Below, one piece after another: positions 1 to 64,000 of a stretch of 64,000 bases of DNA; positions within the stretch are counted from its first letter, which is position 1; each line of letters starts with the position of its first letter. Under the pieces are notes generated by a model. The model ran no database searches, had not been told where the DNA came from, and saw only the letters and a list, made by a program, of their open reading frames with translations. Both the position numbers and the translations under genes were made by a program. This DNA comes from a virus. The stretch covers positions 29,818-93,817 of IMG/VR virus record IMGVR_UViG_3300006077_000002; one strand, written 5' to 3'.

Positions 1-1
1 C

Positions 2-2620
2 AGATAAGACAAAACGATAAGAGATATTGGTACCAACTTCAGGTACCCATACTCTAACTTCTTTAATCCAACCATTCTTTGTCAACGTATATTGATGTCC
101 TGAATATACAGAAGAGACATTGTCCAGTGTTGAAAACTGAGGGTCCTCTGTAGGTATAGCGAACTCTGGTGTTCCACTAGGTTGAGGAGCAGGTCTATCA
201 GAGGTATCTTTGTTAGCTACCATAGACCATGCACCATCTAGCACAGTGTCATTCTTAAGGTATGAACCAGTTGTCCAGTAACCTTTCCATTGCATACGCT
301 CTGCATCTCCTGCCGCCATAGCTGTTGCTGTGGCTGTACTTACAGGTTTGTCTAGGTCAGCTGTGTTATCAACATTACCAAGACCAACTTGTGCTTGAGT
401 TACAGCATGTGGGTTATTTGTTGCTCCATTATGACTTGTTACAACTACCCCAATATTCCCAATATCAGTAGTGTTAGTGCCAATATTAGTTGTATTAGTT
501 GCAATATTGGTTGCATTAGTTCCTATGTTAGTTGCATTAGTTCCTATGTCTGTGGTATTAGTTGCAATATTAGTTGCATTAGTTCCTATGGCTGTGGTGT
601 TGTTACCTATGGCAGTTGTATTAGTATTAACATCTGCCTGTACATTGCCAATAGCTGTTGCTGTGGCAGTACTAACTGGCTTGTCTAGGTCAGCTGTGTT
701 ATCAACACTACTAAGACCAACATCTCCTTTGGCAAGTACTACATCTCCTGTACGTCCAGCAACGCTAGTTACAGGGTGAACAATGGCACCAACTGCAGCG
801 GCAATAGACGTATTAATTTTTGTAGAACTCCAAGTCTTATCAGAGACAGTAGAATTATCTGCGATAATACCAGTAAGTCTTGCATCAACTCTTGCATCTG
901 TATAGTATAGATTAAGAGCACCTTCATTGATATCATCAGAACCAAGGACTACTGCACCAACCTTACCATTAACTGAGTCTACAGCATTAGTAGAACCAAA
1001 GCGTTCAAATTGTGTTCCATTATGGATAACATCATCACCCTCTGAAAATACAATTGAGCCTGAGCCTAAATCTTGAGTACCTGCAGTAGTGACTTTATAG
1101 AAGTCACCATTTGACCCAGTATTGTCAGCGATTGCTGGTGTATTAGTATTAGCATCCCATCCACCTTTATAGGTCAATGAACCTGAAACAATAGCATCAA
1201 TCTTAGCTGAACTATACAGTGTAGTTGTGCTTGATACAGTATCTTTAATAGCTGCTTGTATTCGTGCATCTGCTCTAGCATCTGTAAAGTACAAGTTAAC
1301 ACTCTCAGCAATATCAGATGAGTCAAGAGTTACAACACCAGTCTCACCATTAACTGAAGTAACACCTAGTTGGTCAGGTGCAAGCCAAGTACGAGTCCCT
1401 AAGTTATCTGAGATAAGTACATAGTTAGCACCTGCAGGGTTACCAAGTGAGTTCTCTTTACCAGCCAATGCCGTAACAGTAGCAGTACTAATTGGCTTAT
1501 CCAAGTCAGCTGTGTTGTCTACGTTCTCAAGACCTAGCTGAGTCTTAGTAACACCATGAGGATTACTTACATCAGCTACATGATTTGAGATAGCTGTAGT
1601 GTTATTCTGAACAGGAGTGTCATTATACACAGTATCTGTAAATAATGCACCTGTAGGAACAGATGTTTCCACAGTAAGTCCATTAACTTTTTCTGCGTCA
1701 TCCACGACACCACTATCATTAGTATCATAAGCAGCCTTAGACATATCTCCAAAACCACTTGTAGCTAGTTCATTTTCAGTAACAAGTTTATTCGTAAGGG
1801 TTACTGCACTGGCAGTATCAGCATCTTTCAATACATCACTATCATCATATACAGTATCAGTGAATAATGCACCTGCAGGTACAGCAGTTTCTACTGTTAA
1901 GTTATTTACTTTCTCTGCGTTGTCAACAATACCACTTAGGTTAGTATCATATACAGACTTCTGCATAGCATCAGCAGCATTAGCCTGAGTAAGAATTTTA
2001 TTAGTTGGAGTTACTGGGCTTACGGTATCCGAATCTTTCAGCACAGCTGAATCATCATAAATAGTATCAGTAAATACTGCACCAGAAGGGACAGCAGTTT
2101 GAACTGTCAAACCATTAACTTTCTCTGAGTCATCAACAGTACCACTATTGTTCTGGTCGTAAACAGCCTTAGTCATATCTCCAGTTCCTGCAGTGGTAAT
2201 CTCAGCCATTGTAGCAACTTTATTAGAAGATGTAACAGGACTTTGAGTATCTGCATCTTTCAATACATCAGAGTCATCATAGACAGTATCAGTAAATACT
2301 GCACCCGCAGGGACATTGGTAAGTACCTGACTATCATCCACCTTACCATCAAAAGAATTCTGAAGGTCAACCTGTGTTGTGATATCACCTAGGATTGCTC
2401 CCCAATAAGTACCACCAATATTAGAGTCTACGAACTCCATACCTTGACCATCAATAGTTACTACAGGAACTTGTCCTGGAGTACCAAGAGTAAGCGGAGT
2501 GTCTGTAAGGTCTACAAAAGCACCAGCTTTAAGTATAGGCCCAGCTACAACTGTAGTTGCTACTGTAAGGTCTTCAACTGTTACTTTTCCATTTTGCTCT
2601 TCTATTACTATAGTGCTCAT
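2..2620 (-). CDS. Tail fibre / virion fibre protein, runs off the window start (not in ORF track)
   Basis: Open frame from ATG 2620 (overlaps the stop of the 2617-2931 gene): MSTIVIEEQNGKV... It has three ~70-aa repeats (KAVYD..VDDAEKVNGLTVETAVP.GALFTDTVYDD), three VDNTADLDKPxSTAT repeats, VTSVNGxTG motifs and TNIATNT heptads. Confidence 0.8.
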   Translation of the reverse strand, partial: MSTIVIEEQNGKVTVEDLTVATTVVAGPILKAGAFVDLTDTPLTLGTPGQVPVVTIDGQGMEFVDSNIGGTYWGAILGDITTQVDLQNSFDGKVDDSQVLTNVPAGAVFTDTVYDDSDVLKDADTQSPVTSSNKVATMAEITTAGTGDMTKAVYDQNNSGTVDDSEKVNGLTVQTAVPSGAVFTDTIYDDSAVLKDSDTVSPVTPTNKILTQANAADAMQKSVYDTNLSGIVDNAEKVNNLTVETAVPAGALFTDTVYDDSDVLKDADTASAVTLTNKLVTENELATSGFGDMSKAAYDTNDSGVVDDAEKVNGLTVETSVPTGALFTDTVYNDTPVQNNTTAISNHVADVSNPHGVTKTQLGLENVDNTADLDKPISTATVTALAGKENSLGNPAGANYVLISDNLGTRTWLAPDQLGVTSVNGETGVVTLDSSDIAESVNLYFTDARADARIQAAIKDTVSSTTTLYSSAKIDAIVSGSLTYKGGWDANTNTPAIADNTGSNGDFYKVTTAGTQDLGSGSIVFSEGDDVIHNGTQFERFGSTNAVDSVNGKVGAVVLGSDDINEGALNLYYTDARVDARLTGIIADNSTVSDKTWSSTKINTSIAAAVGAIVHPVTSVAGRTGDVVLAKGDVGLSSVDNTADLDKPVSTATATAIGNVQADVNTNTTAIGNNTTAIGTNATNIATNTTDIGTNATNIGTNATNIATNTTNIGTNTTDIGNIGVVVTSHNGATNNPHAVTQAQVGLGNVDNTADLDKPVSTATATAMAAGDAERMQWKGYWTTGSYLKNDTVLDGAWSMVANKDTSDRPAPQPSGTPEFAIPTEDPQFSTLDNVSSVYSGHQYTLTKNGWIKEVRVWVPEVGTNISYRFVLS
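455..645. repeat. 21-nt (7-aa) tandem repeat coding a coiled-coil stalk (TNATNIA/TNTTDIG)
   Basis: Visible tandem repeats such as tagttgcaatattagttgcat within the fibre gene. Confidence 0.8.
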
Positions 2621-2931
2621 ACTTTTCTCTCCACATCCACGTCACCTCTAAGGATACGTGTAGTTGTAGCTCCAAGTGTATAGTCTGCTTGGTAAGTACC
2701 ACACAGTCCATCATACACCTGAGTCTCATCAATATTAAACGTAATTGAGTTTCCATTTACAGAACCAACTACGTTAAGAATAGAGGTAAGAAACTTAATT
2801 CTTAACTCTGCGGTAGCTCCAGTAAGGTCTACTGGTAATCCATCATCATCCAATATACTAAAGACGATACGATAATCCGTTCCCTCTTGAATACATAAGT
2901 TGTATGTTGGTAAATCACATGTTGTTGCCAT
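2617..2931 (-). CDS. Small virion/tail-associated protein (BppU-N-like)
   Basis: YNLCIQEGTDY...PVDLTGATAEL...RILRGDV pattern typical of small proteins upstream of fibre genes; GGAGG RBS. Confidence 0.6.
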   Translation of the reverse strand: MATTCDLPTYNLCIQEGTDYRIVFSILDDDGLPVDLTGATAELRIKFLTSILNVVGSVNGNSITFNIDETQVYDGLCGTYQADYTLGATTTRILRGDVDVERKV

Positions 2932-2980
2932 TTTATCCTCCTAAGGATGTGCTAGGGTTGCAGCCCTAGTTAATTGTTTG

Positions 2981-5900
2981 CTATCCTACTTTCGTGATAA
3001 CCATTGCACAAGAGCCGCTATCTACATCCATTCGGTCATCATTTGTATTATACACGCTGGTCATAGTAAGTTCAACTCCAGCTGTGAAGTACTTTCTATT
3101 AGTAGCTGATGCAGGAACATATGTCCATCCAGTAGGAGTTACAGAATTATCTCTGCCAACACTCTCAACATGAACTATTCTTGTGCTCCCATCTTGTACA
3201 ATAGTAGCATCGGTAAGTCCAACAGTAGCAGAAATATGTCTAAAAATAGCTCTAAGTTCTACCTCATATATTCCATCAACTGGGATGGTATAGATAGTTC
3301 TAGCAGCATTGAAACCACCTGCTGTATCCTCTAACTGTGCAGGAGAGAATGTAATAGGTGTTGAAGTGTGGTCATATACTTTGGCATAGAATCTAATAGC
3401 TGGTGTAGCTCCGCCAGGAACTTCCGTCCATAGACCATCTTGCCTTGCATATTGTTTAGTATCAACTGGGGCTTCTAAGAAACCACCAACAGCTGTATCA
3501 GTTGCATCAGGTACTAGTAAACCATTTTGCTGATACCCAGGAATTATATCAGGAGCTCCACCCATTACTCCATACTTATAAGAATATATATTACCTTGAG
3601 CCAATGTGATTGGGGCAAAAAGTGTAAAGGTATTAGTTACCACACCATTCTTATCATAAAATGCTATACTATCTATGGTGGCTGACGAGTCTGCCTTAAA
3701 TGCAAAGATAATATCAGCAAGTATATTGGAGGCAAGGTCATTTGTAGAGTTAACATCCAGCAACCCTGGTGAAGTTCCTTCCATAACTGTTTGGTCATAA
3801 GGGACAATAGATGCTGCAGAAAAGATAGAAGCTACATCATGTAACACATCATATCCTATAGTGGTAACTTCGCTCCACGCACCATCTTGCCGTGCATACT
3901 GTTTAGTATCAACTGGGGCATCAGATAAGACATGTGCATCCACATACTCCTTAGTAGTTAATGCTTTCGTATCTACAATCTCTGCAAGTACAGAAGATTC
4001 AGCATAGACTTGACCATCATCATCCACTCTCAGAGCATTACTTCTGTTAACTTCATTGGAACCATTACCAACTTCAAATAACGCATTTGCTGAAACATTA
4101 TTATACTCACCAACAGCAAGCCCATTTTCTCTTGCTATATTAATACCAGTACCTAAGGCTGTGGAGTCAAAGGCATTTTCTCGTGCAATATACAATTGGT
4201 TTTTACTTTGGTAAAAGCTATAATATTGTAAGTCAGGAAAAAATCTAAGTTGTCTAGTTAGCCCACCAGAATATTGGTATGCCACTACATACTCACTACT
4301 CATTGGGAGTATTCCATTAATACTTATAGCCTCAGAGTATACTACCTCTGCTGCAAGTAAAGCACTATTAGTATTCACTTTAATTATTTTAAGAGTAGCG
4401 TTACTTCCATTTGCAAATGTAGTGTAGAAATACCCATCATCAGAAATGTAACCATTAGCTCTTTCCCAAGTATATTGGTCCTCTTCTGCTTTTTGAAAAT
4501 TAGTAAAATCAGTATCTGACTTAGCTATCCAAGACCTAAATATTGCATAGTTTGCACCACCATAATAAATTTGCCCATTACCATATGCTAGACATGTTAC
4601 TAAATCGAACTGAGTAGTCTCTCCTATATAGGTGAGAGAGTTATTACTTACATCATATTTCATAGATGCTAGTCCAACATTAGGCATACTTGAAACTATT
4701 ACAAACTCTGTACCCTGCATATAAGATACAAAAGTTCTAGCTGAAAGGTCCATAGTCCCTGTAAATCCTAGAGAGTTTGCAGTAGAACTTAGTATGGTGA
4801 ACAGCAGAGTTCTTGTAGTTGCAGTGATATTATACTCTGAAACTTCTATACCACCAGCACTATAATTCCCCTGAAATACATAGAATATATTAGGGTCATC
4901 TGAAGCACAAGCACTAACAGATGAAGTAGATGAGCCAGGCATACCTAACCATTGTGCAACAATGGTTTCTCCACCATCATCAGTAACAAGTATATCTAGT
5001 GTACTTGTACCAGCTGGAAATATTGACCTACCAAGAGAGTCAATACTTCCACTCTGCTTTTCTGATATAACATTGAAACCATATCCTGGGTCTTTAATCT
5101 CAGGTGGTCTAGTGGTAGAAGTGTTCTTAGAGAACACACCAATATCTGCATCAATACCTTCGGTAACTGGAAGCTCAGACCAATCAGCATCTTTACGAAC
5201 ATACTGCTTACCATCTATAGGAGCTTCCTCCATCACACTAGAATCCACGTAGTCAACTACTGGCTGTGCAACAGATGAGAACCATACATCTGGTATAGGA
5301 AATCTTAATAATCTTTTTTCTCCATTATCTGGAACATAAAGAGTGGTAGAGTTTACCACAGCACCTATTGGATAGTAATTACCTGTAGGAGAGTGTGGCA
5401 ACATAAAGTACTCAGTGTTGGTGTGCAGGTTATATAATGTGCTACTACACTCATCACTGCATGAATATCTACCAATTCCTACAATATCATTATCATTAAT
5501 ACTTACACGGAATCCAAAGTATGTGCCTCTACCATTTTTATTATATATTGTTTTGTGGAGAGAACCATCAGAGATATTGTATACATCTACCTTTCCAATG
5601 TTACTAGTAGTTCCATCCCAATAATTAGACATCCCGATAATTATGAAATTCTCATTAGAATCCATACTACTAATAGAGTTATAGTCCCTAGGTATCTCAT
5701 ATAATAGATTACCTTGAAGGTCAAAAACGTACACAATATAATTACCTATGTCAGTTATAACAATACGAGTTTCTGTAATACTAGCATGAGACCCAAAAGA
5801 AGAAGAGCTGCTTGCAGGTTTACTAAAAGAACTTCTAATAGTTCCATCCATATTGTACAAGTAAGTATCTGCACCCCTGCTAGTAACAAGAATAGTGTCA

Positions 5901-6562
5901 GAATTCATGGATAGGTCCTCTGCAAAGTAAGAGGTGATACCAGCAGGTCTTGGAACTTTTGTAAGAGTAGTAGTAGCTAGATTCCATAAATAGAATTCAA
6001 CATCATTAAATCCAGCAGCTGTAGCATATTGTCCTCCAGTAGCTACCCTTTCTCCAATGCCTGTACCAGAACCGTCGTCATAACCAGTTACTAAAGTATT
6101 AGTAGCAACATCATAAATCTTTACATCATTATAATCATCTGTACCTGTAATATAATAAAGGTCAGAAGCATCACAACTCTCAGCATACACATCAATTCTA
6201 CTAGTAACTCCTTGGACATACCCAGTAGTGTCAGGGTTTCTTGGTAAAATACTTGCTGACTCCAATGATTCTAATGATAGTTGTACATTAACATCTGTGT
6301 CAGAAAGTATGTCTCCAGAAAAACCAGCAGTGTCTGTAGAAACAGCAGCCGCAGTAACCTCTAAAGGTTCCCATTCTTTCCCTTGTCTTACATACATATC
6401 ACCATCATCAGGTGCTTCTTCTAGACCATCACCAGCGGCATTATCAACGTAACTCTTCGTAGCAATACTATCATCCCCAGTTGGGGCATAACCAACTGGT
6501 AGTTCTGGATTGTCTGAAGTGAGTGCTAGTTTTGCAATCTCAGCTATACTTTTGTTATTCAT
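2981..6562 (-). CDS. Tail fibre / receptor-binding protein with beta-propeller-like regions, four foldon-like motifs and a C1q-like C-terminus
   Basis: 1193 aa; EAPxDxxxYxRxxxxW repeats; located in tail module. Confidence 0.75.
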   Translation of the reverse strand: MNNKSIAEIAKLALTSDNPELPVGYAPTGDDSIATKSYVDNAAGDGLEEAPDDGDMYVRQGKEWEPLEVTAAAVSTDTAGFSGDILSDTDVNVQLSLESLESASILPRNPDTTGYVQGVTSRIDVYAESCDASDLYYITGTDDYNDVKIYDVATNTLVTGYDDGSGTGIGERVATGGQYATAAGFNDVEFYLWNLATTTLTKVPRPAGITSYFAEDLSMNSDTILVTSRGADTYLYNMDGTIRSSFSKPASSSSSFGSHASITETRIVITDIGNYIVYVFDLQGNLLYEIPRDYNSISSMDSNENFIIIGMSNYWDGTTSNIGKVDVYNISDGSLHKTIYNKNGRGTYFGFRVSINDNDIVGIGRYSCSDECSSTLYNLHTNTEYFMLPHSPTGNYYPIGAVVNSTTLYVPDNGEKRLLRFPIPDVWFSSVAQPVVDYVDSSVMEEAPIDGKQYVRKDADWSELPVTEGIDADIGVFSKNTSTTRPPEIKDPGYGFNVISEKQSGSIDSLGRSIFPAGTSTLDILVTDDGGETIVAQWLGMPGSSTSSVSACASDDPNIFYVFQGNYSAGGIEVSEYNITATTRTLLFTILSSTANSLGFTGTMDLSARTFVSYMQGTEFVIVSSMPNVGLASMKYDVSNNSLTYIGETTQFDLVTCLAYGNGQIYYGGANYAIFRSWIAKSDTDFTNFQKAEEDQYTWERANGYISDDGYFYTTFANGSNATLKIIKVNTNSALLAAEVVYSEAISINGILPMSSEYVVAYQYSGGLTRQLRFFPDLQYYSFYQSKNQLYIARENAFDSTALGTGINIARENGLAVGEYNNVSANALFEVGNGSNEVNRSNALRVDDDGQVYAESSVLAEIVDTKALTTKEYVDAHVLSDAPVDTKQYARQDGAWSEVTTIGYDVLHDVASIFSAASIVPYDQTVMEGTSPGLLDVNSTNDLASNILADIIFAFKADSSATIDSIAFYDKNGVVTNTFTLFAPITLAQGNIYSYKYGVMGGAPDIIPGYQQNGLLVPDATDTAVGGFLEAPVDTKQYARQDGLWTEVPGGATPAIRFYAKVYDHTSTPITFSPAQLEDTAGGFNAARTIYTIPVDGIYEVELRAIFRHISATVGLTDATIVQDGSTRIVHVESVGRDNSVTPTGWTYVPASATNRKYFTAGVELTMTSVYNTNDDRMDVDSGSCAMVITKVG

Positions 6563-6571
6563 ATCAACTCC

Positions 6572-9541
6572 TTAAAGTGTTGCTTTGTATCTATAGAATG
6601 TTCCGCCTAAGCTCACAAACATATATGTCCCATCTTCGCTAAAAGATAGAGAGTATAATGGGGAAGTTCCATATTCAGAGTGCCAACTATTTCCAGAGTA
6701 AGACATTCCATTAGTTACATCAAATGGATTCGTAAGTGAGTATTCATATACTCTATCATCATCATATCCACCGATAAAAAGTTTAGTTCCATCAAGATTA
6801 AATGCCATGTTCTCCATCCATAAATCTTGAGGTCCTACGTTGTAGCTACCTTCAGCAACCTTTCCTAACAACGTCCAAGGAGTTGGTAGGTGGAATTGAT
6901 GAATAAGAGCACTTGAAGAAAGTAGTTCTAGTACATACACCTTAGTACCATCTCTATTAAAGATAAGTCCTCCAGGCATGAAACCAGTACTGACCCAGAA
7001 GTCTTCTTGGTAGAATGCATCAGCTCCCGCAAAAGACCAAGCATCTGTAAGCTCAATAGTTAGTACTCTATCAGGGTCAGCATTAAGTCCTGTATTAGTT
7101 CCTACAAAACATTTCTTTCCATCAGCTGACATAAAGATTCCTCTAGGTCCCTGAGAGTAACTTACAATGGAAATAGAATTTCCTGAGTACGTCATCGTGG
7201 TCAAGTCCCAAGGAGTAGTTAAGTTATACTGTCTGACATAATCACCATCAGCGTCAACCAAAAACATACGGAGTCCATCAGGTCTCCATACATGTTGCAG
7301 TGGTTGGACAGCAGGTGATAAAGACCCTGTCTGTTGAGAAGGACCAGTTGCAGATAGTTCCCACCCAATAACAGGAGGAGCATAATTAGTTGCATACTCT
7401 AATAATATGGTATCTGCAGTTGCTGCAGTATATCTAAATACATCAATAGCTCCACCTCCAGAAGTAAGTGTTGGCTGCCCTCCTTGAAGTTTAAAATCAT
7501 TATCAAATGTAACTGGATTATCTGCGTATGTTTGTCTAAGAGTAATTGTTCCAGTATCTCCAAGGGTCATTCCACTGGTTGTAATGGTTGTACTTTGGTC
7601 TATTGAAAAATCAAAGTAATTACCAAGAGAGCCATCAACTACTAGAGTTGGTGAACCACCATCCGTAACTACTCCACCTCCTGAAGAGCCTCCACCATCA
7701 AGTACCCAAGCACCATTAGTGTTGGTATAATATGTAGCAGTCTTTGCAACTCCTGGAGTTAATGTAAGAACTGCAGAAGAGCTAATAGAAGTCATTGTTG
7801 CTCCCACTGCATTTAGAAAAGTTACTGCAGCTGGGTCCATATCAGAGGTAATACTAACATTAAGTACTGGAGTTGCATTCTCATCAGTAATTTCATCTAC
7901 CTCTACCGTACTACCTGGAGTAAGTGTAAGAGATACACCATTAACTTCAATAGTAGCATCAATAAATTTATCAGTATTTAAGTCAGAGATTATAAATCCA
8001 AGACCAGACATAGGTCTTCCATCAGGTTCTCCAGCAACATCATACCCAATAAATACTAAATTAAAACTAGATTCATTTGGACTAGGAGAAATTGTTCCAG
8101 ATACAGGGGCAGCAGAAAAAGTAAGAGTACCATCACTTACATAGAAAGATGCAGGTTCTCCTACTATCTGAGCGTACCCTGAAGTGGTAACTGTTTCCTC
8201 TGGTGTGGATACTCCAGAAGTTATAAGTGCAAACTTATCTCCTGCAGTTGTTCCAGTAACAGGAATTAGTGTATCACCAGAATGTGTGACAACTTGTCTA
8301 GTCCAAGCTCCATCATACTTTGCGTATCTATCTGCAATTTTACCTACAGTACCACCAACATTAGTGACCTGCCCGTCAAAGCCATCTAGGTCATCAGGAG
8401 CTGTAGCACTCCAAACAACTGCATTACCTGAAGTTCCAAAAGTATCTTCAGCATACTTCTTTGTAATTAAGGCATTGTCCTCAGTGAACGTAGGATTAGG
8501 AGCAATAATCTCTCCAGATTGTCTAACCTCAATACCATTTTTATCTGCTAATGTATTACCTATACCAAGTACAAAAGCTGTACTGGCAGGGGGAGTGACA
8601 TTAAAATTTCCCAATACTGTTTGTGTGTGGTCATTATCTATAGATGCTGTAAGATGCTCACCCACCAATAAGGTGTTACCAGTGCTTGCAGTATTATAAT
8701 TACCAACAATAATAGAAGAAAAGTTTCCAGTGGTAGTTGTATTATTACTACCAAATACTGTAGCCAAACCTAAAGGTGTACTATTTGTGCTTCCAACTAC
8801 TGTGGAATGTATACCAACATCATTACCACTTCCAACAGCTATTGATGCTGAATTAGTAGTATTATTAACTCCATACATTATTGCAGAAATATTAGCACTA
8901 CCTATATATTCATTTGAAGAACCTATGGAAACACCAGAACCATTGGACATATCATTACTGTAACCAATAGCAACTACAGAAGTACCGTTAGAGTTTCCTG
9001 CAGTATTGCTTGAACCAATAGTAATAGCTTTTGAATTATTTGCTGTGTTGGCAGAGCCTACTGCAATAGTATCAGGAGCTAAGGCTGAACTACTATATCC
9101 CATAGCAATTGAATAATCACCAGCTGCAGTAGTATTTTGCCCACTAGAAAACGAATAGTCTCCTGTTGACCCTTGAGTTCCTGCAGAAGATTGTACTGAT
9201 AAGTCAACTGCACCGTTACCTATATCACCATGATTAGCTGCTAATTCTTGAACTAGCCTCCAACCGTAGCCTACACTATCATCAGAAATATAGTCTAATC
9301 CAGAACCTGTGCTTGATGTAGGAAGGGAAACCCATGCTGCATCTTTCCTTACATACTCAGTACCATCGCTTGGTGCTTCACCAATACCTGCTGCTGGCAT
9401 AGGAATCCATGTACCATTCTGTCTTACATATGGAGTATTGTCACTGATACTATCTTTTATAAATCCAGCATTAGTGACTACAGTTTCAATTGTCGGTGCA
9501 TCCTCCCCTAGGAGGACATCTGTTAAGTTAATAGTTGCCAT
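6572..9541 (-). CDS. Tail fibre / receptor-binding protein (YadA-head-like repeats, C-terminal beta-propeller)
   Basis: 989 aa; SIAxG/AVGSxN repeats; C-terminal FxxDGTKxF repeats; two foldon-like motifs. Confidence 0.75.
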   Translation of the reverse strand: MATINLTDVLLGEDAPTIETVVTNAGFIKDSISDNTPYVRQNGTWIPMPAAGIGEAPSDGTEYVRKDAAWVSLPTSSTGSGLDYISDDSVGYGWRLVQELAANHGDIGNGAVDLSVQSSAGTQGSTGDYSFSSGQNTTAAGDYSIAMGYSSSALAPDTIAVGSANTANNSKAITIGSSNTAGNSNGTSVVAIGYSNDMSNGSGVSIGSSNEYIGSANISAIMYGVNNTTNSASIAVGSGNDVGIHSTVVGSTNSTPLGLATVFGSNNTTTTGNFSSIIVGNYNTASTGNTLLVGEHLTASIDNDHTQTVLGNFNVTPPASTAFVLGIGNTLADKNGIEVRQSGEIIAPNPTFTEDNALITKKYAEDTFGTSGNAVVWSATAPDDLDGFDGQVTNVGGTVGKIADRYAKYDGAWTRQVVTHSGDTLIPVTGTTAGDKFALITSGVSTPEETVTTSGYAQIVGEPASFYVSDGTLTFSAAPVSGTISPSPNESSFNLVFIGYDVAGEPDGRPMSGLGFIISDLNTDKFIDATIEVNGVSLTLTPGSTVEVDEITDENATPVLNVSITSDMDPAAVTFLNAVGATMTSISSSAVLTLTPGVAKTATYYTNTNGAWVLDGGGSSGGGVVTDGGSPTLVVDGSLGNYFDFSIDQSTTITTSGMTLGDTGTITLRQTYADNPVTFDNDFKLQGGQPTLTSGGGAIDVFRYTAATADTILLEYATNYAPPVIGWELSATGPSQQTGSLSPAVQPLQHVWRPDGLRMFLVDADGDYVRQYNLTTPWDLTTMTYSGNSISIVSYSQGPRGIFMSADGKKCFVGTNTGLNADPDRVLTIELTDAWSFAGADAFYQEDFWVSTGFMPGGLIFNRDGTKVYVLELLSSSALIHQFHLPTPWTLLGKVAEGSYNVGPQDLWMENMAFNLDGTKLFIGGYDDDRVYEYSLTNPFDVTNGMSYSGNSWHSEYGTSPLYSLSFSEDGTYMFVSLGGTFYRYKATL

Positions 9542-9565
9542 AAGGCTCCTTTTTAAATAATCCCA

Positions 9566-10705
9566 TTAGGGGCTTGGAGTTACCACAATGTTCCCATTGT
9601 TTGTAACAATTCTTGTAAACGCATCATTTACAACATATAGTAGCTGAGGTGCTAAAGTATTACTACGAGCTTTTCTCATCTCAAAGGTAGCAGTAACTAC
9701 GTACCTACCAAAACCAGCAGCTTTGGCAGAGTATCTTCCTATAAACTTAAATAAGTAGGTGTTGTAGTCAATGATAAACCAGTCAGCTTTAAATAGTGAC
9801 ATACCATTATTACATATATCCTCATAAAAATATCTAAACTTCATCATATCATCTCTATCCGCCATAAGAAATGTCAGAGTGACAATAGGATTAGCCCCAA
9901 ATCTTTCAACTTGGTACGGAGCTATTAGCCCAGCTTCCTTAGTTGCTGCGTCAGAAGATTTAAAAGACGCAGAAGAGTAATTAGGTGCTCCTAATTCTTC
10001 AGGATATTTTTTAGGAAGTACTTCTGCAGAACTCATATTAAAAAGAATATCTACTTCTTCTGAAGTTATAGCCCTATTAAAGATTCTAAGTGTTTGTACT
10101 TGAGCTCCACTACCACTAAAGGCATTTCGTATCTCAAATATAGGAGTAATTCCAGAGTTAGGTGAAGGATTCCAATCTCCTAACTGCCGATAGGTAGCGT
10201 CACTTCCTATATAGGCCCTATAGAATCCATCATCGGTATATGATACTGCTATTGCATAGTCACCTGCAGGATTACCAGTAGACGAGAAGCTTTGGAAAGT
10301 TCCATCTCCCCAACAACTTATGTCTATAGTCCCTACAGTATTATTAGTTACTCTAATACCATGACTTGCTTGTGAGTTAAACAATGTAGCTGCTGCAGAA
10401 TTTGTTAGACTTACTACCATAAAATAAGAAACAGCAACACTATTAGGGGTAGTAGGATATCCTAAGAATCCAGGAGTTGAAACATCTACAACAACCTTTT
10501 GTGAATCAGCTATTGAGTTATATCTTAAATCTATTGAATCTCCGTATGCTCCAGGAGCATACTTAATATCTTCTTCTGGAATAGGTACACCATACCCATC
10601 AGTTACTCCACCCATGCCAGAGAAAATATCTTTACCATTCTCAAACATAGGAATATAGAATATCTGAGAGGCATCATTAAATGGGTTATTTGTATCTCTA
10701 AGCAT
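9566..10705 (-). CDS. LamG/concanavalin-like domain fused to a distal-tail-like domain
   Basis: LRIFNRAITSEEV LamG-type ending; C-terminal part resembles the 10698-11066 protein. Confidence 0.55.
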   Translation of the reverse strand: MLRDTNNPFNDASQIFYIPMFENGKDIFSGMGGVTDGYGVPIPEEDIKYAPGAYGDSIDLRYNSIADSQKVVVDVSTPGFLGYPTTPNSVAVSYFMVVSLTNSAAATLFNSQASHGIRVTNNTVGTIDISCWGDGTFQSFSSTGNPAGDYAIAVSYTDDGFYRAYIGSDATYRQLGDWNPSPNSGITPIFEIRNAFSGSGAQVQTLRIFNRAITSEEVDILFNMSSAEVLPKKYPEELGAPNYSSASFKSSDAATKEAGLIAPYQVERFGANPIVTLTFLMADRDDMMKFRYFYEDICNNGMSLFKADWFIIDYNTYLFKFIGRYSAKAAGFGRYVVTATFEMRKARSNTLAPQLLYVVNDAFTRIVTNNGNIVVTPSP

Positions 10706-11066
10706 TTGGTGTCCTACTAATAATTTCTACATCTATGTTTACTTTATATAGTGACCCAGGAAGTGGAACTCCAGAGTACCCACTAGTAAATCTATAGGCT
10801 CCATAGATTAGCTCACCATCAAACTCCCATGAAGCATTAAATGATAATGAACCTTTAAGAAGATTTACTTCATAGAAGTTTCTAAAAATTTCATAAGAAC
10901 TAACTGATTCAAACAAAAAAGAGGCAGCATACCTAGGGGTTCCTTCAAACCCTCTACGTATTCTATTTCCTTGGTCAAACTGTATGTAAATATTTGTGTT
11001 AGGTCTAGTCATAGCCCCAGTATCTAATGAGGGGCTTGGGAGTGTTAGTGGATAATCGATAGCCAT
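10698..11066 (-). CDS. Distal tail / minor tail protein (gpM-like)
   Basis: YP.TLPSP N-terminus, FRNFYEVNLLKGSLSF motif, size and position. Confidence 0.6.
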   Translation of the reverse strand: MAIDYPLTLPSPSLDTGAMTRPNTNIYIQFDQGNRIRRGFEGTPRYAASFLFESVSSYEIFRNFYEVNLLKGSLSFNASWEFDGELIYGAYRFTSGYSGVPLPGSLYKVNIDVEIISRTPNA

Positions 11067-11076
11067 AGTTCCTCCT

Positions 11077-14000
11077 TTAGGTAATGGTTACACTATAGTT
11101 AGGTGAATACTCAGATGATGCTGATACTGCTTCATACTTTCTTCTAAGCACTAGCTTGAAGTTCCAAGTACCTGTAATACTAAATGGATGAGTATATGGT
11201 GAAGGAATATCTTGTGCTTCTGCTGAAATTTCATTTTCAAAATACAAGTCTACAGCGTAGTCATTACTTGCAGTTCTTGCATATGTGGCTGTAACACTGC
11301 CTGTACCACCAACTATATTAGTTGACGTGAAGGTAGATGGAACATCCATAACTGGCTCAATTAGTGTATCACTATAAATATCACCATATAGGTTACTAGC
11401 TAATAGTTTGAACTCATGTAAGTCTCCTGGAGACAGTCCAGTTACAACATGTCCTGATGTAATAGCTCCTTGAGACACTCCATCAACTATAAGCACTACT
11501 TGTTGAGCACCAGCAGCACTTAATGAATATGTAACAGTAGCTTCTCCTACGCTCTCTGACACAGCAAAAAAGTCCAAGAACTTAACAGGATTAGTGTATA
11601 AATCTGTGTCATAATTACCTGCAGTAATAGAGTAAACTCCTTGCCCATCCGAGGTAACTTCAAGCACTTTATAGTCTTTAACTACGTGGTCTGTAATACC
11701 AAGAGATAGGTAAGCACCTTGCTCACTACCTTCAGCTACCGCTAAATAGTTTGGAAGCCCTGTGGTATCATCAAACTGTATTTGGTTATCAGATATCTTT
11801 GTCATATTATACTCTGGTGATGCAATTCCTGTAGGTGACCTAAATATAGCCACTAAAGAAGTTTGTCCAGCAAGTCCTCTTGAGTCACTTAAGTAATAAT
11901 CATCTAATGTAATAGTTCTGTTAATAACATCATAGTGTATAACTTGAGCACTATCTCCCCAGTTAGCAAACCTATGAGTAACACCAATTCTATCCTTAAT
12001 ATCAGGAATCATTGCTTGTATATCAGAGGAGAACTTAACAGTTTTCGTAGAAAGTTGCTGGTTATTATATGTAAACTTCGCTGACTTTAAAGCAACAGCC
12101 TCATCAGTACAGCCAACCAACTCTCTAGTTTGTGGATTAACCGCATCTATTGGATGACGCACAGTAGCTTCTTTAAACGTATAAGGGTCTCTATACTTTA
12201 CTAGCTGACCATCATATGTTGTATTTCTATTAAACAAGTATGAGATAGTTAGACTATCTTTAACAATATTTGTCTCGTTAAACAATGAGCTTCGTATATC
12301 TTGAATCTCTTCTATTCGACCTCTAACAGTTGGACCATCAAGAAAGATAGTCATTTGTGCTGGAGTTGCAAGGAGCTTTAAAGCATCCATAACAACCATA
12401 GGTCTATCTATAACTCCATTGAACTCTGCCTCATGATAGTTAGGTCTTAAGGCTTCTGTGAGCATTTCATATTTATAATAGTTATTAAGTAGCCCTGTGT
12501 ATGGAGTTCCAAAAAAGTACCCAGCATATGGTGAGTCTATAGCAATACATGGATACCCAACATTTGGGATTAATGGTTCGGTAGAATCAACTACCAGAAA
12601 TCCATTATAATAAACTCTCCATTTAAGAACTGAGTCTACTTCCTTAGTATAAAAACTTCCAAGTGTAAAATGAGTACTTGGATATAGTACAGTATCCTTA
12701 GTACTTTGTATAATTAAGTCTGAGGCAGGTAGTCCTGCTCCGTAATCTGACCTTGTATAAATATCTCTGATACAGTCAGAAACATACTTATCAGGAGCTT
12801 CTGCCCAACAGTTAATTGTTTGATTATTCAAAGCAGAAGTCTCAGCACTTGAAGTTGTCTTAGTCCAAAGCACAGTTATATCACCGTAGTCTTCCGTATC
12901 AATACGCTTATCTACAATAGCCTTTACTTTCTCAATAACTAAATCATCTTTAACATAGTTAGATTGTGAATCTGGAGAACGTGTTATTTTCAAAGTTGCA
13001 ACTAGACCCTCAGTTGGTGCACCATACTGTGGTGGTATACGGTATCTAAAGGTTTTACGAATTGCTTGTTTACTAGTTCCTGTAATGCTTTCAGTAAAAA
13101 ATTGATTAGATACAGTACCATTAGGCTCAGTCTTTCTAAGTATAAAATTGATATCTACAGTGTATGGTGTGAGATTTCCTGTAGTCTGATTTGCCTCATA
13201 CAATCCTCTAGGAAATACAACATCTACTTCAAAATATGTTGAAGCTTCTTGTGTAGCATTAATTATTTCAAAAGGTCCATAAGCTGTTGTTAGGTCAATA
13301 GTAAATCCAGTCTCTTCAAGATACCCATAGGATTCAGTATTAACACCTTCAGATACAATACTTTGGTTTAACCAATTCTCTCCACCTTGTTGGTACGGAG
13401 GATTTGAACAAGATTTAGTTGATGCAGTATTACGTATTACTCTTAAGTTATAGAAGATACCTGCAGAGATATGAAAGGTTATTCTAGCTTGTCCAGAAGG
13501 ATTAATACGTTTGTTCCATGCCCAGAAAGTTTCATTATACTCACAGTACTGTATTCCAGTGACTACATGATTTCCAGAAACACTAACTGACATCTTACCA
13601 TTACTATTATCAGTAGTATTATTAGGTTCTAAGTTAAAGCTAGTTGTAATAGTAATAGTATGTGCTAGGTTATCGACAGCTGCTACAGTATATGCTCCAT
13701 TATTACGAATAGAATCTCTAACATTAAATACTGACCCAATTAGAACAAAGGATAAATCAATAAATGACCCATCATCTTCTGCTGAAAAGGTAAGTGTATT
13801 CCCAGAGAATGTACCACTTCTTTTAGCAACTACAGGAGATTGTCTTACTTCTAGATTGTGGATAGTAGGACAGTCATAGACTCTCATATTATAATCTGGG
13901 TCTATCGTATCATTAATTTCTTGCTGAATGTCATCAAATGAATCTTGATACAATATCTTACTTATCATAGGAGGGCTAACAAGGTTATTCATGTTAGTAT

Positions 14001-14571
14001 CTCCAAGGAGGGTATCTGTTACAGTAACACTTCCAGCAGCTACACACATCAAGTTATATACAACTTTATTATTATCAACATACTTTGTATATGATTTTTC
14101 AATAATAGTTGGATATATTCTAGCTCTACCATATAGAACTGGGATAGGATTTCCAAGTTTAGGTGAGTTTGATTTTATATTTAGATTGTATGCAACTGAC
14201 CCAGATTCTGAATTCTTATTTTGGTAGTTAACCTCGTACTCTGTTGGAGGTACCTCGGCAAACTCTTCTATAATATAATCAATTACCCAGTTAATAATCC
14301 ACCCAACTACATAAGCAACTATTGCACCAGCAAGAGCTTCTACTCCTGGATGGTGGATAATAGTGTATGTAATATCTTTATCTGAAGAAAACGCAATATC
14401 ATAGTCATCTAACTCTACTATATTACTGCCTTCAAATATGGTAGTTGGTTGTCCTTCAAATCCTTTAGGAAACTCTTCTTGTAAAAATTCTATAAGAGTA
14501 CTTTGTGGTGCATCTAGAAAAGTGTAATCACTTGGATGCATAACATTTTTTACAACTTTAATCTTTCGCAT
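11077..14571 (-). CDS. Central tail tip / host-specificity protein (gpI/J-like) with C-terminal FN3-like domains
   Basis: 1164 aa; LGNPIPVLYGRARIYP, VDVVFPRGLY and LFNETNIVKDS motifs. Confidence 0.85.
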   Translation of the reverse strand: MRKIKVVKNVMHPSDYTFLDAPQSTLIEFLQEEFPKGFEGQPTTIFEGSNIVELDDYDIAFSSDKDITYTIIHHPGVEALAGAIVAYVVGWIINWVIDYIIEEFAEVPPTEYEVNYQNKNSESGSVAYNLNIKSNSPKLGNPIPVLYGRARIYPTIIEKSYTKYVDNNKVVYNLMCVAAGSVTVTDTLLGDTNMNNLVSPPMISKILYQDSFDDIQQEINDTIDPDYNMRVYDCPTIHNLEVRQSPVVAKRSGTFSGNTLTFSAEDDGSFIDLSFVLIGSVFNVRDSIRNNGAYTVAAVDNLAHTITITTSFNLEPNNTTDNSNGKMSVSVSGNHVVTGIQYCEYNETFWAWNKRINPSGQARITFHISAGIFYNLRVIRNTASTKSCSNPPYQQGGENWLNQSIVSEGVNTESYGYLEETGFTIDLTTAYGPFEIINATQEASTYFEVDVVFPRGLYEANQTTGNLTPYTVDINFILRKTEPNGTVSNQFFTESITGTSKQAIRKTFRYRIPPQYGAPTEGLVATLKITRSPDSQSNYVKDDLVIEKVKAIVDKRIDTEDYGDITVLWTKTTSSAETSALNNQTINCWAEAPDKYVSDCIRDIYTRSDYGAGLPASDLIIQSTKDTVLYPSTHFTLGSFYTKEVDSVLKWRVYYNGFLVVDSTEPLIPNVGYPCIAIDSPYAGYFFGTPYTGLLNNYYKYEMLTEALRPNYHEAEFNGVIDRPMVVMDALKLLATPAQMTIFLDGPTVRGRIEEIQDIRSSLFNETNIVKDSLTISYLFNRNTTYDGQLVKYRDPYTFKEATVRHPIDAVNPQTRELVGCTDEAVALKSAKFTYNNQQLSTKTVKFSSDIQAMIPDIKDRIGVTHRFANWGDSAQVIHYDVINRTITLDDYYLSDSRGLAGQTSLVAIFRSPTGIASPEYNMTKISDNQIQFDDTTGLPNYLAVAEGSEQGAYLSLGITDHVVKDYKVLEVTSDGQGVYSITAGNYDTDLYTNPVKFLDFFAVSESVGEATVTYSLSAAGAQQVVLIVDGVSQGAITSGHVVTGLSPGDLHEFKLLASNLYGDIYSDTLIEPVMDVPSTFTSTNIVGGTGSVTATYARTASNDYAVDLYFENEISAEAQDIPSPYTHPFSITGTWNFKLVLRRKYEAVSASSEYSPNYSVTIT

Positions 14572-14917
14572 GGTAGTACCTTACTGCAGGATATTTTGCT
14601 AGTATCTTGTCTAGTGGGGTATACATTACAGAAGGGATTGTGGCATGTATCATACCTCCCTGATAGTATACTCCAGCATGGTAAAAAAATCCCTCATCTC
14701 TACCTAGCATTATAATATCTCCATCAGTAGGAGTATCTACAATTTCAAAATCTTTCCAATACCTTTCATCACTAAAGTACTTAACACTTGCTGTCAGTGA
14801 TGCAGGAATTTCTAACCTATACGCTTTAGGTGCTAGTTCTGTAACTAGATGCCAGCAATGAAAGTGTCTATCATCATATGGTTTACCTATTAATTCTCCA
14901 GCCTTTTTAACATCCAT
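14558..14917 (-). CDS. NlpC/P60-type tail tip assembly protein (gpK-like)
   Basis: IGKPY...HCWHLV...DGDII...HAGVY...IHA motif. Confidence 0.8.
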   Translation of the reverse strand: MDVKKAGELIGKPYDDRHFHCWHLVTELAPKAYRLEIPASLTASVKYFSDERYWKDFEIVDTPTDGDIIMLGRDEGFFYHAGVYYQGGMIHATIPSVMYTPLDKILAKYPAVRYYHAKD

Positions 14918-15405
14918 TATGCTACTCCTTTAAATATCCAAGCATCATAATTTCTTGCTGGAACTTTTATACCAAACAGGTCTGTACGTACAGCTGTTGT
15001 GGTTATTGTTGTTGAGGTAGCAGAGACATTTGCTAATTCAAGCGTTAAAATATCAGACTGAGGTCTGGGATTACCTTCTAAATATGAAGCGTATTTCAGA
15101 ATAATTGGTGTATTAATATCTTCTACCGCTCTCTCTAATTCTGTAATTGCTCTACCGCCAACATCACCTATTACCAATTGTAAATCTTGCTGGTTACTTC
15201 CTTTTGTAGGCGTAGTAACTGTAAAAGATGCAGGAAGAAACGACTGAGTAGTTCCATCAGAGCTTTCTAAAAGTAGCACTTCTGGGTTAGCTACTAAGTA
15301 GATAGTTCCAGTGAATAAGTAATGATGTAGTTCTATCACCTCTATAGCTCTAACAGCTATAGGGTTATTAACGTAGATGGACTTTAGCTCTTCTGAAAGG
15401 CTCAT
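14917..15405 (-). CDS. Minor tail protein (DUF1833 / gpL-like)
   Basis: IEVIELHH..F..IYLV, QDLQLVIGDV motifs; follows tape measure gene. Confidence 0.75.
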   Translation of the reverse strand: MSLSEELKSIYVNNPIAVRAIEVIELHHYLFTGTIYLVANPEVLLLESSDGTTQSFLPASFTVTTPTKGSNQQDLQLVIGDVGGRAITELERAVEDINTPIILKYASYLEGNPRPQSDILTLELANVSATSTTITTTAVRTDLFGIKVPARNYDAWIFKGVA

Positions 15406-18400
15406 CTTGACACTCCAAATGTTGATTGAATAGATGTACCGACAGGGCCAGTACCTCTAGCTATTCCAGAAGCAATTGAATTAGTAACAGTATCTATAAT
15501 AAATTGGATATTACCCTCATCATCAGTTGCTGTAGTAACTTCTGCAGATGAATTATTTATAACTGAAACATTAACTACTGGACTTTGAGCTTTGACTCCT
15601 AAGTCTCCGCCACTTGTTCTTGTTAGTGGGACAATGGCTTCAGGCCCTGCCTCACCCATCATACCTGTACCTGAAGACATTGGGAATAGCGTAGGGGAGC
15701 TTACAACTCCACCTTTAGCATACGCTGTAAGTTGGCTACCACCAGAAAAGGCATTACCCTTCTCATTAAATAGGCTTACAACAAAATCTCCAACAGCACT
15801 TCCAATACTGCCAGAAGCACCATCTCCCATACTTTTCTTTATAGCTTCAACAATCGGTCCCATAACTAGTAACTCTATAATAATTCTATTTAGTGCAGTT
15901 CTGAAACCTTTAGCAGCATCTGCCCAACTATCAATACCCTCCAACGAATCAGCTAATGCTGAAGACATTGAGGAATTGAATGCATCAAGAGCTCCTACCA
16001 TTAATTTAGTATTTATTGATACTTGCTTAGCTTGTCTATCATAAAGTACATTTTGTTTTGCTATAAGTGCAATCTTCTGTTCTTCTGTTAGCTTAAATTT
16101 ATCAGCCTCTATAGATAACGCCTCGTTAGCCGCCAACCTATTGGCCTCAATAACTTGTAGCTCTTTGGCAGAGCCTGTCATAAGAGTCATTGCATCTAAT
16201 TGCTTTTGTAAAGATGCATCACGTTTATTATAATTACTATTTTGAGCAAGTGCTACCTGCTCTGTAACTTTAATTACATTAAGACGTGCTTCTTCTTCTT
16301 TAGTCTTATCCTTAAGAGCTTGTAACGTAGATTTCTCTGTCTCAGCAGTAGCTCTAGAAACATTATGAATAGCAATAGCTGTTTGATATTGTTGTTCTGC
16401 TACAGTAATCTTATCATTTTGGTCAATAAGTGCCTGAGCATCTATACCAATTTGTTTAACTTTCTCTTGACTTGTTGATGTTTCTAGTTTTAATATACGG
16501 TCTTTGGCTGATAACTCAACATTTGCTAATTCAGTAAGATACTTAGCTAAACCAATTTTTTCAATAATGATTTTGTTAGCAGATTCAAGTGTTCTGGTAA
16601 TCTTATTGTGTTCACCAAGTTCCTTCCCACTAAGAGCTGCACTCTCTTGTTTACGAGAAACTATCTCTTTCTGTATAAGTGCAGAGTTCTTCTGAAGTGT
16701 GATAGCCTCATTACCATCAGCAAGCCCTTGAAGAAATCCTCCACTATCGTTATTATTTTTAATAGCGTTATACTGTTGGTCAATACCTCTAAGCTGCTCA
16801 TTAATCTGAGCAAGAGGTTTAGTATCAACTGCGAAGTCAAATAGTGAATTATCTTTAAAGAACTCTTTAGTTGCTGCCACAAGATTACGAACATCTTGTG
16901 TTGCAATCTTAAGATGTCCAATAGTATTTTTACCTACTATTGGTTTTTTACTGGCACCATCTTTAGCTTGATTTAGGTCTGTAATAGAGCGATTAAGAAA
17001 TTTAATCTTCTTAGTAGACTCAACGATAATAGCTTGTTCTTCCTTAAGCCTTTTATCATAGAAGCCTGTTTTTATTTCTTTACCCTGGCTCTTCAGATAT
17101 GCAATACGTTTTGCTTTCATCTTTTCAAAGTGAGCAATTTGTGATTTAGCATCTAGGATAAACTGTGTATGTCTAGCAACTGCAGCAATTGCTTGCTTCT
17201 CAGTTAACTTATCTTGTTCTGCAAGTACTTTAGATTGATTTCTATATACTCCAGATTCATCTTCTAAAGCCTTCCGTTTATCTTCATGTGCTTTTTTAAG
17301 TTTAATTAATGAAGTAAGTTGTACAGCAGAAGTAGCTACTAAAATCTGTTCATCAATAATAGCTATCTTATTGCTTTCTTCTCTAGCCTCTGCAAGTTTT
17401 TGATGGGCTTTCCACATTTTAGCATAAGCTGCTGGACCACCATCTATGAGGGCAGCCATACGTTCAAGACCTTCAAACAGGCCTCTGGAAGCACCTGCTG
17501 CAGTATCCATTTCTATAACTAAGTCTACTAGAGTTAGTTTGAATTTTTCCCATGTAGCAACATATCCTAGTAGGATTTTATCTGCTGCTTTAATTCCTTC
17601 ATGTGTACCATCAGTAAGCGTTTTGATATTTTCAGAAATACCTTCAGACTGTTGTCTTAATAGTGCCAATGAGTTACGCTGTAGGATATTCATACTTGCA
17701 GTTATACGGTTAAACTCTTCACGAGTAAGCCCTGCAAGTTTCTTACTTAGCCCGATAAGAGCTGCATTGGAACGCTCTCCACCAGCAGCTAGTTCAGCCT
17801 GGAAGTTTCCTTGTACAACACCAAGCTCTGTGAAGAATTTGTTAACACCCTTTGAACCATCAAGGAATGTTTTCGTAAGTGAACGAATCTGTGTACCAAT
17901 TGTTGATGCGTTAACACCTGCTTTGGAAAACTGAGTTGCAACTGCAGATACAGCATCAACTGTAAGTCCTGCAGCATCTGCTGCGGCCAAAGCGTAGTTT
18001 GAGAATGTTTGAATATCTTGAGTTGATAGTCTTGATTCATTAGCCATGAACGCAAGTTTATCTCCTAAAGTTTCAACAGTCTCTCCGTACTTACCAAATA
18101 CTTCAAGGTAAGATACGATAGCCCCACTAGATACTTCAAGAGTATCACCAGTAAGTTTTGCTAACTTAATAGTAATCTCAGTTGATTTAGCTAGTTTGTC
18201 TTGAGCAACACCAGCACGTCCAAGTAGGATTGCTGCCTGGTTAATACCTTCAAAAGTACCACCATATGCTTTACCAAGACCTATTAGTTGGTCTTCAAGC
18301 TCTTTTGCAGCTGGGATAGATAGTCCATTAATTACTGCGGCCATTGTACGGCTTGCAGTATCAAACTCTACAATTGCTAGAGCACCATCACGAGCTGCAT

Positions 18401-19487
18401 TAGCAACAGCAAATAGTCCTGCGGCTGCTGCAGAGTATTGTGCAGTAGTCTTTACTTTGTGAGCAAACGTAGTGTTACCACCAGTTCCTCCTCCAGGTCT
18501 AGGAGCACTATTTGTAGCTTGCCTACGTGCCTGAGCGTTTGCTGCAGCGGCTAGAGCAAGCTGTGTTTTAGCCTGTTGTACTTGACGATTATTCTCAAGA
18601 GCAATCTTATTCTTTATTCTTAGAAGCTCAGCAGCTTCTTGAGTAAGACGTTTAGCATCCTGAACAGTTGAATCATTAAGAACAGCTTGTTTTCTATTCT
18701 CAGTATTTATCGCATGGTCAATTGCTAATTGTTGTTTTTTAGCTAGAAGTGTTTTATCATTAGCAAGCAAAGAGACTTTATCAAGACGTGCCTGTTCTTT
18801 ATCTAAAGCAAGTTGGTTTCTCTGTGCAGTTAGTGTTGAATTATTGAGTCTAGCCTGTTGTGAAGCCAGTGATATTGCTTCCTTGTCAACTGCAAGCTGA
18901 ATCTTCTTAGCTATAATAGTTGCATCATTTGCGATAGCTGTTTGTGATACTAGAGAGTTGCGTGCTTTATCTATAGCAAGTTGTGTTCTAGCAGTCTGTA
19001 AGCTTTTATCATTGGCAATTAGTGCCTGAGCTGCAAGGCGTGCTTTCTCTGCTGCTATCTTAGCTGCTGGAGAGTTTTTACGAATCTGCTCTTCTTCTCT
19101 AACCTTCTTAGTAATATCAGATTGGGCTTTTGAGATTTCAATAAGAGAGACTTTAAGTTCTTTTTGTAATCTCTTTAACTTATTCTTAGTCCTCTCTTCA
19201 AGCTTCCAGCCCTTAGCATTCCTATTACGAATTAGTTGTAGCTGTGCATCAACTGCCTTAGCAGCAGCACGAGCTTTATCAAGAGCTGCAGTATAACCAG
19301 CTGCACCATTAGGTCCTGCAAGTTCTTTAAGCTTATTTAGTATAGAAGAATAACGAGAGTCTTGCTTAGAGAGTCCTTTAAGTAAGTTCTCAGCCTCCTT
19401 CTCTACTTCTTTTGCAGACTGCTTATCAACAGTAAACACTGTTTGGTATTCAACCTTATATACTTGACCTGTACCTGTAACTGGCAT
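15402..19487 (-). CDS. Tape measure protein
   Basis: 1361 aa, Ala/Lys-rich helical; TP901-type core; C-terminal AKGGVVSSPTLF...MGEAGPEAIVPL. Confidence 0.93.
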   Translation of the reverse strand: MPVTGTGQVYKVEYQTVFTVDKQSAKEVEKEAENLLKGLSKQDSRYSSILNKLKELAGPNGAAGYTAALDKARAAAKAVDAQLQLIRNRNAKGWKLEERTKNKLKRLQKELKVSLIEISKAQSDITKKVREEEQIRKNSPAAKIAAEKARLAAQALIANDKSLQTARTQLAIDKARNSLVSQTAIANDATIIAKKIQLAVDKEAISLASQQARLNNSTLTAQRNQLALDKEQARLDKVSLLANDKTLLAKKQQLAIDHAINTENRKQAVLNDSTVQDAKRLTQEAAELLRIKNKIALENNRQVQQAKTQLALAAAANAQARRQATNSAPRPGGGTGGNTTFAHKVKTTAQYSAAAAGLFAVANAARDGALAIVEFDTASRTMAAVINGLSIPAAKELEDQLIGLGKAYGGTFEGINQAAILLGRAGVAQDKLAKSTEITIKLAKLTGDTLEVSSGAIVSYLEVFGKYGETVETLGDKLAFMANESRLSTQDIQTFSNYALAAADAAGLTVDAVSAVATQFSKAGVNASTIGTQIRSLTKTFLDGSKGVNKFFTELGVVQGNFQAELAAGGERSNAALIGLSKKLAGLTREEFNRITASMNILQRNSLALLRQQSEGISENIKTLTDGTHEGIKAADKILLGYVATWEKFKLTLVDLVIEMDTAAGASRGLFEGLERMAALIDGGPAAYAKMWKAHQKLAEAREESNKIAIIDEQILVATSAVQLTSLIKLKKAHEDKRKALEDESGVYRNQSKVLAEQDKLTEKQAIAAVARHTQFILDAKSQIAHFEKMKAKRIAYLKSQGKEIKTGFYDKRLKEEQAIIVESTKKIKFLNRSITDLNQAKDGASKKPIVGKNTIGHLKIATQDVRNLVAATKEFFKDNSLFDFAVDTKPLAQINEQLRGIDQQYNAIKNNNDSGGFLQGLADGNEAITLQKNSALIQKEIVSRKQESAALSGKELGEHNKITRTLESANKIIIEKIGLAKYLTELANVELSAKDRILKLETSTSQEKVKQIGIDAQALIDQNDKITVAEQQYQTAIAIHNVSRATAETEKSTLQALKDKTKEEEARLNVIKVTEQVALAQNSNYNKRDASLQKQLDAMTLMTGSAKELQVIEANRLAANEALSIEADKFKLTEEQKIALIAKQNVLYDRQAKQVSINTKLMVGALDAFNSSMSSALADSLEGIDSWADAAKGFRTALNRIIIELLVMGPIVEAIKKSMGDGASGSIGSAVGDFVVSLFNEKGNAFSGGSQLTAYAKGGVVSSPTLFPMSSGTGMMGEAGPEAIVPLTRTSGGDLGVKAQSPVVNVSVINNSSAEVTTATDDEGNIQFIIDTVTNSIASGIARGTGPVGTSIQSTFGVSR

Positions 19488-19496
19488 TTGCTACTC

Positions 19497-20192
19497 CTAT
19501 TTAGTATCTTCTGATTGTCCTTCATAGTACTTAGCAACCTCAGACATCTTCTGGGAAGCTACTATGAAAAATACAGTTTGATTACGAATACCTCCATCTT
19601 CTGGAAGTAATGATTGGTTCCTAAAAATATATGCCTCCATTGCTCTGTTACTCATCAGAGTATCAACTAACCCTATTGGGCATACAGTTGATACTCCATC
19701 AATAGTATCATAACGAATGTCAGGACTATATCCCTCTTTATTAAGGAATGGACAGTTCCTTAATCTATCTAATTTTCTGGATTGACAGGTCTCACAGTTC
19801 CAACTTTTATCTGAAAACCTTGGGTTGTGTTGAGTGTATAACGACGTACTAAGTGTAGCTATTGACTCTGGTGTATACATTGATATTTTAAATATAAACT
19901 CAAGTAGTTCCCCAACCATCTCTGCAGGAAGTACTGATATAATATCTTTAGGTTTAACGGGTAAACCTTTAGCATCTATAATATTCCTATAGTCAACTAT
20001 ACAATATTCAAAAAGAGTTCTCTCAATAGAATTAGAGTGTACTCCAGAAAGCTTACTGATTTCATCGGATAGGTGGTATGTAGAAAGAAAGTGGTAGGGG
20101 AATGTACGAATTAAGAACTCAGCTGGAGATGTGTCTCCTCGCTGAGCCTCTGGAGTATACCAGAGTTCGGTATGAAAGATTGCAGGTAGCAT
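19497..20192 (-). CDS. Tail assembly chaperone (second), with Cys cluster
   Basis: Immediately upstream of tape measure; CETC...RNCPF...CP and LLPEDGGIRNQT motif. Confidence 0.6.
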   Translation of the reverse strand: MLPAIFHTELWYTPEAQRGDTSPAEFLIRTFPYHFLSTYHLSDEISKLSGVHSNSIERTLFEYCIVDYRNIIDAKGLPVKPKDIISVLPAEMVGELLEFIFKISMYTPESIATLSTSLYTQHNPRFSDKSWNCETCQSRKLDRLRNCPFLNKEGYSPDIRYDTIDGVSTVCPIGLVDTLMSNRAMEAYIFRNQSLLPEDGGIRNQTVFFIVASQKMSEVAKYYEGQSEDTK

Positions 20193-20197
20193 TGGAG

Positions 20198-20608
20198 CTA
20201 CTCTTCAACGTCTGCAAAAAACAATTGGAATGTAGATGGGTCTCTACTAATTGCTGAGATTGCGTTTGAGATTTCAGTAATCATGTCTGAAGGAATAATT
20301 CCAACTGACTCTGCTGCTGCTTCTCCGCTGATATCTTTTACCAGCACATGCTCTTTGCCATCATCATCATTAATGTTTTCCCAAGAGACGAGAGTCTTTT
20401 GAACAACTTTGAATGAGTATGAACCTGACGCAAGGAACATTGTATCTTCACCTTTTTTAACTACTACTTCATCTTCAAGTAACAATAGGTCACGAGAATC
20501 AAGAGGTTTAAGATATACTGTGAATGGGTTTTCTTGGCCCTTCTGAGAAGAAGGGATAAACTTATGTCCACCTTGTGGAGCTGAATTAACTACTAATGCC
20601 ATGAGCAT
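20198..20608 (-). CDS. Tail assembly chaperone
   Basis: Between tail tube and tape measure; LVSWENI motif. Start may be the ATG at 20602. Confidence 0.65.
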   Translation of the reverse strand: MLMALVVNSAPQGGHKFIPSSQKGQENPFTVYLKPLDSRDLLLLEDEVVVKKGEDTMFLASGSYSFKVVQKTLVSWENINDDDGKEHVLVKDISGEAAAESVGIIPSDMITEISNAISAISRDPSTFQLFFADVEE

Positions 20609-20644
20609 TCCTTTTATTGTAATACTATATTTTTGTATAGCTTA

Positions 20645-20670
20645 AGTGGTAGGCCCGAAGGCTTACCTAT
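20645..20670 (-). terminator. cUUCGg hairpin after tail tube gene (terminator or stabiliser)
   Basis: Minus strand GGTAAGCC-TTCG-GGCCTACC; no clear U-tract. Confidence 0.45.
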
Positions 20671-20673
20671 AAG

Positions 20674-21828
20674 TTATACTGTTGGGAAGTAAACTGTAAT
20701 TGTACGCTCGTTACCAACACAGTCAGGTGACTCAGCTTCAAAAGAAACCTCGTCGTATAAGATACCTGCATCATCAGTACGAGTTACTGTTACAAATTTC
20801 ATTTGTGGAATATAAACACCACAAAGGATAGGAGCACCAGCATTACCGTCACGAAGTTCTAAACTGAACTCTCCACGGACAGAGTTAAGAAGAGCATCAA
20901 AATTTGTTGTACCAACGTACTCAGTTTTGAATGTTCCACTTACAACTTTTTCTGTACCAACTTTGTTAGTGATACCATCAGTTGTAATACTAAGGATATC
21001 AGTGTTAGTTGTAGCAACATCTACTGCCAAGTCTTGAGCCGTATAAGGAACTCCAAGAATTGTAACAACAGCATTCTTACCAATTACTGGAGTAAGAATA
21101 TCACAGTCAAGGTTAATTGCTGGTGCTGGAGTAGTTGTTCCAGAACCTGCACCTGCAACTGAGAAGTCAGCAGTAGCAATACCACCAACTGGGAAAGCCA
21201 GTGCAGCAGTCTCAATCATACAACCACGATAGTCATAATCAATGTTATCGCCAGCAGTAGGCTTTAGGTGCTCACGGATAAGAAGTGATTTTACTTCAGT
21301 ATCTGGGCGAGGCAAGATGAATGAAAGAACACCACTTGCTGATTCTCCACCTGTAGGAACTGCAGAAAGTGCTGGAGTTACAACCAAGTCGTTAGTAGAA
21401 ACTGAAACAACTTGTACATACTCTTTAGCACCACCAACAGTTACCTCAAGCATCTGACCACCAACGATACCAGTAGCATCAGTTAGTGTAAAGTTACTAC
21501 CATCAACAGCACTTGCGATAGTTGTTGCAGTTGTGCTTGGAAGCTCAACACCAATACCATTTTTGTATAGGAGTTCAGCGTTAAGTACACCACCTACTAG
21601 ACCTGAAATCTCAGTAGTAATATTTCCTGAGCTAGTTTCTTGTCCAGCAATAGATGCTAGTTTAACGAGTGAGTTACGAATAACTGAGCGTTCAATTTGT
21701 TCGATATCAATCGAAATATCTCCAGCTGTGTAATCAAAATAGTCTGCGTCTGTAATGACGGTTGCTGGGTCTGCGTATGTTGCCTCTTCTTGAGCGGCGA
21801 GGCTTCGGCCTTTAGTTAAGAAAGCTAT
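20674..21828 (-). CDS. Major tail (tube) protein, probably 384 aa from an ATA start
   Basis: Frame is open 125 codons upstream of the ATG at 21453; AAAGGA RBS 6 nt before ATA-GCT-TTC-TTA; tail-tube-like content (GCMIETAALAFPVGGIATADFSV). Confidence 0.8.
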   Translation of the reverse strand: MAFLTKGRSLAAQEEATYADPATVITDADYFDYTAGDISIDIEQIERSVIRNSLVKLASIAGQETSSGNITTEISGLVGGVLNAELLYKNGIGVELPSTTATTIASAVDGSNFTLTDATGIVGGQMLEVTVGGAKEYVQVVSVSTNDLVVTPALSAVPTGGESASGVLSFILPRPDTEVKSLLIREHLKPTAGDNIDYDYRGCMIETAALAFPVGGIATADFSVAGAGSGTTTPAPAINLDCDILTPVIGKNAVVTILGVPYTAQDLAVDVATTNTDILSITTDGITNKVGTEKVVSGTFKTEYVGTTNFDALLNSVRGEFSLELRDGNAGAPILCGVYIPQMKFVTVTRTDDAGILYDEVSFEAESPDCVGNERTITVYFPTV

Positions 21829-21874
21829 GATAAGTCCTTTAAGTTTATATTGGGGATGGGTAGGCCCTAAGGCA

Positions 21875-22300
21875 TCAGGTACATGGGTCCATTTTTACAC
21901 GGACTTCAAGTACGATTGTGGCTCCACGTACGGGTGCCATCTCAGCATGGTCATAGTTAACAGATACAATATCTCTATCAACTATATATTTCCAAATTTT
22001 GTTGTCATTTAAGATAGATGACTCAAGAGAGTCTACAATATCCATAAGAACTAAATTATCTTCACCAACATTGGCAGCAACATAGACACTAAATAACATA
22101 GTTCTTAGGTATCCAGCCCTGCCAGCAGAGTTTGAGTCAAGTGTAAATACAACTGTCTCAAGGGTAACATCTACTGCAAGGTCTTCAGTAAGTTCTGAAA
22201 GTGGAGTAATATCATTCACAGTTACTTTAGGTTGTTGTGAGCTTGCCGAAATTAATTGGGAAAGCTCTTCAATAATTTGTCTAGTAAGTTGTGTACTCAT
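21875..22300 (-). CDS. Tail terminator-like protein
   Basis: Size, acidic beta-rich composition, position upstream of tail tube. Confidence 0.55.
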   Translation of the reverse strand: MSTQLTRQIIEELSQLISASSQQPKVTVNDITPLSELTEDLAVDVTLETVVFTLDSNSAGRAGYLRTMLFSVYVAANVGEDNLVLMDIVDSLESSILNDNKIWKYIVDRDIVSVNYDHAEMAPVRGATIVLEVRVKMDPCT

Positions 22301-22788
22301 TCAAATCCTCCATACTGAAGTCCCTCAACAGGTTGTAGAAGTTTCTCTACTCGTTTGCTAAGTTCCTTATAAATTTTCTGCTTAAAGTTAAAGAACCTAC
22401 CTTGGATGTTATCATTATGATATTCTCCATAGTTAAAATCTCTTACAGTAAATGGCACAAACTCAGCGTATGCACCTGCTTTAACTATTGGGTGAGTTCC
22501 ACTTTTAGAAACTCGTGTATATGTTCTATGACCCAATGACCTCTCAAGGAGTCCAGAACATCTACCAGGGTACCCACCTGATGCTGAGTTCTGTGGACCA
22601 TTCTTAGTTGCACAAGGGCTACTTAGTTTTACCTTAGCCCACTGTCTCCATAACGCAGCAGAGGAAGCTAATTGAGAACGAAGTTTAAGAGCATATTTTT
22701 TGGCTACACCTACATTAACTGCTTCCGCAATATCTAATAGCGTTTTACCTTTACCTATCTTTGTCTTCTTCTCAAAATGCATTAACAT
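22297..22788 (-). CDS. Tail completion / neck protein
   Basis: Basic 163 aa with PGRCSGLLERSL motif; position. Confidence 0.5.
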   Translation of the reverse strand: MLMHFEKKTKIGKGKTLLDIAEAVNVGVAKKYALKLRSQLASSAALWRQWAKVKLSSPCATKNGPQNSASGGYPGRCSGLLERSLGHRTYTRVSKSGTHPIVKAGAYAEFVPFTVRDFNYGEYHNDNIQGRFFNFKQKIYKELSKRVEKLLQPVEGLQYGGFE

Positions 22789-23126
22789 TAGATAATCACT
22801 GATGCTGTAGGGGAATACATTCTATAAGTACTTGTGATGATATCTGGAAACTTATCTGAATAAGTAACTGAACCACCACCAGGATTTTTTACAGAGTCAA
22901 TAGTTGGTACGCTTTTTGTCTGTTGCTCATACTTAAATTTAGCATGAGAGTACATTGCGTATACTAGGTCAATAGGAATATCATCAGGAGTTTCGTACTC
23001 ATCAATATCAATTGCATGAACTGTCTTAACGTACTGAAAGACCATCTTAAGAATCATTGAATAAGTTTCTTCAGAGATATCAGAGATGTTCATCACTGAC
23101 TTGAATTGTGTGAAAGAGAAACTCAT
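22788..23126 (-). CDS. Head-tail connector (gp6-like adaptor)
   Basis: IPIDLVYA...GSVTYSDKFPDII..YR pattern; downstream of capsid gene. Confidence 0.6.
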   Translation of the reverse strand: MSFSFTQFKSVMNISDISEETYSMILKMVFQYVKTVHAIDIDEYETPDDIPIDLVYAMYSHAKFKYEQQTKSVPTIDSVKNPGGGSVTYSDKFPDIITSTYRMYSPTASVII

Positions 23127-23129
23127 CGG

Positions 23130-23345
23130 CTACTCCTCTGTGGGAACAGCTTTCTTAGTTCTCTTTTTACGGACAGGTTTAGCTGGTTCTACAGCCTCTG
23201 CCTCTACGACTAGTGTGAATGTTTTCTCACCAAATGTCTTGATATAATACTCAGCAATGCCATCTTCTAGCTCATACTCAGTACCTGGCTCAAAACGCTT
23301 ACCATTGGAATTCATGGCACCTGTACCATTATAAATAACTTTCAT
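23130..23345 (-). CDS. Small capsid-associated hypothetical protein
   Basis: 71 aa, AAAGGA RBS, directly after MCP. Confidence 0.6.
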   Translation of the reverse strand: MKVIYNGTGAMNSNGKRFEPGTEYELEDGIAEYYIKTFGEKTFTLVVEAEAVEPAKPVRKKRTKKAVPTEE

Positions 23346-23369
23346 GTTTATCCTTTGTGTTAAGTTCCA

Positions 23370-23397
23370 GTGGGAAGCCCGAAGGCTGCCCTAGGAA
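23370..23397 (-). terminator. cUUCGg hairpin after major capsid gene
   Basis: Minus strand GGGCAGCC-TTCG-GGCTTCCC. Confidence 0.5.
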
Positions 23398-23410
23398 CCT
23401 AATCGTTAGA

Positions 23411-24643
23411 TTAGATACGGTTTACGTTGATTCCAACAACAATGTTCTTGCGAGTTGCGTCGATTGCAGTAGGGTTACTGTCAAGACGGTCGAAGCGAGA
23501 GTTGAAGCCAGCACGTACACTACCAGTAGTGATGATGTGTTGGTTTACAATGTTACGGTCAATTTCCATAAGTGGTGTACCAGTTGCGTAGTAAACACAA
23601 GTCTCACGGTTAACCATTACGATTGAACTGAAGTCATCAGCAGTTCCACCAACTACACCAGTTGCATCAACTTGTGGTAGGTACGGAGTCATAACAACAG
23701 GAATGTTGAATACAGAGTCTACTGGAGAACCAAATAGAGTTGCTGCACCAGCTGCTTTGTCACGAGTCAAGAATGCTGGAAGCATACGTAACTGGTTATA
23801 AGAGTTTTGGTCAACAAGAATAACTACGTTACCCATTGATACTTCAAGGTCGTCTAGATAAACGCCACCAGCCTCTTGCATTGCAGAGATGTTTTTCAAC
23901 CAATCTTCTTGAGCCAATGCTGCACCACCAAAGTCTACAGTTTGCTTGCCAAGTCCTAGTTTACGAAGACCTTTGAAAGCTTTCTTGTAAGAGTTAGCTG
24001 CAACACCTGCATCCATATGAGTAGCTGTATCGTCACCATTGATTACTGCTTGTTCGATTGCACGAGCAAGAGCGTCAACGATACCGTTACGTACTTCAGT
24101 TGCAAGGTCAATCAATGCATCATCAAGAGCTTCGTATGATTTACGAACAACAGCCATACACTTGCTTACTAGGTAAATCATAGTGATGTAGCTTTCTGCC
24201 GAGTCAGTTCCGTCAGTAGCTTCGTTAGTTAAGAAACCTTCGATACCATGAACGGCAATTGAATCGTACTGACCTGGAGAAGTTTGCTTGAACGGGAACA
24301 ATGCAGTAACAACTAGGCGAGACTGGATGTCTTGCCATAGTGTTCCAGTGAATCCACTTGGTAATAGTTCAGCGATATCAGTTGTTACACCAACAGCTTT
24401 GATACGAGAGTTAAGAGCATCAGATTCTACTTTAAGTAGAGGTGCTCCACCACGGATTGTTTTGATAATCAAACCAAGTTCAGCAGCACGTTGTGCATCA
24501 GCAGGAGCACCTTTAAGTGCAGTTGTAAGTGCGTCAGCAGGAGCTGATACAGCAGGGTTAGATGCAAGCTCTGCACCAGCAGAATCAATCTCAGTTTTCA
24601 TAGACTTAATAGCGTCAGCTACTAATGATTTAAGTTTAGACAT
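23411..24643 (-). CDS. Major capsid protein (HK97 fold)
   Basis: SYEALDDALIDL...LARAIEQAVINGD...FKGLRK...VFNIPVV; strongly biased codon usage. Confidence 0.92.
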   Translation of the reverse strand: MSKLKSLVADAIKSMKTEIDSAGAELASNPAVSAPADALTTALKGAPADAQRAAELGLIIKTIRGGAPLLKVESDALNSRIKAVGVTTDIAELLPSGFTGTLWQDIQSRLVVTALFPFKQTSPGQYDSIAVHGIEGFLTNEATDGTDSAESYITMIYLVSKCMAVVRKSYEALDDALIDLATEVRNGIVDALARAIEQAVINGDDTATHMDAGVAANSYKKAFKGLRKLGLGKQTVDFGGAALAQEDWLKNISAMQEAGGVYLDDLEVSMGNVVILVDQNSYNQLRMLPAFLTRDKAAGAATLFGSPVDSVFNIPVVMTPYLPQVDATGVVGGTADDFSSIVMVNRETCVYYATGTPLMEIDRNIVNQHIITTGSVRAGFNSRFDRLDSNPTAIDATRKNIVVGINVNRI

Positions 24644-24664
24644 AGTCTTCCTTTGTGTTTGGGT

Positions 24665-25774
24665 TTATTGCTCTTCATCGAACATAGCTGCGGCAATCTC
24701 TGCTACAACTTTCTTCTCTACAGCTTCTGCAAGCGTAGACACGGTTTCAAATACCTCTTCCAACTCTTCGTCGTTAAGGTCTTCAATTTTGATTTTAGAA
24801 AGAAGGTCAATTGCATCAGATAATGTCAACTGGACTTCTTCAGGTTCAGTAACTTCAGGCTCTACCTCAGGTTCTACCTTAGGCTCCTCTTCCACTACAT
24901 CTTCCGAAGTCTTTGAAGGCTCTTCAGTTTCCTCGGTAGCAGGTTCTACTACCTCTTCAGGTTCAGGCGTTGCTTCTGCAACTTCTGCAGGAACGCTATC
25001 TGAAACTGCAGGTTCAGTAGAAGTGTCTTCCACGCCATCCTCAGTTCCATCTTCAGTTCCTGATACTGACTCTCCGTCAGGTTCAGTGTTATCAACCACG
25101 GTTGGCACTTCTTCATTCTCAATCTCTTTAATTACATCCACTGGCGAATCCTTTTTAGTAGATTTAAGAAGGCAACCGAGCGTATCACATAGCTCAGGAT
25201 TGTCTGCCTTCAAAGCGTCTGGTGAGACAACAGCTTTAGTAGTTACACCGTCTACACTTTTAATGACGGTTGAACTAAAGGTTGCTTCTGCCAAAGCTGG
25301 TGTTGAAACTACGGATAGTTCAAACAAATGAGATTTGGTAATCTCAATCATGTCATCCTCTGTCCAATCAATCTCTTCAACCATAAGGCCCACTGAGAAT
25401 GAATTAAGTAAACCAGCCTTAACGGCTTCGTATACATAGTTAGTCATTGAATCACCTGGAAGTTTTGTAACTTCAGCTGATACATAAAGTCCCTTAGCAT
25501 CGTAAGACGCTGAGGTAACCTTACCAATAATCTTTGATTGGTCATGTTGGAAAAGTAAGGGGATGTTTCCAGTTTCAAGCCGACTAACATCAATACCATA
25601 TTGATTGATAGTCTCTCCGTCCAAGTCCACTGCTTTGTGTCCTGTGTCGGTAAAGCCTCTGGAAGCATACCCATTTAGCATTATTGTTGGTAGTTCTCGT
25701 TGGTCTGTATCCATCATCTTAACTGAGTCAAGAGTGAAGGATTTAACCAGAGCGACTGCCTTGTCTAATTTCAT
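24665..25774 (-). CDS. Prohead protease with long acidic C-terminal extension
   Basis: GYAS, PLLFQHD...IGKV, SFSVG, LFELSVVSTPA motifs. Confidence 0.92.
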   Translation of the reverse strand: MKLDKAVALVKSFTLDSVKMMDTDQRELPTIMLNGYASRGFTDTGHKAVDLDGETINQYGIDVSRLETGNIPLLFQHDQSKIIGKVTSASYDAKGLYVSAEVTKLPGDSMTNYVYEAVKAGLLNSFSVGLMVEEIDWTEDDMIEITKSHLFELSVVSTPALAEATFSSTVIKSVDGVTTKAVVSPDALKADNPELCDTLGCLLKSTKKDSPVDVIKEIENEEVPTVVDNTEPDGESVSGTEDGTEDGVEDTSTEPAVSDSVPAEVAEATPEPEEVVEPATEETEEPSKTSEDVVEEEPKVEPEVEPEVTEPEEVQLTLSDAIDLLSKIKIEDLNDEELEEVFETVSTLAEAVEKKVVAEIAAAMFDEEQ

Positions 25775-25801
25775 GGTATCTCCTCTTATAGAAAGTACAT
25801 T

Positions 25802-25830
25802 CAGGTATCTTGTGCAGGAATGTTGGGATT
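25802..25830 (-). promoter_or_regulatory. Candidate late promoter/operator (copy 1)
   Basis: 28/29 identical to 29121-29149; upstream of protease-capsid genes. Confidence 0.6.
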
Positions 25831-27175
25831 ACTCTTTAGGAGCGTTCTCAGCACCACCTGTAGACCCAGAGCCTGTACCATCTTGGTTCATACCATCTGT
25901 TGCATCGTTAGGAGCACCATCGGTAGGAGCAGCTATATCTGCACGAAGTGAGTCTTTAATGTCTGCGTATTCTTCAATAGGTACAGGACTTGAACTCACA
26001 AGGTAAGCAGGTAGGAAGTGTAGGTTAGCATCTTCAGTTTCAAGAGGGTCCATCTCAAGGTATCCACGAGCTTCGTTAATTGACATCAGGCCTAGCTTGT
26101 AGGCTTTCTCTGCAATCTCCATCTTAGTCTGAATAGAATCACTAAGAATATCAATGTCAGCAAAATCAAATACCACTTCAGCGTTTTGTAGCTTCAGGGT
26201 ATTGCGAAAGTACTTAGTCATTTGATGGCCAAGGCTCTCGAAGATAGGACGAATCTGAATCTGGAAGAAAATCTGACTGGCTTTAACAACTGCTGCGTCA
26301 GATACATATCCCTGGTAATCACCTAGCAAGTACTCTGGCATACCAAATGCTCTTAGTACCTGTGTATTAATCTTAGTGATAGCTGTCATTACTTCCATAG
26401 GGTTCTGAGCTGTACTAACAGACTTTACATCTATGTCAGCGTTAAGATACATTGCTGTAGTCTTAGAACTTTGAACAAACTGTTGGAATGCTGCATGGAT
26501 AGGAGCAATCTTTTCATCTGCAATTGGCTCTTTGGGAGTTACGATTACAGAGTCTTTAGCTCCAGAGCCATAGAACTCTTTCTGGTTAAGTACTAGGAAG
26601 CCTTGCATCTGCAGGATATCGTTCAGTGCTTTAAGACGACTGATTGGGTACACCAGGTTTGTTATATCAATTGTATTGTTAACGTAGATTACATCTTTGG
26701 GTTTGAACTCAAGCTCATTACCCGCTTCAGTTGAATAGGTAAACTTACTTATCGTTGCCTTGGCAGTTGCATCAATCTCAAACTTAGTTGTGTCGTAAGG
26801 ATAGAAATTAATGTTACTACTTGGGCCTTTCTCAGCAATGATGATTGCTGCACCCTGTGTAAAGATACTTGAGAAAGTCTTGCGAAGGAAATCAGATTGA
26901 CTGTCGGTCTCGTTAATGTCATACTTTAGGTCAATGTTCTTAATCTTGTAGGGCTTCATATCACCCTTAGAGTCTACTTTCATAACCTCCATCTTAGCCA
27001 TTGAGGCAATGTTAGCACACGTACGTATTACAGAGTCAAGTGTTTCAGCACTCTGTACATACTCATCATAGACTTTCTCAAAGGTTTTATTACCACCGTT
27101 CTCATACGCTGTGTAATCTTCTTTGACTGTTGGATTTTTTGTTCGTGTAAACATCTTTGTAAAAAAGTTTGCCAT
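25829..27175 (-). CDS. Portal protein
   Basis: 448 aa; DVIYV..., VLRAFGMPEYLLG, GLMSINEARGYLEMDPL. Confidence 0.9.
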   Translation of the reverse strand: MANFFTKMFTRTKNPTVKEDYTAYENGGNKTFEKVYDEYVQSAETLDSVIRTCANIASMAKMEVMKVDSKGDMKPYKIKNIDLKYDINETDSQSDFLRKTFSSIFTQGAAIIIAEKGPSSNINFYPYDTTKFEIDATAKATISKFTYSTEAGNELEFKPKDVIYVNNTIDITNLVYPISRLKALNDILQMQGFLVLNQKEFYGSGAKDSVIVTPKEPIADEKIAPIHAAFQQFVQSSKTTAMYLNADIDVKSVSTAQNPMEVMTAITKINTQVLRAFGMPEYLLGDYQGYVSDAAVVKASQIFFQIQIRPIFESLGHQMTKYFRNTLKLQNAEVVFDFADIDILSDSIQTKMEIAEKAYKLGLMSINEARGYLEMDPLETEDANLHFLPAYLVSSSPVPIEEYADIKDSLRADIAAPTDGAPNDATDGMNQDGTGSGSTGGAENAPKE

Positions 27176-27177
27176 GC

Positions 27178-27534
27178 CTATCCTTTCACTTGATACTCAA
27201 GTTCATAAACAAAGGCCGAGCGACTCGTCACCTTCATCTTTAAAACAATTGATTTATTCTCCTGCCAGTCAGCGAGAGCAATTGTGAAGATGGCGTTAAC
27301 CAACCCACAAGAACCCATCTGCATTGTAACCAGAGTGTTAGGGATAACTTCTTCGTTACGCCCATCCTTATAATACAGCTGTCCTGTGACACCTGCCATT
27401 TTATCAACGCCTACTGCGTCGTATATCTCCAGCTTAATAAAAGTCTGTACGTCAGGGTCTATACTAAATGTGTTTCCACCAGCATCCCTAACCTCAAACT
27501 TCGAGTAGTTGAAGAAGTCATCTATAGTACTCAT
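27178..27534 (-). CDS. Hypothetical protein
   Basis: 118-aa ORF with GAGGAG RBS between TerL and portal. Confidence 0.7.
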   Translation of the reverse strand: MSTIDDFFNYSKFEVRDAGGNTFSIDPDVQTFIKLEIYDAVGVDKMAGVTGQLYYKDGRNEEVIPNTLVTMQMGSCGLVNAIFTIALADWQENKSIVLKMKVTSRSAFVYELEYQVKG

Positions 27535-27654
27535 ATGAGTTGCTCCTCTAAAATTGTGTTAACTTCCTTCAGCCAAGGGGAAAGAATTAATTAAATGATT
27601 TAAACAATAAGTATTTAATACATAAAACATTTAATAATTAAATACTTAATGTAT

Positions 27655-27683
27655 ATTATACCTGAATTCCCCTTAATTGTCAA
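27655..27683 (-). promoter_or_regulatory. Consensus sigma70 promoter TTGACA-N17-TATAAT
   Basis: Perfect match on the minus strand, pointing at the portal/head genes. Confidence 0.75.
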
Positions 27684-27714
27684 GGCCTTTTTGAACTAGT
27701 TCATTTCCTTAAGC

Positions 27715-29082
27715 TTACGCTAAGAATATAGTTCCTGCTGATGATTGTCTTACATATGTATAAATACAATACCGCAAAGCAGCGATGAGGTCCCAGTGGT
27801 GAGACCTGTCAGGTGGTGGTGCGAATAAGTCTCCGCCAGTTGCAGCAGAGGCAGCTCCGTTCTTGTACTCCACGTTAGATATCTGATGGATTAGTTCGGT
27901 AAGCTCACTGCTAATATAAAGTTTAGGTCTACGATTCATACCCTGAGGTGCGAACATATCGTTAAGACACTGAAGGCCAGGTGCAACTTTGTTGGTGGCC
28001 TTACCTATAAAGTAGTTGTAGGTTGACGCAAGGTCAAGCAATGTTTGTGCAGCTGAAGGGTCACCATAGCGACCAGCACACACAGCATCTCCAAACCACT
28101 CATCTTGCTTCCTGAAGTTTTCCAAGTGTTTCTTAGTTGGCAGTTGGTTCTTCATATAAGCTTTAGCTACATACATATCTCCAGCAGAGTTTACATAAGC
28201 TGATATCTGTGCAGTGGAGTCACTTAGTCCAAAGTCATAGCCACTAATATATTTGCACCCACTAAGGTCAATGCTATCAGGGTCATAGATATTAATATCT
28301 TGGTCAAATGCATGGAATACTCCAGAACCTGTGCTAACCCACTCGGCTAATATTTCCTGACGATATGTTAGGTCAGGCAACAAGTCCTTCTGTGCTTCCA
28401 AATAAGCTGCTGGAAGCAAGGGGTTACAAGTGCTGGGTGAAGAGTAAGAGCGGTAGTTGGAAAACTTACCAAGTTCTGCTCTCTCAAACAATGTGTGGAA
28501 CTCTGTGTTCTTACCACGAGGTGTGCCAAGGAATACAATGTTAGCATATAGGATGCCAGACGCTCGCAGTCCGTAGTCCAAGAGCATTGGTCCCAACTCT
28601 TGGTTAAGGATTTCAAGTACTCCACTTACAGATTGTGTCTCGTCCACAACCAACAGAGAACAACGTGAACCTAGGGCTGACGAAATGTTAGACTGTGTGA
28701 AAGAACCAAAGGCAGCTCCGTTCTCCAATGTAATTGTAAAGGCACCCTTATTAATTTCCGCCACGGGAAGTTCAAGTTCGTGTACAAATTTCAATACTTC
28801 TTTAAATAGAATCTTCGAGTTCTTATAGGATGGAGTAAGGAGGATAGTGTTGGAGAATGGTATAAGAAGTTCTCTTAGTACAATAAGTGCTGTACTTAAG
28901 GACTTACCTGAACGACGACCCAGACAAACAACAAATACATTGGCTGAATTGTCCTCATCGAAGTCTTTAATGATGGGAGATTGTCCCGAATGTGGTGTCA
29001 TATTGACTAAATCCCACACCTTTTGTAGAGAAATCTTATCAGAAACCTGCTGATATATCTCTATTTCTTTATTAATAAGCAT
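27715..29082 (-). CDS. terL: Terminase large subunit (T5-like)
   Basis: GRRSGKS Walker A, LLVVDE Walker B, GTPRG, YRQEILAEW, GYDFGLSD, HHWDLIAALRY. Confidence 0.95.
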   Translation of the reverse strand: MLINKEIEIYQQVSDKISLQKVWDLVNMTPHSGQSPIIKDFDEDNSANVFVVCLGRRSGKSLSTALIVLRELLIPFSNTILLTPSYKNSKILFKEVLKFVHELELPVAEINKGAFTITLENGAAFGSFTQSNISSALGSRCSLLVVDETQSVSGVLEILNQELGPMLLDYGLRASGILYANIVFLGTPRGKNTEFHTLFERAELGKFSNYRSYSSPSTCNPLLPAAYLEAQKDLLPDLTYRQEILAEWVSTGSGVFHAFDQDINIYDPDSIDLSGCKYISGYDFGLSDSTAQISAYVNSAGDMYVAKAYMKNQLPTKKHLENFRKQDEWFGDAVCAGRYGDPSAAQTLLDLASTYNYFIGKATNKVAPGLQCLNDMFAPQGMNRRPKLYISSELTELIHQISNVEYKNGAASAATGGDLFAPPPDRSHHWDLIAALRYCIYTYVRQSSAGTIFLA

Positions 29083-29120
29083 AAATTAAAACCTTTTACT
29101 TGCTATATGTGTAGAAAATA

Positions 29121-29149
29121 CAGGTATCTTGTGCAGAAATGTTGGGATT
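29121..29149 (-). promoter_or_regulatory. Candidate late promoter/operator (copy 2)
   Basis: CAGGTATCTTGTGCAGAAATGTTGGGATT upstream of terL. Confidence 0.6.
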
Positions 29150-29181
29150 TAAGCAGGGTTTAAGCATACTTATGGTATAAT
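29148..29181 (+). promoter_or_regulatory. Host-type promoter TTTAAG-N5-TTTAAG-N11-TATAAT
   Basis: Extended -10 TGGTATAAT; same geometry at 35778, 41556 and 32944. Confidence 0.7.
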
Positions 29182-29202
29182 GTCTGTATAAATTAAGGAG
29201 AT

Positions 29203-29580
29203 ATGATGGAATTATCAGAGACAATTAGAGTTAAGTACGCTTCAGGGCTGTACTCAAATACAGAATTGGTGCTAGAATACAGCCCTTTGGTTGGTGCTAT
29301 GAAGGTACTGGAGATATTAAACTATGCGGTGGATAAAGATGTGCGTCCTGACCTACAAGGTATCATTGAGGACATGCCTAAAGTGCATACGATAACCTCT
29401 TTATACCATCGAGAGCTTCGTGAGAGTCATACACAGATTGAAGGAACCACTGAGACAACTGCTTGGAAAGACCGTGAGTTTGCAATTGATAAGCGTAGGT
29501 TAGACTTTAAGCTACGAGAAGAGTTGAGAGCGTATCCTTGGGTAACCCCAGATGTCTTGTCAAAGCTATATCATGACTAA
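29203..29580 (+). CDS. Hypothetical protein (C-terminal LSKLY tag)
   Basis: AAGGAG RBS; 125 aa. Confidence 0.7.
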   Translation: MMELSETIRVKYASGLYSNTELVLEYSPLVGAMKVLEILNYAVDKDVRPDLQGIIEDMPKVHTITSLYHRELRESHTQIEGTTETTAWKDREFAIDKRRLDFKLREELRAYPWVTPDVLSKLYHD

Positions 29581-30148
29581 GACCTGTACCAAATGTGGTG
29601 TTACAGCCACAGGTCAGGGCCAGATAATTAAAGAATTCGTTAAGAGTTCTGGGTATAAGTACGGGATAGAAGCTACGTGTAAGCGTTGTCATAACCTAGG
29701 GAAGACTGCCAATGATGTTGTTGGCCCATACTCACTCCTTACGGAGAAGCCTAGCCCTAAGGTATGTGCTTGTTGTGGTAAGGAGAGCTATGTATATGGT
29801 AGAGACTTCCGCCATGTTAGGTCAACCAGAGCAAGTTCCTCAGCATATCTTCCTATATGTAAGGGATGTGAGCAGGTTGCTTGCTTGGTATTGGGAGAGT
29901 TTCAACACTTAATACGTGAAGGTAAACACCTGGAAGGTGGACCAGAAGACCCTTGGTATAAGGAGCTGTTATCAGCCTTCTATTTAATGACGTTGGGTCA
30001 TATACCAGACCGTGATGTACTGAGCTTCCCAGCTCGCTACGCATTACCAAATGGAACGCCGTGTGTACGGTCAGCAAAACGCATCTGGCAAATCAAGCTT
30101 GATGTTGGTTATTCTCAAAAGGAGATTGTAGATGAAAGTGGATTCTAA
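29573..30148 (+). CDS. Zn-finger protein (two KxCxxCG...CKxC units)
   Basis: KTCTKCG..CKRC and KVCACCG..CKGC; start refined to the ATG at 29573. Confidence 0.65.
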   Translation: MTKTCTKCGVTATGQGQIIKEFVKSSGYKYGIEATCKRCHNLGKTANDVVGPYSLLTEKPSPKVCACCGKESYVYGRDFRHVRSTRASSSAYLPICKGCEQVACLVLGEFQHLIREGKHLEGGPEDPWYKELLSAFYLMTLGHIPDRDVLSFPARYALPNGTPCVRSAKRIWQIKLDVGYSQKEIVDESGF

Positions 30149-30569
30149 TATTGTAGGTACGGATGGTTCAGATAAACTGTTGCCAAACTTTACTGAACTC
30201 GAAACTAAGATACTGGTGGCCAGCCTAGAGGGCGGCTCAACAAAACAAATTGCGGCTATGCTTAGGGTTCCCCCTACGTTCATCCGTACGTTCTTGAACA
30301 AGGGGAAGGTTAAAGAATACCTTAGAGAACAGAAAGAACTGGCCGCAGAATTAGTACAGCTTAAGATTCAAGAGCTTCTTACTGGAGTTGTTGAACAGCG
30401 TATTGAAGAAGCGGATGGTGATATGTCAAAGATAACTAAGAAGGATACTCTTGAAGTTATTAAGGTGTTGCAAGACATCAGCTCTGGAATTGTTAAAGGT
30501 GCCCAGAAGAGTGAGAGCGAGGATAAGTATGCTGCTATCCTTGGGTTGGTGATGAAAGATGAGGACTGA
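30132..30569 (+). CDS. terS: Terminase small subunit (T5-like)
   Basis: N-terminal HTH, VKEYL, RIEEA...TKKDTLEVI and C-terminal KYAAILGLV resemble T5-type TerS. Confidence 0.65.
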   Translation: MKVDSNIVGTDGSDKLLPNFTELETKILVASLEGGSTKQIAAMLRVPPTFIRTFLNKGKVKEYLREQKELAAELVQLKIQELLTGVVEQRIEEADGDMSKITKKDTLEVIKVLQDISSGIVKGAQKSESEDKYAAILGLVMKDED

Positions 30570-30738
30570 GTGGCAGGACTTTGTCCGCTCCAATTATAAG
30601 GTGATGACAGTTGAGCATATGGCTTATCTCTTGGGTGTTACCCGCACAGAGATACTTCAGGAGTTTCCTATGCTTCAAAGAAATAGTCCAGATAGAAGTA
30701 TTCAAACACTGGTAATTATTAGGCCTAGACATGACTAA
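30559..30738 (+). CDS. Small HTH-like protein (59 aa, not in ORF track)
   Basis: MRTEWQDFVRSNYKVMTVEHMAYLLGVTRTEI...; overlaps both neighbours. Confidence 0.5.
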   Translation: MRTEWQDFVRSNYKVMTVEHMAYLLGVTRTEILQEFPMLQRNSPDRSIQTLVIIRPRHD

Positions 30739-31507
30739 GAGACAGCGTTGGGTTTACAACTATAAGTCCCCCGTCCCTCGTTTAGGAAAGGAAGGTGCTG
30801 GAATAGAACCACCTCTAATAGTTCCTGGAGTTGAACAGTTGATATGCCTAGGCTGTGGCACTGAGATTAATATCCTTAGAGCTAAGAGTAGGTTCAAAGA
30901 TGATACCAATCGTATGCTGAAGACATTCTCTGGGTTCTACCCTAAGCAGCCTGAGGCTTGTGCATGTGACCTTATGGAAATTGAGGTTAGTCTTGAGGGT
31001 CAGCTCACAGTACGGTCAGACAGCCCAGAACTAATTAGGTGGCAGGTACGAAGTCCTAAGGGGTTGGTCCTTACGCTTGCCCGTTCATTGGGAAATGATA
31101 TTCCTACATACATCTCCCCACCACTGGAGGAGTATTCCAAAACTGTGTACAAGAATCCCAAATGGGAAATCGAGATGTTAGACCACTTGGATATGCACCA
31201 GTTCAAACCTAAGGAGCGAGAGGTTGTACTGCCAGGCACTGATGCTGACAGAGATTTCTTCCTTCGTTGTTATGCCTACACCTACAAGGTGTGTGTCTCA
31301 GAGAACCAAAGTACATACCTACCAACAGGTCATAGGGTTTCTTACAATCCTGACCTTAAGGGCGAGAGGTCTTACCCAGAACACCTCATAGCCAACCTTC
31401 ACCTTCGTTCCCTCTCGCCCCTGCGGTTAGAACTTGAAGGAATAACAGACCCTTTCCATAGGGCAAACCTCACACTGCAATATGCTAAAACTTTGAGGGT
31501 TCCATAA
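30731..31507 (+). CDS. Hypothetical protein (possible Zn-binding)
   Basis: 258-aa ORF with CLGCG and CAC. Confidence 0.6.
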   Translation: MTKRQRWVYNYKSPVPRLGKEGAGIEPPLIVPGVEQLICLGCGTEINILRAKSRFKDDTNRMLKTFSGFYPKQPEACACDLMEIEVSLEGQLTVRSDSPELIRWQVRSPKGLVLTLARSLGNDIPTYISPPLEEYSKTVYKNPKWEIEMLDHLDMHQFKPKEREVVLPGTDADRDFFLRCYAYTYKVCVSENQSTYLPTGHRVSYNPDLKGERSYPEHLIANLHLRSLSPLRLELEGITDPFHRANLTLQYAKTLRVP

Positions 31508-31604
31508 CCTCCCCCAGAATAACCTCCCCCAGAATAACCTTAGGGGAACCCCCAGAATAACCTTAGGGGAACCCCCAGAATAACCTTAGGGGAACCTTAG
31601 GGGA
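31503..31604. repeat. Short tandem repeats CCCCCAGAATAACCT(TAGGGGAA), candidate genome-end/packaging repeats
   Basis: Four near-identical units directly visible. Confidence 0.85.
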
Positions 31605-31691
31605 CTTTCAAAAACCTCCCGCAAATTTCTGGCTATGGGCCCTGGGGTTTGAACCTTAAGTATACCTTAACCCTCCCCCTCTACCCCCTAA

Positions 31692-32675
31692 GTGTTACTA
31701 ATAGTTACACCTCTGTTACCTTTCGTAACACTTCAACAATTCTTTTCCTATTTAAGCAAGACTTAAGAAAGAACTCACCTCAGAAACTCCTTATATTTAA
31801 TATAAGTGTTACCATTCGTAACACAACAGAAATAAACAGGTGTACCTAAGGTCACGCTTAAGGTCTATCGAAGGTTACATCTGAGTGAAAAATTCTTTTT
31901 GTGCTTTAAGCATATCTTAAGGAAGAACTCGCATAGGCTAAAAAGAGGCTCCTTCATAACATACCTTCAAATAAGCTTAAAGTCTAAATGATAATGATTA
32001 TCATAGTCACTTTCATTTCACTTTTTGACTCTTAAAAGGGTAAAAAATACACCCCTAAAAACAGGGCTATAAACGCCCTAAAATCGCTTAAAGGCACGAA
32101 AAAACGGTATGAATATATTGATGTACTAAACAGCGTTATACACGTACAGACCCCTTAAAAGGCTTTTAAAGGTGATAATGATAATCAATACGGACTGTAT
32201 AACTTTTAACCAATTTGTTGTATAAAAAGTAATCAATAAGAAAAACTTATACTGATAACGATAATCAATACCATAAAGGGACGGCACGCTAAATGATAAC
32301 GATAACCAAAATCAAAACCAAAGGACTCCTAAAGTTAATTGATAACGATACTCAATATCATAACCGCTATTCTAATTGATAATGATAACTAATATCATAA
32401 CCAAAGGACTCTAAAGCTAATTGATAACGATAACCAAAATCAAAACCAAAGGACAATAAGGGCTAATTGATAATGGTTATCACTATCAGAACACTTTAGG
32501 TCACGCCCTAAATGATAATGACTATCAATATCGCCCCTGAGAACTCTTCTAATTGATAATGATTATCACTATCGCACCCCTGAAGTAGGACTAAATGATA
32601 ACGATTATCAATACGGCTAGTGACGATGAAATTCCAAATTAAAGCGTCAATTCAGGGTGTTACGAAAGGTAACAC
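31692..32675. promoter_or_regulatory. Four copies of palindrome GTGTTAC-N5-GTAACAC (31692, 31713, 31806, 32657)
   Basis: Direct inspection; 0-1 mismatches per copy. Confidence 0.7.
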
Positions 32676-32797
32676 AACAGAAAAAAACATTGCTTGAAAA
32701 AGGCGATTTAAGCTTAGATTAAGAAAGAAGTGGGTACTCTCGCACGTTGCGTGTTTCTATATACTTTTTAAGGGCAACTAAATGAGAATGATTATCA
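31989..32797. promoter_or_regulatory. Array of 12 Fur-box-like 7-1-7 palindromes (TGATAAY-G-ATWATCA)
   Basis: Starts at 31989, 32173, 32253, 32294, 32340, 32377, 32422, 32468, 32513, 32554, 32596, 32783; two are perfect TGATAATGATTATCA. Confidence 0.8.
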
Positions 32798-32943
32798 ACT
32801 GAAAGTAATCTTAAGAAAAAATATTAATTTAAAATCCATAGGAAACTCTTTTTTATACACGTTATAATTTCGACGTTCCAAATATGAAGATTGATTTTTA
32901 ACTTTTCTCTTTGGACGTGATTTTTTAAAACGTGAAACAAATG

Positions 32944-32977
32944 GTAAACGAACGGTAAATGAAGTTCGTGCTATACT
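32944..32977 (+). promoter_or_regulatory. Candidate early promoter GTAAAC-N5-GTAAAT-N11-TATACT (extended -10 TGC)
   Basis: Same spacing as the other plus-strand promoters; upstream of the first early gene. Confidence 0.5.
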
Positions 32978-33540
32978 TTCACTGTTCGACTGATTAAGCC
33001 TGAGAGTAAAATCTCTAAATCAGATAACATCTTTTTTTGTAACAATCTCCCTGCTAGTCTACTTCAATTTAGGAGTAGGTGATAAGGGTAACACCTCAAA
33101 AAATACCATTGTCAAAAATCTCAAAATATGAAAAATTTGAGTATCCATAAAAAAAGTTGAAATTTTAGAATTTCATCTGTTTATATAGGGCGGTTGTAAA
33201 ATCTTTGTTAGTTAAAAGTAATGTATTGCCTATAACATTTTGATAACATTAGTTATCTGTAAATGGCGGTATAACACTATATAAACGGTTGATATTATTA
33301 TAGGAAGATAAATGCTTTCTATCTATTCATTAAAAAACTAATATAACGTAAAACGTATTGGATAGCACTTCGCTTTGTAACTAGGGCTAAATCTATGAAG
33401 TGTGAACGGGTGATAATAAAAATCATAAAGCCCGTTTTTTAATTTGCTTTCACCGTTTCAAAAAGTATCTTTTTAGGTATTTTTTGAAGTGGTAAAACAC
33501 TCAAATTTCCCGCAATTAAGCGGACAAAAAAGGGCTTATT

Positions 33541-34335
33541 ATGGCTAAAAATACTACAAAAAACACGGCAACTACACCTGCGATTGAAACTGAAACTACT
33601 CTAATCACTGATGAAAACACGGTTATTGGTACGGGTATTCTTAATGAATTAGCGGATAATTTGGTAGCGGTTGATACATCATCAATTAAATTTTTCAAAT
33701 GGGCGAAACAGGTTTACACTGACGGCGGTTCAAAAAACAGTGAGGCTAGTTTTGCAGAAGTTGAAAAGCTAATTGCAAAAACTTTAAGTGATGTTCACGT
33801 TAAAAGCATTGTAAACCGTGTTAAGAAAATTAACGGCATTGTGTATGATGTTTACAAAAATGGTTTGATGTTTGAAGTTGATTTGGTAACTTTTGGAAAT
33901 ATTGAGAGTGCTACACAATTTATAACAAGCCGTACTAAGGCGGTAACTGAGGGAAATCCGATTTTCAAAAAAGTTGATGGGAAATTAACTCCAACCACTC
34001 TAAAAATTGCAAAGGGTGCAATGACTAAGGCGGTGAATAAAGCGTATAAAGAAACGTGTAAAGCAAATGGAGTTAAAAAATTGGTAGCCTCACATCACCG
34101 TCAATATAACAATCTTTTAACAGATTTGGTTGATGATGTTACAAAAATGTATGTAACTGAAAAAGACGAAGAGGCAAAATTTGAAGCCCTTAACAAGATG
34201 ATTGAGGCATTCTTGGAGGGGTGTACTGTTGAACACAGAAAAGCACTTGAGGCAAAATTCTCAAAAGAGGTAGCGGTTAATACAACTGAAAAAGCACCTG
34301 AAACTACGGAAGAAATGGAAGCAAAAGTTTCTTAG
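33541..34335 (+). CDS. First early (pre-early) hypothetical protein
   Basis: 264-aa ORF with RBS. Confidence 0.8.
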   Translation: MAKNTTKNTATTPAIETETTLITDENTVIGTGILNELADNLVAVDTSSIKFFKWAKQVYTDGGSKNSEASFAEVEKLIAKTLSDVHVKSIVNRVKKINGIVYDVYKNGLMFEVDLVTFGNIESATQFITSRTKAVTEGNPIFKKVDGKLTPTTLKIAKGAMTKAVNKAYKETCKANGVKKLVASHHRQYNNLLTDLVDDVTKMYVTEKDEEAKFEALNKMIEAFLEGCTVEHRKALEAKFSKEVAVNTTEKAPETTEEMEAKVS

Positions 34336-34541
34336 TATTCTTAGATACTCCCAAATTATGGGGGTATCCATAGAGTTCTAAACTCAAATTCTAATGTATG
34401 TAGGAGTACACTATGAAATATTTTCTCACTTTTGTTGTAATTGTTGCGGTGCATACCGCCCTAAATGCCTCTGATTGTATCGACCCGTTTGATAATAACG
34501 GCACCTGTGGTAATCCCGTAGTATGGGTTAAGGGGTAAATT

Positions 34542-34814
34542 ATGGTAGAACATTCACATTATCAAAAATATTCTGCAATTCCTTTGCAGATGGCAGAAAT
34601 CCCTCAACGTCAAAAATTATCAACTGTTTTTGACAACTTCAATTTTACAAAGTCCCGCCTTGATGGGTATATTTCCCACAAATCTAAAAATTCCCACCCT
34701 AAATTTAAAAATTCCCACGATATTCTACGGGAAAAAACTTTGCGTGGAAATGTAGATAGAGCTTTAGCCCTTGTGGTATTTTCCACAAATGCATCTTTAG
34801 ATATTGAGGGATAA
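34542..34814 (+). CDS. Hypothetical protein
   Basis: AAGGGG RBS; operon context. Confidence 0.55.
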   Translation: MVEHSHYQKYSAIPLQMAEIPQRQKLSTVFDNFNFTKSRLDGYISHKSKNSHPKFKNSHDILREKTLRGNVDRALALVVFSTNASLDIEG

Positions 34815-34816
34815 TT

Positions 34817-34999
34817 ATGGAAGAAATTATTGTATTTGACCAAGATTTTCACACTTATTATCACGTAAATTATGCGGGTAAAATGGATTTAATTACAGAC
34901 CTTGAGAAATTCCTTGAGGCTTGTCTTATAGATGGGAGAATGCCTAAATTTGAAATAGGTATTGATGTTATGCAAGGGGAAAATTATGACCAAAACTAA
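34817..34999 (+). CDS. Hypothetical protein
   Basis: GAGGG RBS; operon context. Confidence 0.6.
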   Translation: MEEIIVFDQDFHTYYHVNYAGKMDLITDLEKFLEACLIDGRMPKFEIGIDVMQGENYDQN

Positions 35000-35318
35000 A
35001 ATCTCAAAGCACGGGTTTTCTAAACCCTCTTTCCGCCTAAACGATATTTCTGGCATTGAACTTGACAGACAACCAAGAGCAAAAGTTAGAGATGCTAGGG
35101 TAGAATTTGCCAAAGCAAATCCAAAACTACCTCACGGAAAATTGAAAATTCGTGTAATTAGTGCAGATGGTACAGCCCGTAAAGTTAATCAGTCCGCAAA
35201 ATTCAAGGAAGTTTACGGCAAAAAGAAGTATGGAAAAGCTTATGGTGATGATAATTCTATGGTGGAAACTTCAAATAAACAATTAAATATCGCTGAAATT
35301 GGCGAGGGGAGAAAATAA
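34986..35318 (+). CDS. Basic hypothetical protein
   Basis: Start refined to MTKTK with AGGGG RBS. Confidence 0.6.
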   Translation: MTKTKISKHGFSKPSFRLNDISGIELDRQPRAKVRDARVEFAKANPKLPHGKLKIRVISADGTARKVNQSAKFKEVYGKKKYGKAYGDDNSMVETSNKQLNIAEIGEGRK

Positions 35319-35560
35319 TGGCAACTATTACAGCACCAATTATGGTTATGACGGGATTTTCAAGTATGAAGATTTCAGAGAAAGTTAAAATTAAGATTAA
35401 CACTCACCTACTTTCTGAGGGAGCCAAGAAATTATTGGCTAGTCCTATGGGGTGGCACGTCCGTATTAAGCACGGCAGTCCTGCAATCTGTGGCGGTGGA
35501 GTGTACTACAAAGTAACCAAAGGGTCGTATTCTCTAATTTCCCTTAACGGAAAGGGGTAA
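35318..35560 (+). CDS. Hypothetical protein
   Basis: TAATG coupling. Confidence 0.6.
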   Translation: MATITAPIMVMTGFSSMKISEKVKIKINTHLLSEGAKKLLASPMGWHVRIKHGSPAICGGGVYYKVTKGSYSLISLNGKG

Positions 35561-35562
35561 TT

Positions 35563-35793
35563 ATGGCACCTAAATTCGGGAATGTTAGAATGAAACCAAT
35601 TGAAATTAAGGAATTTCAGGAGTGGATAGAAAAAGAATTTGATGTTTCCTTTGGTGGGGCGGGTGATGTGATTATTGAGTACCAAAAGTATTTGATTGCC
35701 AATGAATTTCAGCACCATTATGGGGAAAACACCCAAGAACAGTGGTTAATTCTACAAATTACTAAATTCGTTGAGAATTTCAGCAAGAATTAA
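35563..35793 (+). CDS. Hypothetical protein
   Basis: AAGGGG RBS. Confidence 0.6.
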   Translation: MAPKFGNVRMKPIEIKEFQEWIEKEFDVSFGGAGDVIIEYQKYLIANEFQHHYGENTQEQWLILQITKFVENFSKN

Positions 35794-35811
35794 GTAAGTT
35801 TTGGATATACT
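35778..35811 (+). promoter_or_regulatory. Host-type promoter TTTCAG-N5-ATTAAG-N11-TATACT
   Basis: Same geometry as 29148 and 41556. Confidence 0.55.
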
Positions 35812-35919
35812 ACGGCTCTCAGGTCGGAAGGAAAACACAAGGGTTTTTGCTAGGGTACACTTCCTACGGTGTACCTTATGGAGTAACCCTCCAAATTTAG
35901 ATAGTGTAGGAGCTATATT

Positions 35920-36426
35920 ATGAAAAAAGAATTATTACTAGAAGTGTTGAAGGGTGGGGAGGCTATGAAATCAGCCGTCCTTGAGTATGGAATTACAGGA
36001 AAGGATTTATTCCCGATTGTTGAGCTTATGGGGAAATCTACATATAAAGAGATTCGCCAAGAGTTCAGCCAAATTATGGGCGAGAATGGGCTTGATGGTA
36101 ACTTTCGTGGGGAAGAATTTACCCGAAGTGACCTAAAAACTATGGCAGAGTCAGCAGAGCAACACGCTGAAACACTTTCAGAGCGTGCTTATGAGGCACA
36201 TATGAATGGTGAAGATACCACAATTCTGCGATTACGTATGAACAAGCAAGCTGAATGGTGGTTTGCCTATGATTCTGCTTACCACGAAACAGAATTCTTG
36301 ATTCCTGAAATGTGTGACCGTGCTTTCACCATCGAGCTTGTTGGTACTAACACTTTCAAAATTAAGGGCGGTGGCTATATTCTGCCAACTAACATTAAAA
36401 CCCTACTTCAAGCGGAGGACGTATAA
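35920..36426 (+). CDS. Hypothetical protein
   Basis: AGGAG RBS; 168 aa. Confidence 0.7.
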   Translation: MKKELLLEVLKGGEAMKSAVLEYGITGKDLFPIVELMGKSTYKEIRQEFSQIMGENGLDGNFRGEEFTRSDLKTMAESAEQHAETLSERAYEAHMNGEDTTILRLRMNKQAEWWFAYDSAYHETEFLIPEMCDRAFTIELVGTNTFKIKGGGYILPTNIKTLLQAEDV

Positions 36427-36695
36427 TGGAAAAGCTTTACGAAGCCATAAATAATGGCGAAATTCAACTACACATAGGCACTAAGTATGCGGTGATTAAC
36501 AACACCGTAACCGTGCAAATTACAGGAGCCAAAAAATGCGAAGTCCATCTTATAGATGGTCAAGATGGTGACGTAATGGACCAATGGCGGTTTATCTCTT
36601 GTGGTGATATTGAGAAATTGACCGAGCGTGTTCTTTCTGCTTGTAAAAGTGGGCGGTTTTCATATGAAATGAATAAATTGTCAAGGGATTACTAA
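36426..36695 (+). CDS. Hypothetical protein
   Basis: TAATG coupling. Confidence 0.65.
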   Translation: MEKLYEAINNGEIQLHIGTKYAVINNTVTVQITGAKKCEVHLIDGQDGDVMDQWRFISCGDIEKLTERVLSACKSGRFSYEMNKLSRDY

Positions 36696-37021
36696 TGACT
36701 AAAATTTATAGCGGGTTCTTCAACGGAACCCATCACATCACACACCAGTTTGCTCCTGGAAATTGTAAATTACCAGTAGGAGTTTTTGAGGGTGACTCAA
36801 TTGATTTCTACATTCTAGGAACTTACCAAGCTGATGGTTTTTTAGGGCTTGTTATTCAGGGGCATCAACCCAATGGCACTCCATATCATATCACCCAAAA
36901 AGTGCCTGATGGAGTACCACCAGTTGAGATGGGTCGCCAAATTATGGCACACCCTGAAAACATCATCAAGACCACTGGTCCTGAGGTAATTACACTTGTC
37001 GCAGGATTCCACCGTGCGTAA
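36695..37021 (+). CDS. Hypothetical protein, possible 2H-phosphoesterase-like (two HIT motifs)
   Basis: HHITHQF and YHITQ resemble the paired H-x-T motifs of the 2H fold. Confidence 0.5.
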   Translation: MTKIYSGFFNGTHHITHQFAPGNCKLPVGVFEGDSIDFYILGTYQADGFLGLVIQGHQPNGTPYHITQKVPDGVPPVEMGRQIMAHPENIIKTTGPEVITLVAGFHRA

Positions 37022-37204
37022 TGATGTAGTACTTCGTTCAGTTGATGGTAAATACCAACTGAAAACACAAGCTCAAGTATGCCGTATGCTTCATAAGAAG
37101 TTTGGCGGTTCCCCTGATGTTCCCCATAAGTGGGAACAGTTAGGCGATTTTGTAGAGTACAACGACAAATTGTACCTACTTAGCAAAGACCTAAAGGAGT
37201 TGGT

Positions 37205-37531
37205 ATGCGTAGCACATTGATGATAATTATGGCTCTCTTCCTTTTTTCTGGCTGTGCCGAAGAGGATATGCGAGAGGTATGTACGGAAGAACAACTTCCA
37301 ACAGATGTGGTGTCACAGTTAGAGATAGAGTTTGGCACTTGTGATACTTCCTCCAAAAACTATATCCTCAATACTTCAAAGTGTATTGAGGCTATGCTCC
37401 AATTTATGGAGCCTCAAGATGCAATGGTGGAGGATTATCGTGTCCTCTTTTGGTGGGGTCCGTATGGAAATCCCACAGAGTTTACCTCTGATGGTGTAAA
37501 CTGCTTTATTGATGGAGAATATTATGACTGA
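37205..37531 (+). CDS. Putative lipoprotein
   Basis: Hydrophobic N-terminus with lipobox FSGC. Confidence 0.65.
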   Translation: MRSTLMIIMALFLFSGCAEEDMREVCTEEQLPTDVVSQLEIEFGTCDTSSKNYILNTSKCIEAMLQFMEPQDAMVEDYRVLFWWGPYGNPTEFTSDGVNCFIDGEYYD

Positions 37532-37643
37532 AGCAAAAATGGTTGAAAAATGGCTTAAGAAACATAAACCAAAGGTTGGAAGAGATGTAAATAAGCTGAC
37601 TTGTCGCTCTTCTAAACGCTACCAAAAAGTTAAGGGGTAAATT

Positions 37644-37901
37644 ATGGCAAGAATGCTTATGAGCGTCCGAGAATTGGACGACAAGACGTTTTCTCTGCCA
37701 AAAGGTACCAGAGTTCACCTACGAGGAACAACGGCTTCTAAGCCCTCCTTTGGTGTCCAAAGAAAAGAGTTATACTTTTTGGGAAATGATGGTGTTGGGG
37801 CTGTATTTAGTCCCAAGCGGAATACTAAGTTGAAAGATGGAGATTACCTCCACTATTCTGACCTACTCTCTATAACTGACGAAGGATTTGATGATGTCTA
37901 A
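37644..37901 (+). CDS. Hypothetical protein
   Basis: AAGGGG RBS. Confidence 0.6.
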   Translation: MARMLMSVRELDDKTFSLPKGTRVHLRGTTASKPSFGVQRKELYFLGNDGVGAVFSPKRNTKLKDGDYLHYSDLLSITDEGFDDV

Positions 37902-38196
37902 AGAATTTGAAATAGCTGGGGAAACCCTTAAGTTGACAAAAGTGAATAATGAATTGGTACATATTGAATATCCTGACCGCCCTTTGGTTTCTCTTATGAG
38001 AAATGGTGGTCACAACGACTACTATGAGTGTGCCATACATCACCCCAACGGTGATATTGAGACAGGTGGTAGATATTCTGTGGAGTTGGATAGCCGTGAT
38101 ATTCTCAAGGAACTTATCGGATTGTTGGTATACCAATGGGTAGATTCTGACAAGTTCTTAGAAGATTCAGCAAATATAGGGGGTCAAGATGTATAA
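37888..38196 (+). CDS. Hypothetical protein
   Basis: Operon context. Confidence 0.6.
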   Translation: MMMSKEFEIAGETLKLTKVNNELVHIEYPDRPLVSLMRNGGHNDYYECAIHHPNGDIETGGRYSVELDSRDILKELIGLLVYQWVDSDKFLEDSANIGGQDV

Positions 38197-38356
38197 ATGT
38201 AAAAAATGCCCAGAGGTTGTTATGGGTGAACACACCTTTGGAGAGATTGTGGCTATGAAAAAGCTATGCCCAGCGTGTCACTCTGAAAGTAGTGCTAAAT
38301 CTATTCGTAGAGTAAGCCTGAAAGAGTCTAAGCGTTTGGCAAAGGCTCGTAGATGA
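38189..38356 (+). CDS. Small Zn-ribbon protein (55 aa, not in ORF track)
   Basis: MYKCKKC...LCPACH. Confidence 0.5.
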   Translation: MYKCKKCPEVVMGEHTFGEIVAMKKLCPACHSESSAKSIRRVSLKESKRLAKARR

Positions 38357-38670
38357 TGATGCTTGAAGCACTCCTGAAGCTTCAGGAAGGGAGACAAGAC
38401 ACTCACTATGCTTATCGTGAACCTAAGAATGGTAAAGGGAAGAAAGACGGCAATTATATTGTCAAGATGTCTGCATTTGCTGGAGATGAGGCTTGCATAA
38501 AGAGAGGTGATGGAGAAGATTTTAGAATCTCCATTGGTGACTTGAAGTCTGACAGTTGGGAATTGTATGAGTTCCCAAAACCTGACACCACCTTGGAAGA
38601 CCTTGAAAAGGAAAACTACCAACTAAGAGCAAAACTTCGATGTTTCCAAGATGCCCTTAAGGACATTTAA
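38353..38670 (+). CDS. Hypothetical protein
   Basis: ATGA coupling; DLKSDSWE motif. Confidence 0.6.
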   Translation: MMMLEALLKLQEGRQDTHYAYREPKNGKGKKDGNYIVKMSAFAGDEACIKRGDGEDFRISIGDLKSDSWELYEFPKPDTTLEDLEKENYQLRAKLRCFQDALKDI

Positions 38671-38780
38671 ACTGGAGGGGGGTAACCTACCCCTTACAGA
38701 GCCCATAGGATAGCCTCCTACCTACTCCTATGGGCTCTGTAAGGTGTACTAAACACCAACAAAAATATTAAGGACTTATT

Positions 38781-39353
38781 ATGACTGTAACCCGTGGATT
38801 GACGGAGCTTAAGAAGCTTCAACGTAAAATTGAACGAAGAACAATGTCTGCCCAATGGGTAGGCAAAGATTTGGCAACTGACCCAGAGCGTGAGCTTCAG
38901 AGTATCGTTGATATTATTCAAGAGAAACACTCTCTGAAGTTAGCAATACTCAAGACAAATGCGGTAACTTTGGTGACAGTTCAAGGTGCAGTCATGACAG
39001 TACAAGAGGCTATTGTCTTGAAAGATACATTCACCAACAAAGCCAAGCTCTTAGGGGCTATGCGTTATGAACTGACCGAGGCTCGTGAACTCTTGGAGCG
39101 TCAAAAGTCTAAGGCTGAAGACCGTCTTCAGAAACTTCTGGAAAGCTTAGGGAAAGACCTAAGCCCTGAGATTATCACTCAGAACACCACAGCATTTTGG
39201 GAAGCAAACCCTTTCGTTATTGAAAGTGGTAAGCTTGACTTAGCTAAACACGTAGCAGAGGAGACAGAACGTCAGGAGGATTTCACAGCAGAGATTGATT
39301 TTATTCTCTCTGAGAGTAATGCGGTTACGGAGCTTGTAGATGCAACTCGATAA
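38781..39353 (+). CDS. Coiled-coil protein resembling the DIP1984/DUF6847 family
   Basis: MTVTRGLTELKKLQRKI...LKLAILKTNAVT...MTVQEAI...EIDFILSESNAVTE. Confidence 0.65.
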   Translation: MTVTRGLTELKKLQRKIERRTMSAQWVGKDLATDPERELQSIVDIIQEKHSLKLAILKTNAVTLVTVQGAVMTVQEAIVLKDTFTNKAKLLGAMRYELTEARELLERQKSKAEDRLQKLLESLGKDLSPEIITQNTTAFWEANPFVIESGKLDLAKHVAEETERQEDFTAEIDFILSESNAVTELVDATR

Positions 39354-39540
39354 AGTAGAAGAGTACCTTTTTGATAAAGGGTACACTCTTGATATGCACG
39401 GAGAGGGTTTGGTTTTCCAATTTATGGGTGAACTGTATGTGGTAACAGCCAAAGACCATTCAATTAAGAGCGGTGATAAACTTGGGTGGTTCCATAAATT
39501 ATGGCTGATTGCCAGTGGAGGTGCTCAGGAACTCTGGTAG
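39340..39540 (+). CDS. Hypothetical protein
   Basis: 66 aa, overlaps upstream gene. Confidence 0.55.
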   Translation: MQLDKVEEYLFDKGYTLDMHGEGLVFQFMGELYVVTAKDHSIKSGDKLGWFHKLWLIASGGAQELW

Positions 39541-39790
39541 TTCCCTCACAATCTTCTGCACTTAAAGTATGAGAAAATATTAGCTCTTGGTTAGGGAGTG
39601 CCTGACCAACAAAATTTGGATTTGAGGACGGAAGTCCACCCCTTAAAGCTTAAGACTTATAGTTTAAAGTTTAAGATTCAAAGGTTAAATTAATGAGAGC
39701 TCAAAGAGAATAAAGTTTGATAAATTCCCTGCGTTAACTGTTTTTGGTTCTAATATTACCATCATGGCAGGCGGGGTGAATGTAAGGAGA
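39541..39790 (+). ncRNA. Putative structured ncRNA with heptamer repeats
   Basis: ORF-free gap; TAAAGCT TAAGACT TATAGTT TAAAGTT TAAGATT CAAAGGT; partially complementary ends. Confidence 0.4.
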
Positions 39791-39833
39791 CTTTGCTGAC
39801 CTTAGGGTTGGCTTAGTATCTTTATTGAAGAGG

Positions 39834-40100
39834 ATGGAAAATATGGAAATAATAAGCTATAGAGGTATGGAGTGTAGAGCCTTTTGGATTAAGGGTGCAA
39901 CTTGCTGGGTAGTAACTACAGTTGACCCTGAGGTAGAAATGAAAGAGTCTTTTTCTGAACTAACTGAATCATCTGTTGATACATATAAGATACCTCCCAG
40001 CTTCTTACATAGAAGATATTGGACTATAAATAGTATAGACATTTATAAAAATAAGGATGTCCAACGAATTACTGGGGTGCTAGGAGTACTTTATGGATAA
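39834..40100 (+). CDS. Small protein, paralog family A, LxxLY tag
   Basis: CRAFWIKGATCWVV; ends VLGVLYG. Confidence 0.7.
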   Translation: MENMEIISYRGMECRAFWIKGATCWVVTTVDPEVEMKESFSELTESSVDTYKIPPSFLHRRYWTINSIDIYKNKDVQRITGVLGVLYG

Positions 40101-40365
40101 GTTATTGGTTATTAGTAAGAAGAATATCTTATGCCACGCTGTTTGGGTAACTAAGGCTAAGTTATGGGTTATTTCTCCAGTAGAATATGAGAAATACCAA
40201 GACTTTGGGCACAGCAAACTTCGTCCTAGTATTGGAAGTGAGTACCCAGTCCTTGAAGATTTTATAGGTAGACCCTACGACACAGTTGATAAAAGGGATA
40301 TTTGTAAGGACAAAGAGTATTCAAAGTATGTTAGTTTAGGAGAGATTTATGGCGAAAATACTTAG
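40093..40365 (+). CDS. Small protein, paralog family A, LxxIY tag
   Basis: CHAVWVTKAKLWVI; ends SLGEIYGENT. Confidence 0.7.
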   Translation: MDKLLVISKKNILCHAVWVTKAKLWVISPVEYEKYQDFGHSKLRPSIGSEYPVLEDFIGRPYDTVDKRDICKDKEYSKYVSLGEIYGENT

Positions 40366-40621
40366 AGTTAAGGTGGTGAGACGGTACGACCAATTAAAAG
40401 CCAGCAATGAGGAAGTTTATCAGGCCGTAAAGAAAAGTAAAGATAACAATTACTACTTACTGCTTCTTGAAAATGGTCTTGGTTGGACTCTTGGAGAAAC
40501 TGAAGCTAAACATATACTGGGTGGAGGCATGAAAGAGTGGGTTGGGCGGAAAGTCTATAATGTTCCTGGGAGTAGGCTTGAGTTTTTATCACAAGCACCT
40601 TTGAAGGAAATTTATGGCTAG
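40349..40621 (+). CDS. Small protein, paralog family B, LxxIY tag
   Basis: Ends PLKEIYG. Confidence 0.7.
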   Translation: MAKILRVKVVRRYDQLKASNEEVYQAVKKSKDNNYYLLLLENGLGWTLGETEAKHILGGGMKEWVGRKVYNVPGSRLEFLSQAPLKEIYG

Positions 40622-40892
40622 TGTTATCTTGGTGTTATACAAAGATGTGGTATGCTATGCAAAATGGATTGAAACTGCAGAATGTTGGGTGTTAGTTACG
40701 AGAGACCCTGCAGAGATTAAAAAACTTGTATATTCTAGCTCTCAATTATCTGATAGAGATGGAGAAATCCACGACATCCCAGAGATATTTTTGAATAGGG
40801 CTTATTTTACATTAGCTAAGAAATATCTATTTGCATATAACACCATTAAAAAAGTTTACTGTTTGGAGGAAATTTATGATAGTACACATTAA
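40614..40892 (+). CDS. Small protein, paralog family A, LxxIY tag
   Basis: CYAKWIETAECWVL; ends CLEEIYDSTH. Confidence 0.7.
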   Translation: MASVILVLYKDVVCYAKWIETAECWVLVTRDPAEIKKLVYSSSQLSDRDGEIHDIPEIFLNRAYFTLAKKYLFAYNTIKKVYCLEEIYDSTH

Positions 40893-41133
40893 AATAATCA
40901 AAAAATTTGACTCTTTACATAGGGGTACAGAAGTATTTAAAGCTGTAGCTCATGGAGGTGGAAGCCAATATATAGTATTACTTGATGGGACAGACTATAG
41001 AGGTTGGATATTATCATCATTTGATGCCTCTGGTTTTGGGGTGGAAGAATGGGGAGAGCTTGAAGTATACAGCGTACCAGCAGATTACATTGAAGTACTT
41101 AAAGAAAACCCTTTGAAGGAGATTTATGGTTAG
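40876..41133 (+). CDS. Small protein, paralog family B, LxxIY tag
   Basis: Start refined to the ATG at 40876 (GGAGG RBS); ends PLKEIYG. Confidence 0.7.
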   Translation: MIVHIKIIKKFDSLHRGTEVFKAVAHGGGSQYIVLLDGTDYRGWILSSFDASGFGVEEWGELEVYSVPADYIEVLKENPLKEIYG

Positions 41134-41383
41134 ATTAGTTAAAGACCACGACCAGCTTGAAGCTGGGCCAGAGGTATACAAAGAGATAGCTCAGGATGGA
41201 GAACATAGAAGTTTTATAATTCTTCTTGAGGATATTACAGATATAGGGTGGAGAATGCCTCCAAATCAAGCCAGAGAGCTTGGAGTTCCTGAATGGACAA
41301 ATAAGAGATGTTACTATGTTCCTGAGCACAAACTTCACTTCGTGGAACATGAACCACTTAGCAAAATTTACGAACTGCGATAA
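41126..41383 (+). CDS. Small protein, paralog family B, LxxIY tag
   Basis: Ends PLSKIYELR. Confidence 0.7.
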   Translation: MVRLVKDHDQLEAGPEVYKEIAQDGEHRSFIILLEDITDIGWRMPPNQARELGVPEWTNKRCYYVPEHKLHFVEHEPLSKIYELR

Positions 41384-41505
41384 CTTTCTTTTAAGGTTTA
41401 TACTAGGATTTATCACCTAGTACCTTAAGAGTACCTTAATAGGAATAATTCTTAAGGTTTACCTCTATGTTTTTCCCTTCGGCCTAACTAATAGTATTAT
41501 ATGTT

Positions 41506-41526
41506 TATCTTGTGCAGATATGTTGG
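41506..41526 (-). promoter_or_regulatory. Candidate late promoter/operator (copy 3)
   Basis: TATCTTGTGCAGATATGTTGG, core shared with 25806 and 29125. Confidence 0.55.
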
Positions 41527-41555
41527 TAAAAGGAGAAAATATACAAGTTTTTACA

Positions 41556-41589
41556 GTTAAGCAGGTTTTAAGCAACATTTGGGTATAAT
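41556..41589 (+). promoter_or_regulatory. Host-type promoter GTTAAG-N5-TTTAAG-N11-TATAAT
   Basis: Near-duplicate of 29148-29181. Confidence 0.7.
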
Positions 41590-41629
41590 ACGATTCCTCG
41601 GCCCAAAGGAAAAACAATAAGGATAACTT

Positions 41630-41902
41630 ATGGATGAACTTATGGTTACAGTTATAGATATGGGAGGTACTACCCTAGCGGTAAGACTACAAGTAAGAGC
41701 CCTACTAGCAGAGCATGGAGAAGCAGTCTATGAATCTTCTACTGTTTGGACAGAGGCATTCAAAGAGCCTACTAACCAATACATAGGTAGAAGTAATAGC
41801 AAGTGGATGGGAATTGGCTCTCATCATAAGGATGAAAGCATCCATGCCACAGAGTTCTTGAGACGCTTTGGCAAATTTAAACTAGGAGAAATTTATGGTT
41901 AG
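41630..41902 (+). CDS. Small protein, LxxIY tag
   Basis: Ends KLGEIYG. Confidence 0.7.
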   Translation: MDELMVTVIDMGGTTLAVRLQVRALLAEHGEAVYESSTVWTEAFKEPTNQYIGRSNSKWMGIGSHHKDESIHATEFLRRFGKFKLGEIYG

Positions 41903-42178
41903 ACATACTATGGAAGCCGCAAGAATTATTGAGCAAAACTCAGATTCTAGCGGTAAGTACAAGGGACAGATTGTAACGGACTGTGTCCTTGCAAAAGTTA
42001 CCAAACAAGTTAAGGTAACCCATCACCTACGAGTAAAGGCTAAATATGGTAGTTAAATTTTTTGCCTTTGCCCTTTACATTGTTGTTCTTTATGCTCTTC
42101 TAAAAGAGTTTACAATAGAACAAGTTTTGCTTTTTGTAGCATTCACCGTATTATCAATTTTTCTAGGAGGAAAAAGTA

Positions 42179-42442
42179 ATGAATAGTCAAACACTACACC
42201 AAATGGTCTGCGAGAAGCGAGGGGAGATGAGCTACTCAAGAATGAAAAAATCACTTGAGAAAATTGTACATACACCTATGGTATCTCAAGCAGTAGAACA
42301 TAAGCGTATTGGTATTCACCGTCTTGGTGAAATTGCCAGCTCATATACAACCAGACAGTTGCACTTATTTGCCGTATGGTTAGAGAAAAACCCTACAGCA
42401 AACAAAGCGGAGATTGAGCTTCATATCAGCGGAGGTTTATAA
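42179..42442 (+). CDS. Hypothetical protein
   Basis: AGGAGG RBS. Confidence 0.65.
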   Translation: MNSQTLHQMVCEKRGEMSYSRMKKSLEKIVHTPMVSQAVEHKRIGIHRLGEIASSYTTRQLHLFAVWLEKNPTANKAEIELHISGGL

Positions 42443-42696
42443 TGGGAAATGAACAGCTAAATACTCTGATTTACTACCATGAGGGACACCTTATGAGAAA
42501 TCAAGGTACAACGGTATTTAAGTTCTTGGGTAATATGTATTGCTCTAACTTAAGACGTAAAAATAAATACTCATTTGATAGTATAACTTGGAAGAGTCGT
42601 AAGATATCTTTCTGGAATAAAATGAAGTTAGTATTTTCTGATAAGTATAAAAAGCTTACCAAAGATACTAAAAAGAGTATTGCAGCAGGTATTTAA
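42442..42696 (+). CDS. Hypothetical protein
   Basis: TAATG coupling. Confidence 0.6.
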   Translation: MGNEQLNTLIYYHEGHLMRNQGTTVFKFLGNMYCSNLRRKNKYSFDSITWKSRKISFWNKMKLVFSDKYKKLTKDTKKSIAAGI

Positions 42697-42788
42697 CCAC
42701 ACAGCGGAGCCGAGGTCAGCGTTATACACGAGATTAGAAGACGTTGGATGTAGAATCCTCTAGCAATAGGGGTCCGTATCTCACTTAT

Positions 42789-42839
42789 AAGGGTGCTGAC
42801 AGTGCCTAAGATGTGGTTTAATTCCACTAACCCTTACCA
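42789..42839 (+). ncRNA. tRNA-like minihelix ending in ACCA (not a full tRNA)
   Basis: AAGGGT/ACCCTT stem, GTGG-TTTAATT-CCAC T-arm-like hairpin, terminal ACCA. Confidence 0.3.
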
Positions 42840-42930
42840 CAAGAACCCTACCATTTAAACGGTGGTGTCATAGACCACGTAGGGTGGTTTCATTGAGTAG
42901 ACTTTGGTCTATTGAACGGAGGATAAAATT

Positions 42931-43215
42931 ATGGCTAATCATAAAAGAGTAAAGGTACTAACCGATAGAGATGGATTTACTCAAGGATATATTTACAAGG
43001 CATATCCAGGGCATGACCCCAATGCAGATTGGGTAGTAATTATGGACAATCCAGATAATTTACAAGGTTGGTTTCTTACAGAAAACCTTGGGCATACATC
43101 ACTTACCTTAGATGACTTTGAGGAAAGTGATAGAGGTAAGAAAGGTTGGTATGTATCACCAGTATTTCTTGAAATAGTTTATGTAAATATGCTTAAAAAT
43201 ATTTACGAGGAGTAG
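42931..43215 (+). CDS. Small protein, family B-like, LxxIY tag
   Basis: GGAGG RBS; ends MLKNIYEE. Confidence 0.7.
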   Translation: MANHKRVKVLTDRDGFTQGYIYKAYPGHDPNADWVVIMDNPDNLQGWFLTENLGHTSLTLDDFEESDRGKKGWYVSPVFLEIVYVNMLKNIYEE

Positions 43216-43545
43216 TCTCTGCTTCGTACAGCTCATTTCGGTGAGTTATTAAAACAGAGGAGAACGAATGTTAACAATCTATCTATTCATGGTACTAGCA
43301 TTTGCTGGAAAGTTTATCTTTGATGAACAACCAACAGCATTAACCAAACCACTAGCCTTGGAGGCTATTCAAGCAGGTTTACTATGGCCACTTACAGTAT
43401 ATCATATGCTGTACAAAGGCTAAGTTATGTGGAACGATGAAAATCGTTTCCATTGTCCCCATAAAGGGGAAGAGTTAGTGATGCCTCAAGAGAGGGATTA
43501 CAGAAATTTGTTTCTCTTTCTTGAGGACTTACAAAAATATGAGGG

Positions 43546-44868
43546 ATGTTTATGAATATATCAGAAATTCAGATTGGGCAACTTGTCCTGTTTAAACCAT
43601 ATCATTTGGTAGTAGATAAAAAATACCCAGATGCTACTAATAATATAGGAACTACTGATGGTACTAGAACACCAGCAGACAAACTTAAAATTCCTAATAT
43701 TAAAGGTGTTGATGTTCACGTTATAATCAATAACACAAAGGCTTCAGTTCGTACCCCAATGTTCTCCAAAGAGTACAAATTTGAGGGGATAAGTAAACTT
43801 TTAAGTGCAATAGCTGTTGATATCACTGATAAAAAAGCTGAAATCTTTGACAGAACTATGGTAATTGAAAAGGGTAAGAAGATGAAGCCACGAGTTGATG
43901 ACTTGTCAAAAACTCCAGAGGTACAAGAAGTCCATCATAACCCAAAAGCACCACGACAAGAGCAGTACATTGCAATTGTTGGTGCAGTAAGTTCTCTTAC
44001 CAAAGGCATTAACCAAGAGGGTATGCTTAAAGATGCCAAAGAAGTTGCGGAAGCATTTATGAAAGCCAAGAAAGAAATTGAAGGGCTTGCCACTACAAAG
44101 GCTACTAGTGCTGGTGGGGGTAACAAGAAAACTTGGATATCAAAATACTTTGGTAAGACTGACCCAACTGCCACTCCAAGTGGGTCAAAAGCATCAGTAC
44201 AAGACAACATTGATTACTTATTTGGGCTAGTTCACGAGAAGTATGAGAAGCTCGTCACCACTGGTGAAAGACTACAGAGTACCAAAGGTCTACTTGCACA
44301 GCAACTTGTCCTTCTAGGTACCTTAGAAGATGAATCAGAGGCATTCATTAATACCTTTGAAGATGCTACCCTCATTCCAATGAGAGATATGGCTCTTGAT
44401 ACCCAAATCAAAAGTTCTGTGGAAAAATACAAAGACAGACTACTTAAGATTGATGGTGCAATTCTTGCAACACAAACTACAATTATCTCTCTTGGTAAAG
44501 ATTTGCCAGCCATGAAAACAGACCTTACAGATGAGATGGCTATCAGTCAGTTACTAACTGATGTTGCAGATTATCAAGCAATGTACTCTGAGATTGCCTC
44601 TTTGGTAAGTGATGTAACAACAAATACCTCTGAGAAAACTCACGATGTGATTGAGAGTGTACTTACAATGCAGATTGAAGATACCCATTCAATTGATTAT
44701 CTCCGAGCATCCTCTGAGCGTGGAGAGAGATTTGCTGAGATGATTACAGATAAGAGCCAACAGCTTGCATCAAAAACTATGGCAGATGCTAATGAGATTC
44801 GTGAAATTGCTGCACGAAACACTACACAGATTGCCCGACAATCAATCAACTTGATTGAATCTAAATAA
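43546..44868 (+). CDS. Two-domain protein with long coiled-coil C-terminus (TelA/toxic-anion-resistance-like)
   Basis: KTWISKYFGK...SVQDNIDYL followed by long helical region; TelA resemblance judged by eye. Confidence 0.45.
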   Translation: MFMNISEIQIGQLVLFKPYHLVVDKKYPDATNNIGTTDGTRTPADKLKIPNIKGVDVHVIINNTKASVRTPMFSKEYKFEGISKLLSAIAVDITDKKAEIFDRTMVIEKGKKMKPRVDDLSKTPEVQEVHHNPKAPRQEQYIAIVGAVSSLTKGINQEGMLKDAKEVAEAFMKAKKEIEGLATTKATSAGGGNKKTWISKYFGKTDPTATPSGSKASVQDNIDYLFGLVHEKYEKLVTTGERLQSTKGLLAQQLVLLGTLEDESEAFINTFEDATLIPMRDMALDTQIKSSVEKYKDRLLKIDGAILATQTTIISLGKDLPAMKTDLTDEMAISQLLTDVADYQAMYSEIASLVSDVTTNTSEKTHDVIESVLTMQIEDTHSIDYLRASSERGERFAEMITDKSQQLASKTMADANEIREIAARNTTQIARQSINLIESK

Positions 44869-44960
44869 GGAGAAACTATGAAATTTTTAATTATCGGTTA
44901 TGTTGTTGTATACATTACAATAATTTATATTGTTGCACATTTTGTTATTAAGTTCTGGTA

Positions 44961-45179
44961 ATGGAACAGTTTAAAGTTGGGCAGTCATTAAGAAGAACTG
45001 GTCAAGGGAACTTAGATGCAAGCACATTTGCTGATGTTGAGGGGAGATTATACACTGTCTTTGAAGTACTTCCACTTACATACAAAGTAAAAAGTTATAA
45101 GGGAATCACTAAGTTCTCTAAAGACTATGCCCATAAAATATTTTCACCACAGATATCACCACTTACTAACATATACTAA
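44961..45179 (+). CDS. Small SH3-like protein, LxxIY tag
   Basis: FKVGQSL start; ends SPLTNIY. Confidence 0.65.
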   Translation: MEQFKVGQSLRRTGQGNLDASTFADVEGRLYTVFEVLPLTYKVKSYKGITKFSKDYAHKIFSPQISPLTNIY

Positions 45180-45188
45180 GGAGAAATT

Positions 45189-45398
45189 ATGGTAAAATCA
45201 GTGTCATCAGTATTGGTCTTAACCCCTGGAAAACCTCCTCGTCAGCTTGAGGAGCTAACTATGGACGAGATGGATGAGTATCTACGTAATGTAATAGTTG
45301 AGGACGGACAATATATGTTAATTCATAGTGTCTATCCTCTGGCAAAAGCTCTTAGAAGAGCAAATAAACGTATTGAGGAGATGGAACATGCGAAATAG
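45189..45398 (+). CDS. Hypothetical protein
   Basis: AAGGAG RBS. Confidence 0.6.
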   Translation: MVKSVSSVLVLTPGKPPRQLEELTMDEMDEYLRNVIVEDGQYMLIHSVYPLAKALRRANKRIEEMEHAK

Positions 45399-45603
45399 TT
45401 ATTTGATAGCACTATCTATCATGATACTTATATCTATCAGCCATTTTTATGGGGCAGAAAAGACACTTGCAGAGGTAATAACAATTAACACCCTTGTTGG
45501 TTCTTTTTGGATTGTGTCTGCAATTGAAACGGGGAAGATTGATGACTAATCCTAACCTTAATCTTAAAGATGCACTATTTACTTTGGCAGTAGTTACCTT
45601 TGG

Positions 45604-45918
45604 GTGGTTGGCATGGCTAACTCACTCATAGAAGCATATGAAAAGCACACAGCTTTTCACATACTAACAAAGGAAATCACAGATGTTAAACTATTTGTAA
45701 AAAATCATAGGGAGTTTAAAAGATACACAAAAAGTCTTTTTAAAGATACACGTACTGACCCTTCAAGTGCTTGTGAAGAACACCTTAAAGATTACAAATT
45801 TTTTATAGCCTATAAAGAGACGGAGGATATCTATACATTTTATTTTTCAAACCTCACAAGAGGAGAGAGAGTAAACTTTGCTTCAAGTGTTTTGAATAGC
45901 ATCTATGACCAGTCCTAG
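45604..45918 (+). CDS. Small protein, LxxIY tag
   Basis: Ends VLNSIYDQS; start uncertain. Confidence 0.6.
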   Translation: MVGMANSLIEAYEKHTAFHILTKEITDVKLFVKNHREFKRYTKSLFKDTRTDPSSACEEHLKDYKFFIAYKETEDIYTFYFSNLTRGERVNFASSVLNSIYDQS

Positions 45919-46055
45919 AACTACCCACCGTGGGTAGTTTTATGGAGCCCATCTCGGTGGGTTAGGTAGGAATAGCAGGCAGTAACCAACAAGTCAACTA
46001 CGGTAAGAACTTACATTTAATTAACATATTAAATTACTAAACAAAGGACCAAATT

Positions 46056-46736
46056 ATGGCAAAATCAATTAAAGTACTAACGTATAACAAAGCAGGATTC
46101 GACAAAGCAGTTAAGCACGCTCTCTCTCTTGGTGTAAAGAAAACTACTCTAACCTTTGATGCTAACAAATCAAGCCTTGTGGTAAAACTTGGAGCTACTC
46201 CAACTATGGCTAAGAGCCGTGCAGGTTACACTCCTAAAGAGAACCCGTATGCAGCAATTCTTGACCTTGCTGGTTTCCAGTCTTGTCAGCACCTTGATGA
46301 CTTGGCAGCAAACAAACCAGCAGTTAAAACTGTTGGTGTTCCAGAAGCAGTTTGTGCTCAGCGTGCAGATATAGCATTCGACCAAGGATTTGTAATCGGC
46401 TATGACGAAGGTGTAGATGATACACTTCCACAAAGCACTTTGAAGTGTGTTGAAGCTGAGGTACTTACTCAGAACCCAATCGTATGGGCAACAATGGGTA
46501 TTCCATTCTTCAAAGATAATGGGCTTGATATCGTTGAGAACGATGGTAAGATGTACACCATCAACACTACAACTAACACAGCGACAGAGTTCACTGCGGT
46601 AGAAGCTGCCAAGCAAGCTAAGAAAGACCTACTTGCTGGTGAAGATTCAATCTATACTAGCTTTGCTAAAAACTTTGAGCTTGTTGACATGCTTCGTCAT
46701 GCAAAAGTCCTTGTTGACGCTGATAGCGAAGACTAA
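46056..46736 (+). CDS. Hypothetical protein, paralog of downstream gene
   Basis: AAAGGA RBS; biased codon usage; shares a repeat domain with 46847-47488. Confidence 0.75.
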   Translation: MAKSIKVLTYNKAGFDKAVKHALSLGVKKTTLTFDANKSSLVVKLGATPTMAKSRAGYTPKENPYAAILDLAGFQSCQHLDDLAANKPAVKTVGVPEAVCAQRADIAFDQGFVIGYDEGVDDTLPQSTLKCVEAEVLTQNPIVWATMGIPFFKDNGLDIVENDGKMYTINTTTNTATEFTAVEAAKQAKKDLLAGEDSIYTSFAKNFELVDMLRHAKVLVDADSED

Positions 46737-46846
46737 GAGTTACGGAGGGATGCCCTCCACAAATACCAATGGCCCTACATCATCAGCATCAGTCAACCTA
46801 AACCAATTAATTACAATAATTAATTACAACATATAAGGAAATTATT

Positions 46847-47488
46847 ATGGCAAACTCAATCCACTCTTTCGCAAAAGCACTAAATCTTACAGTAAAATCA
46901 GCAGACGTACAAGACATGAACCCAGTTATCTTTGCAACTCAGTTCGTTCCAAGTCTTCGTGGTTCAGATATCGTTAAAGATGGTGATACTGTTTACCGTA
47001 TCAACACAAAAGCAAACACTTCAACTGAAGTATCTGCATCAACACTTACAACTGAAGCAAAAGATGGTCTTGTAAAAGGTCGTGGTAACGATGCTTCTGT
47101 AAATGCTGCAATCAGCTTTGGTTTGGTTAAGAAGCTTGTCCTTAAAAAGAACAAAGCAGAACCAACTACAGGATGTAAAACTTCAGTAAAAGATATGGCT
47201 GACCTTCTTAGTCTAGTTGTAACTGATATCAAAGTTGCAGTTCAGAACGAAATCATCTTCCAAACTCAAGGCATCAAGCAAATTGCTGGTCTTGATATTC
47301 ACGATGGTCAGTACTTCAAGCTTGATACAGTTAGCAACACAGCTACACTTATCAATGCTGAAGCAATCGCAGAAAATGCTAAGGCTGATTTCCTTAAGGG
47401 GAAAGTAACAGACCTTACAAAGTTCTGTGAAAACTATTCACTTATCTCAAGTCTTACACTTGAAGTTAAGCCTACTGCAGCAGCGTAG
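46847..47488 (+). CDS. Hypothetical protein with an internally duplicated domain
   Basis: Two ~100-aa repeats. Confidence 0.75.
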   Translation: MANSIHSFAKALNLTVKSADVQDMNPVIFATQFVPSLRGSDIVKDGDTVYRINTKANTSTEVSASTLTTEAKDGLVKGRGNDASVNAAISFGLVKKLVLKKNKAEPTTGCKTSVKDMADLLSLVVTDIKVAVQNEIIFQTQGIKQIAGLDIHDGQYFKLDTVSNTATLINAEAIAENAKADFLKGKVTDLTKFCENYSLISSLTLEVKPTAAA

Positions 47489-47577
47489 TAGTATGGATGG
47501 GGAGCTATTCTCCCCTCCAATCTGATATTAGTTGAGCTGTCTAAGGACAGTTCATAAATAACATATAAAGGAATAAC

Positions 47578-49137
47578 ATGGCAAAAGCAACCCCAATTGA
47601 GAATGTCTCTGAAATTACAGATGACTATATAGAGCGAGTTCTTAAAGGGCATTACTCAGGTAATCTCACCAAGCAACTTACTCCGCTAATGATTAAAACT
47701 TTGGCGTTTGACTACAAACAAAAAGCTCGTAACCTTGACTGGTTATTTAAGGGTAAGACTACAATTACAATTACCCCAGACCCTGAAGTAATTCTTAAGA
47801 ATGCTATGAAAGAAGACTCTTATGGTATTAGAACTCTTTCATCATTCTTGGATAGTATAGGTGCAACTTTCTCTGGAGAAACTCTCCAAGATGGTAAGTG
47901 TAACTACAAAAATCAATCAATGCGTATTAGCCGTGTGATTAGTAACACTGGTAGTACCGATTTAGTTAAAGCTGTATTGGCTAAAGATTCTTATTCAGGA
48001 AACATTATTATCCGAAATATTGGAAGAAATGACCTGTACACATACAATCCAGAAACTGATACAGTAAGTACTGGTGACATACGCCGTTCAAAGAAGTCAA
48101 CTGACCTAACAGATGGTGAGCACTTTTGGTATAGAAATTCTGCAGGTTATTATGAGTGTGCAACAGTAGAACAAGCAGAGATGAAAGTAAAGAGAGCTAT
48201 TGATGATATACACTTACAAGAATGTCTAAGCCAATTAGATGCTGGTACAGTAATTATGTCAATTGAAATCAATGACTTTATCACTGCTTCAAGTGGTGGA
48301 GTTAGTTCATGCTTTGGTTTTGGTGGAATGCATCATATGGGCTGGATTAACTATTTCCGTGCTGACTTCGGGATTATGGTTTATATGCAGAACAGAGAAG
48401 ACCGCTTCTCTAAAGTTGGTCGCCAATGGTTATTGATGAAGATGACAGAGAATGGTGAAGACTTTGAAGCACCTGCTTATAAGTTCCAAAAACCTTATGG
48501 TCGTATTCAAAAATCCCACACCAATTTAGTTAATGCCTATGTTTTGGCAGCAATTAAAGATAAGTGGGGGTACAAAGAAAAAGACTTTGAAAAGATTACA
48601 AGTGGTAACATAAGCCATTGTAGTGTATCTGATACTTGTCTCCAACGAGATGGCTCACACAGTCGTCATTCAGGATATACAGATACAGGATTCGGAGACT
48701 CTGCGTATGGTATGCAACTAAAAGAGGGTACGGCATACAAAGGTCAGTATATGGCATTCCCATATGTATCACAACATTCCTCTCGTCAGCAGAATGGTCG
48801 CTCACTTATCTTTAACTTCCCAGATGCTTTAGATATGTCAGGACAACCAACAAACTCTGGTAACTTTGAGTCACATCAAAATTCACGTACAGATTCTCCT
48901 ACTGGATATATTCCACCATACAAAGTGGTTACTTGTTCGGTAAGTGGAGAGAGTGTGCTGAATGCTGAATGTACTATGATGCCTGATGGAACATACGTAA
49001 AGACCTCTTTACTTATCCGTGCATTTAATCCAGACTTAGTGCCTGAAGATGAGCCAGCTACTCCTGAAGTAGTTGAAGTTGCTGAAGAAGCACCAATCAC
49101 CGAAGAAGAATTAGACTTTGACGAAGACGAATTCTAA
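47578..49137 (+). CDS. Uncharacterised protein with DFITAS..SSC..G..H motif
   Basis: 519 aa; first gene of the peptidase-GluRS block. Confidence 0.75.
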   Translation: MAKATPIENVSEITDDYIERVLKGHYSGNLTKQLTPLMIKTLAFDYKQKARNLDWLFKGKTTITITPDPEVILKNAMKEDSYGIRTLSSFLDSIGATFSGETLQDGKCNYKNQSMRISRVISNTGSTDLVKAVLAKDSYSGNIIIRNIGRNDLYTYNPETDTVSTGDIRRSKKSTDLTDGEHFWYRNSAGYYECATVEQAEMKVKRAIDDIHLQECLSQLDAGTVIMSIEINDFITASSGGVSSCFGFGGMHHMGWINYFRADFGIMVYMQNREDRFSKVGRQWLLMKMTENGEDFEAPAYKFQKPYGRIQKSHTNLVNAYVLAAIKDKWGYKEKDFEKITSGNISHCSVSDTCLQRDGSHSRHSGYTDTGFGDSAYGMQLKEGTAYKGQYMAFPYVSQHSSRQQNGRSLIFNFPDALDMSGQPTNSGNFESHQNSRTDSPTGYIPPYKVVTCSVSGESVLNAECTMMPDGTYVKTSLLIRAFNPDLVPEDEPATPEVVEVAEEAPITEEELDFDEDEF

Positions 49138-49169
49138 ACAACAACCCTAACATATTAAAAAGGAACATC

Positions 49170-50933
49170 ATGTCAACAGTAAAAAACAAAATTAAGAATG
49201 TAGACTTAACAGTTTACACACCATTGGACAAGCCATTAGCAGAAACAACAGTAGTAGTATTTGGTCATGGAATTATCAAAGACCATTCTATTGGTACAAT
49301 CTCCCGTGTAGGACTTACAGATACCGCTTTGGTTTATGTAAAAGTAGGACATGTTACTTACTCAGTCCCTAAAGATATGCTATACACTCGTAAGCCTGTG
49401 GCAGGAGATGTTTCAAAAGCTATCTCTACTTTAAAAGTTCCTGCCAATTTACGTCGTGCCGCATATTTCACAAAGAACACAAAGATGTTTATCTATGGGC
49501 ATAAAGACTACAAAGATGGAACACCATGTGTAGTTGATGCTTATATGCAACCAACAAGTAAGTTTATTGCAGTTATGGTAAACAAAAAGGTGCAGTATAT
49601 TGAGCCAGCAAATCTATACATCATAGACCCTCAGTATGTTACTCCAATTCCATTGTTCTCTGAACTGAAAGAGCCCACAGATTTGCAAGAGTATATGGCA
49701 AAACTCCTTTATGCAGATAACATGGATGATTCAATCACTCTTGCGTTAGAAGATGTAGACCTTAGCAAGTATGATATGATTTCAAGTCAGTCAGGTTCTA
49801 AATGGGCAGCGATTATTCCTAAAGGTGCCAAAGGTCCTATGCCAGTACTTATGGCTCACTGTGATATTCAAATGAATGTCAAGCACCCAACAGAAAAGAA
49901 CCTTACATATGATGAGAAGCTTAGTAAGTTTAACTCTCCAACTGGTCTTGGTGCTGATGACCGTGCAGGATTGTTCGTTATCAATCGTGCTCTAAATATG
50001 CACGAAGGGAAGTTTATTGCTATCTTCTTTGATGAAGAAGAGGTTGGCTGTAAAGGCTCTCGTAACTTTGTTAAGAGTAAGGACTTTAAAGAGAAGATTG
50101 ACCCTATGGCTAGTCTTTATATCTCTATTGACCGTACTCGTTCAACTACTGGTGGTAAGACTGTAGCAACTTATGGGCATGATAACAAAGCAATTCTTGG
50201 TATGTTTAAAGATAAGCTTAAACGTCCTGAAGTTCGTGGTTCAAGCACTGACTGTAAAGTTCTAAGTGCAGAGTCTGTTGAAATTTCAAAAGATAATATG
50301 GGTATTGCTTGTGTTAACTTCTCTTGTGGTTATCAGTTTGAGCATACATCTCGTGAAACATTATACTGGAAAGAGCTTCTTGAGTGTGCTATTGATATCT
50401 GTGCTATGCCAGAGAAAATGCCTACACTTTGGAAGTTACAGTATCGTGCAGAAAAGCCAGCTGTGTCTTATGGTGGATATTATGGTCGTGGAGCCAATAC
50501 AACTACCAAAGCTAAGACAAAACCTAAAGCGAAAGTTACATCAACATTGTACGCTGATGACTATATCTTAGTTAATGGTGACTACTATGACAGTGATGAT
50601 GTAGAAGCACTACTCAAGCAGTTTAAGCATAAGATGGGTAGAGAATATGTTGTAGGTGATGCTGGGCCCTATACTCCGAAACGCAACGACTTCGTACGTC
50701 TATCCACCAGTGTTTCAATCGGAGGAATTTATGGTGGACAAAGACTTGATAAGGCTACTTACATTATGCTCGATTCCAATGTTTGGATTGTTCACAGCGT
50801 GGACCATACAACTGCTTCAGTAAGTCTTAGAACTGATGATGCATCTTATGACGCTGTGAATATCCCTATGGAGCTTCTTGAAGCAGTAACACAGAGCGAT
50901 ATGCTCGTATCACAAAATTTATTGGAGAACTAA
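49170..50933 (+). CDS. M20/M28-family zinc peptidase with accessory domains
   Basis: AHCD, LGADDRAG, DEEEVGCKGS, SIDR, GSSTD, GYQFEHT metal-binding motifs. Confidence 0.85.
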   Translation: MSTVKNKIKNVDLTVYTPLDKPLAETTVVVFGHGIIKDHSIGTISRVGLTDTALVYVKVGHVTYSVPKDMLYTRKPVAGDVSKAISTLKVPANLRRAAYFTKNTKMFIYGHKDYKDGTPCVVDAYMQPTSKFIAVMVNKKVQYIEPANLYIIDPQYVTPIPLFSELKEPTDLQEYMAKLLYADNMDDSITLALEDVDLSKYDMISSQSGSKWAAIIPKGAKGPMPVLMAHCDIQMNVKHPTEKNLTYDEKLSKFNSPTGLGADDRAGLFVINRALNMHEGKFIAIFFDEEEVGCKGSRNFVKSKDFKEKIDPMASLYISIDRTRSTTGGKTVATYGHDNKAILGMFKDKLKRPEVRGSSTDCKVLSAESVEISKDNMGIACVNFSCGYQFEHTSRETLYWKELLECAIDICAMPEKMPTLWKLQYRAEKPAVSYGGYYGRGANTTTKAKTKPKAKVTSTLYADDYILVNGDYYDSDDVEALLKQFKHKMGREYVVGDAGPYTPKRNDFVRLSTSVSIGGIYGGQRLDKATYIMLDSNVWIVHSVDHTTASVSLRTDDASYDAVNIPMELLEAVTQSDMLVSQNLLEN

Positions 50934-50934
50934 C

Positions 50935-51777
50935 ATGTTGAAATTTAAAGAAGGGCAACTAGCCCAGCTCTTAGAAGCAATTACAGACTCAGGTGTGAAG
51001 CTTAACACTTCACCTAAAGTAACTCAAGCAATCATTAACTTGGCGATGCAATCAAAGAAACTATCAAGCGTTATAAAGCTTAAGAGTACTACAAATGGCA
51101 TCGTCCTTACTACAGCAAAGAACTTTGATTCTAAAAATCCAGTTATCTTTAGTGATGAGACAATGGTTGAGTTCAGTCATGAAATTACTCCTGATATCTA
51201 TCACAAGAAGAACGATAACAAGGCAGAGTTTAGATACTTTGTCCCGCTTCGTCAAGTTCTGCGTGTTCGTTCACAAACAACTTCTAAGTTCTTTGTTGAA
51301 GATGATGATGGAAACACTTTCTTCGTCCCAGTGGATTTTAAAAGCATTAGTGCTAAGCAGTCTGTAATTCCTATCTTCTTTCCAAATCTAATTGAGAACA
51401 GAGAGAAAGCTCAGCAAATTATTCTTGCTTCTAATGCTCGTCGTTCAATGACAGGTATTCAGGTTGGAGATACAGTAACAGTTCGCTCTTATGCAGATAT
51501 GGTTGCAGAGTTTGGAGATACAGAAGTATCTTTCGGATATGATGGAGAGACTATGCGTATCACTGGAGAAATTCGTGGTGCTGATACAATTGTATTCCCT
51601 AACTATGCTTCACACTTAGCAGGTAGAACATACCGTATTGCAAAGATTTTGGAAGAGCGTGATGAGATTATCTTAACTGATAACATCACAGACCTAATCA
51701 ACCCAGAGACTTCTGAAGAGTTACCAAACATTGACCCTATCAGATTCAGTAAACTACACTTTACAAAAGCAGCTTAA
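50935..51777 (+). CDS. Hypothetical protein with C-terminal SH3-like domain
   Basis: IQVGDTVTVRSYADM...LAGRTYRI. Confidence 0.65.
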   Translation: MLKFKEGQLAQLLEAITDSGVKLNTSPKVTQAIINLAMQSKKLSSVIKLKSTTNGIVLTTAKNFDSKNPVIFSDETMVEFSHEITPDIYHKKNDNKAEFRYFVPLRQVLRVRSQTTSKFFVEDDDGNTFFVPVDFKSISAKQSVIPIFFPNLIENREKAQQIILASNARRSMTGIQVGDTVTVRSYADMVAEFGDTEVSFGYDGETMRITGEIRGADTIVFPNYASHLAGRTYRIAKILEERDEIILTDNITDLINPETSEELPNIDPIRFSKLHFTKAA

Positions 51778-51786
51778 GGAGAGCAC

Positions 51787-53016
51787 ATGAAAAAATTCAC
51801 AGGACGATTTAGTCCATCACCAACTGGTAAGCTTCATTTAGGAAGCCTTCGTACTGCACTTATCTCTCATATTATCAGTGATACTTTCGTCCTGAGAATT
51901 GAAGATACAGATGCAAAGCGTTCAACTGTGGAGTCAGAGCAAGAAATCATTGAGTCATTCAAGTGGCTTGGTATTAAAAATGATGGGGAAATTGTTAGAC
52001 AATCTGACCAAGAGAAAGGTGGAGTATATTCTGACTTAGCAAATAAACTTGTTGAGGCTGGATATGCCTACCGTTGTAACTGTACTGTAGATTATCTGCG
52101 AGCTATGAAAACTCAGCAGATTAAAAATAAGGAGCGTCGCCTTGGGTATAATGGAAAATGCCGTGAGTCAGGAAATACTGAGGGAGTCATTAGACTTAAT
52201 GCACGGAAAATCGGAGAAGAAAGAGGTGATATCTTCTTTCGCTTTGAAGATGATGTTTTTGGTACTCGTCGTGTTGATTTTAGAGATGTTCCTGATACAG
52301 TTCTTACTAGAGCAAATGGTACAGCAACATATATACTCGCCAATACATTCGATGATATGTTGGCAGGAGTGGACTATGTAGCTCGTGGTGCTGACATCAT
52401 TACTCAAACAGCAACACAAATTGCACTTCGTGAGGCTATTCACTTGGCAACAGGAATCCCTAACCCTGAAGTTCACTATTCACACTTACCGTTAATTCTT
52501 GGTGCAGAGAATCAAAAGCTTAGTAAGCGTAATGAAGATACAAAGTCTATCTTAGACTATCGTGCTGAAGGATTTACTCGTGAAGCAATCATTCAGTTTG
52601 TATTAAGCTTAGGTAACAAATCAATCTCTACAAGTCATGCAATGACAGTGGAGGAGATTAAACAAGCCTATAATCGTACATCATTGAGACGTAACGACAC
52701 AGCATTTCTTGAGCATAAACTCAAACACTTAAATGCAATGCATCTTAAGCGAATGGATACCTCAAAACTTGTGGCAGAAGTTGAAGAAGTCTATGGTGTA
52801 GCCCTTAGTACAAAATTAGTTGGAGCATTTAAGTACCGTGTAAGTACTATGCTTGAACTAAAAGAGAAATGTGAGCAGTTTGAGGGATTAGTTGCAGCAA
52901 AGCCAGAGGCATTGTCTGCACTTGAAGCTTCAGGATTTTCAGTAGATGGATGTAAAGCATTCAGAACAGATGCGTTGGGAGGAATGAGAACACCTCCACT
53001 TAAGGAATTATTATGA
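51787..53016 (+). CDS. Glutamyl-tRNA synthetase-like enzyme (GltX/GluQ-RS family)
   Basis: RFSPSPTGKLHLGS (HIGH), FVLRIEDTD, AYRCNC Zn site, RGAD, HLPLI, KLSKR (KMSKS); short C-terminus. Confidence 0.9.
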   Translation: MKKFTGRFSPSPTGKLHLGSLRTALISHIISDTFVLRIEDTDAKRSTVESEQEIIESFKWLGIKNDGEIVRQSDQEKGGVYSDLANKLVEAGYAYRCNCTVDYLRAMKTQQIKNKERRLGYNGKCRESGNTEGVIRLNARKIGEERGDIFFRFEDDVFGTRRVDFRDVPDTVLTRANGTATYILANTFDDMLAGVDYVARGADIITQTATQIALREAIHLATGIPNPEVHYSHLPLILGAENQKLSKRNEDTKSILDYRAEGFTREAIIQFVLSLGNKSISTSHAMTVEEIKQAYNRTSLRRNDTAFLEHKLKHLNAMHLKRMDTSKLVAEVEEVYGVALSTKLVGAFKYRVSTMLELKEKCEQFEGLVAAKPEALSALEASGFSVDGCKAFRTDALGGMRTPPLKELL

Positions 53017-53504
53017 GCACACCAACAAGCCTAGTGTATAAAAGTCGCCGTCTTCCAGTAAGACTATTGGAAGAGGATTGGGAGGCTACCACCACCTCAA
53101 AAGTTAAGCAGGAGATGTTGAGACAGAAAATCTTTAAAGCTCCTGAAACAGGTACATTATTGGTAAGTGGTACCGCAGGACCTATCATTAACCAGTTGTA
53201 TCAAATGGGTCGCAAATGTGCTGGACTATCTTTGATTGAGTATTTTGAGTCAAAGTTACAGAGCGAAGGAGAAAAACCTCCTGTCAGCGAAGTAATCTTT
53301 TTGTATGGTGTTGGTAATGAGCCTGCAAAAAGTGGTGAGTATGGCGGAAAGTTAATATCAGGACTTATGGAGTACTGTAAAAACAGAGGATACTTATTAG
53401 TTATTGAAACTCATTTATCTCCTACCAATTTTGAAGTTCGTTATGGTATCAACATAACAACTAAAATCTCTATTAAGTTAAAGGCTGAAGATGCATGGCT
53501 CTAA
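53013..53504 (+). CDS. Degenerate IstB/DnaC-like helicase-loader fold
   Basis: VIFLYGVGNE...LMEYCKNRGYLLVIETHL resembles the LILDDLGxE...IINYR..PTIITTNL pattern without intact Walker motifs. Confidence 0.4.
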   Translation: MSTPTSLVYKSRRLPVRLLEEDWEATTTSKVKQEMLRQKIFKAPETGTLLVSGTAGPIINQLYQMGRKCAGLSLIEYFESKLQSEGEKPPVSEVIFLYGVGNEPAKSGEYGGKLISGLMEYCKNRGYLLVIETHLSPTNFEVRYGINITTKISIKLKAEDAWL

Positions 53505-53751
53505 AAGAACACTGATACTGAATAGAGGTATTGCCAGCACCTTTTACGATGCTAATGATATTCGTAGAAGCATCCTGGCATATAAGTTTATTCATGGACT
53601 TAAAAAAGGTGCTGGTATACTTTATCATCATGCTACTGGAGGTAGCACAATACTAACTGCGGAGGAAGTCCTATCATTACTGCGTAAGAAAGACCCACAA
53701 GTTACTTTGTTTGGTAAATCAGACTCTGTACTATCAGGTATATACAAATGA
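53491..53751 (+). CDS. Small protein, LxxIY tag
   Basis: Ends VLSGIYK. Confidence 0.6.
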   Translation: MHGSKRTLILNRGIASTFYDANDIRRSILAYKFIHGLKKGAGILYHHATGGSTILTAEEVLSLLRKKDPQVTLFGKSDSVLSGIYK

Positions 53752-54059
53752 AACCACTATACACTCTAACTATCTTAAGAGGATGGAGAGAGGCTGAAGA
53801 GTACTATAAAAAGTACCCAGAAGAGAAGACCTTTGAGGCTTATACCTTTATAATTAACCAAAGGCTTTATAATTTAGGGGCATTTAGATGTGCTGACCGT
53901 ATAAAGTATGGTACACAAAGAATGTACAACAGTGTCATCAAATCTTATAAAGAAGGGTTACGCAGTAATTCTGAGATACTTATTGGAGGCAAGAGAGTTG
54001 CTCTTATTGTAGATAAGAGTAGAAGTACTAAAAATATTCTAAGGAAATTATATGAATAA
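53748..54059 (+). CDS. Small protein, LxxLY tag
   Basis: Ends ILRKLYE. Confidence 0.6.
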   Translation: MKPLYTLTILRGWREAEEYYKKYPEEKTFEAYTFIINQRLYNLGAFRCADRIKYGTQRMYNSVIKSYKEGLRSNSEILIGGKRVALIVDKSRSTKNILRKLYE

Positions 54060-55407
54060 ACTACGTGGAGGAATCCAGTTAGTAAATCCCCCAGCAGAAT
54101 TATTGGAGAGATTAACTTACCCCAACCCCTTTGAACCTGACCAAGAATTTCTTGGGTATAGAGATGATGGTGCTGGTAAAGTTACTGTTCCAAGAAAATC
54201 TATTGATATCTCTCCTGATATTGTTGATGTTACAACCAGCCCTATCAGTATAGGTATCAAAAGTAGCTTCTCGTTAAGAGATTATCAAATCAAACCTGTA
54301 AATAAAATTACTAGTCTCTTAACTGGAGGCTATAATCAATGCCTTCTAACTGCACGAACTGGGTCTGGAAAATCATTCAGTCTTGGGTTCATCATAAAGG
54401 ATATTGGAGAACGTACCCTAATTTTGGCACACTTATCAATGCTTACAACTCAGATGGCTGATGAGTTATCAGAGAATCTTGATGCTGATGTTCGTATCAT
54501 TGATAAAGATAACCAAGAGTTAGGTGATGTTAATATCTGTACCTTTCAGTATCTACATGCCAACCCTATGCTAACCCTACAGTTAGCCAAAGAGATAGGC
54601 TTTGTAGTTGTTGATGAGGCAGAGAATATGCTTAGTCCAAGTAGACTTAATGTATTCTATTCGCTTACTCCAAAGTATCAACTACTTATGACAGCAACTC
54701 CTAGCCGTGACCTTGTTGGTAGAACACCAATGATTACAGAACTAATTGGAGATGCCATTGTAGTTATGGAGCCTACCAATGAAATTGTAACAACACCCGC
54801 AATGTTTGATTACAGACATCTAAAATTCCATGCACCAACTAACAAGATGATGTATAAAGGAGCGTTGACTAGATTCTTTTTGCAAAGTTCAATACCTGCT
54901 GATATTGTAGGTGTAGTAGGCATGCTGTTAGAGTATGAGGGTTGTGTATGGGTTATTATAGACAGTCTTAAATTCCAAGATAAAATGGTGGAGTTGTTTG
55001 CCGCTCAGGGGGTAGGAGCAGAGGTAATTCGTGGAGCTACCTCAACCAAAGAACGGAAACGTATTCTTGCTAATGTTGAGAGTGGAGATTGTAGAGTACT
55101 ACTTGCATCTGCACCTCTATCTGCTGGTATATCAATGCCAGAACTTGCTCATGCATTTAGAGTTATGCCTCATAGTTCAGGACATGAGCTTCTTACACAG
55201 CAAAGAGGTCGTCTTAAACGGTACTCAGAGTTCAAAGACTACCAACCTACTATCTGGTTTGACTATGCCATAGAGGGTTCTCTGGCATGGACAGGCAAGA
55301 AGAGATTCAAAAGTTACAAAGAGGAAGAAGGATTTCTATTCGGAAGCTTAAGTACTATTAAAGCAAAAGTTAAGGAGTTATTAGATGACAAACAAAGAAA
55401 AAATTGA
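54052..55407 (+). CDS. Superfamily 2 helicase
   Basis: LRDYQ, ARTGSGKS, VVVDEAE, LMTATP, QQRGRLKR. Confidence 0.9.
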   Translation: MNKLRGGIQLVNPPAELLERLTYPNPFEPDQEFLGYRDDGAGKVTVPRKSIDISPDIVDVTTSPISIGIKSSFSLRDYQIKPVNKITSLLTGGYNQCLLTARTGSGKSFSLGFIIKDIGERTLILAHLSMLTTQMADELSENLDADVRIIDKDNQELGDVNICTFQYLHANPMLTLQLAKEIGFVVVDEAENMLSPSRLNVFYSLTPKYQLLMTATPSRDLVGRTPMITELIGDAIVVMEPTNEIVTTPAMFDYRHLKFHAPTNKMMYKGALTRFFLQSSIPADIVGVVGMLLEYEGCVWVIIDSLKFQDKMVELFAAQGVGAEVIRGATSTKERKRILANVESGDCRVLLASAPLSAGISMPELAHAFRVMPHSSGHELLTQQRGRLKRYSEFKDYQPTIWFDYAIEGSLAWTGKKRFKSYKEEEGFLFGSLSTIKAKVKELLDDKQRKN

Positions 55408-55654
55408 TAAGTTAAGTAAACAGGACTATGTTCTTCGTGGGTATAGTGAATGGTACCTAGAGCTATATCAAAATGCTGGAGGAAATTGGAAAGATTATAA
55501 TTCTGACATAGCTGCAGGAGCTAGAAGACGTTACCAAAGCTATAAAGAGATTGGTAATGGTTTAGTATATGCTAGACAAAGGCTTTCAAAATACATGAAA
55601 AGTATTGTGTCAGTACACAAATCACCATTAAAGGGAATTTATGAGAGTAAGTAA
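55385..55654 (+). CDS. Small protein, LxxIY tag
   Basis: Ends PLKGIYESK. Confidence 0.65.
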   Translation: MTNKEKIDKLSKQDYVLRGYSEWYLELYQNAGGNWKDYNSDIAAGARRRYQSYKEIGNGLVYARQRLSKYMKSIVSVHKSPLKGIYESK

Positions 55655-55928
55655 GTTTAAGAAAGGGCAAAAAGCTCGGGTAAAAAGTCTGGAGAAATTA
55701 AAAAGAGATGCTGAAGAAATTAAAAGTTCAGGAGCATTTCGTATGAAAGACAGAATGCACATTGTAGACCGTATGTTTAGCCTGTGTGGGCAAGTAGTAA
55801 CTATTAAAACAATAGTAGCTCCTGAAGACCCTCAAGGGTATTACTTAATTGATGAAGACACTGCAGGATATAGTTGGTCTGACAGTTTATTGGAAGACCT
55901 TGCACCTTTGAAGGAGATTTATGGCTAG
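55641..55928 (+). CDS. Small SH3-like protein, LxxIY tag
   Basis: FKKGQKARVKS...LCGQVVTI...WSDSLLE; ends PLKEIYG. Confidence 0.7.
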   Translation: MRVSKFKKGQKARVKSLEKLKRDAEEIKSSGAFRMKDRMHIVDRMFSLCGQVVTIKTIVAPEDPQGYYLIDEDTAGYSWSDSLLEDLAPLKEIYG

Positions 55929-56142
55929 TTGGACACAAAAACAACCTGATTTATGGGAATTATTAGATGCTGATGTGGCATTTATAGAGTATCTTAACAC
56001 CTTACGTCCCAGACTCTACCACAAAGCTATCATATTCAGACTTAATACTCTGATTGATGGGGTAGATGAGGCTAAAGATAGATATCGTAGAAATGCGATA
56101 GAATTATACCACAATAATCTTGTGGCATTAAGCAAAGTTTAA
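55921..56142 (+). CDS. Hypothetical protein
   Basis: AAGGAG RBS. Confidence 0.6.
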   Translation: MASWTQKQPDLWELLDADVAFIEYLNTLRPRLYHKAIIFRLNTLIDGVDEAKDRYRRNAIELYHNNLVALSKV

Positions 56143-56150
56143 GGAACATT

Positions 56151-56687
56151 ATGGTAAAGTATATAATCGTAAGCATATTTATGGTATGTAGTATGCATGC
56201 TCAGAGTTTGACAGATGAGTTTCTTCAAATGAGTGACAAACAGGTTGAGTCATTAACCTTTGCTCATAATCAAGGAGGCTATACACTGGCTGCAATTGCT
56301 TGGACAGAGTCACATGCTGGTAAAGTGCGTATAAATTTAAATGTTGGGTCAGTTGACTTAGGTTTATTTATGTTAAATTCTAAATCATTTCTTGAGAGAT
56401 GGTATAAAGCTCACCCAGATAAAACACGCAGTCATTACTACGACAACATATTGTTGAGTAGAGTAATGACTGATGATAGTTTATCAAGTATCTACGCTCA
56501 AAAGGAGCTAGATTATTGGAAGACTATGCGAAATCGTAACATCCGAGATACGATTAAAAGCTACAATTGTGGCTCAAATATTCAGCGGCATAGATGTGAT
56601 AAGTACTTTAGAAAAGTATGGGATAGACGTAAAGTCTTGATACAACATCTACAAGTGGAAAACTACTGGTATAAGGATAGACCATGA
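56151..56687 (+). CDS. Secreted lytic transglycosylase (SLT-like)
   Basis: Signal peptide; LAAIAWTES, DLGLFMLN, IKSYNCG. Confidence 0.8.
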   Translation: MVKYIIVSIFMVCSMHAQSLTDEFLQMSDKQVESLTFAHNQGGYTLAAIAWTESHAGKVRINLNVGSVDLGLFMLNSKSFLERWYKAHPDKTRSHYYDNILLSRVMTDDSLSSIYAQKELDYWKTMRNRNIRDTIKSYNCGSNIQRHRCDKYFRKVWDRRKVLIQHLQVENYWYKDRP

Positions 56688-56911
56688 GAAAGATTAATTA
56701 CAATGAACGAGCAGTAAAAGCAATCATTCAATTACTTACAGAACAAAATGCAGTATTTGGAATGCATGAGGAGAGTATTGAAATTGAGGCAACAAAAAGA
56801 AATGAGGACATGTTATTTAAAGAGCTCAATAGAATTGTGGCTGGCACTAAATATATGGTGCAAAAAGATATCAAGTCCGTAATCATTACAATATTTAATG
56901 GAAGTGTGTGA
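56684..56911 (+). CDS. Hypothetical protein
   Basis: ATGA coupling. Confidence 0.6.
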   Translation: MRKINYNERAVKAIIQLLTEQNAVFGMHEESIEIEATKRNEDMLFKELNRIVAGTKYMVQKDIKSVIITIFNGSV

Positions 56912-57210
56912 TGAGAAAGCAGGGTTCAAAAGTACAGGTAATTCATCGAAGTGAGTTATTTAGCAGAACTAGCAGTGCTGTAATGATTAGTGGTGTGAAA
57001 TGTCTCAATATCAGAGAAAGTTACCAAATGTTTGTACCATCTATGGATAGGATGCTTGGTAAAGTTGCAACCATAACTTTAGCTACTACGTATCATGGTG
57101 TGCCAGTGTATGCTATTGAAGGCTCAAGTGATTGGTGGTCAGAACAGATGTTTGCACAGAACACTAGACTTCGTTCTTTATACGCTCGTAAAGGAACTAT
57201 GGATGACTAG
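56908..57210 (+). CDS. Small SH3-like protein, LxxLY tag
   Basis: FVPSMDRMLGKVATI...WWSEQMF; RLRSLYA near the end. Confidence 0.65.
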   Translation: MMRKQGSKVQVIHRSELFSRTSSAVMISGVKCLNIRESYQMFVPSMDRMLGKVATITLATTYHGVPVYAIEGSSDWWSEQMFAQNTRLRSLYARKGTMDD

Positions 57211-57442
57211 AACAATTATAAGCCGAAAGGTTTGGGAAGAAAAACAACGAGATGAGGACACTTGTGGGTGTGGTTATCATATGCCTAGAGCCATGAAGCG
57301 TTGGGCTGATACTACACATGAGGTAAAAAGTTCCAGAGAGATTATGAAGTCTACTGTATTTAAGTTTAGCGACATAGATAGCTGGGAATTTTGTGCGTGT
57401 CTATTAGTGGATGCATCAATACTAAAGGGGATTTATGATTAG
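57203..57442 (+). CDS. Small protein, LxxIY tag
   Basis: Start refined to the ATG at 57203; ends ILKGIYD. Confidence 0.6.
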   Translation: MTRTIISRKVWEEKQRDEDTCGCGYHMPRAMKRWADTTHEVKSSREIMKSTVFKFSDIDSWEFCACLLVDASILKGIYD

Positions 57443-59984
57443 TGAGTTATTTGGAAATAAACAAGAGGATGTACTGCAGGTTATTGTATGTGGTGCTAAA
57501 CAATATAGCTTTGCCAAGTTTATAGGACAAAATTTTGTAACTCCTATGAAAACTTTAGGCATTCAAAACTTCGGTAAGACTATGCAGACTGTGCAAGCAT
57601 TTGAAAATGCTGACAAGAAGAAGCCAACTAAGAAACAATTAAAGCCTCATATTGATGAGTTGCTTGAGCATTGTGACCTTTATGGAATTGAATTCTTGGC
57701 AGTAGCTAACGCAAACTATTTTGCATATCTTACTGGTAAGAAATTTGAGCAGAGTATAGGCTCTAAAGTTATGTGTTCGGTGAAGGGATTTGAACACATT
57801 GTAGTTATACCATTGGTAAACCCTGCGGTAGTATCAATTACCCCAGCAAAAAGACCATTGATGCAAAGAGGGTTGCAAGTGTTCCATGATATTATGGCTG
57901 GAACATATACCTCAAGTACCTTTGAGTTCGAGAGTTATGAATTTGTTACAAACCCTGATAGAGCTCGTGAGTTACTTGATGGCTTAAGAACTCTTGAAAG
58001 AATTGCTTGGGATATTGAGACAACTGGACTTCACCATATGACTAGCGACTTCATTACTCATGGCTTTGCTAAAGATACGAATAATGCTTTCACCATAGCA
58101 GTACATCCAAAACATGTGGGTATGGCTGTTGCAGAGGAGATGAAGAAAGTTGTTGGTGATTTCCTTACAACTTACCAAGGTAAATTGTTAGTACACAACG
58201 TAGGCTTTGAGGGTAAATACCTTGCTTGGAATTATTGGATGAAAGATGCTGATGACCAACAAGGAATTGTAGATTGTTTCAAACACACTAAGTGGGATGA
58301 CTCAATGCTACAAGCATATGCTCTCTTAAATTCTACAGAGCGTACATCACTTGGACTTAAAGATTTGGCTCATGATAAGTATGGCGATTGGGATGCAGAC
58401 ATAGACATTAAGAATGCTATTGATGCACCTATTGAAAAGCTTGCTTACTACAATGCCATTGATGTTAGTGCAACTTGGTATGTGTGGAACAAGATACAGG
58501 CACAAATTACAGAGAAACAGTTTGAGTTTTATGATGTTACTATGCGTTTAACTCAAAATCTATTCTTGAAGTTAATGCTGACAGGTATTCCAATCAGCAT
58601 GGACAATGTTCTTTCCGCAAAGAAAGACTTGACAGTAGCCTTAGATGAAGCTGAAGAAAACTTCTTTACAAATCCATATGTACTTATGGCTGAGAAGCAG
58701 TATCGTATTGACTTGGCTGAGAAGTATAACACAACTCATAAAGTTGCGAGAAAAATTCCAGAAGACTTTAAAGACATTAAGTTTAACTATAACTCACCAA
58801 ACCAGTTAAGAACACTGCTGTTTGAGATGATGGATTATGAACCGATTGCCTTTACTGACAAAGGATTCCCATCAACTAACCGAGCGTCAATTGTAGAGTA
58901 CTCAGAAACTGAGTTAGATACTGACAAGAAGAATGTATTGGAAGGGCTAATTGCATTCTCAGAGATTGGTATTATCCTTAATACATTCTTAAAGAGTTTT
59001 GAACGTGACTCAATTGAAGTAAGTCCTGGAGAATTTAGACTCTATGGAAACTATAAGAATGGTGGTACTCAAACATTCAGACCAACAGCTAACAATCCGA
59101 ACTTACTTAATGCCCCTAGTGGGTCTAAGTATGGGAAGCTTATTAAGCATTGTTTCAAAGCACGACCAGGATTCATCATTGGGTCAAGTGACCACGCCAG
59201 TCTTCAGGGACGTACAGCAGCTAACTTGACAAAGGATGCTAACCTTATTCGTTTGTATAATGACCATATTGATATGCACTCATTTCACGCCACTCGTTAT
59301 TGGCCTGAAGCATTCAGCGATTTTGAAGACACTGTTGAGTATTATGCAGAAGTAAAACATACACACCCTGCAGAGCGTAACCGTTCTAAGGGGCCAACAT
59401 TCCTTATGCAGTTTGGTGGTGGTGTTGCAAAACTTGCAGCAACATTGAAGTGTAGTGTGGAAGAAGCAGAAGTTATTTACAATGCCTACCATAACGAGCT
59501 ATACCCAGACATGAAGAAGTATAATGAAAGAGTTGGGCAACAAGCCCTTAGAGATGGATTTGTTGAGCTAGGACTAGGACTTAGACTTCAATGTCCAAGT
59601 GTTCGCTCTCATGATAAGCAAACAGCAAGTTCAGCTTTACGTTCAGTAGCTAATGCAACTGTACAATTTTGGGATGTACTAACACTTATCGGGATTGAAA
59701 GATTCCAACAACATATAGAGGAGCAAGGATATGTGGGAAAAGTTATTATGCACTCAACTATCTATGACTCTGTTTATATGGAGATTGCTGCAGATACGGA
59801 GACAATCCAATGGGTCAATGAAACATTAATCCCTGATATGGTTCAAGATTATATGGATGACCAAGAGGTAAAACTTGAGGCTAACCTAGACATTACTGCT
59901 GAAGAAGGGACGTGGGCTGACCTACAAGAACTTCCAAATGGAGATGCCAAAGCAGAGATAAAGGAGATACTATCGAAGAGTTAA
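57435..59984 (+). CDS. Family A DNA polymerase (N-terminal UDG-like region, 3'-5' exonuclease)
   Basis: WDIETTGL, HNVGFE, YNAID exonuclease motifs; NYNSPNQL, GTQTFR..NPNLLN; motifs A/B/C with substitutions. Confidence 0.93.
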   Translation: MISELFGNKQEDVLQVIVCGAKQYSFAKFIGQNFVTPMKTLGIQNFGKTMQTVQAFENADKKKPTKKQLKPHIDELLEHCDLYGIEFLAVANANYFAYLTGKKFEQSIGSKVMCSVKGFEHIVVIPLVNPAVVSITPAKRPLMQRGLQVFHDIMAGTYTSSTFEFESYEFVTNPDRARELLDGLRTLERIAWDIETTGLHHMTSDFITHGFAKDTNNAFTIAVHPKHVGMAVAEEMKKVVGDFLTTYQGKLLVHNVGFEGKYLAWNYWMKDADDQQGIVDCFKHTKWDDSMLQAYALLNSTERTSLGLKDLAHDKYGDWDADIDIKNAIDAPIEKLAYYNAIDVSATWYVWNKIQAQITEKQFEFYDVTMRLTQNLFLKLMLTGIPISMDNVLSAKKDLTVALDEAEENFFTNPYVLMAEKQYRIDLAEKYNTTHKVARKIPEDFKDIKFNYNSPNQLRTLLFEMMDYEPIAFTDKGFPSTNRASIVEYSETELDTDKKNVLEGLIAFSEIGIILNTFLKSFERDSIEVSPGEFRLYGNYKNGGTQTFRPTANNPNLLNAPSGSKYGKLIKHCFKARPGFIIGSSDHASLQGRTAANLTKDANLIRLYNDHIDMHSFHATRYWPEAFSDFEDTVEYYAEVKHTHPAERNRSKGPTFLMQFGGGVAKLAATLKCSVEEAEVIYNAYHNELYPDMKKYNERVGQQALRDGFVELGLGLRLQCPSVRSHDKQTASSALRSVANATVQFWDVLTLIGIERFQQHIEEQGYVGKVIMHSTIYDSVYMEIAADTETIQWVNETLIPDMVQDYMDDQEVKLEANLDITAEEGTWADLQELPNGDAKAEIKEILSKS

Positions 59985-60210
59985 GCAACTATCCATATGT
60001 GAATAATTATGTGATTGAGATTGAACACTATGGTAAATATCAAATGACTACAGATGCTCCACCAGAAGCTATAAGACATGCATATAACTTGATGCACATG
60101 AATGCTGATGAAGATGAAGACATAATAGACTTTTTGACTAGAGTGTTGGTAGATGCAGGATTTAAATTTGGGCCACTAAATATTAAATATATAGAATTTT
60201 AGGAGAAATT

Positions 60211-60585
60211 ATGCTTAGCAATTTACATATTATTGAAATACCTACAGATGCATATTCTGAAGTAGCAAAGTTAGTTAATTTTCTGGAAGAAACACCAGAC
60301 AATGTCAATGAAGAGATGGTTCGTGATAGTATTTCTGCTTCTACTAGAAGTGGGAAGCTACTTAATGGGATGCACCATCTCTATTATAAACCATCATTAG
60401 TTCAGAAGAATACTGCACCAAAAATTGAGGCAGGAGGAGATGGCTATTGGCTATGGAATGACCCTCCAAACCCTAACTATACTAAGGTTATGTTTCAAAA
60501 AGCATTAGAGATAATGGAGAAATCAGCAGACACTAAAGACTTCTTATCCATACTTCAATCGCCTATAAGAACATTATATGCATAG
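60211..60585 (+). CDS. Small protein, tag variant
   Basis: AGGAG RBS; ends PIRTLYA. Confidence 0.65.
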   Translation: MLSNLHIIEIPTDAYSEVAKLVNFLEETPDNVNEEMVRDSISASTRSGKLLNGMHHLYYKPSLVQKNTAPKIEAGGDGYWLWNDPPNPNYTKVMFQKALEIMEKSADTKDFLSILQSPIRTLYA

Positions 60586-60922
60586 AGGATACTTTATTAC
60601 AGGAGTTCCAAAAAATCTAAAAGCTTTTATGAACTTGTTAAAAGGGCTTGGAGATGATGGATATACAGATAAAGAGTTGTGCAAAGAGGCTTTAGGAGAT
60701 TTGGAAGGAGAATATATGGTAGTCTATGATGATACCACAGGCTCTGATGAATGCTATTGGCCTTGGAGTACCGACACTTGGGAAGAGTATGAGGACTCTT
60801 ATGAATTTGATTCTACAGAATACAAACTTAAACATATAGACTATTATCAGGTGTGCAGAAAGCACAACATTAAAATCCCTAAGAAGTATCGTAGAAAGAT
60901 ACTATCAGAGATATATTTCTAG
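60578..60922 (+). CDS. Small acidic protein, LxxIY tag
   Basis: Ends ILSEIYF. Confidence 0.65.
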   Translation: MHRGYFITGVPKNLKAFMNLLKGLGDDGYTDKELCKEALGDLEGEYMVVYDDTTGSDECYWPWSTDTWEEYEDSYEFDSTEYKLKHIDYYQVCRKHNIKIPKKYRRKILSEIYF

Positions 60923-60935
60923 GAGAAAAAAGAAT

Positions 60936-61610
60936 ATGACCACTAAACAATTAAAAATAACTTCGGCTAACTTAGCTGAAGACTACCCACTAACTTCTCA
61001 ATTTGTGAATGGTATCTATGGCTTAGCTAAAAAGCTTAGCTACCAGATAGCAACAAACAAAGCTGTAGATAGTCATGATGACTTCTTTCAAATCATGTTG
61101 GTTGAAGCCTGTAGGCTTGAGCCAAAGTTTGACCCTGATAGAGGGACAAGTTTCTACTCATTCATTAACAGACCTTTAAGAGCAAAGATGTTTAAAGAGT
61201 TCATTGATGTTGACCGTGGCGGAGATAACTACAAGAAGATTAAAGAGTTCATCAAAGGGTACCAAGCAGATAAACATATATTTCCATCAGTGGAAATTAT
61301 CAGTGATGAGCTTGATATCCCATCCGATGTAGTTCGCCTTGATTATTATGGCAAGACACAAACAATCAGTGTTGATGATTGTGATGACTTGTTATTATCT
61401 GACGAGGTTGATGGGGTGAACCCAATGGACTATGTCAAATACCTTGAGCCTATAGAGCAGTTGGTAATCAGCTTACTCTATTCTGAAATACCTGAGGATA
61501 TGGCTGATGTATTTACGAGACAGTACTTAATGATTACCCAAGAAACTTTGGAAGAAATCAGAGACATCTCTCTAACCAAACTTAAGGGGTTAATAGATGC
61601 AGAGGATTAA
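60936..61610 (+). CDS. Phage sigma70-family (FliA/WhiG-like) sigma factor
   Basis: DDFFQ...KFDPDRGTSFYSF region 2; PSVEIISDELDI region 3; LEPIEQLVISLLY region 4. Confidence 0.8.
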   Translation: MTTKQLKITSANLAEDYPLTSQFVNGIYGLAKKLSYQIATNKAVDSHDDFFQIMLVEACRLEPKFDPDRGTSFYSFINRPLRAKMFKEFIDVDRGGDNYKKIKEFIKGYQADKHIFPSVEIISDELDIPSDVVRLDYYGKTQTISVDDCDDLLLSDEVDGVNPMDYVKYLEPIEQLVISLLYSEIPEDMADVFTRQYLMITQETLEEIRDISLTKLKGLIDAED

Positions 61611-61926
61611 TGACAAGGAAGTTTATAAACTCCTCAAAAAGGATATACAAATTAGACTGAATAACAAAGAGGAGGTAAAAGAATTCTTAAAAGCTATGTA
61701 TGAAATTGTAGCAGAAAACGGTGGTACTACCTTTGGCTCTGCCGATGGAAATAGTTATGGACGTAAGTTTATAGAGGATATAAGTGACAGAGAGTATCCA
61801 ACTTACATCTATAGAACAGACAGAGCACTATTTCAGACAGCAAGAGGAAACGACCACAACTTTACACTGCCAGAAATTAAAAGTAAATTTGCAGTAGCAA
61901 AACCATTGGGAGGTTTATATGATTAA
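61597..61926 (+). CDS. Small protein, LxxLY tag
   Basis: Ends PLGGLYD. Confidence 0.65.
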   Translation: MQRINDKEVYKLLKKDIQIRLNNKEEVKEFLKAMYEIVAENGGTTFGSADGNSYGRKFIEDISDREYPTYIYRTDRALFQTARGNDHNFTLPEIKSKFAVAKPLGGLYD

Positions 61927-62515
61927 CGTAGAATTACTACACCACACACCACTAAATGTTGCAGACTTTGCAATTTCTAAATGTTGGGACAAGCCATGTG
62001 ATATGGATAACCCTAATGTAGAGAAAATCAATAGAGTTGCTAACAAGTTTAAACATGCTTCAACAATTGAACACGTAACATACAATTTCAATGTAGATGG
62101 AATATCAAGAGCATGTCTTCAAGAACTTGCACGCCATCGAATGGCAAACTTATCTGTTAAGTCAACAAGATATACCTTAAAAGAACTAAGAGATTTTCCA
62201 ATTACTGGAAATTACATGGACTTTTTGGTATCAACAGATAATCCACTAGTAGATGCAGCTAATGAAGCTCAGCTAAGAGCTCTTCAGAACATTCTTAAAG
62301 ATGGATTGAGTAATGATGTTGCAAAGTATATGTTACCAGAAGCCTACAAGACATCTTTAGTATGGACTATCAATGCTCGTTCTCTTCAGAACTTCATATC
62401 TTTAAGGACTGACAAGAGTGCCTTATGGGAAATTCAAAACCTAGCCCATGCAATCTTCGATGCCTTGCCAGAAGACCACAAGTTTCTGTTTGAAGGGATG
62501 GTGAAAGATGGCTGA
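61919..62515 (+). CDS. thyX: FAD-dependent thymidylate synthase
   Basis: HASTIEH, ISRACLQELARHR..LSVKSTRY, TINARSLQNF..LR, ALWEI. Confidence 0.95.
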   Translation: MINVELLHHTPLNVADFAISKCWDKPCDMDNPNVEKINRVANKFKHASTIEHVTYNFNVDGISRACLQELARHRMANLSVKSTRYTLKELRDFPITGNYMDFLVSTDNPLVDAANEAQLRALQNILKDGLSNDVAKYMLPEAYKTSLVWTINARSLQNFISLRTDKSALWEIQNLAHAIFDALPEDHKFLFEGMVKDG

Positions 62516-62726
62516 TACAGAGATGACATATAGTGAGCATATGAATGCAGTTGCTAAACGCTCTTTCTATATGGAGGAAGTTAATTCAGTTACTGCAGAG
62601 GCAACAAGAGTTATTGTTGATAGGCTGACAAAGTTTGGAGTAGTCACCGTTGGTGATGAATACTTTGATGCTATATTTAAAATTATGGAGAAGCAATGCC
62701 CAAATGATTATAGGAATCACTTATGA
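62508..62726 (+). CDS. Hypothetical protein
   Basis: Operon context. Confidence 0.55.
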   Translation: MADTEMTYSEHMNAVAKRSFYMEEVNSVTAEATRVIVDRLTKFGVVTVGDEYFDAIFKIMEKQCPNDYRNHL

Positions 62727-63847
62727 GAAAATTAGTAACAGTTAGAACAATCTCAAAGCTAATACCAATTAATGGTGCAGACCGTATTGAGGTAGCAGAG
62801 ATTGACGGATGGCAGTGTATTGTAAAGAAGGGTGAATTTGCGGTAGGAGATAAAGGCCTCTACTTTGAGATTGATTCTTTCTTGCCAGGAGATGACGCAC
62901 GCTACAGTTTTTTAGGAAGTACTAAGCAGAAATCTTATGATGGAAAGAAAGGTTGGAGAATACGTACTATGAGAATGCGTGGAACAATTAGTCAAGGGTT
63001 ATTACTTCCTTTGGAAATGTTTCCAGAGCTTGACCTCACAGCTGATAACTTAGCGGAAGCATTAAGAGTTGTAAAGTATGATGTAGCTGATGTTATCCAA
63101 AGACCTGCAGGAAAACAAGGAAAGGCTGTAGGTAAAAAATTCCCATCATTCATTCCTAAGACAGACCAAACACGTATCCAGAATGTTATGTATTACTTCA
63201 ATTCTCTGAAAGATGAAGAGTTTGAAGAGACACTTAAGCTTGATGGTTCAAGTTGTACAATCTTTAGAACAGAGCGTCCACCAACACGATGGGAAAAGGT
63301 TAAAGCATTCTTTGGAATATCCTCTGACCTAACCCATAATGGAGTATGTAGTCGTAATCTTGAGCTTAAACCTTATGACAATTTCATCATTACATTTATG
63401 AATAATGGAATTAAGAGTCAGTATTCACAAGCTGACTTCTGGAAAGTTGCAGAGAAGTACGAAGTATTCAAGAAGCTACCTGTTGGGTTTGCTATTCAAG
63501 GAGAACTTATAGGTCCAAAGATTCAGGGCAATCATGAGAAAGTAGATGAACTTAAATTCTACGTGTTTGATATCTTTGATATTGGGCAATGTCATTATCT
63601 ATTACCTGGTGAGAGAGCTTCGTTTATGGCAGAACATCTTAAAGGTGTTCCACATACTCCAGTACTTCAAAGAGATGTTAAGATATTTCAACAAGTAAAA
63701 GATATTGAAGCATTCCAACAAAGAGTTAATGGTAAGAGTATGAACAAAGATGTTGTGAGCGAGGGACGTGTTTACAAGTCTTGTAGTCAACGAGGTCTTA
63801 GCTTCAAGGTAATCAACAACGAGTTCTTACTTAGGTATGAATCATGA
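62723..63847 (+). CDS. ATP-dependent RNA ligase (DRB0094/Rnl2-like)
   Basis: RKLVTVRTI..I.GADRIE, FPSFIPKTDQTRIQN, KLDGSS, IQGELIGP, EGRVYK, SFKVINN. Confidence 0.9.
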   Translation: MRKLVTVRTISKLIPINGADRIEVAEIDGWQCIVKKGEFAVGDKGLYFEIDSFLPGDDARYSFLGSTKQKSYDGKKGWRIRTMRMRGTISQGLLLPLEMFPELDLTADNLAEALRVVKYDVADVIQRPAGKQGKAVGKKFPSFIPKTDQTRIQNVMYYFNSLKDEEFEETLKLDGSSCTIFRTERPPTRWEKVKAFFGISSDLTHNGVCSRNLELKPYDNFIITFMNNGIKSQYSQADFWKVAEKYEVFKKLPVGFAIQGELIGPKIQGNHEKVDELKFYVFDIFDIGQCHYLLPGERASFMAEHLKGVPHTPVLQRDVKIFQQVKDIEAFQQRVNGKSMNKDVVSEGRVYKSCSQRGLSFKVINNEFLLRYES

Positions 63848-63865
63848 TTATGCAGGAAGTAAGAG

Positions 63866-64000
63866 ATGGATTTACCTAGTATACTTGGGGTAACTGTCAG
63901 TCAGATTGCATTCAACTTTGCAAGAACTGCCGCCAATAGGCACACAGTCCAAGACAATGCTTGGCATACAATTAAATGGGGAGTAGCTGTACAGTGCCTA
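63866..64000 (+). CDS. Partial hypothetical protein (runs off the window end)
   Basis: MDLPSILGVTVSQIAFNFAR... open to the window end. Confidence 0.45.
   Translation, partial: MDLPSILGVTVSQIAFNFARTAANRHTVQDNAWHTIKWGVAVQCL

What the first reader, a model, noticed from the sequence alone, without database searches (positions are those of the whole stretch)
29203..61926. About 20 small proteins from several unrelated families share a C-terminal L-x-x-[IL]-Y tag
Seen (gene start, ending): 29203 VLSKLYHD; 39834 VLGVLYG; 40093 SLGEIYG; 40349 PLKEIYG; 40614 CLEEIYD; 40876 PLKEIYG; 41126 PLSKIYE; 41630 KLGEIYG; 42931 MLKNIYE; 44961 PLTNIY; 45604 VLNSIYD; 53491 VLSGIYK; 53748 ILRKLYE; 55385 PLKGIYE; 55641 PLKEIYG; 56908 RLRSLYA; 57203 ILKGIYD; 60211 PIRTLYA; 60578 ILSEIYF; 61597 PLGGLYD. 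Twelve could be by-products of an overlapping RBS and start codon (AAGGAGATTTATG). In at least seven (29203, 41126, 42931, 44961, 53491, 56908, 60578) the Tyr codon forms no ATG, yet the motif persists with different codons. Coupled genes at 34817 and 37205 end in Y without the Leu/Ile pattern. Inference: a short linear docking motif or degron directing a variable set of small effectors to one shared partner, i.e. a modular phage adaptor system.
Basis: partly seen in the sequence, partly recalled or inferred. Interest (0 to 1): 0.85.

Follow-up and report, generated by a model that had tools for sequence, protein, structure and literature searches.

The report
Shared tail doubling as gene junction
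In an uncultured 94-kb phage, about a third of the small early proteins, from at least 17 unrelated families, end in the same short Leu-x-x-Ile/Leu-Tyr tail; in two thirds of them the tail's DNA also carries the ribosome-binding site and start codon of the next gene, yet that double use does not fully explain the tail, so it may be an address tag whose reader is unknown.

Summary
18 of 130 proteins of this phage end in [LI]-x-x-[IL]-Y with 0-3 further residues, against 0.4 expected. All 18 are 72-125 aa and lie in two early/replication gene modules.

The same 17-nt junction recurs as a ...L-K-E-I-Y-G-stop junction in at least 4 unrelated phage families elsewhere, so a single tail can arise as a coding by-product.

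That does not explain the whole set:
- The phage's stand-alone ribosome sites, read in the same frame, give the motif in 1 of 59.
- Other phages give it in 2 of 620 ORFs.
- Six tails without any such overlap exist against 0.25 expected.
- Pro precedes Leu in 10 of 22 tails.
- One gene module with similar overlaps has no tails.
- The tail is invariant in a paralog family and in its only outside homolog.
- AlphaFold places the tail outside the fold.

My reading, at about 50%, is a disordered C-terminal recognition peptide fused with the coupling signal. No reader was found. At about 33% it is a pure by-product with relics.

This scan has noted similar shared tails on other phage DNA (AI notes, untested here).

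The parts
29557..29580 (+). Tail of gene 29203-29580 (125 aa); the Tyr codon is not part of a start codon
40080..40100 (+). Tail of gene 39834-40100 (family A); Tyr TAT supplies the AT of the next ATG, 8-nt overlap
40336..40365 (+). Tail of gene 40093-40365 (family A); coupled, 17-nt overlap, 4 residues after Tyr
40601..40621 (+). Tail of gene 40349-40621 (family B); coupled, 8-nt overlap; lies inside the 28-nt junction repeat 40595-40622
40863..40892 (+). Tail of gene 40614-40892 (family A); coupled, 17-nt overlap
41113..41133 (+). Tail of gene 40876-41133 (family B); coupled, 8-nt overlap
41357..41383 (+). Tail of gene 41126-41383 (family B); uncoupled, followed by a 246-nt ORF-free gap; SD residues replaced and Tyr is TAC, but Pro, Leu, Ile and Tyr are kept
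41882..41902 (+). Tail of gene 41630-41902; coupled, 8-nt overlap
43192..43215 (+). Tail of gene 42931-43215; uncoupled, next start 52 nt downstream, Tyr is TAC
45162..45179 (+). Tail of gene 44961-45179; Tyr (TAC) is the last residue; the next gene's SD begins at the stop codon and its start lies 9 nt downstream
45892..45918 (+). Tail of gene 45604-45918; uncoupled; a 9-bp hairpin (45919-45939) follows and the next gene starts 137 nt downstream
53731..53751 (+). Tail of gene 53491-53751; the next gene overlaps by 4 nt in the other phase, so Tyr (TAC) is not part of the start
54039..54059 (+). Tail of gene 53748-54059; coupled by 8 nt to the helicase gene 54052-55407
55628..55654 (+). Tail of gene 55385-55654; coupled, 14-nt overlap
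55908..55928 (+). Tail of gene 55641-55928; coupled, 8-nt overlap; lies inside the 28-nt junction repeat 55902-55929, which matches 40595-40622 at 27 of 28 nt while the flanks are unrelated
57169..57210 (+). Gene 56908-57210: motif 8 residues from the end; doubtful member
57422..57442 (+). Tail of gene 57203-57442; coupled by 8 nt to the family A DNA polymerase gene 57435-59984
60565..60585 (+). Tail of gene 60211-60585 (Ile at the first position); coupled, 8-nt overlap
60902..60922 (+). Tail of gene 60578-60922; Tyr is not part of a start; the next gene (sigma-like, 60936-61610) starts 13 nt downstream
61906..61926 (+). Tail of gene 61597-61926; coupled by 8 nt to the ThyX gene 61919-62515

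Best explanation
The tail has two layers. Layer 1 (shown): in 12 window genes, and 2 more elsewhere on the genome, the last 6-10 codons are also the translation-initiation region of the next gene. The two x codons are the Shine-Dalgarno sequence read as Lys-Glu, Gly-Glu or similar. The Ile/Leu codon is the 4-nt spacer. TAT plus a following G-initial codon holds the ATG, and the stop follows 5-14 nt later, so each gene hands ribosomes to the next. Layer 2 (inferred): the amino-acid pattern Pro/Val-Leu-x-x-Ile/Leu-Tyr is itself under selection. It most likely acts as a disordered C-terminal recognition peptide that lets many unrelated small early proteins be read by one common partner, whether a docking site, an adaptor or a protease/unfoldase. 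Fusing the tag with the coupling signal would make each small gene a self-contained cassette.
For: The enrichment is 18 of 130 against 0.41 expected, and is confined to small + strand proteins. The overlap does not produce the pattern by itself. The phage's own 59 non-overlapped ribosome sites, read in the same frame, give Tyr in 30, but Ile/Leu-Tyr in 3 and the full motif in 1, against 13 of 41 overlapped junctions (Fisher P 2e-5). At the same 4-nt spacing, stand-alone sites use the I-Y-coding spacer in 1 of 9 against 5 of 9. In other phages, none of 23 unbiased junctions and 2 of 620 ORFs have the motif. Six tails without such an overlap exist against 0.25 expected (P 2.7e-7). In them the SD is gone and Tyr is TAC in 4 of 6. 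Two of them end transcription-unit-like blocks. Leu codon choice differs between the two sets: CTA, TTG or TTA and never CTT when coupled, CTT in 3 when uncoupled. Both sets still encode Leu. Pro precedes Leu/Ile in 10 of 22 tails (8 of 17 independent families; background 3.4%), and none of the 4 outside L-K-E-I-Y-G junction families has it. The tail is module-specific: 0 of 19 small genes at 34.4-39.5 kb, although overlaps of the same kind occur there, against 11 of 20 and 9 of 13 in the two other modules. In family B (35-39% identity), Leu, Ile and Tyr are invariant in all three paralogs and in the only outside homolog found among 1.84 billion representatives. AlphaFold models of families A and B have confident cores (pLDDT 70-88), while the last 7-8 residues fall below 50 with no secondary structure.
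Against: No reader was found. Two thirds of the tails are confounded with the SD and ATG, and Tyr is never replaced by Phe or Trp, which is what an origin in T-A-T-G predicts. The exact 17-nt junction recurs at ORF ends in at least 4 unrelated phage families elsewhere, so convergence by coding constraint is real. T at the middle position of the Leu codon is already common upstream of stand-alone SDs, 47% against 65%. Two junctions share 27 of 28 nt between unrelated genes, which points to DNA-level copying. In the three truly uncoupled tails, Tyr is followed by a G-initial codon, as a decayed T-A-T-G would be. A disordered tail is also what a read-through into the next gene's ribosome site would look like. 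Only one outside homolog exists, without its DNA.
Confidence: 0.5

Rival explanations
1. Pure coding by-product plus history. The phage uses a stereotyped overlapping junction: SD read as Lys-Glu, a 4-nt U-rich spacer, and ATG inside Tyr-Gly/Asp/Glu. The junction spread by paralogy and by short-homology recombination at gene boundaries. The tails without an overlap are relics of former junctions in which the now harmful internal SD and ATG were removed. The peptide itself does nothing.
For: 12 of the 20 listed tails are the next gene's initiation region. The same 17-mer forms ...L-K-E-I-Y-G-stop junctions in at least 4 unrelated phage families elsewhere. Overlapped junctions favour SD spacings of 4 and 7 nt, which read the SD as Lys-Glu and avoid an in-frame TAA and rare Arg codons. 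A 28-nt junction repeat lies between unrelated genes, and four junctions share 17-20 of 21 nt. Tyr is strict, with no Phe or Trp. Tyr is followed by a G-initial codon in uncoupled tails, and TAC in 4 of 6 fits selective loss of the ATG. C-terminal codon bias caused by overlapping starts is documented (PMC7246954).
Against: Stand-alone ribosome sites of the same phage do not encode the pattern (1 of 59). Pro before Leu has no ribosome-site rationale and is absent from the outside junctions. In the relics the SD has decayed completely, while Leu, Ile/Leu and Tyr survive with synonymous changes. Three tails (44961, 53491, 60578) sit in a different register to the next gene's SD and start, so they cannot be relics of the standard junction. 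The module at 34.4-39.5 kb has overlaps of the same kind but no tails. Other phages show no enrichment (2 of 620).
Confidence: 0.33
2. The tail acts in cis on the ribosome. The last residues of the nascent chain, or their codons, slow termination and so favour re-initiation at the nearby start of the next gene.
For: 19 of 22 tails have a downstream start within 17 nt upstream to 13 nt downstream of the stop, including three where Tyr is not in the start codon. This phage is unusually rich in 8-nt overlaps, which make up more than half of its 41 overlaps in this phase, and it has about 7 times more long in-phase overlaps per kb than other phage loci.
Against: The distance from Tyr to the stop varies from 0 to 4 residues. 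Three tails have no nearby downstream gene. The motif extends 6-7 residues back and includes a Pro, with no known stalling signature. No experiment or precedent was found.
Confidence: 0.07
3. The tail is an intrinsic structural element of each protein, for example a terminal amphipathic turn that packs on its own fold or mediates self-association, and it has converged because the forced Lys-Glu needs hydrophobic neighbours.
For: The i, i+3, i+4 spacing of Leu, Ile/Leu and Tyr suits one face of a helix. In other junctions of this phage, hydrophobic residues also flank SD-encoded residues (K-E-I-V-D, K-E-L-L-D types).
Against: Both AlphaFold models leave the tail unstructured and detached, with pLDDT below 50, although the alignments were shallow. 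Pro directly before Leu and only 5-6 residues are too few for a packing helix. Unrelated folds would not need the same residues.
Confidence: 0.05

Closest known systems
Translational coupling through overlapping stop/start with the Shine-Dalgarno sequence inside the upstream gene, and the C-terminal codon bias this causes (Weber et al. 2020, PMC7246954)
   Same: SD, spacer and ATG of the next gene lie inside the last codons of the upstream gene. The C-terminal residues are partly dictated by them.
   Different: The overlaps here are mostly 8 nt rather than the usual 4 or 1. The same peptide recurs on at least 17 families. It also occurs without any overlap, and it includes positions (Pro, Ile/Leu) that the ribosome site does not dictate.
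HbYX docking tails (hydrophobic-Tyr-X at the extreme C-terminus) of proteasome activators, and the C-terminal tails of HslU that plug into HslV (my own knowledge; the lead was also seen in scan note e1-800511)
   Same: 13 of 22 tails end exactly in Ile/Leu-Tyr-X-COOH on a disordered tail.
   Different: The carriers are small unrelated proteins, not ring ATPases. 9 tails have 0 or 2-8 residues after Tyr. The phage has no proteasome/HslV gene and no Clp/Hsp100 ATPase gene. Binding was not shown.
Encapsulin cargo-loading peptides and the capsid-targeting sequence of T4 internal proteins (my own knowledge)
   Same: One short terminal peptide is shared by unrelated proteins and read by a single partner. 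The tail is disordered and appended to folded domains.
   Different: The genes lie in early/replication modules on the strand opposite the capsid genes. The sequence is different, and no shell binding was tested.
Sliding-clamp binding motifs (bacterial Q-L-[SD]-L-F type; T4 gp45-binding C-termini) (my own knowledge)
   Same: A short hydrophobic/aromatic C-terminal peptide on many unrelated proteins, and a similar length.
   Different: There is no Gln, the spacing differs, and the aromatic is strictly Tyr rather than Phe. The phage has no clamp gene, and the polymerase is family A.
PeSL-type cassette boundaries of T4-like phages (Arbiol, Comeau and Krisch 2010; my own knowledge and scan note e1-5783529)
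   Same: Short repeated DNA lies exactly at boundaries of small early genes. Here that is a 28-nt junction repeat between unrelated genes.
   Different: No promoter or stem-loop is part of the repeat. Most junctions differ in codon choice, so DNA homology is limited to a few of them.

Membership tests
Overlap-type translational coupling junction | SD-like sequence 4-9 nt upstream of the downstream start, inside the upstream ORF | tested here: met
   12 window tails plus 2 elsewhere on the genome have AAGGAG, GGAG or AGGA at spacings of 4-7 nt
Overlap-type translational coupling junction | The downstream start codon lies inside the upstream ORF and is the true start | tested here: met
   Overlaps are 8, 14 or 17 nt. 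Paralogs of families A and B align from Met1 at these ATGs
Overlap-type translational coupling junction | Translation of the downstream gene depends on the upstream one | not testable with these tools
   Needs reporter or ribosome-profiling data
HbYX proteasome-activator tail | Hydrophobic-Tyr-X as the last three residues | tested here: inconclusive
   Met in 13 of 22 tails; 9 have 0 or 2-8 residues after Tyr
HbYX proteasome-activator tail | Carried by a ring ATPase or dedicated activator, and read by a 20S or HslV-type ring | tested here: not met
   The carriers are 72-125 aa orphans without AAA domains. No PF00227 or PF07724 match in the phage. The host was not examined
Bacterial clamp-binding motif | Q-L-[SD]-L-F-like consensus with Gln at position 1 and Phe at the aromatic position | tested here: not met
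   No Gln, strict Tyr, different spacing. No clamp gene in the phage
ssrA/ClpX-type C-terminal degron | Non-polar last residues of the L-A-A-COOH type | tested here: not met
   The last residues are mostly Gly, Asp, Glu or Lys. No stability data exist
Encapsulin-type cargo-loading peptide | A disordered terminal peptide shared by unrelated cargo proteins | tested here: met
Encapsulin-type cargo-loading peptide | Cargo genes associated with the shell gene, and the peptide binds the shell interior | tested here: not met
   The tail genes lie in the + strand early/replication modules, while the capsid, portal and head-protease genes are on the minus strand. Binding was not tested
Cassette-boundary repeat (PeSL-like) | The same DNA repeat at many gene boundaries, with a promoter and stem-loop | tested here: not met
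   Only 2-4 junctions share 17-28 nt. No promoter or hairpin lies in the repeat

The most novel reading that the evidence does not exclude
The tail is a portable C-terminal address, Pro-Leu-x-x-Ile/Leu-Tyr-X-COOH, which is HbYX-like in form. It plugs at least 17 unrelated small early proteins into one reader, for example a host protease or unfoldase ring, or a partner of the phage's own second ClpP-like protease. It has been fused with the translational coupling signal, so each accessory gene is a swappable cassette that is both self-expressing and self-addressing.
Probability: 0.3. Interest if true: 0.8.

Novelty: new variant of a known kind. Interest (0 to 1): 0.6.

Why it matters
Small early phage proteins are the main unexplored pool of host-takeover and anti-defence factors, and almost all are orphans with no clue to function. 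If a third of them in one phage carry a common address tag, one pull-down with an 8-residue peptide could reveal the hub they act on. Tags of this kind would then become a sequence-only way to recognise functionally linked orphan genes. This case is also a caution. The same peptide can be written by a ribosome-binding site and a start codon, so claims of shared tags need the controls used here. If both layers are real, it is a compact example of dual coding in which expression coupling and protein addressing share the same 20 nucleotides.

Tried and rejected
- **Relatives by DNA or protein.** No match in cultured phages for the array, the enzyme block, or three tail proteins. There was no close relative in IMG/VR for the polymerase, the 440-aa protein or P0015.
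- **Relatives via the neighbouring gene.** Profile searches with the 56151-56687 neighbour found only loci at 27-36% identity.
- **Homologs of two tail proteins.** 60578 and 55641 have none apart from themselves.
- **Family searches.** PHROGs gave at most weak unknown-function matches for tail proteins. Pfam was run on the larger proteins and on the two tail genes upstream of the window, which gave no match.
- **Fold searches.** Models of families A and B gave nothing significant.
- **Atlas look-ups.** The 440-aa and 519-aa neighbours gave no hub candidate.
- **Complex prediction.** Three copies of the phage ClpP-like protein with a family B protein returned 'no answer'. This is evidence neither way.
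- **Exact 20-nt junction.** No hit in IMG/VR.
- **Terminal helix packing on the fold.** Rejected, because both models leave the tail disordered.
- **Generic property of this phage's ribosome sites.** Rejected.
- **Literature.** Three full-text searches found no description of such tails.

Full report
**Context.** The window is bases 29818-93817 of a 93.8-kb IMG/VR phage record with direct terminal repeats.
- A minus-strand structural block holds the terminase, portal, head protease, major head protein and several proteins over 1000 aa.
- From window position 29.2 kb onward, a + strand run of tightly packed genes follows. It holds many small orphans, a GluRS-like enzyme, an M28-like peptidase, a helicase, a family A DNA polymerase, a sigma-like protein, ThyX and an RNA ligase.
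- The first 23 kb of the genome, outside the window, holds more + strand replication genes.
- No cultured phage is similar at the DNA level. The polymerase is about 30% identical to N4-like phage polymerases.

With my own gene model of 130 genes:
- 18 proteins carry [LI]-x-x-[IL]-Y with at most three residues after Tyr.
- The same pattern occurs only 22 times in the roughly 28,000 internal positions, so 0.41 C-terminal cases are expected.
- Shuffling the last 30 residues of the 89 proteins whose C-terminus is not overlapped in this phase gives a mean of 0.36 and never more than 4.

All 18 are 72-125 aa on the + strand. None of 61 larger proteins and none of 12 small minus-strand proteins has the motif.

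Three listed genes are looser. 40093 and 40614 have four residues after Tyr, and 56908 has eight. Two further cases lie upstream of the window, between the ligase and DnaB-like genes.

**Are the families unrelated?** All-against-all blastp finds only two paralog families of three members each, interleaved in one array:
- A = 39834, 40093, 40614
- B = 40349, 40876, 41126

Identity within each is 28-39%. With the tails cut off, hhalign finds no relation between A, B and nine other tail proteins. About 17 independent families therefore carry the tail, within the limits of shallow profiles.

**How much is the next gene's ribosome site?**
- 41 gene junctions in this genome have the downstream ATG starting at codon position 2 of the upstream frame. 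The overlaps are 8, 11, 14, 17 nt and so on, and 8 nt is the commonest.
- In that phase the overlapped codon must be N-A-T, which encodes Tyr, His, Asn or Asp. Tyr appears in 18 of the 41, and 13 of these carry the full motif or its Val variant.
- In these junctions the x-x residues are the SD read as Lys-Glu, Gly-Glu, Lys-Gly and the like. The Ile/Leu codon is the spacer, and a G-initial codon follows Tyr.
- Overlapped junctions prefer SD spacings of 4 and 7 nt, whereas stand-alone sites peak at 5 nt. Spacings of 4 and 7 nt read the SD as Lys-Glu. They avoid an in-frame TAA and rare Arg codons, so coding constraint explains the x-x residues.
- T in the middle of the Leu codon is also fairly common upstream of stand-alone SDs, 47% against 65%.
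- The by-product route is demonstrably open. The exact 17-nt junction occurs in 32 IMG/VR contigs. In about 21 of them it sits at the 3' end of an ORF that reads ...L-K-E-I-Y-G followed by 0-2 residues, with the ATG opening the next ORF. These represent at least four unrelated protein families of about 256, 73, 69 and 156 aa.
- C-terminal codon bias caused by overlapping starts is established (PMC7246954).

**What the overlap does not explain.**

1. *The phage's own stand-alone sites.* I translated its 59 non-overlapped ribosome sites in the same frame. Tyr appears in 30, because T precedes ATG in about half. Ile/Leu-Tyr appears in only 3 and the whole motif in 1 (Fisher P 2e-5, or 2e-5 again when paralog families are counted once). 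At the same 4-nt spacing, stand-alone sites use the I-Y-coding spacer in 1 of 9 against 5 of 9. Within the overlapped set, Ile/Leu precedes Tyr in 13 of 18 but precedes Asp, Asn or His in 3 of 23.
2. *Other phages.* 23 junctions of the same kind in 33 unbiased phage loci have no motif. Only 2 of 620 ORFs there end in it, which is the chance rate. In the loci found through the 17-mer, no other junction carries it.
3. *Tails without the overlap.* Taking the overlapped tails as the discovery set and the other 89 C-termini as the test set, six tails are found against 0.25 expected (P 2.7e-7). A seventh, 29203, has the motif one codon upstream of the overlapped start. In these tails the SD is gone: the x-x residues are Ser-Lys, Lys-Asn, Thr-Asn, Asn-Ser, Ser-Gly and Ser-Glu. 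Tyr is TAC in four.
   - 41126 is followed by a 246-nt ORF-free gap, 45604 by a 9-bp hairpin, and 42931 by a 52-nt gap.
   - 44961, 53491 and 60578 do have close downstream starts. Their motif is in a different register to that SD and ATG, so they are not decayed copies of the standard junction.
4. *Leu codons.* Coupled tails use CTA, TTG or TTA and never CTT, the commonest Leu codon, because the third base abuts the SD. Uncoupled tails use CTT three times. The nucleotide context differs, but the amino acid is the same.
5. *Pro before Leu.* Pro precedes Leu/Ile in 10 of 22 tails, or 8 of 17 independent families, against a 3.4% background. C is the rarest base at those positions in stand-alone sites, and none of the four outside L-K-E-I-Y-G families has Pro.
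6. *Module specificity.* None of 19 small genes at 34.4-39.5 kb has the tail, although overlaps of the same phase occur there and read Glu-Asn-Tyr and Glu-Tyr-Tyr. In contrast, 11 of 20 small genes at 39.8-45.9 kb and 9 of 13 at 53.5-61.9 kb have it. So it is not simply this phage's way of building ribosome sites.
7. *Conservation in family B.* Only 13 alignment columns are invariant, and Leu, Ile and Tyr of the tail are among them. This includes 41126, which has lost the SD and ATG. It also includes the single outside homolog (P0015, E 2e-9) found among 1.84 billion representatives, which ends ...L-K-S-I-Y-E.
8. *Structure models.* AlphaFold models of A and B have confident cores, but the last 7-8 residues have pLDDT below 50 and no secondary structure. 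This rules out a packing helix, though it fits both a linear motif and a mere read-through extension.

**Evidence pulling the other way.**
- Tyr is never Phe or Trp, even in uncoupled tails, as an origin in T-A-T-G would predict.
- In the three fully uncoupled tails, Tyr is still followed by a G-initial codon.
- The junctions at 40595-40622 and 55902-55929 are 27 of 28 nt identical between genes whose flanks are unrelated. Four junctions share 17-20 of 21 nt. Some junction DNA has therefore been copied or kept at synonymous sites.
- A relic model is possible, in which a now harmful internal SD and ATG are purged while the flanking residues linger. It cannot be excluded without relatives.

**Search for a reader.**
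- The phage encodes a ClpP-like protease in its replication module, next to a PhoH-like gene. This neighbourhood is shared with at least two cultured phages. It is distinct from the head-maturation protease.
- The phage has no proteasome/HslV gene, no Clp/Hsp100 ATPase gene and no sliding-clamp gene.
- A complex prediction of the ClpP-like protein with a family B protein returned no answer, which is not evidence either way.
- Atlas, Pfam and PHROG look-ups of the large unknown neighbours gave no hub candidate.
- In form, 13 of 22 tails match the hydrophobic-Tyr-X C-terminal rule of proteasome-activator tails. The other defining features are not met, so this is a resemblance and not membership.

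**Verdict.**
- About two thirds of the tails are physically the next gene's initiation region, and such a tail can arise without any protein-level function.
- The set as a whole shows several independent signs of selection on the amino acids themselves.
- I put about 50% on a genuine disordered C-terminal recognition peptide merged with the coupling junction, and about 30% on the specific claim of one shared partner.
- I put about 33% on by-product plus relics and junction copying. The rest goes to a cis effect on termination and re-initiation or an intrinsic structural role.
- The scan has recorded comparable shared tails on other phage DNA (notes e1-1182513, e1-1182514, e1-5411460, e1-5660268 and others, notes e1-5783529 and e1-355942). 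Those are AI notes I did not test, so I do not count them as support.

Noticed in passing
window 40595-40622 and 55902-55929: A 28-nt junction (tail, SD, ATG, stop and the first codons of the next gene) is identical at 27 of 28 nt between two gene pairs 14.8 kb apart. Their flanks and proteins are otherwise unrelated. This suggests recombination or conversion at gene boundaries.
   Followed up: partly
L034:8780-9478 (genome coordinates, upstream of the window): A second ClpP-like 'ATP-dependent protease' (phrog_1827, E 2e-39) sits in the replication module near a PhoH-like gene, in addition to the head-maturation protease at window 24665-25774(-). The PhoH-ClpP neighbourhood recurs in Pseudomonas phage vB_PsaM_M1 and Curvibacter phage P26059A.
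   Followed up: partly
window 39834-41383: Six genes form an interleaved tandem array of two unrelated paralog families, in the order A A B A B B. All are about 85-92 aa, and five of the six are chained by 8- or 17-nt overlaps. Neither family matches a known fold.
   Followed up: partly
whole genome: Overlaps with the start at codon position 2, mostly 8 nt long, are unusually frequent. There are 41 junctions, about 0.4 per kb, against about 0.05 per kb in 33 other phage loci. The usual 4-nt and 1-nt overlaps number 30.
   Followed up: partly
window 51787-53016: The GluRS-like enzyme (409 aa) ends in Pro-Pro-Leu-Lys-Glu-Leu-Leu, with a 4-nt ATGA overlap. This is the same Pro-Leu-Lys-Glu start of the tail read with a different spacer, on a large enzyme.
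   Followed up: no
L070 and L057 (IMGVR_UViG_3300005573_001079 and IMGVR_UViG_3300027863_001119): Two unrelated low-GC phage contigs have a tandem array of large paralogs (115-587 aa). Each ends in Ile-Gly-Gly-Glu-Val-Tyr-Val-Glu/Lys, with the next start inside the Tyr codon. This is another hydrophobic-SD-hydrophobic-Tyr junction.
   Followed up: no
window 31526-31596: A 25-nt motif occurs three times at a 23-nt period, all copies exact, in the ORF-poor region between the first + strand genes and the iron-box-like repeat array at 31984-32803.
   Followed up: no
window 45919-45939: A perfect 9-bp hairpin with a 3-nt loop lies directly after the stop of gene 45604-45918, followed by a T-rich stretch. 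It is probably a terminator closing this block of small genes.
   Followed up: no
window 41424-41457 and 41550-41589: The 246-nt gap after 41126 contains TTAAG-rich repeats and a TATAAT box. The nearest TTTACA lies 28 nt upstream, so it is not a canonical sigma-70 promoter. It may be a phage-specific promoter or operator in front of 41630.
   Followed up: no

Follow-up and report, generated by a model that had tools for sequence, protein, structure and literature searches.

A dense array of Fur-type boxes in the non-coding hub of an uncultured phage, a candidate sink for host Fur

Why would a phage carry a dozen sites of the type bound by the bacterial iron regulator Fur, packed into a stretch of DNA with hardly any coding capacity? 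The question is raised by an uncultured phage, of which we analysed positions 29818-93817 of the 93,817-bp IMG/VR record IMGVR_UViG_3300006077_000002. This whole stretch of 64,000 nucleotides is called the window below, and coordinates are positions in it unless another genome is named. The original prediction, made from the letters of the window, took the sites for a candidate DNA decoy or iron-sensing element at the end of the phage genome. The location at a genome end finds no support in the record, whose ends overlap by exactly 99 bp, which makes it an assembly circle with the array in its middle.

The array stands between two blocks of genes. To its left, leftward structural (late) genes run up to the large terminase gene, terL (27715..29082, minus strand), and are followed by four small rightward ORFs, which encode a 125-aa product, an HNH-like product, a TerS-like HTH protein (30132..30569, plus strand; a weak PHROG match, 49% identical to its homologue in the metagenomic relative L103) and a 258-aa protein. 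The HNH-endonuclease-like ORF (29552-30148) lies between terL and the TerS-like gene, on the strand opposite to terL. To the right, the first gene (33541..34335, plus strand) encodes 264 aa of no family, 25% identical to the product of the L103 gene at the same position. The long rightward block found there looks early; it opens with many small genes of no assigned function and continues to helicase, DNA polymerase A, thymidylate synthase and RNA ligase. Shine-Dalgarno sites are clear for most genes, and a sigma-factor-like phage gene is present at 60936-61610.

The nearest cultured relatives of TerL are those of T5-like phages, at ~25% identity, the DNA polymerase shares ~30% identity with its counterparts in N4-like phages that infect Gammaproteobacteria, and for the portal protein cultured phages offer no match; by these comparisons the phage appears to represent a new, lytic-looking lineage. 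Metagenomic relatives with TerL at 73-82% identity are numerous, and L007 and L103 are the ones that we examined. Several TerL homologues (P0038, P0051, P0057, P0073, P0077 and others) are 600-800 aa long and carry homing-endonuclease domains (LAGLIDADG/Hom_end), and from this domain content they appear to be intein-interrupted terminases. A 409-aa GluRS-like protein is encoded at 51787-53016; the Atlas clusters closest to it are Glu-tRNA ligases of bacteria, commonest in Pseudomonadota. Together with the affinities of the DNA polymerase, this points weakly to a host that is possibly a member of the Pseudomonadota. No Fur homologue or other Fur-family gene was found in the phage genome.

The two blocks are separated by the largest ORF-free gap, a non-coding hub of ~2 kb (31508..33540; GC 0.32) that leads from the terminase module to the early-looking genes. 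The array region had been described as free of ORFs, which holds overall; the sole frame in it is a GTG frame of 53 codons on the minus strand. With the search pattern TGATAAYNATWATCA and at most one mismatch, we found 13 sites in the window, all of them in the hub (31989, 32173, 32253, 32294, 32340, 32377/32383, 32422, 32468, 32513, 32554, 32596, 32783 and 33411). The number expected is 0.18 for the whole window and 0.005 under a first-order Markov model built on the AT-rich hub, with no more than one site in any of 1000 simulations, and no other part of the 93,817-bp genome has a box at this threshold. Twelve of the sites, all in the same direction, form the array proper, which extends over 809 bp (31989-32797) and bears out the 12 copies originally counted. 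The thirteenth (TGATAATAAAAATCA, 33411..33425, plus strand) is located between GAACGGG and CCCGTT, in the loop of a hairpin-like stretch; it shows no conservation of its flanks and is probably a chance match outside the array.

The 12 boxes share a 26-nt consensus, CTAAwTGATAAyGATwATCAATATCA, which reads as four NATWAT-like hexamers, and all copies agree with the 19-bp Fur consensus at 14-18 of the 19 positions. Box 1 (31989..32003, plus strand; TGATAATGATTATCA) and the copy at 32554 are perfect TGATAAT-G-ATTATCA palindromes, the only two, as had been noted. The copy at 32555 likewise matches the classic consensus at 17 of 19 positions, as predicted, and at 18 of 19 on the other strand. Box 2 (32173..32187, plus strand; TGATAATGATAATCA) matches at 16 of 19, and box 12 (32783..32797, plus strand) has the form TGAGAATGATTATCA, a variant found also in T5. 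The nine boxes other than boxes 1, 2 and 12 form a tandem block (32248..32632, plus strand) of same-direction units of 37-46 bp, each made of the 26-nt box and a non-conserved spacer. From 32253 to 32610 the spacings are 41, 46, 37, 45, 46, 45, 41 and 42 bp, within the range first reported. Their mean of 42.9 bp agrees with the "about four helical turns" of the original prediction, but single spacings scatter by up to half a turn (~5 bp either way), so the sites are not helically phased.

How the array arose can be read in part from its repeats. The units at 32294, 32377 and 32422 represent a recent duplication, with 77-nt repeats (family D4) that are 62-82% identical to the reference copy, and the copy number of the array appears to have grown by tandem duplication. 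Over all pairs of units, the box cores are 85% identical, while the spacers are 24-28% identical, which is the random level. Conserved cores beside drifted spacers argue that the boxes are kept by selection. The three solitary boxes outside the tandem block share both the consensus and its flank.

Whether the motif belongs to Fur or to a paralogue was judged from known discriminating positions. In Bacillus subtilis, the boxes of PerR (TTATAAT) and Zur (TCGTAAT) differ from the 7-1-7 box of Fur, which gives a rule to tell them apart. At up to two mismatches, the phage DNA has 10 sites of the Fur form, three of the PerR form and none of the Zur form. As an independent check, we searched the genomes of 185,579 bacterial species for pairs of such boxes at a distance of 20-35 bp, which yielded 31 double-box loci, mostly in Bacillota and iron-oxidising Zetaproteobacteria; the phage host may be none of these. 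Seven of the 10 flanking genes tested belong to families of iron or siderophore uptake or synthesis, namely a TonB-dependent receptor, an FTR1 permease, a siderophore-type Peripla_BP_2 protein, two FhuC-like ATPases and two class-III aminotransferases, the last being typical of siderophore synthesis. The other three are two different ABC-type proteins and one protein without a family. As the double-box pattern lies beside bacterial iron-uptake genes, the identity of the motif as a genuine bacterial Fur box is well supported by sequence comparison, and the assignment to the Fur family made earlier is upheld. The phage boxes are of the same sequence type as bacterial Fur operators (19-bp GATAATGATAATCATTATC, 7-1-7 TGATAATnATTATCA), and, as in bacterial Fur sites, their hexamer-type extension allows two overlapping sites 6 bp apart. 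On the whole, we consider it rather probable that host Fur binds the array.

The layout, in contrast to the motif, is unlike that of a bacterial operator. Fur-site clusters in E. coli span 19-142 bp (PMC2189734). In bacteria such clusters are overlapping sites on promoters, whereas the phage has 12 separate units over 809 bp, ~42 bp apart and in one direction; this density is far above that of bacterial Fur clusters, in line with the original remark that it is more than a single operator needs. The nearest gene start is 750 bp from the array (750-1550 bp across the array), and no iron gene adjoins it. The hub contains eight sigma-70-like sites, against 8.3 in shuffled sequences, and two of them touch a box. 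A promoter proposed near 32944 is absent from the consensus promoter matches, and a tie of the array to a promoter finds no support in these counts. With promoter-like sites at the level of shuffles and the nearest gene start 750 bp away, we rejected the array as a classical operator. Because the boxes lie off recognisable promoters and are unphased, they would form neither an operator nor a precisely wrapped complex.

The boxes share the hub with other repeats. Three modules with the consensus GTTAC-N5-GTAAC + TTTAAGC-N5-CTTAAGrAAGAA are present, all on the plus strand, and both of their motifs are confined to the hub. Module 1 (31714..31773) consists of the palindrome GTTAC-N5-GTAAC followed by TTTAAGC-N5-CTTAAGAAAGAA; module 2 (31806..31927) has the same palindrome and a TTAAGC..CTTAAG motif, as in module 1; and module 3 (32657..32729), directly right of the tandem array, has the palindrome GTGTTACGAAAGGTAACAC and TTTAAGC..ATTAAGAAAGAA. 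Box 1 follows module 2 by ~80 bp and box 12 follows module 3 by ~75 bp, with the tandem block between these two boxes. GTTAC..GTAAC palindromes also occur in the hubs of L103 (6280-6680) and L007 (1-560), and together with TTAAGC/TTAAAC-type repeats they recur in the hubs of the relatives L103, L107, L110 and L112. The modules are likely to be protein-binding or promoter motifs of the lineage's own.

A further class of repeats lies directly after the 258-aa ORF, where perfect short tandem repeats (31504..31604, plus strand) comprise 2.5 copies of 15 bp and three copies of 23 bp. The hubs of relatives each hold a different perfect repeat: ~36 bp in three copies in L007 (700-820), 10 bp in eight copies in L104 (1805-1892) and 11 bp in 11 copies in L106 (5375-5487). 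The L007 repeat adjoins the homologue of the 258-aa ORF, just as the repeat of our phage adjoins that ORF. Such fast-changing repeats are candidate packaging or end-recognition sites, and either they or the palindromes are better candidates than the Fur-type boxes for sites of the lineage's own DNA-binding proteins. An Rfam search of the hub returned no RNA family. The hub contains no DnaA, LexA, Cheo or Zur box, and its two matches to the IHF consensus, at 33233 and 33282, both lie outside the array. Near and distant DNA searches of 50,697 phage records, with hub and array as queries, gave nothing useful, and single-protein scans with both hub-flanking genes returned no relatives.

Comparison within the lineage shows how far the array is shared. 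L103, whose TerL is 75% identical, has the same flanking genes, a syntenic gap of 1.7 kb and the same GTTAC..GTAAC palindromes, and its TerS-like protein is 49% identical with the HTH stretch included. Its hub contains no box, even at two mismatches. The complete 93.6-kb genome of another relative (G005) has no boxes above control, and neither do G003 and G006; among 23 metagenome relatives none has the array, and a few have isolated weak matches at 1-2 mismatches. Two more distant relatives, L107 and L112 (TerL ~45%), have 2-3 boxes in their hubs, of the closely similar form CTAAACGATAAyGATwATCACTATCA. From this distribution the array appears to be an accessory element, dispensable in relatives. 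We rejected it as a core element of packaging or replication in the lineage, as relatives with the same hub have no box or 2-3 boxes.

Outside the lineage, similar arrays do occur. An IMG/VR scan with the 19-mer returned 95 stretches, and several of these contain arrays. One group consists of relatives of the Pelagibacter phage HTVC023P, in which terS-terL is preceded, at a distance of 300-400 bp, by 3-8 units of TGATAATGATTATCAATATCA; HTVC023P itself, the nearest cultured relative of these terS-adjacent arrays, has none. In L083, an array precedes a TerS of a different family. The 9.5-kb contig L162 (G001:C61), which is binned in a 'Mollicutes' MAG, contains two arrays (2640-2926 and 8921-9497) of ~7 and at least 14 units with the CTAAwTGATAA flank, which bracket a run of rightward ORFs of 70-100 aa, and the contig resembles the early region of a phage with a hub on either side. 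No protein common to our phage and the array-bearing IMG/VR or MAG loci was detectable. The recurrence of arrays of one extended motif in unrelated phages with different TerS families suggests a common binder supplied by the host.

A different arrangement of the same box was seen in G009, the record of L072 (30,852 bp, with a terminal overlap). Between 4092 and 16417, the same perfect box (TGATAATGATTATCA, in either orientation) occurs eight times, and the copies are spread rather than clustered, at intervals of ~0.06-3 kb and mostly 2-3 kb. This phage may use the box as a regular gene-control signal.

The closest parallel in a cultured phage was found in T5 (NC_005859, L127), whose Fur-like boxes are confined to the terminal repeats. 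One of them, a perfect 7-1-7 box, is located at 233-247, 233 bp from the left end, and five units of TTTAAATGAGAATCATT(ATCA) are located at 9554-9713, inside the annotated injection-stop signal (iss, 9140-10149). The shear point of first-step transfer in T5 lies near 9618 (10.1101/866236, Davison preprint), and it falls among the Fur-like units. The same preprint discusses DnaA boxes, does not mention Fur and does not call the units Fur boxes, and it reports them as conserved across all T5-like phages (10.1101/866236). A LexA-type palindrome (TACTGTATAAATATACAGTA, 9380-9440) stands just left of the Fur-like iss units.

The T5 iss resembles our hub in that tandem Fur-like units (TTTAAATGAGAATCATTATCA), 20-48 bp apart, occupy a large non-coding stretch beside early genes, and the TGAGAAT variant of T5 is that of box 12. 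The differences are considerable. The T5 iss combines ~5 units with DnaA boxes and a LexA-like palindrome in a 10-kb terminal repeat, whereas the present hub has 12 units and no DnaA or LexA box; and T5-like phages conserve their units, whereas the relatives of this phage lack the array (L103, G005, G003, G006) or have 2-3 boxes (L107, L112). T5 A1, A2 and dmp had no match at E<=1 in the phage, although an empty result of such a search weighs little. Of the features that mark a T5-type iss, the paired DnaA boxes, the A1/A2/dmp genes and the conservation among relatives were not detected here.

What, then, would the array do? The explanation that we favour, tentatively and at somewhat less than an even chance, is that it acts as an iron-dependent sink for host Fur, for which we infer binding, titration, and titration as the selected function. 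The array would offer twelve sites to the host's own Fur, built by tandem duplication and preserved because selection acts on the boxes. When the cell is replete with iron, Fe2+-Fur dimers would load on each unit of 21-26 bp, which is roomy enough for two overlapping 7-1-7 sites and hence for two dimers. With every new copy of the phage genome another 12 strong sites would be added, which would come to outnumber the Fur sites of the host and draw Fur away from them, and the Fur regulon, with its iron uptake genes, would be de-repressed without any phage protein.

A sink is favoured because the array combines growth by duplication, selection confined to the boxes, the lack of phasing and of promoter overlap, and dispensability in relatives, and because it fits the principle of the FURTA assay. 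In FURTA, multicopy Fur boxes de-repress a Fur-controlled reporter by titrating Fur. The likeness is that many high-affinity boxes on replicating DNA should pull Fur off chromosomal operators; the difference is that FURTA is a laboratory plasmid assay, whereas the phage array is a natural element. Cells contain from a few thousand to ten thousand Fur monomers, and by a rough count 12 units, with 2-4 monomers each, on a few hundred genome copies would hold a quantity of the same order.

Some features speak against a sink. A sink could sit anywhere, yet the arrays of other phages cluster by terS or terminal repeats, which hints at a role in cis; this weighs little, since phage genomes offer room for arrays in their non-coding hubs only. 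The conservation of the units in T5-like phages would fit an essential cis role better than a decoy. The boxes point in one direction and have a conserved 5' CTAAw flank, neither of which is obviously required by a symmetric Fur dimer. Finally, the benefit of de-repressed iron uptake to a lytic phage is unproven.

Sites for host regulators on phage DNA have precedents. Virulent phages of Alphaproteobacteria carry CtrA boxes (PMC9437464), and a single Fur box stands before phage cargo genes in the sit operon on lambdoid phages (PMC6969025). In these phages, as in ours, sites for a host regulator are placed on phage DNA, where the state of the host may be read or exploited; the CtrA and sit sites appear to control particular phage genes, whereas the dense array stands 750-1550 bp from the nearest gene start and overlies no detectable promoter. 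Our literature searches returned solitary Fur boxes ahead of cargo genes on phages, and phage promoters with CtrA boxes, but no arrays of this kind, and the literature searched contains no description of a natural phage element that titrates Fur by multicopy boxes.

If Fur does bind, the array might instead be a cis-acting element of the hub that couples an end-related or early step to the iron state of the host, such as a pause or the protection of entering DNA, the start of early transcription, or packaging. A stretch coated with Fur would be the agent of this coupling. A host factor acting in cis has a parallel in lambda, which uses IHF at cos, and perhaps in the iss of T5. The place of the array between packaging and early genes agrees with such a role, as do the arrays 300-400 bp upstream of terS in unrelated phages, the confinement of the T5 boxes to the terminal repeats with five iss units around the ~9618 shear point, and the similar distance of ~75-85 bp at which boxes 1 and 12 follow hub modules. 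We nevertheless regard this role as unlikely, since relatives with the same hub, including the complete 93.6-kb genome, do without the boxes, the sites are unphased and overlap no promoter, and neither a T5 A1/A2/dmp homologue nor a DnaA or LexA box was found.

Similarly small is the probability that a phage-encoded protein recognises the Fur-like boxes, be they origin iterons, a partition or centromere-like site, or recognition sites of TerS. Direct, same-direction repeats ~42 bp apart with an asymmetric conserved flank are typical of iterons and pac boxes; the terS-like and terL genes are nearby, the hubs of relatives hold fast-changing repeat arrays of their own, and many neighbouring genes have no assigned function. 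The array resembles iterons and pac boxes such as SPP1 pacL/pacR in its direct repeats of ~20 bp, the spacing of ~40 bp and the non-coding location near packaging genes. It differs from them in that it is not conserved in relatives that keep the TerS-like protein, and in that its motif is common to unrelated phages and bacterial iron promoters. TerS sites in particular fit poorly with L103, in which a TerS-like protein 49% identical, HTH included, goes with zero boxes, and the palindromes are shared instead. Short perfect repeats, the class found in the hubs of relatives, form a separate element of this hub, at 31504-31604. Beside the array we found no initiator, no ParB-like protein and no further DNA-binding family, and among the neighbouring genes tested (four to the left and 14 small ones to the right of the hub) no DNA-binding domain was found apart from the TerS-like HTH match. 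Moreover, arrays of the same 21-mer are found in phages without any protein in common with ours, and even at the positions that discriminate PerR and Zur the motif is that of the bacterial Fur box.

A broader reading would make Fur a general host factor of phage hubs: unrelated phages would recruit iron-loaded Fur to arrays close to genome ends or packaging genes, and its occupancy would gate DNA entry, end protection or packaging by the iron state of the cell. It would cover this phage, in which the array would have been amplified to twelve units, as well as the HTVC023P-like marine phages, the T5 iss and others; we consider it quite improbable. That the array is a functionless, recently expanded tandem repeat, whose AT-rich unit resembles a Fur box by chance, would fit the evident tandem duplication (77-nt repeats 62-82% identical to the reference copy), the tendency of the lineage's hubs to repeat expansion and the absence of the array from relatives, but is highly improbable given the random-level spacers (24-28%) beside box cores at 85%, the consensus and flank kept by the three solitary boxes and the recurrence of arrays in unrelated phages.

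A sink for host Fur thus remains the preferred explanation, and it can be examined even though the phage is uncultured: since conservation of the Fur box extends across phyla, a clone of the array fragment is testable in E. coli. Iron limits growth in many habitats, and iron uptake receptors are common phage receptors. If Fur loads on these arrays, phages would have a protein-free means of manipulating, or reading out, the chief iron regulator of the host cell. In T5, Fur boxes in the iss would offer a concrete host partner for a pause that has been unexplained for decades.

Follow-up and report, generated by a model that had tools for sequence, protein, structure and literature searches.

The block of phage genes studied here ends in a gene for a compact bacterial-type GluRS, and we tentatively read its 409-amino-acid product, at a little short of an even chance, as a working, streamlined member of a phage-only clade that would charge host tRNA-Glu. 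The earlier note had called the protein a class I Glu-activating enzyme, and indeed PF00749 matched it end to end (4-313 of 314; E, 4e-53). The clade comprises about 20 compact GluRSs of 407 to 425 amino acids. Across 21 homologs (41 to 71% identity), some 70 alignment columns were invariant, every catalytic motif included. The HIGH motif reads HLGS and the KMSKS motif reads KLSKR, with H17, G19, K244, S246, K247, and R248 invariant in all 21 homologs, as were the four residues of the zinc motif C97-x-C99-x21-Y121-x3-C125. CxCx20-21Yx3C is the canonical zinc motif of group I bacterial GluRSs (PMC4381286). The Glu-pocket residues R7, S11, E39, Y182, N186, and R200 were likewise invariant in the clade.

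The closest known system is the bacterial discriminating GluRS, GltX (TIGR00464; structures 6b1p and 8i9i and, from T. thermophilus, 1j09 and 1n78), with which the compact enzyme has in common the full class I domain, the HIGH and KMSKS motifs, a CxCx21Yx3C zinc motif, the stem-contact fold, the first and last helices of the anticodon domain, and an Arg358-equivalent arginine. The nearest relatives in the PDB were true GluRSs, namely, H. pylori GluRS1 (6b1p; profile E, 6e-81) and the E. coli enzyme (8i9i; 2e-76), and the GluQRS structure 1nzj matched the compact GluRS profile far more weakly. Profile-profile alignment (hhalign) to bacterial GluRS covered positions 1 to 447 of 465 with a single internal deletion of approximately 45 residues, which falls inside the anticodon-binding domain and leaves the flanking helices, R351, and R393 in place. 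The invariant R351 lies within an "eRxxTL" helix and, by position counting in the profile alignment, aligns with T. thermophilus Arg358, the discriminator of anticodon base C36 (PMC2978374). PF19269, the complete anticodon-binding domain, matched neither the query nor any of 20 clade members, and the full-length bacterial GluRSs among the matches listed do carry it. Compared with GltX of about 465 residues, the phage protein is shortened at the anticodon domain, and it differs further in its active-site strand, its sub-equivalog score, its long stem branch, and its residence in a tRNA-less phage.

The enzyme is a GluRS paralog, as had been proposed, and belongs to a distinct clade rather than to standard gltX. 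It scored 268.3 bits against TIGR00464, the GltX equivalog, below the NCBIfam cutoff of 289.95, and 187 bits against the GluQRS model TIGR03838, below a cutoff of 277 (cutoffs of the GluQRS models range from 256 to 277). The active-site strand of the clade is RG[A/C/S]D[I/L]..QT (RGADI in the query); all five GluQRSs checked read RGADL, and GluRSs read RG[D/E]DH..NTP[K/R]Q or R[A/G]xEW. In the tree, the compact clade was monophyletic (SH-aLRT, 100) on a long stem of 2.0 changes per site and fell with the bacterial GluRSs; GluQRS formed a separate clade (SH-aLRT, 100). By phylogeny, as reconstructed from these sequences, the compact enzyme is not a GluQRS. GluQRS/YadB (the tRNA-Asp glutamyl-queuosine synthetase; TIGR03838; 1nzj) is likewise a shortened paralog with RGAD[I/L] and a Cys/Cys/Tyr/Cys zinc site, but it is about 300 amino acids long and without an anticodon domain, and K[LMIF]SKR was not matched by the short GluQRS-type proteins that were checked, whereas the compact clade keeps both anticodon-domain remnants and K[LMIF]SKR and branches elsewhere. 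Most descriptions of phage aminoacyl-tRNA synthetases concern huge phages. In those (>200 kb), the synthetases accompany many tRNAs and have been proposed to charge the phage tRNAs (Al-Shayeb et al. 2020, PMC7162821). Like them, the compact GluRS is phage encoded and of bacterial affinity, but it sits in a 94-kb T5-like siphovirus without tRNA and forms a clade of its own.

The six open reading frames of the block at 46056-53016 were confirmed, all on the + strand (Table 1), in the window, the 64,000-nucleotide stretch of viral DNA that was analyzed. The block had been described as an operon; the genes are co-oriented, but the limits of the block are arbitrary. No terminator-like site was found on the + strand between 42.5 and 56.5 kb, and the tight gene string continues beyond the GluRS gene as far as an SF2 helicase at 54052. 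One gene, for the 280-amino-acid protein, separates GluRS from the pair formed by the SSC-motif protein and the peptidase, and the 163-amino-acid protein is kept 3' of GluRS in relative L002 (44% identity). The 226- and 213-amino-acid proteins are indeed paralogs, with a shared repeat (BLASTP E, 2e-12 and 2e-10). The former matched nothing in Pfam or PHROGs, and relative L014, which begins downstream of its gene, contributes nothing on its conservation. The 280-amino-acid protein had been called SH3-like; a C-terminal part may be, on the basis of low-confidence ESM Atlas structure neighbors, and a weak homolog occupies the equivalent position in L014 (E, 1e-8). The absence of a tRNA gene noted for the window extends to the entire 93,817-bp phage genome, and an Rfam search over 29 to 64 kb, even at an E of ≤5, found neither a tRNA nor a tRNA-Glu mimic. 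An Rnl1-like RNA ligase gene lies at 62723-63847.

Table 1. Genes of the block and the gene that follows it (positions in the window)
Feature	Coordinates	Strand	Basis or remark
226-aa protein	46056..46736	+	Single copy of an ~70-aa repeat
213-aa protein	46847..47488	+	Two copies of the ~70-aa repeat
519-aa SSC-motif protein	47578..49137	+	Family alignment and AF2 model
587-aa multidomain MH-clan (M20/M28/M42-like) dizinc peptidase	49170..50933	+	phrog_4191; invariant ligands
280-aa protein	50935..51777	+	No match in Pfam or PHROGs; starts 1 nt past the peptidase stop
409-aa compact bacterial-type GluRS	51787..53016	+	PF00749, motifs, tree
163-aa protein	53013..53504	+	Open reading frame; start overlaps the GluRS stop (ATGA, 53013-53016)

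When the block was compared by Megablast with 50,697 phage records, no match came back, and a scan of IMG/VR viral contigs with the single GluRS as the query was likewise blank. Scanning the same contigs with the clade alignment gave one true relative, L002, in which the GluRS is cut at the contig end. In a metagenome scan, L014 and L008 were the only clade members, the remaining matches being bacterial GluRS or GluQRS. Among 185,579 species genomes there was no clade member, prophage or cellular, and the sole match was an ordinary actinobacterial GluRS. Long contigs with GluRS homologs measured 90.9, 48.5, 42.9, 34.2, and 31.5 kb.

How the compact GluRS would serve the phage can be proposed in outline, and we infer its catalytic activity, its tRNA substrate, and its purpose. 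As the phage encodes no tRNA, the enzyme would have to act on host tRNA. It would bind host tRNA-Glu through the acceptor-arm zinc domain and the shrunken anticodon domain with its C36-reading arginine and would make Glu-tRNA-Glu from it, although the deleted part of that domain may be needed for positions 34 and 35. Its purpose would most likely be to uphold the supply of Glu-tRNA-Glu during infection once the host enzyme becomes limiting or is shut down, as it could be by GltX-phosphorylating kinase toxins of the HipA type. HipA phosphorylates the ATP-binding motif of GltX and inactivates it, and toxin-antitoxin modules have been implicated in phage defense (PMC10627512; bioRxiv 10.1101/2021.04.14.439929). 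Retention of the serine in KLSKR by the phage enzyme counts against the HipA scenario. Glu makes up an ordinary 6.4% of the phage proteome, and thus there is no special Glu demand. Translational coupling of the GluRS gene to a collinear string of replication genes counts for a working enzyme. Against the tRNA-charging reading stand the sub-cutoff GltX score, the long stem branch, and the GluQRS-type active-site strand. GluQRS activates Glu without tRNA, and the chemistry of a compact GluRS with a GluQRS-like strand may therefore differ. Moreover, recurrent proximity to the SSC/peptidase module hints at a coupled rather than a stand-alone role.

The 519-amino-acid SSC protein defines a family of its own. 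Structure prediction, which had been suggested earlier, gave a confident AF2 model (pLDDT, 87.3; pTM, 0.83) when built from 69 sequences; a fold from 11 sequences gave a pLDDT of 67. The model has an N-terminal helical part, a small beta-barrel insert (about 127-207), an alpha/beta core (about 223-410) that is weakly GNAT-like, a vestigial zinc-ribbon region (443-489), and an acidic tail with an invariant terminal Phe. The family, 69 cluster representatives at an E of ≤1e-3, has D233, S244-C245, R282, Y307, and D369 invariant. By VIA-align, about 33 of the top 50 rows were GNAT enzymes, MccE (3r95) and RimL (1s7f) among them, matched over residues 54 to 410 at an rmsd of 4 to 5 Å with Z scores of 3.3 to 4.5, which fall under the tool's noise guide of 7 to 8. 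Foldseek returned nothing at an E of ≤1e-3 (E, ≥0.3), and no Pfam acetyltransferase matched. The tRNA-dependent GNAT transferases (FemX/FemABX, Aat, Ate1, and the MprF C-domain) may be likened to the SSC protein through these weak neighbors and through the aminoacyl-tRNA synthetase gene that lies close to its own, but they have no sequence similarity to it, and Fem, Aat, and Ate1 were not among the matches listed. The invariant S-C, D, R, and Y, the beta-barrel insert, and the zinc-ribbon tail are its own.

Several other identities for the SSC protein were rejected. The ESM Atlas pointed to PcfJ (PF14284; score, 0.84), but neither the phage genome nor that of Enterococcus phage H1 has it, and the SSC-family profile did not match PcfJ from Bacillus phage Chewbecca. 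A primase or replicative helicase was discarded, as a DnaB-like helicase and a Toprim primase are encoded elsewhere in the phage genome, and a PP-loop reading of "SGGVSS" was dropped because the SGG varies across the family. Two peptidase-adjacent proteins, Pectobacterium PP16 gp10 (hhalign E, 0.31) and Cellulophaga phi38:1 gp037 (E, 0.04), were not demonstrable as members. Queries with the 519-amino-acid protein and a distant family member gave no tblastn match in phages, and a scan with alignment A2 gave a marginal fragment only; the blank six-frame search with alignment A4 is uninformative, as it missed a member confirmed by hhalign.

The partner of the SSC protein is a zinc peptidase, as first described, and belongs to phage peptidase families (phrog_4191; E, 7e-19), and its assignment to M28 is borderline, with PF04389 at 20.8 bits, just below the gathering threshold of 21.3; some homologs carry a precomputed PF04389 match. 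H230, D232, D263-D264, E290-E291, D361, and H392 were invariant in 26 homologs, so that the metal-ligand and catalytic set of MH-clan dizinc peptidases (HxD, bridging D, EE, D/E, H) is complete. The family profile matched PepT (3gb0; M20B) and TET1 (2cf4; M42), and the GADD.AG, EE.G, and GY..HT..E segments aligned to PepT. The motifs HxD, GADD[K/R]AG, EE.G, and GY..EHT..E are all invariant in the phage family and link it to PepT, the TET/PepA glutamyl aminopeptidases of M42, and the M28 aminopeptidases. Unlike known MH-clan exopeptidases, the phage protein adds an N-terminal domain (~215 amino acids) and a C-terminal domain (~150 amino acids) to a catalytic core at about 216-440; it reaches no curated cutoff of those families, has a phage-specific phrog_4191 membership, and often adjoins SSC-family proteins. 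We note that M42 glutamyl aminopeptidases are among the relatives of the MH-clan aminopeptidase.

The earlier note had proposed to look for the GluRS, SSC, and peptidase genes together in other phages, and they do co-occur. The four-gene string is in unchanged order in L014 (27 to 48% identity), and at least seven contigs hold a GluRS-like gene with a peptidase or SSC homolog, the pairing being inferred from homologs on contigs of equal size. The entire replication module is collinear in relatives, however, and adjacency alone is therefore weak evidence. In a 172-kb IMG/VR phage, an SSC-like gene and a peptidase gene are followed by an SSC-family gene (hhalign E, 5e-11) and a second peptidase gene, and a GluRS gene lies 7 kb downstream of this array in the same orientation; that GluRS is full length and nonorthologous to the compact clade, and NAD-salvage genes intervene. 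The peptidase family occurred in two of five GluRS-bearing viral records, both of them large genomes rich in auxiliary genes, against 63 of 50,697 phage records overall. In Enterococcus phage H1, a peptidase is surrounded by three SSC paralogs with no GluRS nearby, and huge phage LR756504 has the peptidase with neither GluRS nor SSC protein within 20 kb. None of about 60 phage records with the peptidase was among the 30 GluRS matches listed, and peptidase-bearing contigs of 65, 54, 33, and 30 kb had no GluRS-like partner among the matches listed. In Cellulophaga phi38:1, a tRNA-Glu gene lies 3 kb from the peptidase, but it is one of about 22 tRNAs and so carries little weight. In all, no fewer than three phage lineages pair the SSC family with the dizinc aminopeptidase, and in two of them the pair lies near GluRS genes. 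The best reading is that the two genes make up an older phage module distinct from GluRS, and the data suggest that GluRS genes accompany this module at a rate above chance. A functional link to GluRS is plausible but unproven.

The earlier note had envisaged a glutamylation and deglutamylation system. In that explanation, which we consider rather unlikely, GluRS would supply Glu-tRNA-Glu, the SSC protein would add Glu to a protein or envelope target in the manner of FemX, L/F-transferase, or Ate1, and the peptidase would remove or trim it. FemX, L/F-transferase, and Ate1, all aminoacyl-tRNA transferases, have GNAT-type folds, and most top structural neighbors of the SSC model are GNAT enzymes, but the likeness is weak and Foldseek was blank. 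The gene order kept in L014, the contigs with paired homologs, the array near an independent GluRS in the 172-kb phage, and the peptidase frequency in GluRS-bearing records favor the explanation; the auxiliary-rich nature of those records, the partnerless peptidase contigs, the phage H1 pair, and the intervening NAD-salvage genes weigh against it. Moreover, all hosts already make Glu-tRNA-Glu, such that a donor GluRS is not obviously required, and the compact enzyme still has the elements by which a genuine tRNA-charging GluRS engages the acceptor arm and reads the anticodon. Amidoligase-peptidase tagging systems of the type described by Iyer et al. have a ligase gene beside the peptidase that the block is missing, as no ATP-grasp, GS-like, COOH-NH2 ligase, or amidoligase match was found among its proteins in Pfam, PHROGs, or NCBIfam. 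Slightly less likely still, by our estimate, is a broader version in which several unrelated phage lineages would carry the GNAT-like Ser-Cys protein and MH-clan aminopeptidase as an undescribed module, fed by Glu-tRNA-Glu, that tags and untags a host or phage target, and for which some, the present phage among them, would have recruited their own GluRS. If true, it would be the first viral tRNA-dependent "writer/eraser" system for glutamyl transfer.

Quite improbable is a GluQRS-like modifier that would activate Glu without tRNA and esterify it onto a modified nucleoside, whether in the anticodon loop of a host tRNA, in some other RNA, or in a nucleotide, instead of charging a 3' end. The RGAD[I/L] strand, with loss of the acidic residue and His/Trp of GluRS, the shortened anticodon domain, and the 187 bits against NCBIfam GluQRS models would fit such an enzyme, but those bits fall far short of the cutoffs, and the tree separates the two clades. 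Moreover, the KMSKS motif, matched by no short GluQRS-type sequence among those checked, is kept, and a zinc domain of GluRS length, the stem-contact fold, and the anticodon helices with conserved arginines are all retained. Finally, none of the genes scanned matched queuosine or 7-deazaguanine families in a general rather than directed scan. Least probable, in our view, is a gene acquired by chance without adaptive role or a noncatalytic decoy or protector that binds tRNA-Glu. Ordinary Glu usage in a phage without tRNAs would be compatible with it, and the RNA ligase suggests that damage to tRNA and its repair are relevant to the phage, but the invariant columns, with all catalytic motifs among them, argue for purifying selection on catalysis.

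In a phage lineage of medium genome size and without tRNA genes, a miniaturized, distinct GluRS is maintained, with clear purifying selection acting on it. It offers a natural experiment on how far the anticodon domain of a GluRS can be cut back and is a candidate counter to host toxins aimed at GltX or tRNA-Glu. The SSC family is newly defined; its fold was modeled with confidence, its Ser-Cys is invariant, and it has an aminopeptidase partner. A functional link to GluRS would make for a novel type of system for tRNA-dependent modification, and even if there is no such link, the SSC/peptidase pair is defined well enough to be studied functionally.

The genes for the 409-aa compact glutamyl-tRNA synthetase (GluRS), the 519-aa protein with an invariant Ser-Cys (SSC protein) and the zinc peptidase are linked by position within their lineage. 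In L014, a 4.7-kb metagenome contig, ORFs of 487, 571 and 294 aa precede a GluRS-like ORF in the order found in the window, with identities of 27%, 36%, 34% (partial) and 48% to the SSC protein, the peptidase, the 280-aa protein and the GluRS, respectively. Moreover, homologs of all three genes occur on contigs of equal size (7943, 48480, 25583 and 21381 bases), as do those of the GluRS and SSC protein (9051 bases) and of the GluRS and peptidase (6051 and 42884 bases), linkage being read here from the identical sizes. Some long peptidase contigs had no GluRS-like contig of equal size, and vice versa, in word-limited searches that make this weak evidence. In L002, an IMG/VR relative with a related GluRS at the contig end, the downstream genes (a 163-aa protein, a helicase, a phrog_600 protein, Pol A and a sigma-like protein) are equally collinear, and thus synteny in the lineage possibly reflects inheritance rather than function.

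The window is bases 29818 to 93817 of a 93,817-bp IMG/VR phage record with a terminal repeat of 99 bp. A siphovirus structural module is followed by early and replication genes on the opposite strand, and the remaining genome is T5-like in look, with RNR, PhoH, DnaB-like helicase, primase, FEN, SbcCD and dNMP kinase. About 1 kb downstream of the SbcC-like gene, a GIY-YIG SegE-type homing endonuclease gene sits between two metallophosphoesterase ORFs (the second matching weakly) that are possibly halves of an SbcD-like gene. At the genome end, a short thymidylate-synthase-like protein adjoins an Rnl1-type RNA ligase. ARAGORN found no tRNA in the whole genome, and Rfam gave no match at gathering thresholds and none at E<=5 across 29-64 kb. 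The latter search likewise detected no tRNA-Glu mimic. All six ORFs of the block lie exactly where the earlier note had placed them, and the 226- and 213-aa proteins are indeed paralogs with a common repeat (E 2e-12). The block had also been called an operon, of which the co-directional array holds and the delimited unit does not. Intergenic gaps shrink 5' to 3' (110, 89, 32, 1 and 9 nt), the next ORF's start overlaps the GluRS stop, and further overlaps extend as far as the helicase. On the + strand between 42.5 and 56.5 kb there were no terminator-like sites, and promoter-like sites in that region were rarer than in shuffled sequence. Because tight or overlapping spacing runs on to the helicase with no internal terminator-like site, we conclude that the block is a slice of a longer array.

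Positions of features in the source phage and in other phages
Feature	Sequence	Position	Strand	Basis or remark
Structural module: terminase, portal, protease, capsid, 1361-aa tape measure	window	first 29 kb	-	
Early and replication genes, incl. SF2 helicase, Pol A, ThyA-like protein, Rnl1-like RNA ligase	window	from 29.2 kb	+	
SSC protein, C-terminus with acidic tail	window	48970-49137	+	
Thymidylate-synthase-like protein, 198 aa	window	61919-62515		
Rnl1-type RNA ligase	window	62723-63847		phrog_968, E 6e-92
Two metallophosphoesterase ORFs	L094 (source genome, outside window)	4704-7278		G000:C1:19703-22277
SSC paralog, 623 aa	Enterococcus phage H1 (L090, OP534061.1)	299-2170		hit by the widened profile of the family (E 1e-12 to 1e-14)
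SSC paralog, 399 aa	H1	3437-4636		as above
SSC paralog, 335 aa	H1	5755-6762		as above
Peptidase	H1	4657-5730		
SSC/peptidase array, then NAD-salvage cluster and GluRS	IMGVR_UViG_3300037467_000733	L101:12355-17963, L004:1-11344		
IMP dehydrogenase gene	same record	L004:12612-14132		Intein_splicing and Hint matches
tRNA-Glu(UUC)	Cellulophaga phage phi38:1 (L097)	1671-1743		
Peptidase	phi38:1	4848-5918		
Aminopeptidase and 580-aa protein	Pectobacterium phage PP16 (L096)	2966-5666		

The pairing of the peptidase with the SSC family is genuine. In Enterococcus phage H1, the peptidase gene is flanked by the second and third of three SSC paralogs, and BFVD structure matches of corresponding lengths agree with this arrangement. 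We note that the paralogs, all annotated "hypothetical protein," lie at the extreme left end of the 138-kb genome. A 172.5-kb IMG/VR phage carries a tandem array of a 442-aa protein, a peptidase, a 435-aa protein and a second peptidase, in which the CxxC-rich proteins align to the SSC family by hhalign (E 3e-4 for the 442-aa protein; E 5e-11, probability 97%, for the 435-aa protein). The array is followed by a NAD-salvage cluster (NUDIX, NAPRTase and NMN-adenylyltransferase) and then, 7 kb downstream of the array on the same strand, by a full-length, non-orthologous GluRS. The same phage has an IMP dehydrogenase gene that, judged by matches within the IMPDH domain, is probably interrupted by an intein. 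The peptidase family was present somewhere in two of five GluRS-bearing viral records. In Cellulophaga phage phi38:1, the peptidase has a tRNA-Glu gene 3 kb upstream and an RtcB-type ligase 4 kb downstream; in a phage with ~22 tRNAs, the tRNA-Glu may be a coincidence. In Pectobacterium phage PP16, a 44-kb autographivirus, a 580-aa hypothetical protein overlaps the aminopeptidase gene start and had no detectable SSC-family kinship, though it is in the equivalent position.

The SSC protein had no match in Pfam, PHROG or NCBIfam. An exhaustive profile search recovered 69 cluster representatives at E<1e-3, of which 22 reached E<1e-30, and D233, S244, C245, R282, Y307 and D369 are invariant in all 69. 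Distant members share a core at ~200-340 and have several CxxC zinc ribbons each at the C-terminus. A deeper alignment raised the pLDDT of the AlphaFold model from 67 to 87 (pTM 0.83), and the model predicts an SH3/KOW/Sm-like barrel at residues 127-207 and a zinc-ribbon-like segment at 443-489. Foldseek found no significant match to the model in the PDB. In an exhaustive VIA-align search, GNAT acyltransferases made up about two-thirds of the top 50 rows (3tcv, MccE 3r95, RimL 1s7f) at Z scores of just 3.3-4.5; the modeled core is weakly GNAT-like, and we do not claim membership in GNAT. All close homologs keep an acidic C-terminal tail (FDEDEF) with an invariant terminal Phe, which presumably resembles the polymerase-binding tails of SSB, T7 gp2.5 and T7 gp4 and, by that analogy, could be a protein-protein docking peptide. 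The peptidase core (~216-440) matches phage peptidase families, and across 26 homologs there is no variation in HxD, GADDRAG, EE.G, D361 and EHT..E. Compared with solved structures, the family profile hits PepT (M20B) and TET1 (M42); the proposed label "M28-type" is therefore only approximate, and "MH-clan dizinc exopeptidase" is safer. Sixty-three phage records contain the catalytic domain of this enzyme, those of Bacillus Tsamsa-like, Lactococcus P087-like, Enterococcus, Pectobacterium, Cellulophaga and Brevibacillus phages among them.

The 409-aa protein is, on balance, a miniaturized GluRS, probably specific for tRNA-Glu, and not a GluQRS, to judge from its motifs and phylogeny. It covers PF00749 end to end and scores 268 bits against TIGR00464 (model positions 5-369 of 470), short of the cutoff of 290. 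Among 5.8 billion proteins searched there were 20 homologs of 407-425 aa (41-71% identity), all lacking PF19269, after which scores fall from 308 to 191 bits and ordinary bacterial GluRS begin. This clade is monophyletic in a quick maximum-likelihood tree (SH-aLRT 100; stem, 2.0 changes per site) and is joined weakly to the GluRS of Campylobacterota and Lawsonia. Throughout the clade, the residues of HIGH, of KMSKS and of the glutamate pocket are invariant, as are C97, C99, Y121 and C125. These four form CxCx21Yx3C, the canonical zinc motif of bacterial GluRS, by which the acceptor arm is positioned (PMC4381286). Aligned profile to profile, the clade matches bacterial GluRS as far as position 447 of 465, apart from one deletion of ~45 internal residues of the anticodon-binding domain. 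It keeps the "eRxxTL" helix and the final "R..L.G..tPPL" helix of that domain, with R351 and R393 invariant. By positions counted in profile-to-PDB alignments, R351 corresponds to Thermus thermophilus Arg358, which reads C36 and tells tRNA-Glu from tRNA-Gln (PMC2978374). The active-site strand reads RG[A/C/S]D[I/L]..QT..Q rather than the RG[D/E]DH..NTP[K/R]Q of GluRS, and its similarity to the RGADL of GluQRS would favor GluQRS-like chemistry. GluQRS activates glutamate without tRNA. All known GluRS require tRNA for that step (PMC4393105). We consider GluQRS-like chemistry improbable, however, as the clade retains KLSKR, unmatched in every short GluQRS-type sequence checked, and stands apart from the GluQRS clade in the tree, and as the 409-aa protein scores 187 bits with GluQRS models, far under their cutoffs.

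What the GluRS is for can be weighed in the same way. The earlier note had the enzyme supply activated glutamate for a modification that the peptidase reverses, and looked to co-occurrence of the genes in other phages. The gene order in L014, the equal-sized contigs and the 172.5-kb phage show such co-occurrence and so support the proposed system in part, with a mechanism that is putative, but H1 has the SSC/peptidase pair with no GluRS nearby. Supply of Glu-tRNA to an SSC/peptidase module seems rather unlikely to us, and the likelihood left by the readings named here falls to others. From its sequence, the enzyme is quite likely a true GluRS that depends on tRNA and acts on the tRNA-Glu of the host. 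The glutamate content of the phage proteome is ordinary (6.4%). The presence of both an Rnl1-type ligase and a GluRS suggests an investment of the phage in tRNA maintenance. The leading reading, a tentative one, is a stand-alone role in which the GluRS would sustain translation or counter toxins directed at GltX, such as HipA (PMC10627512).
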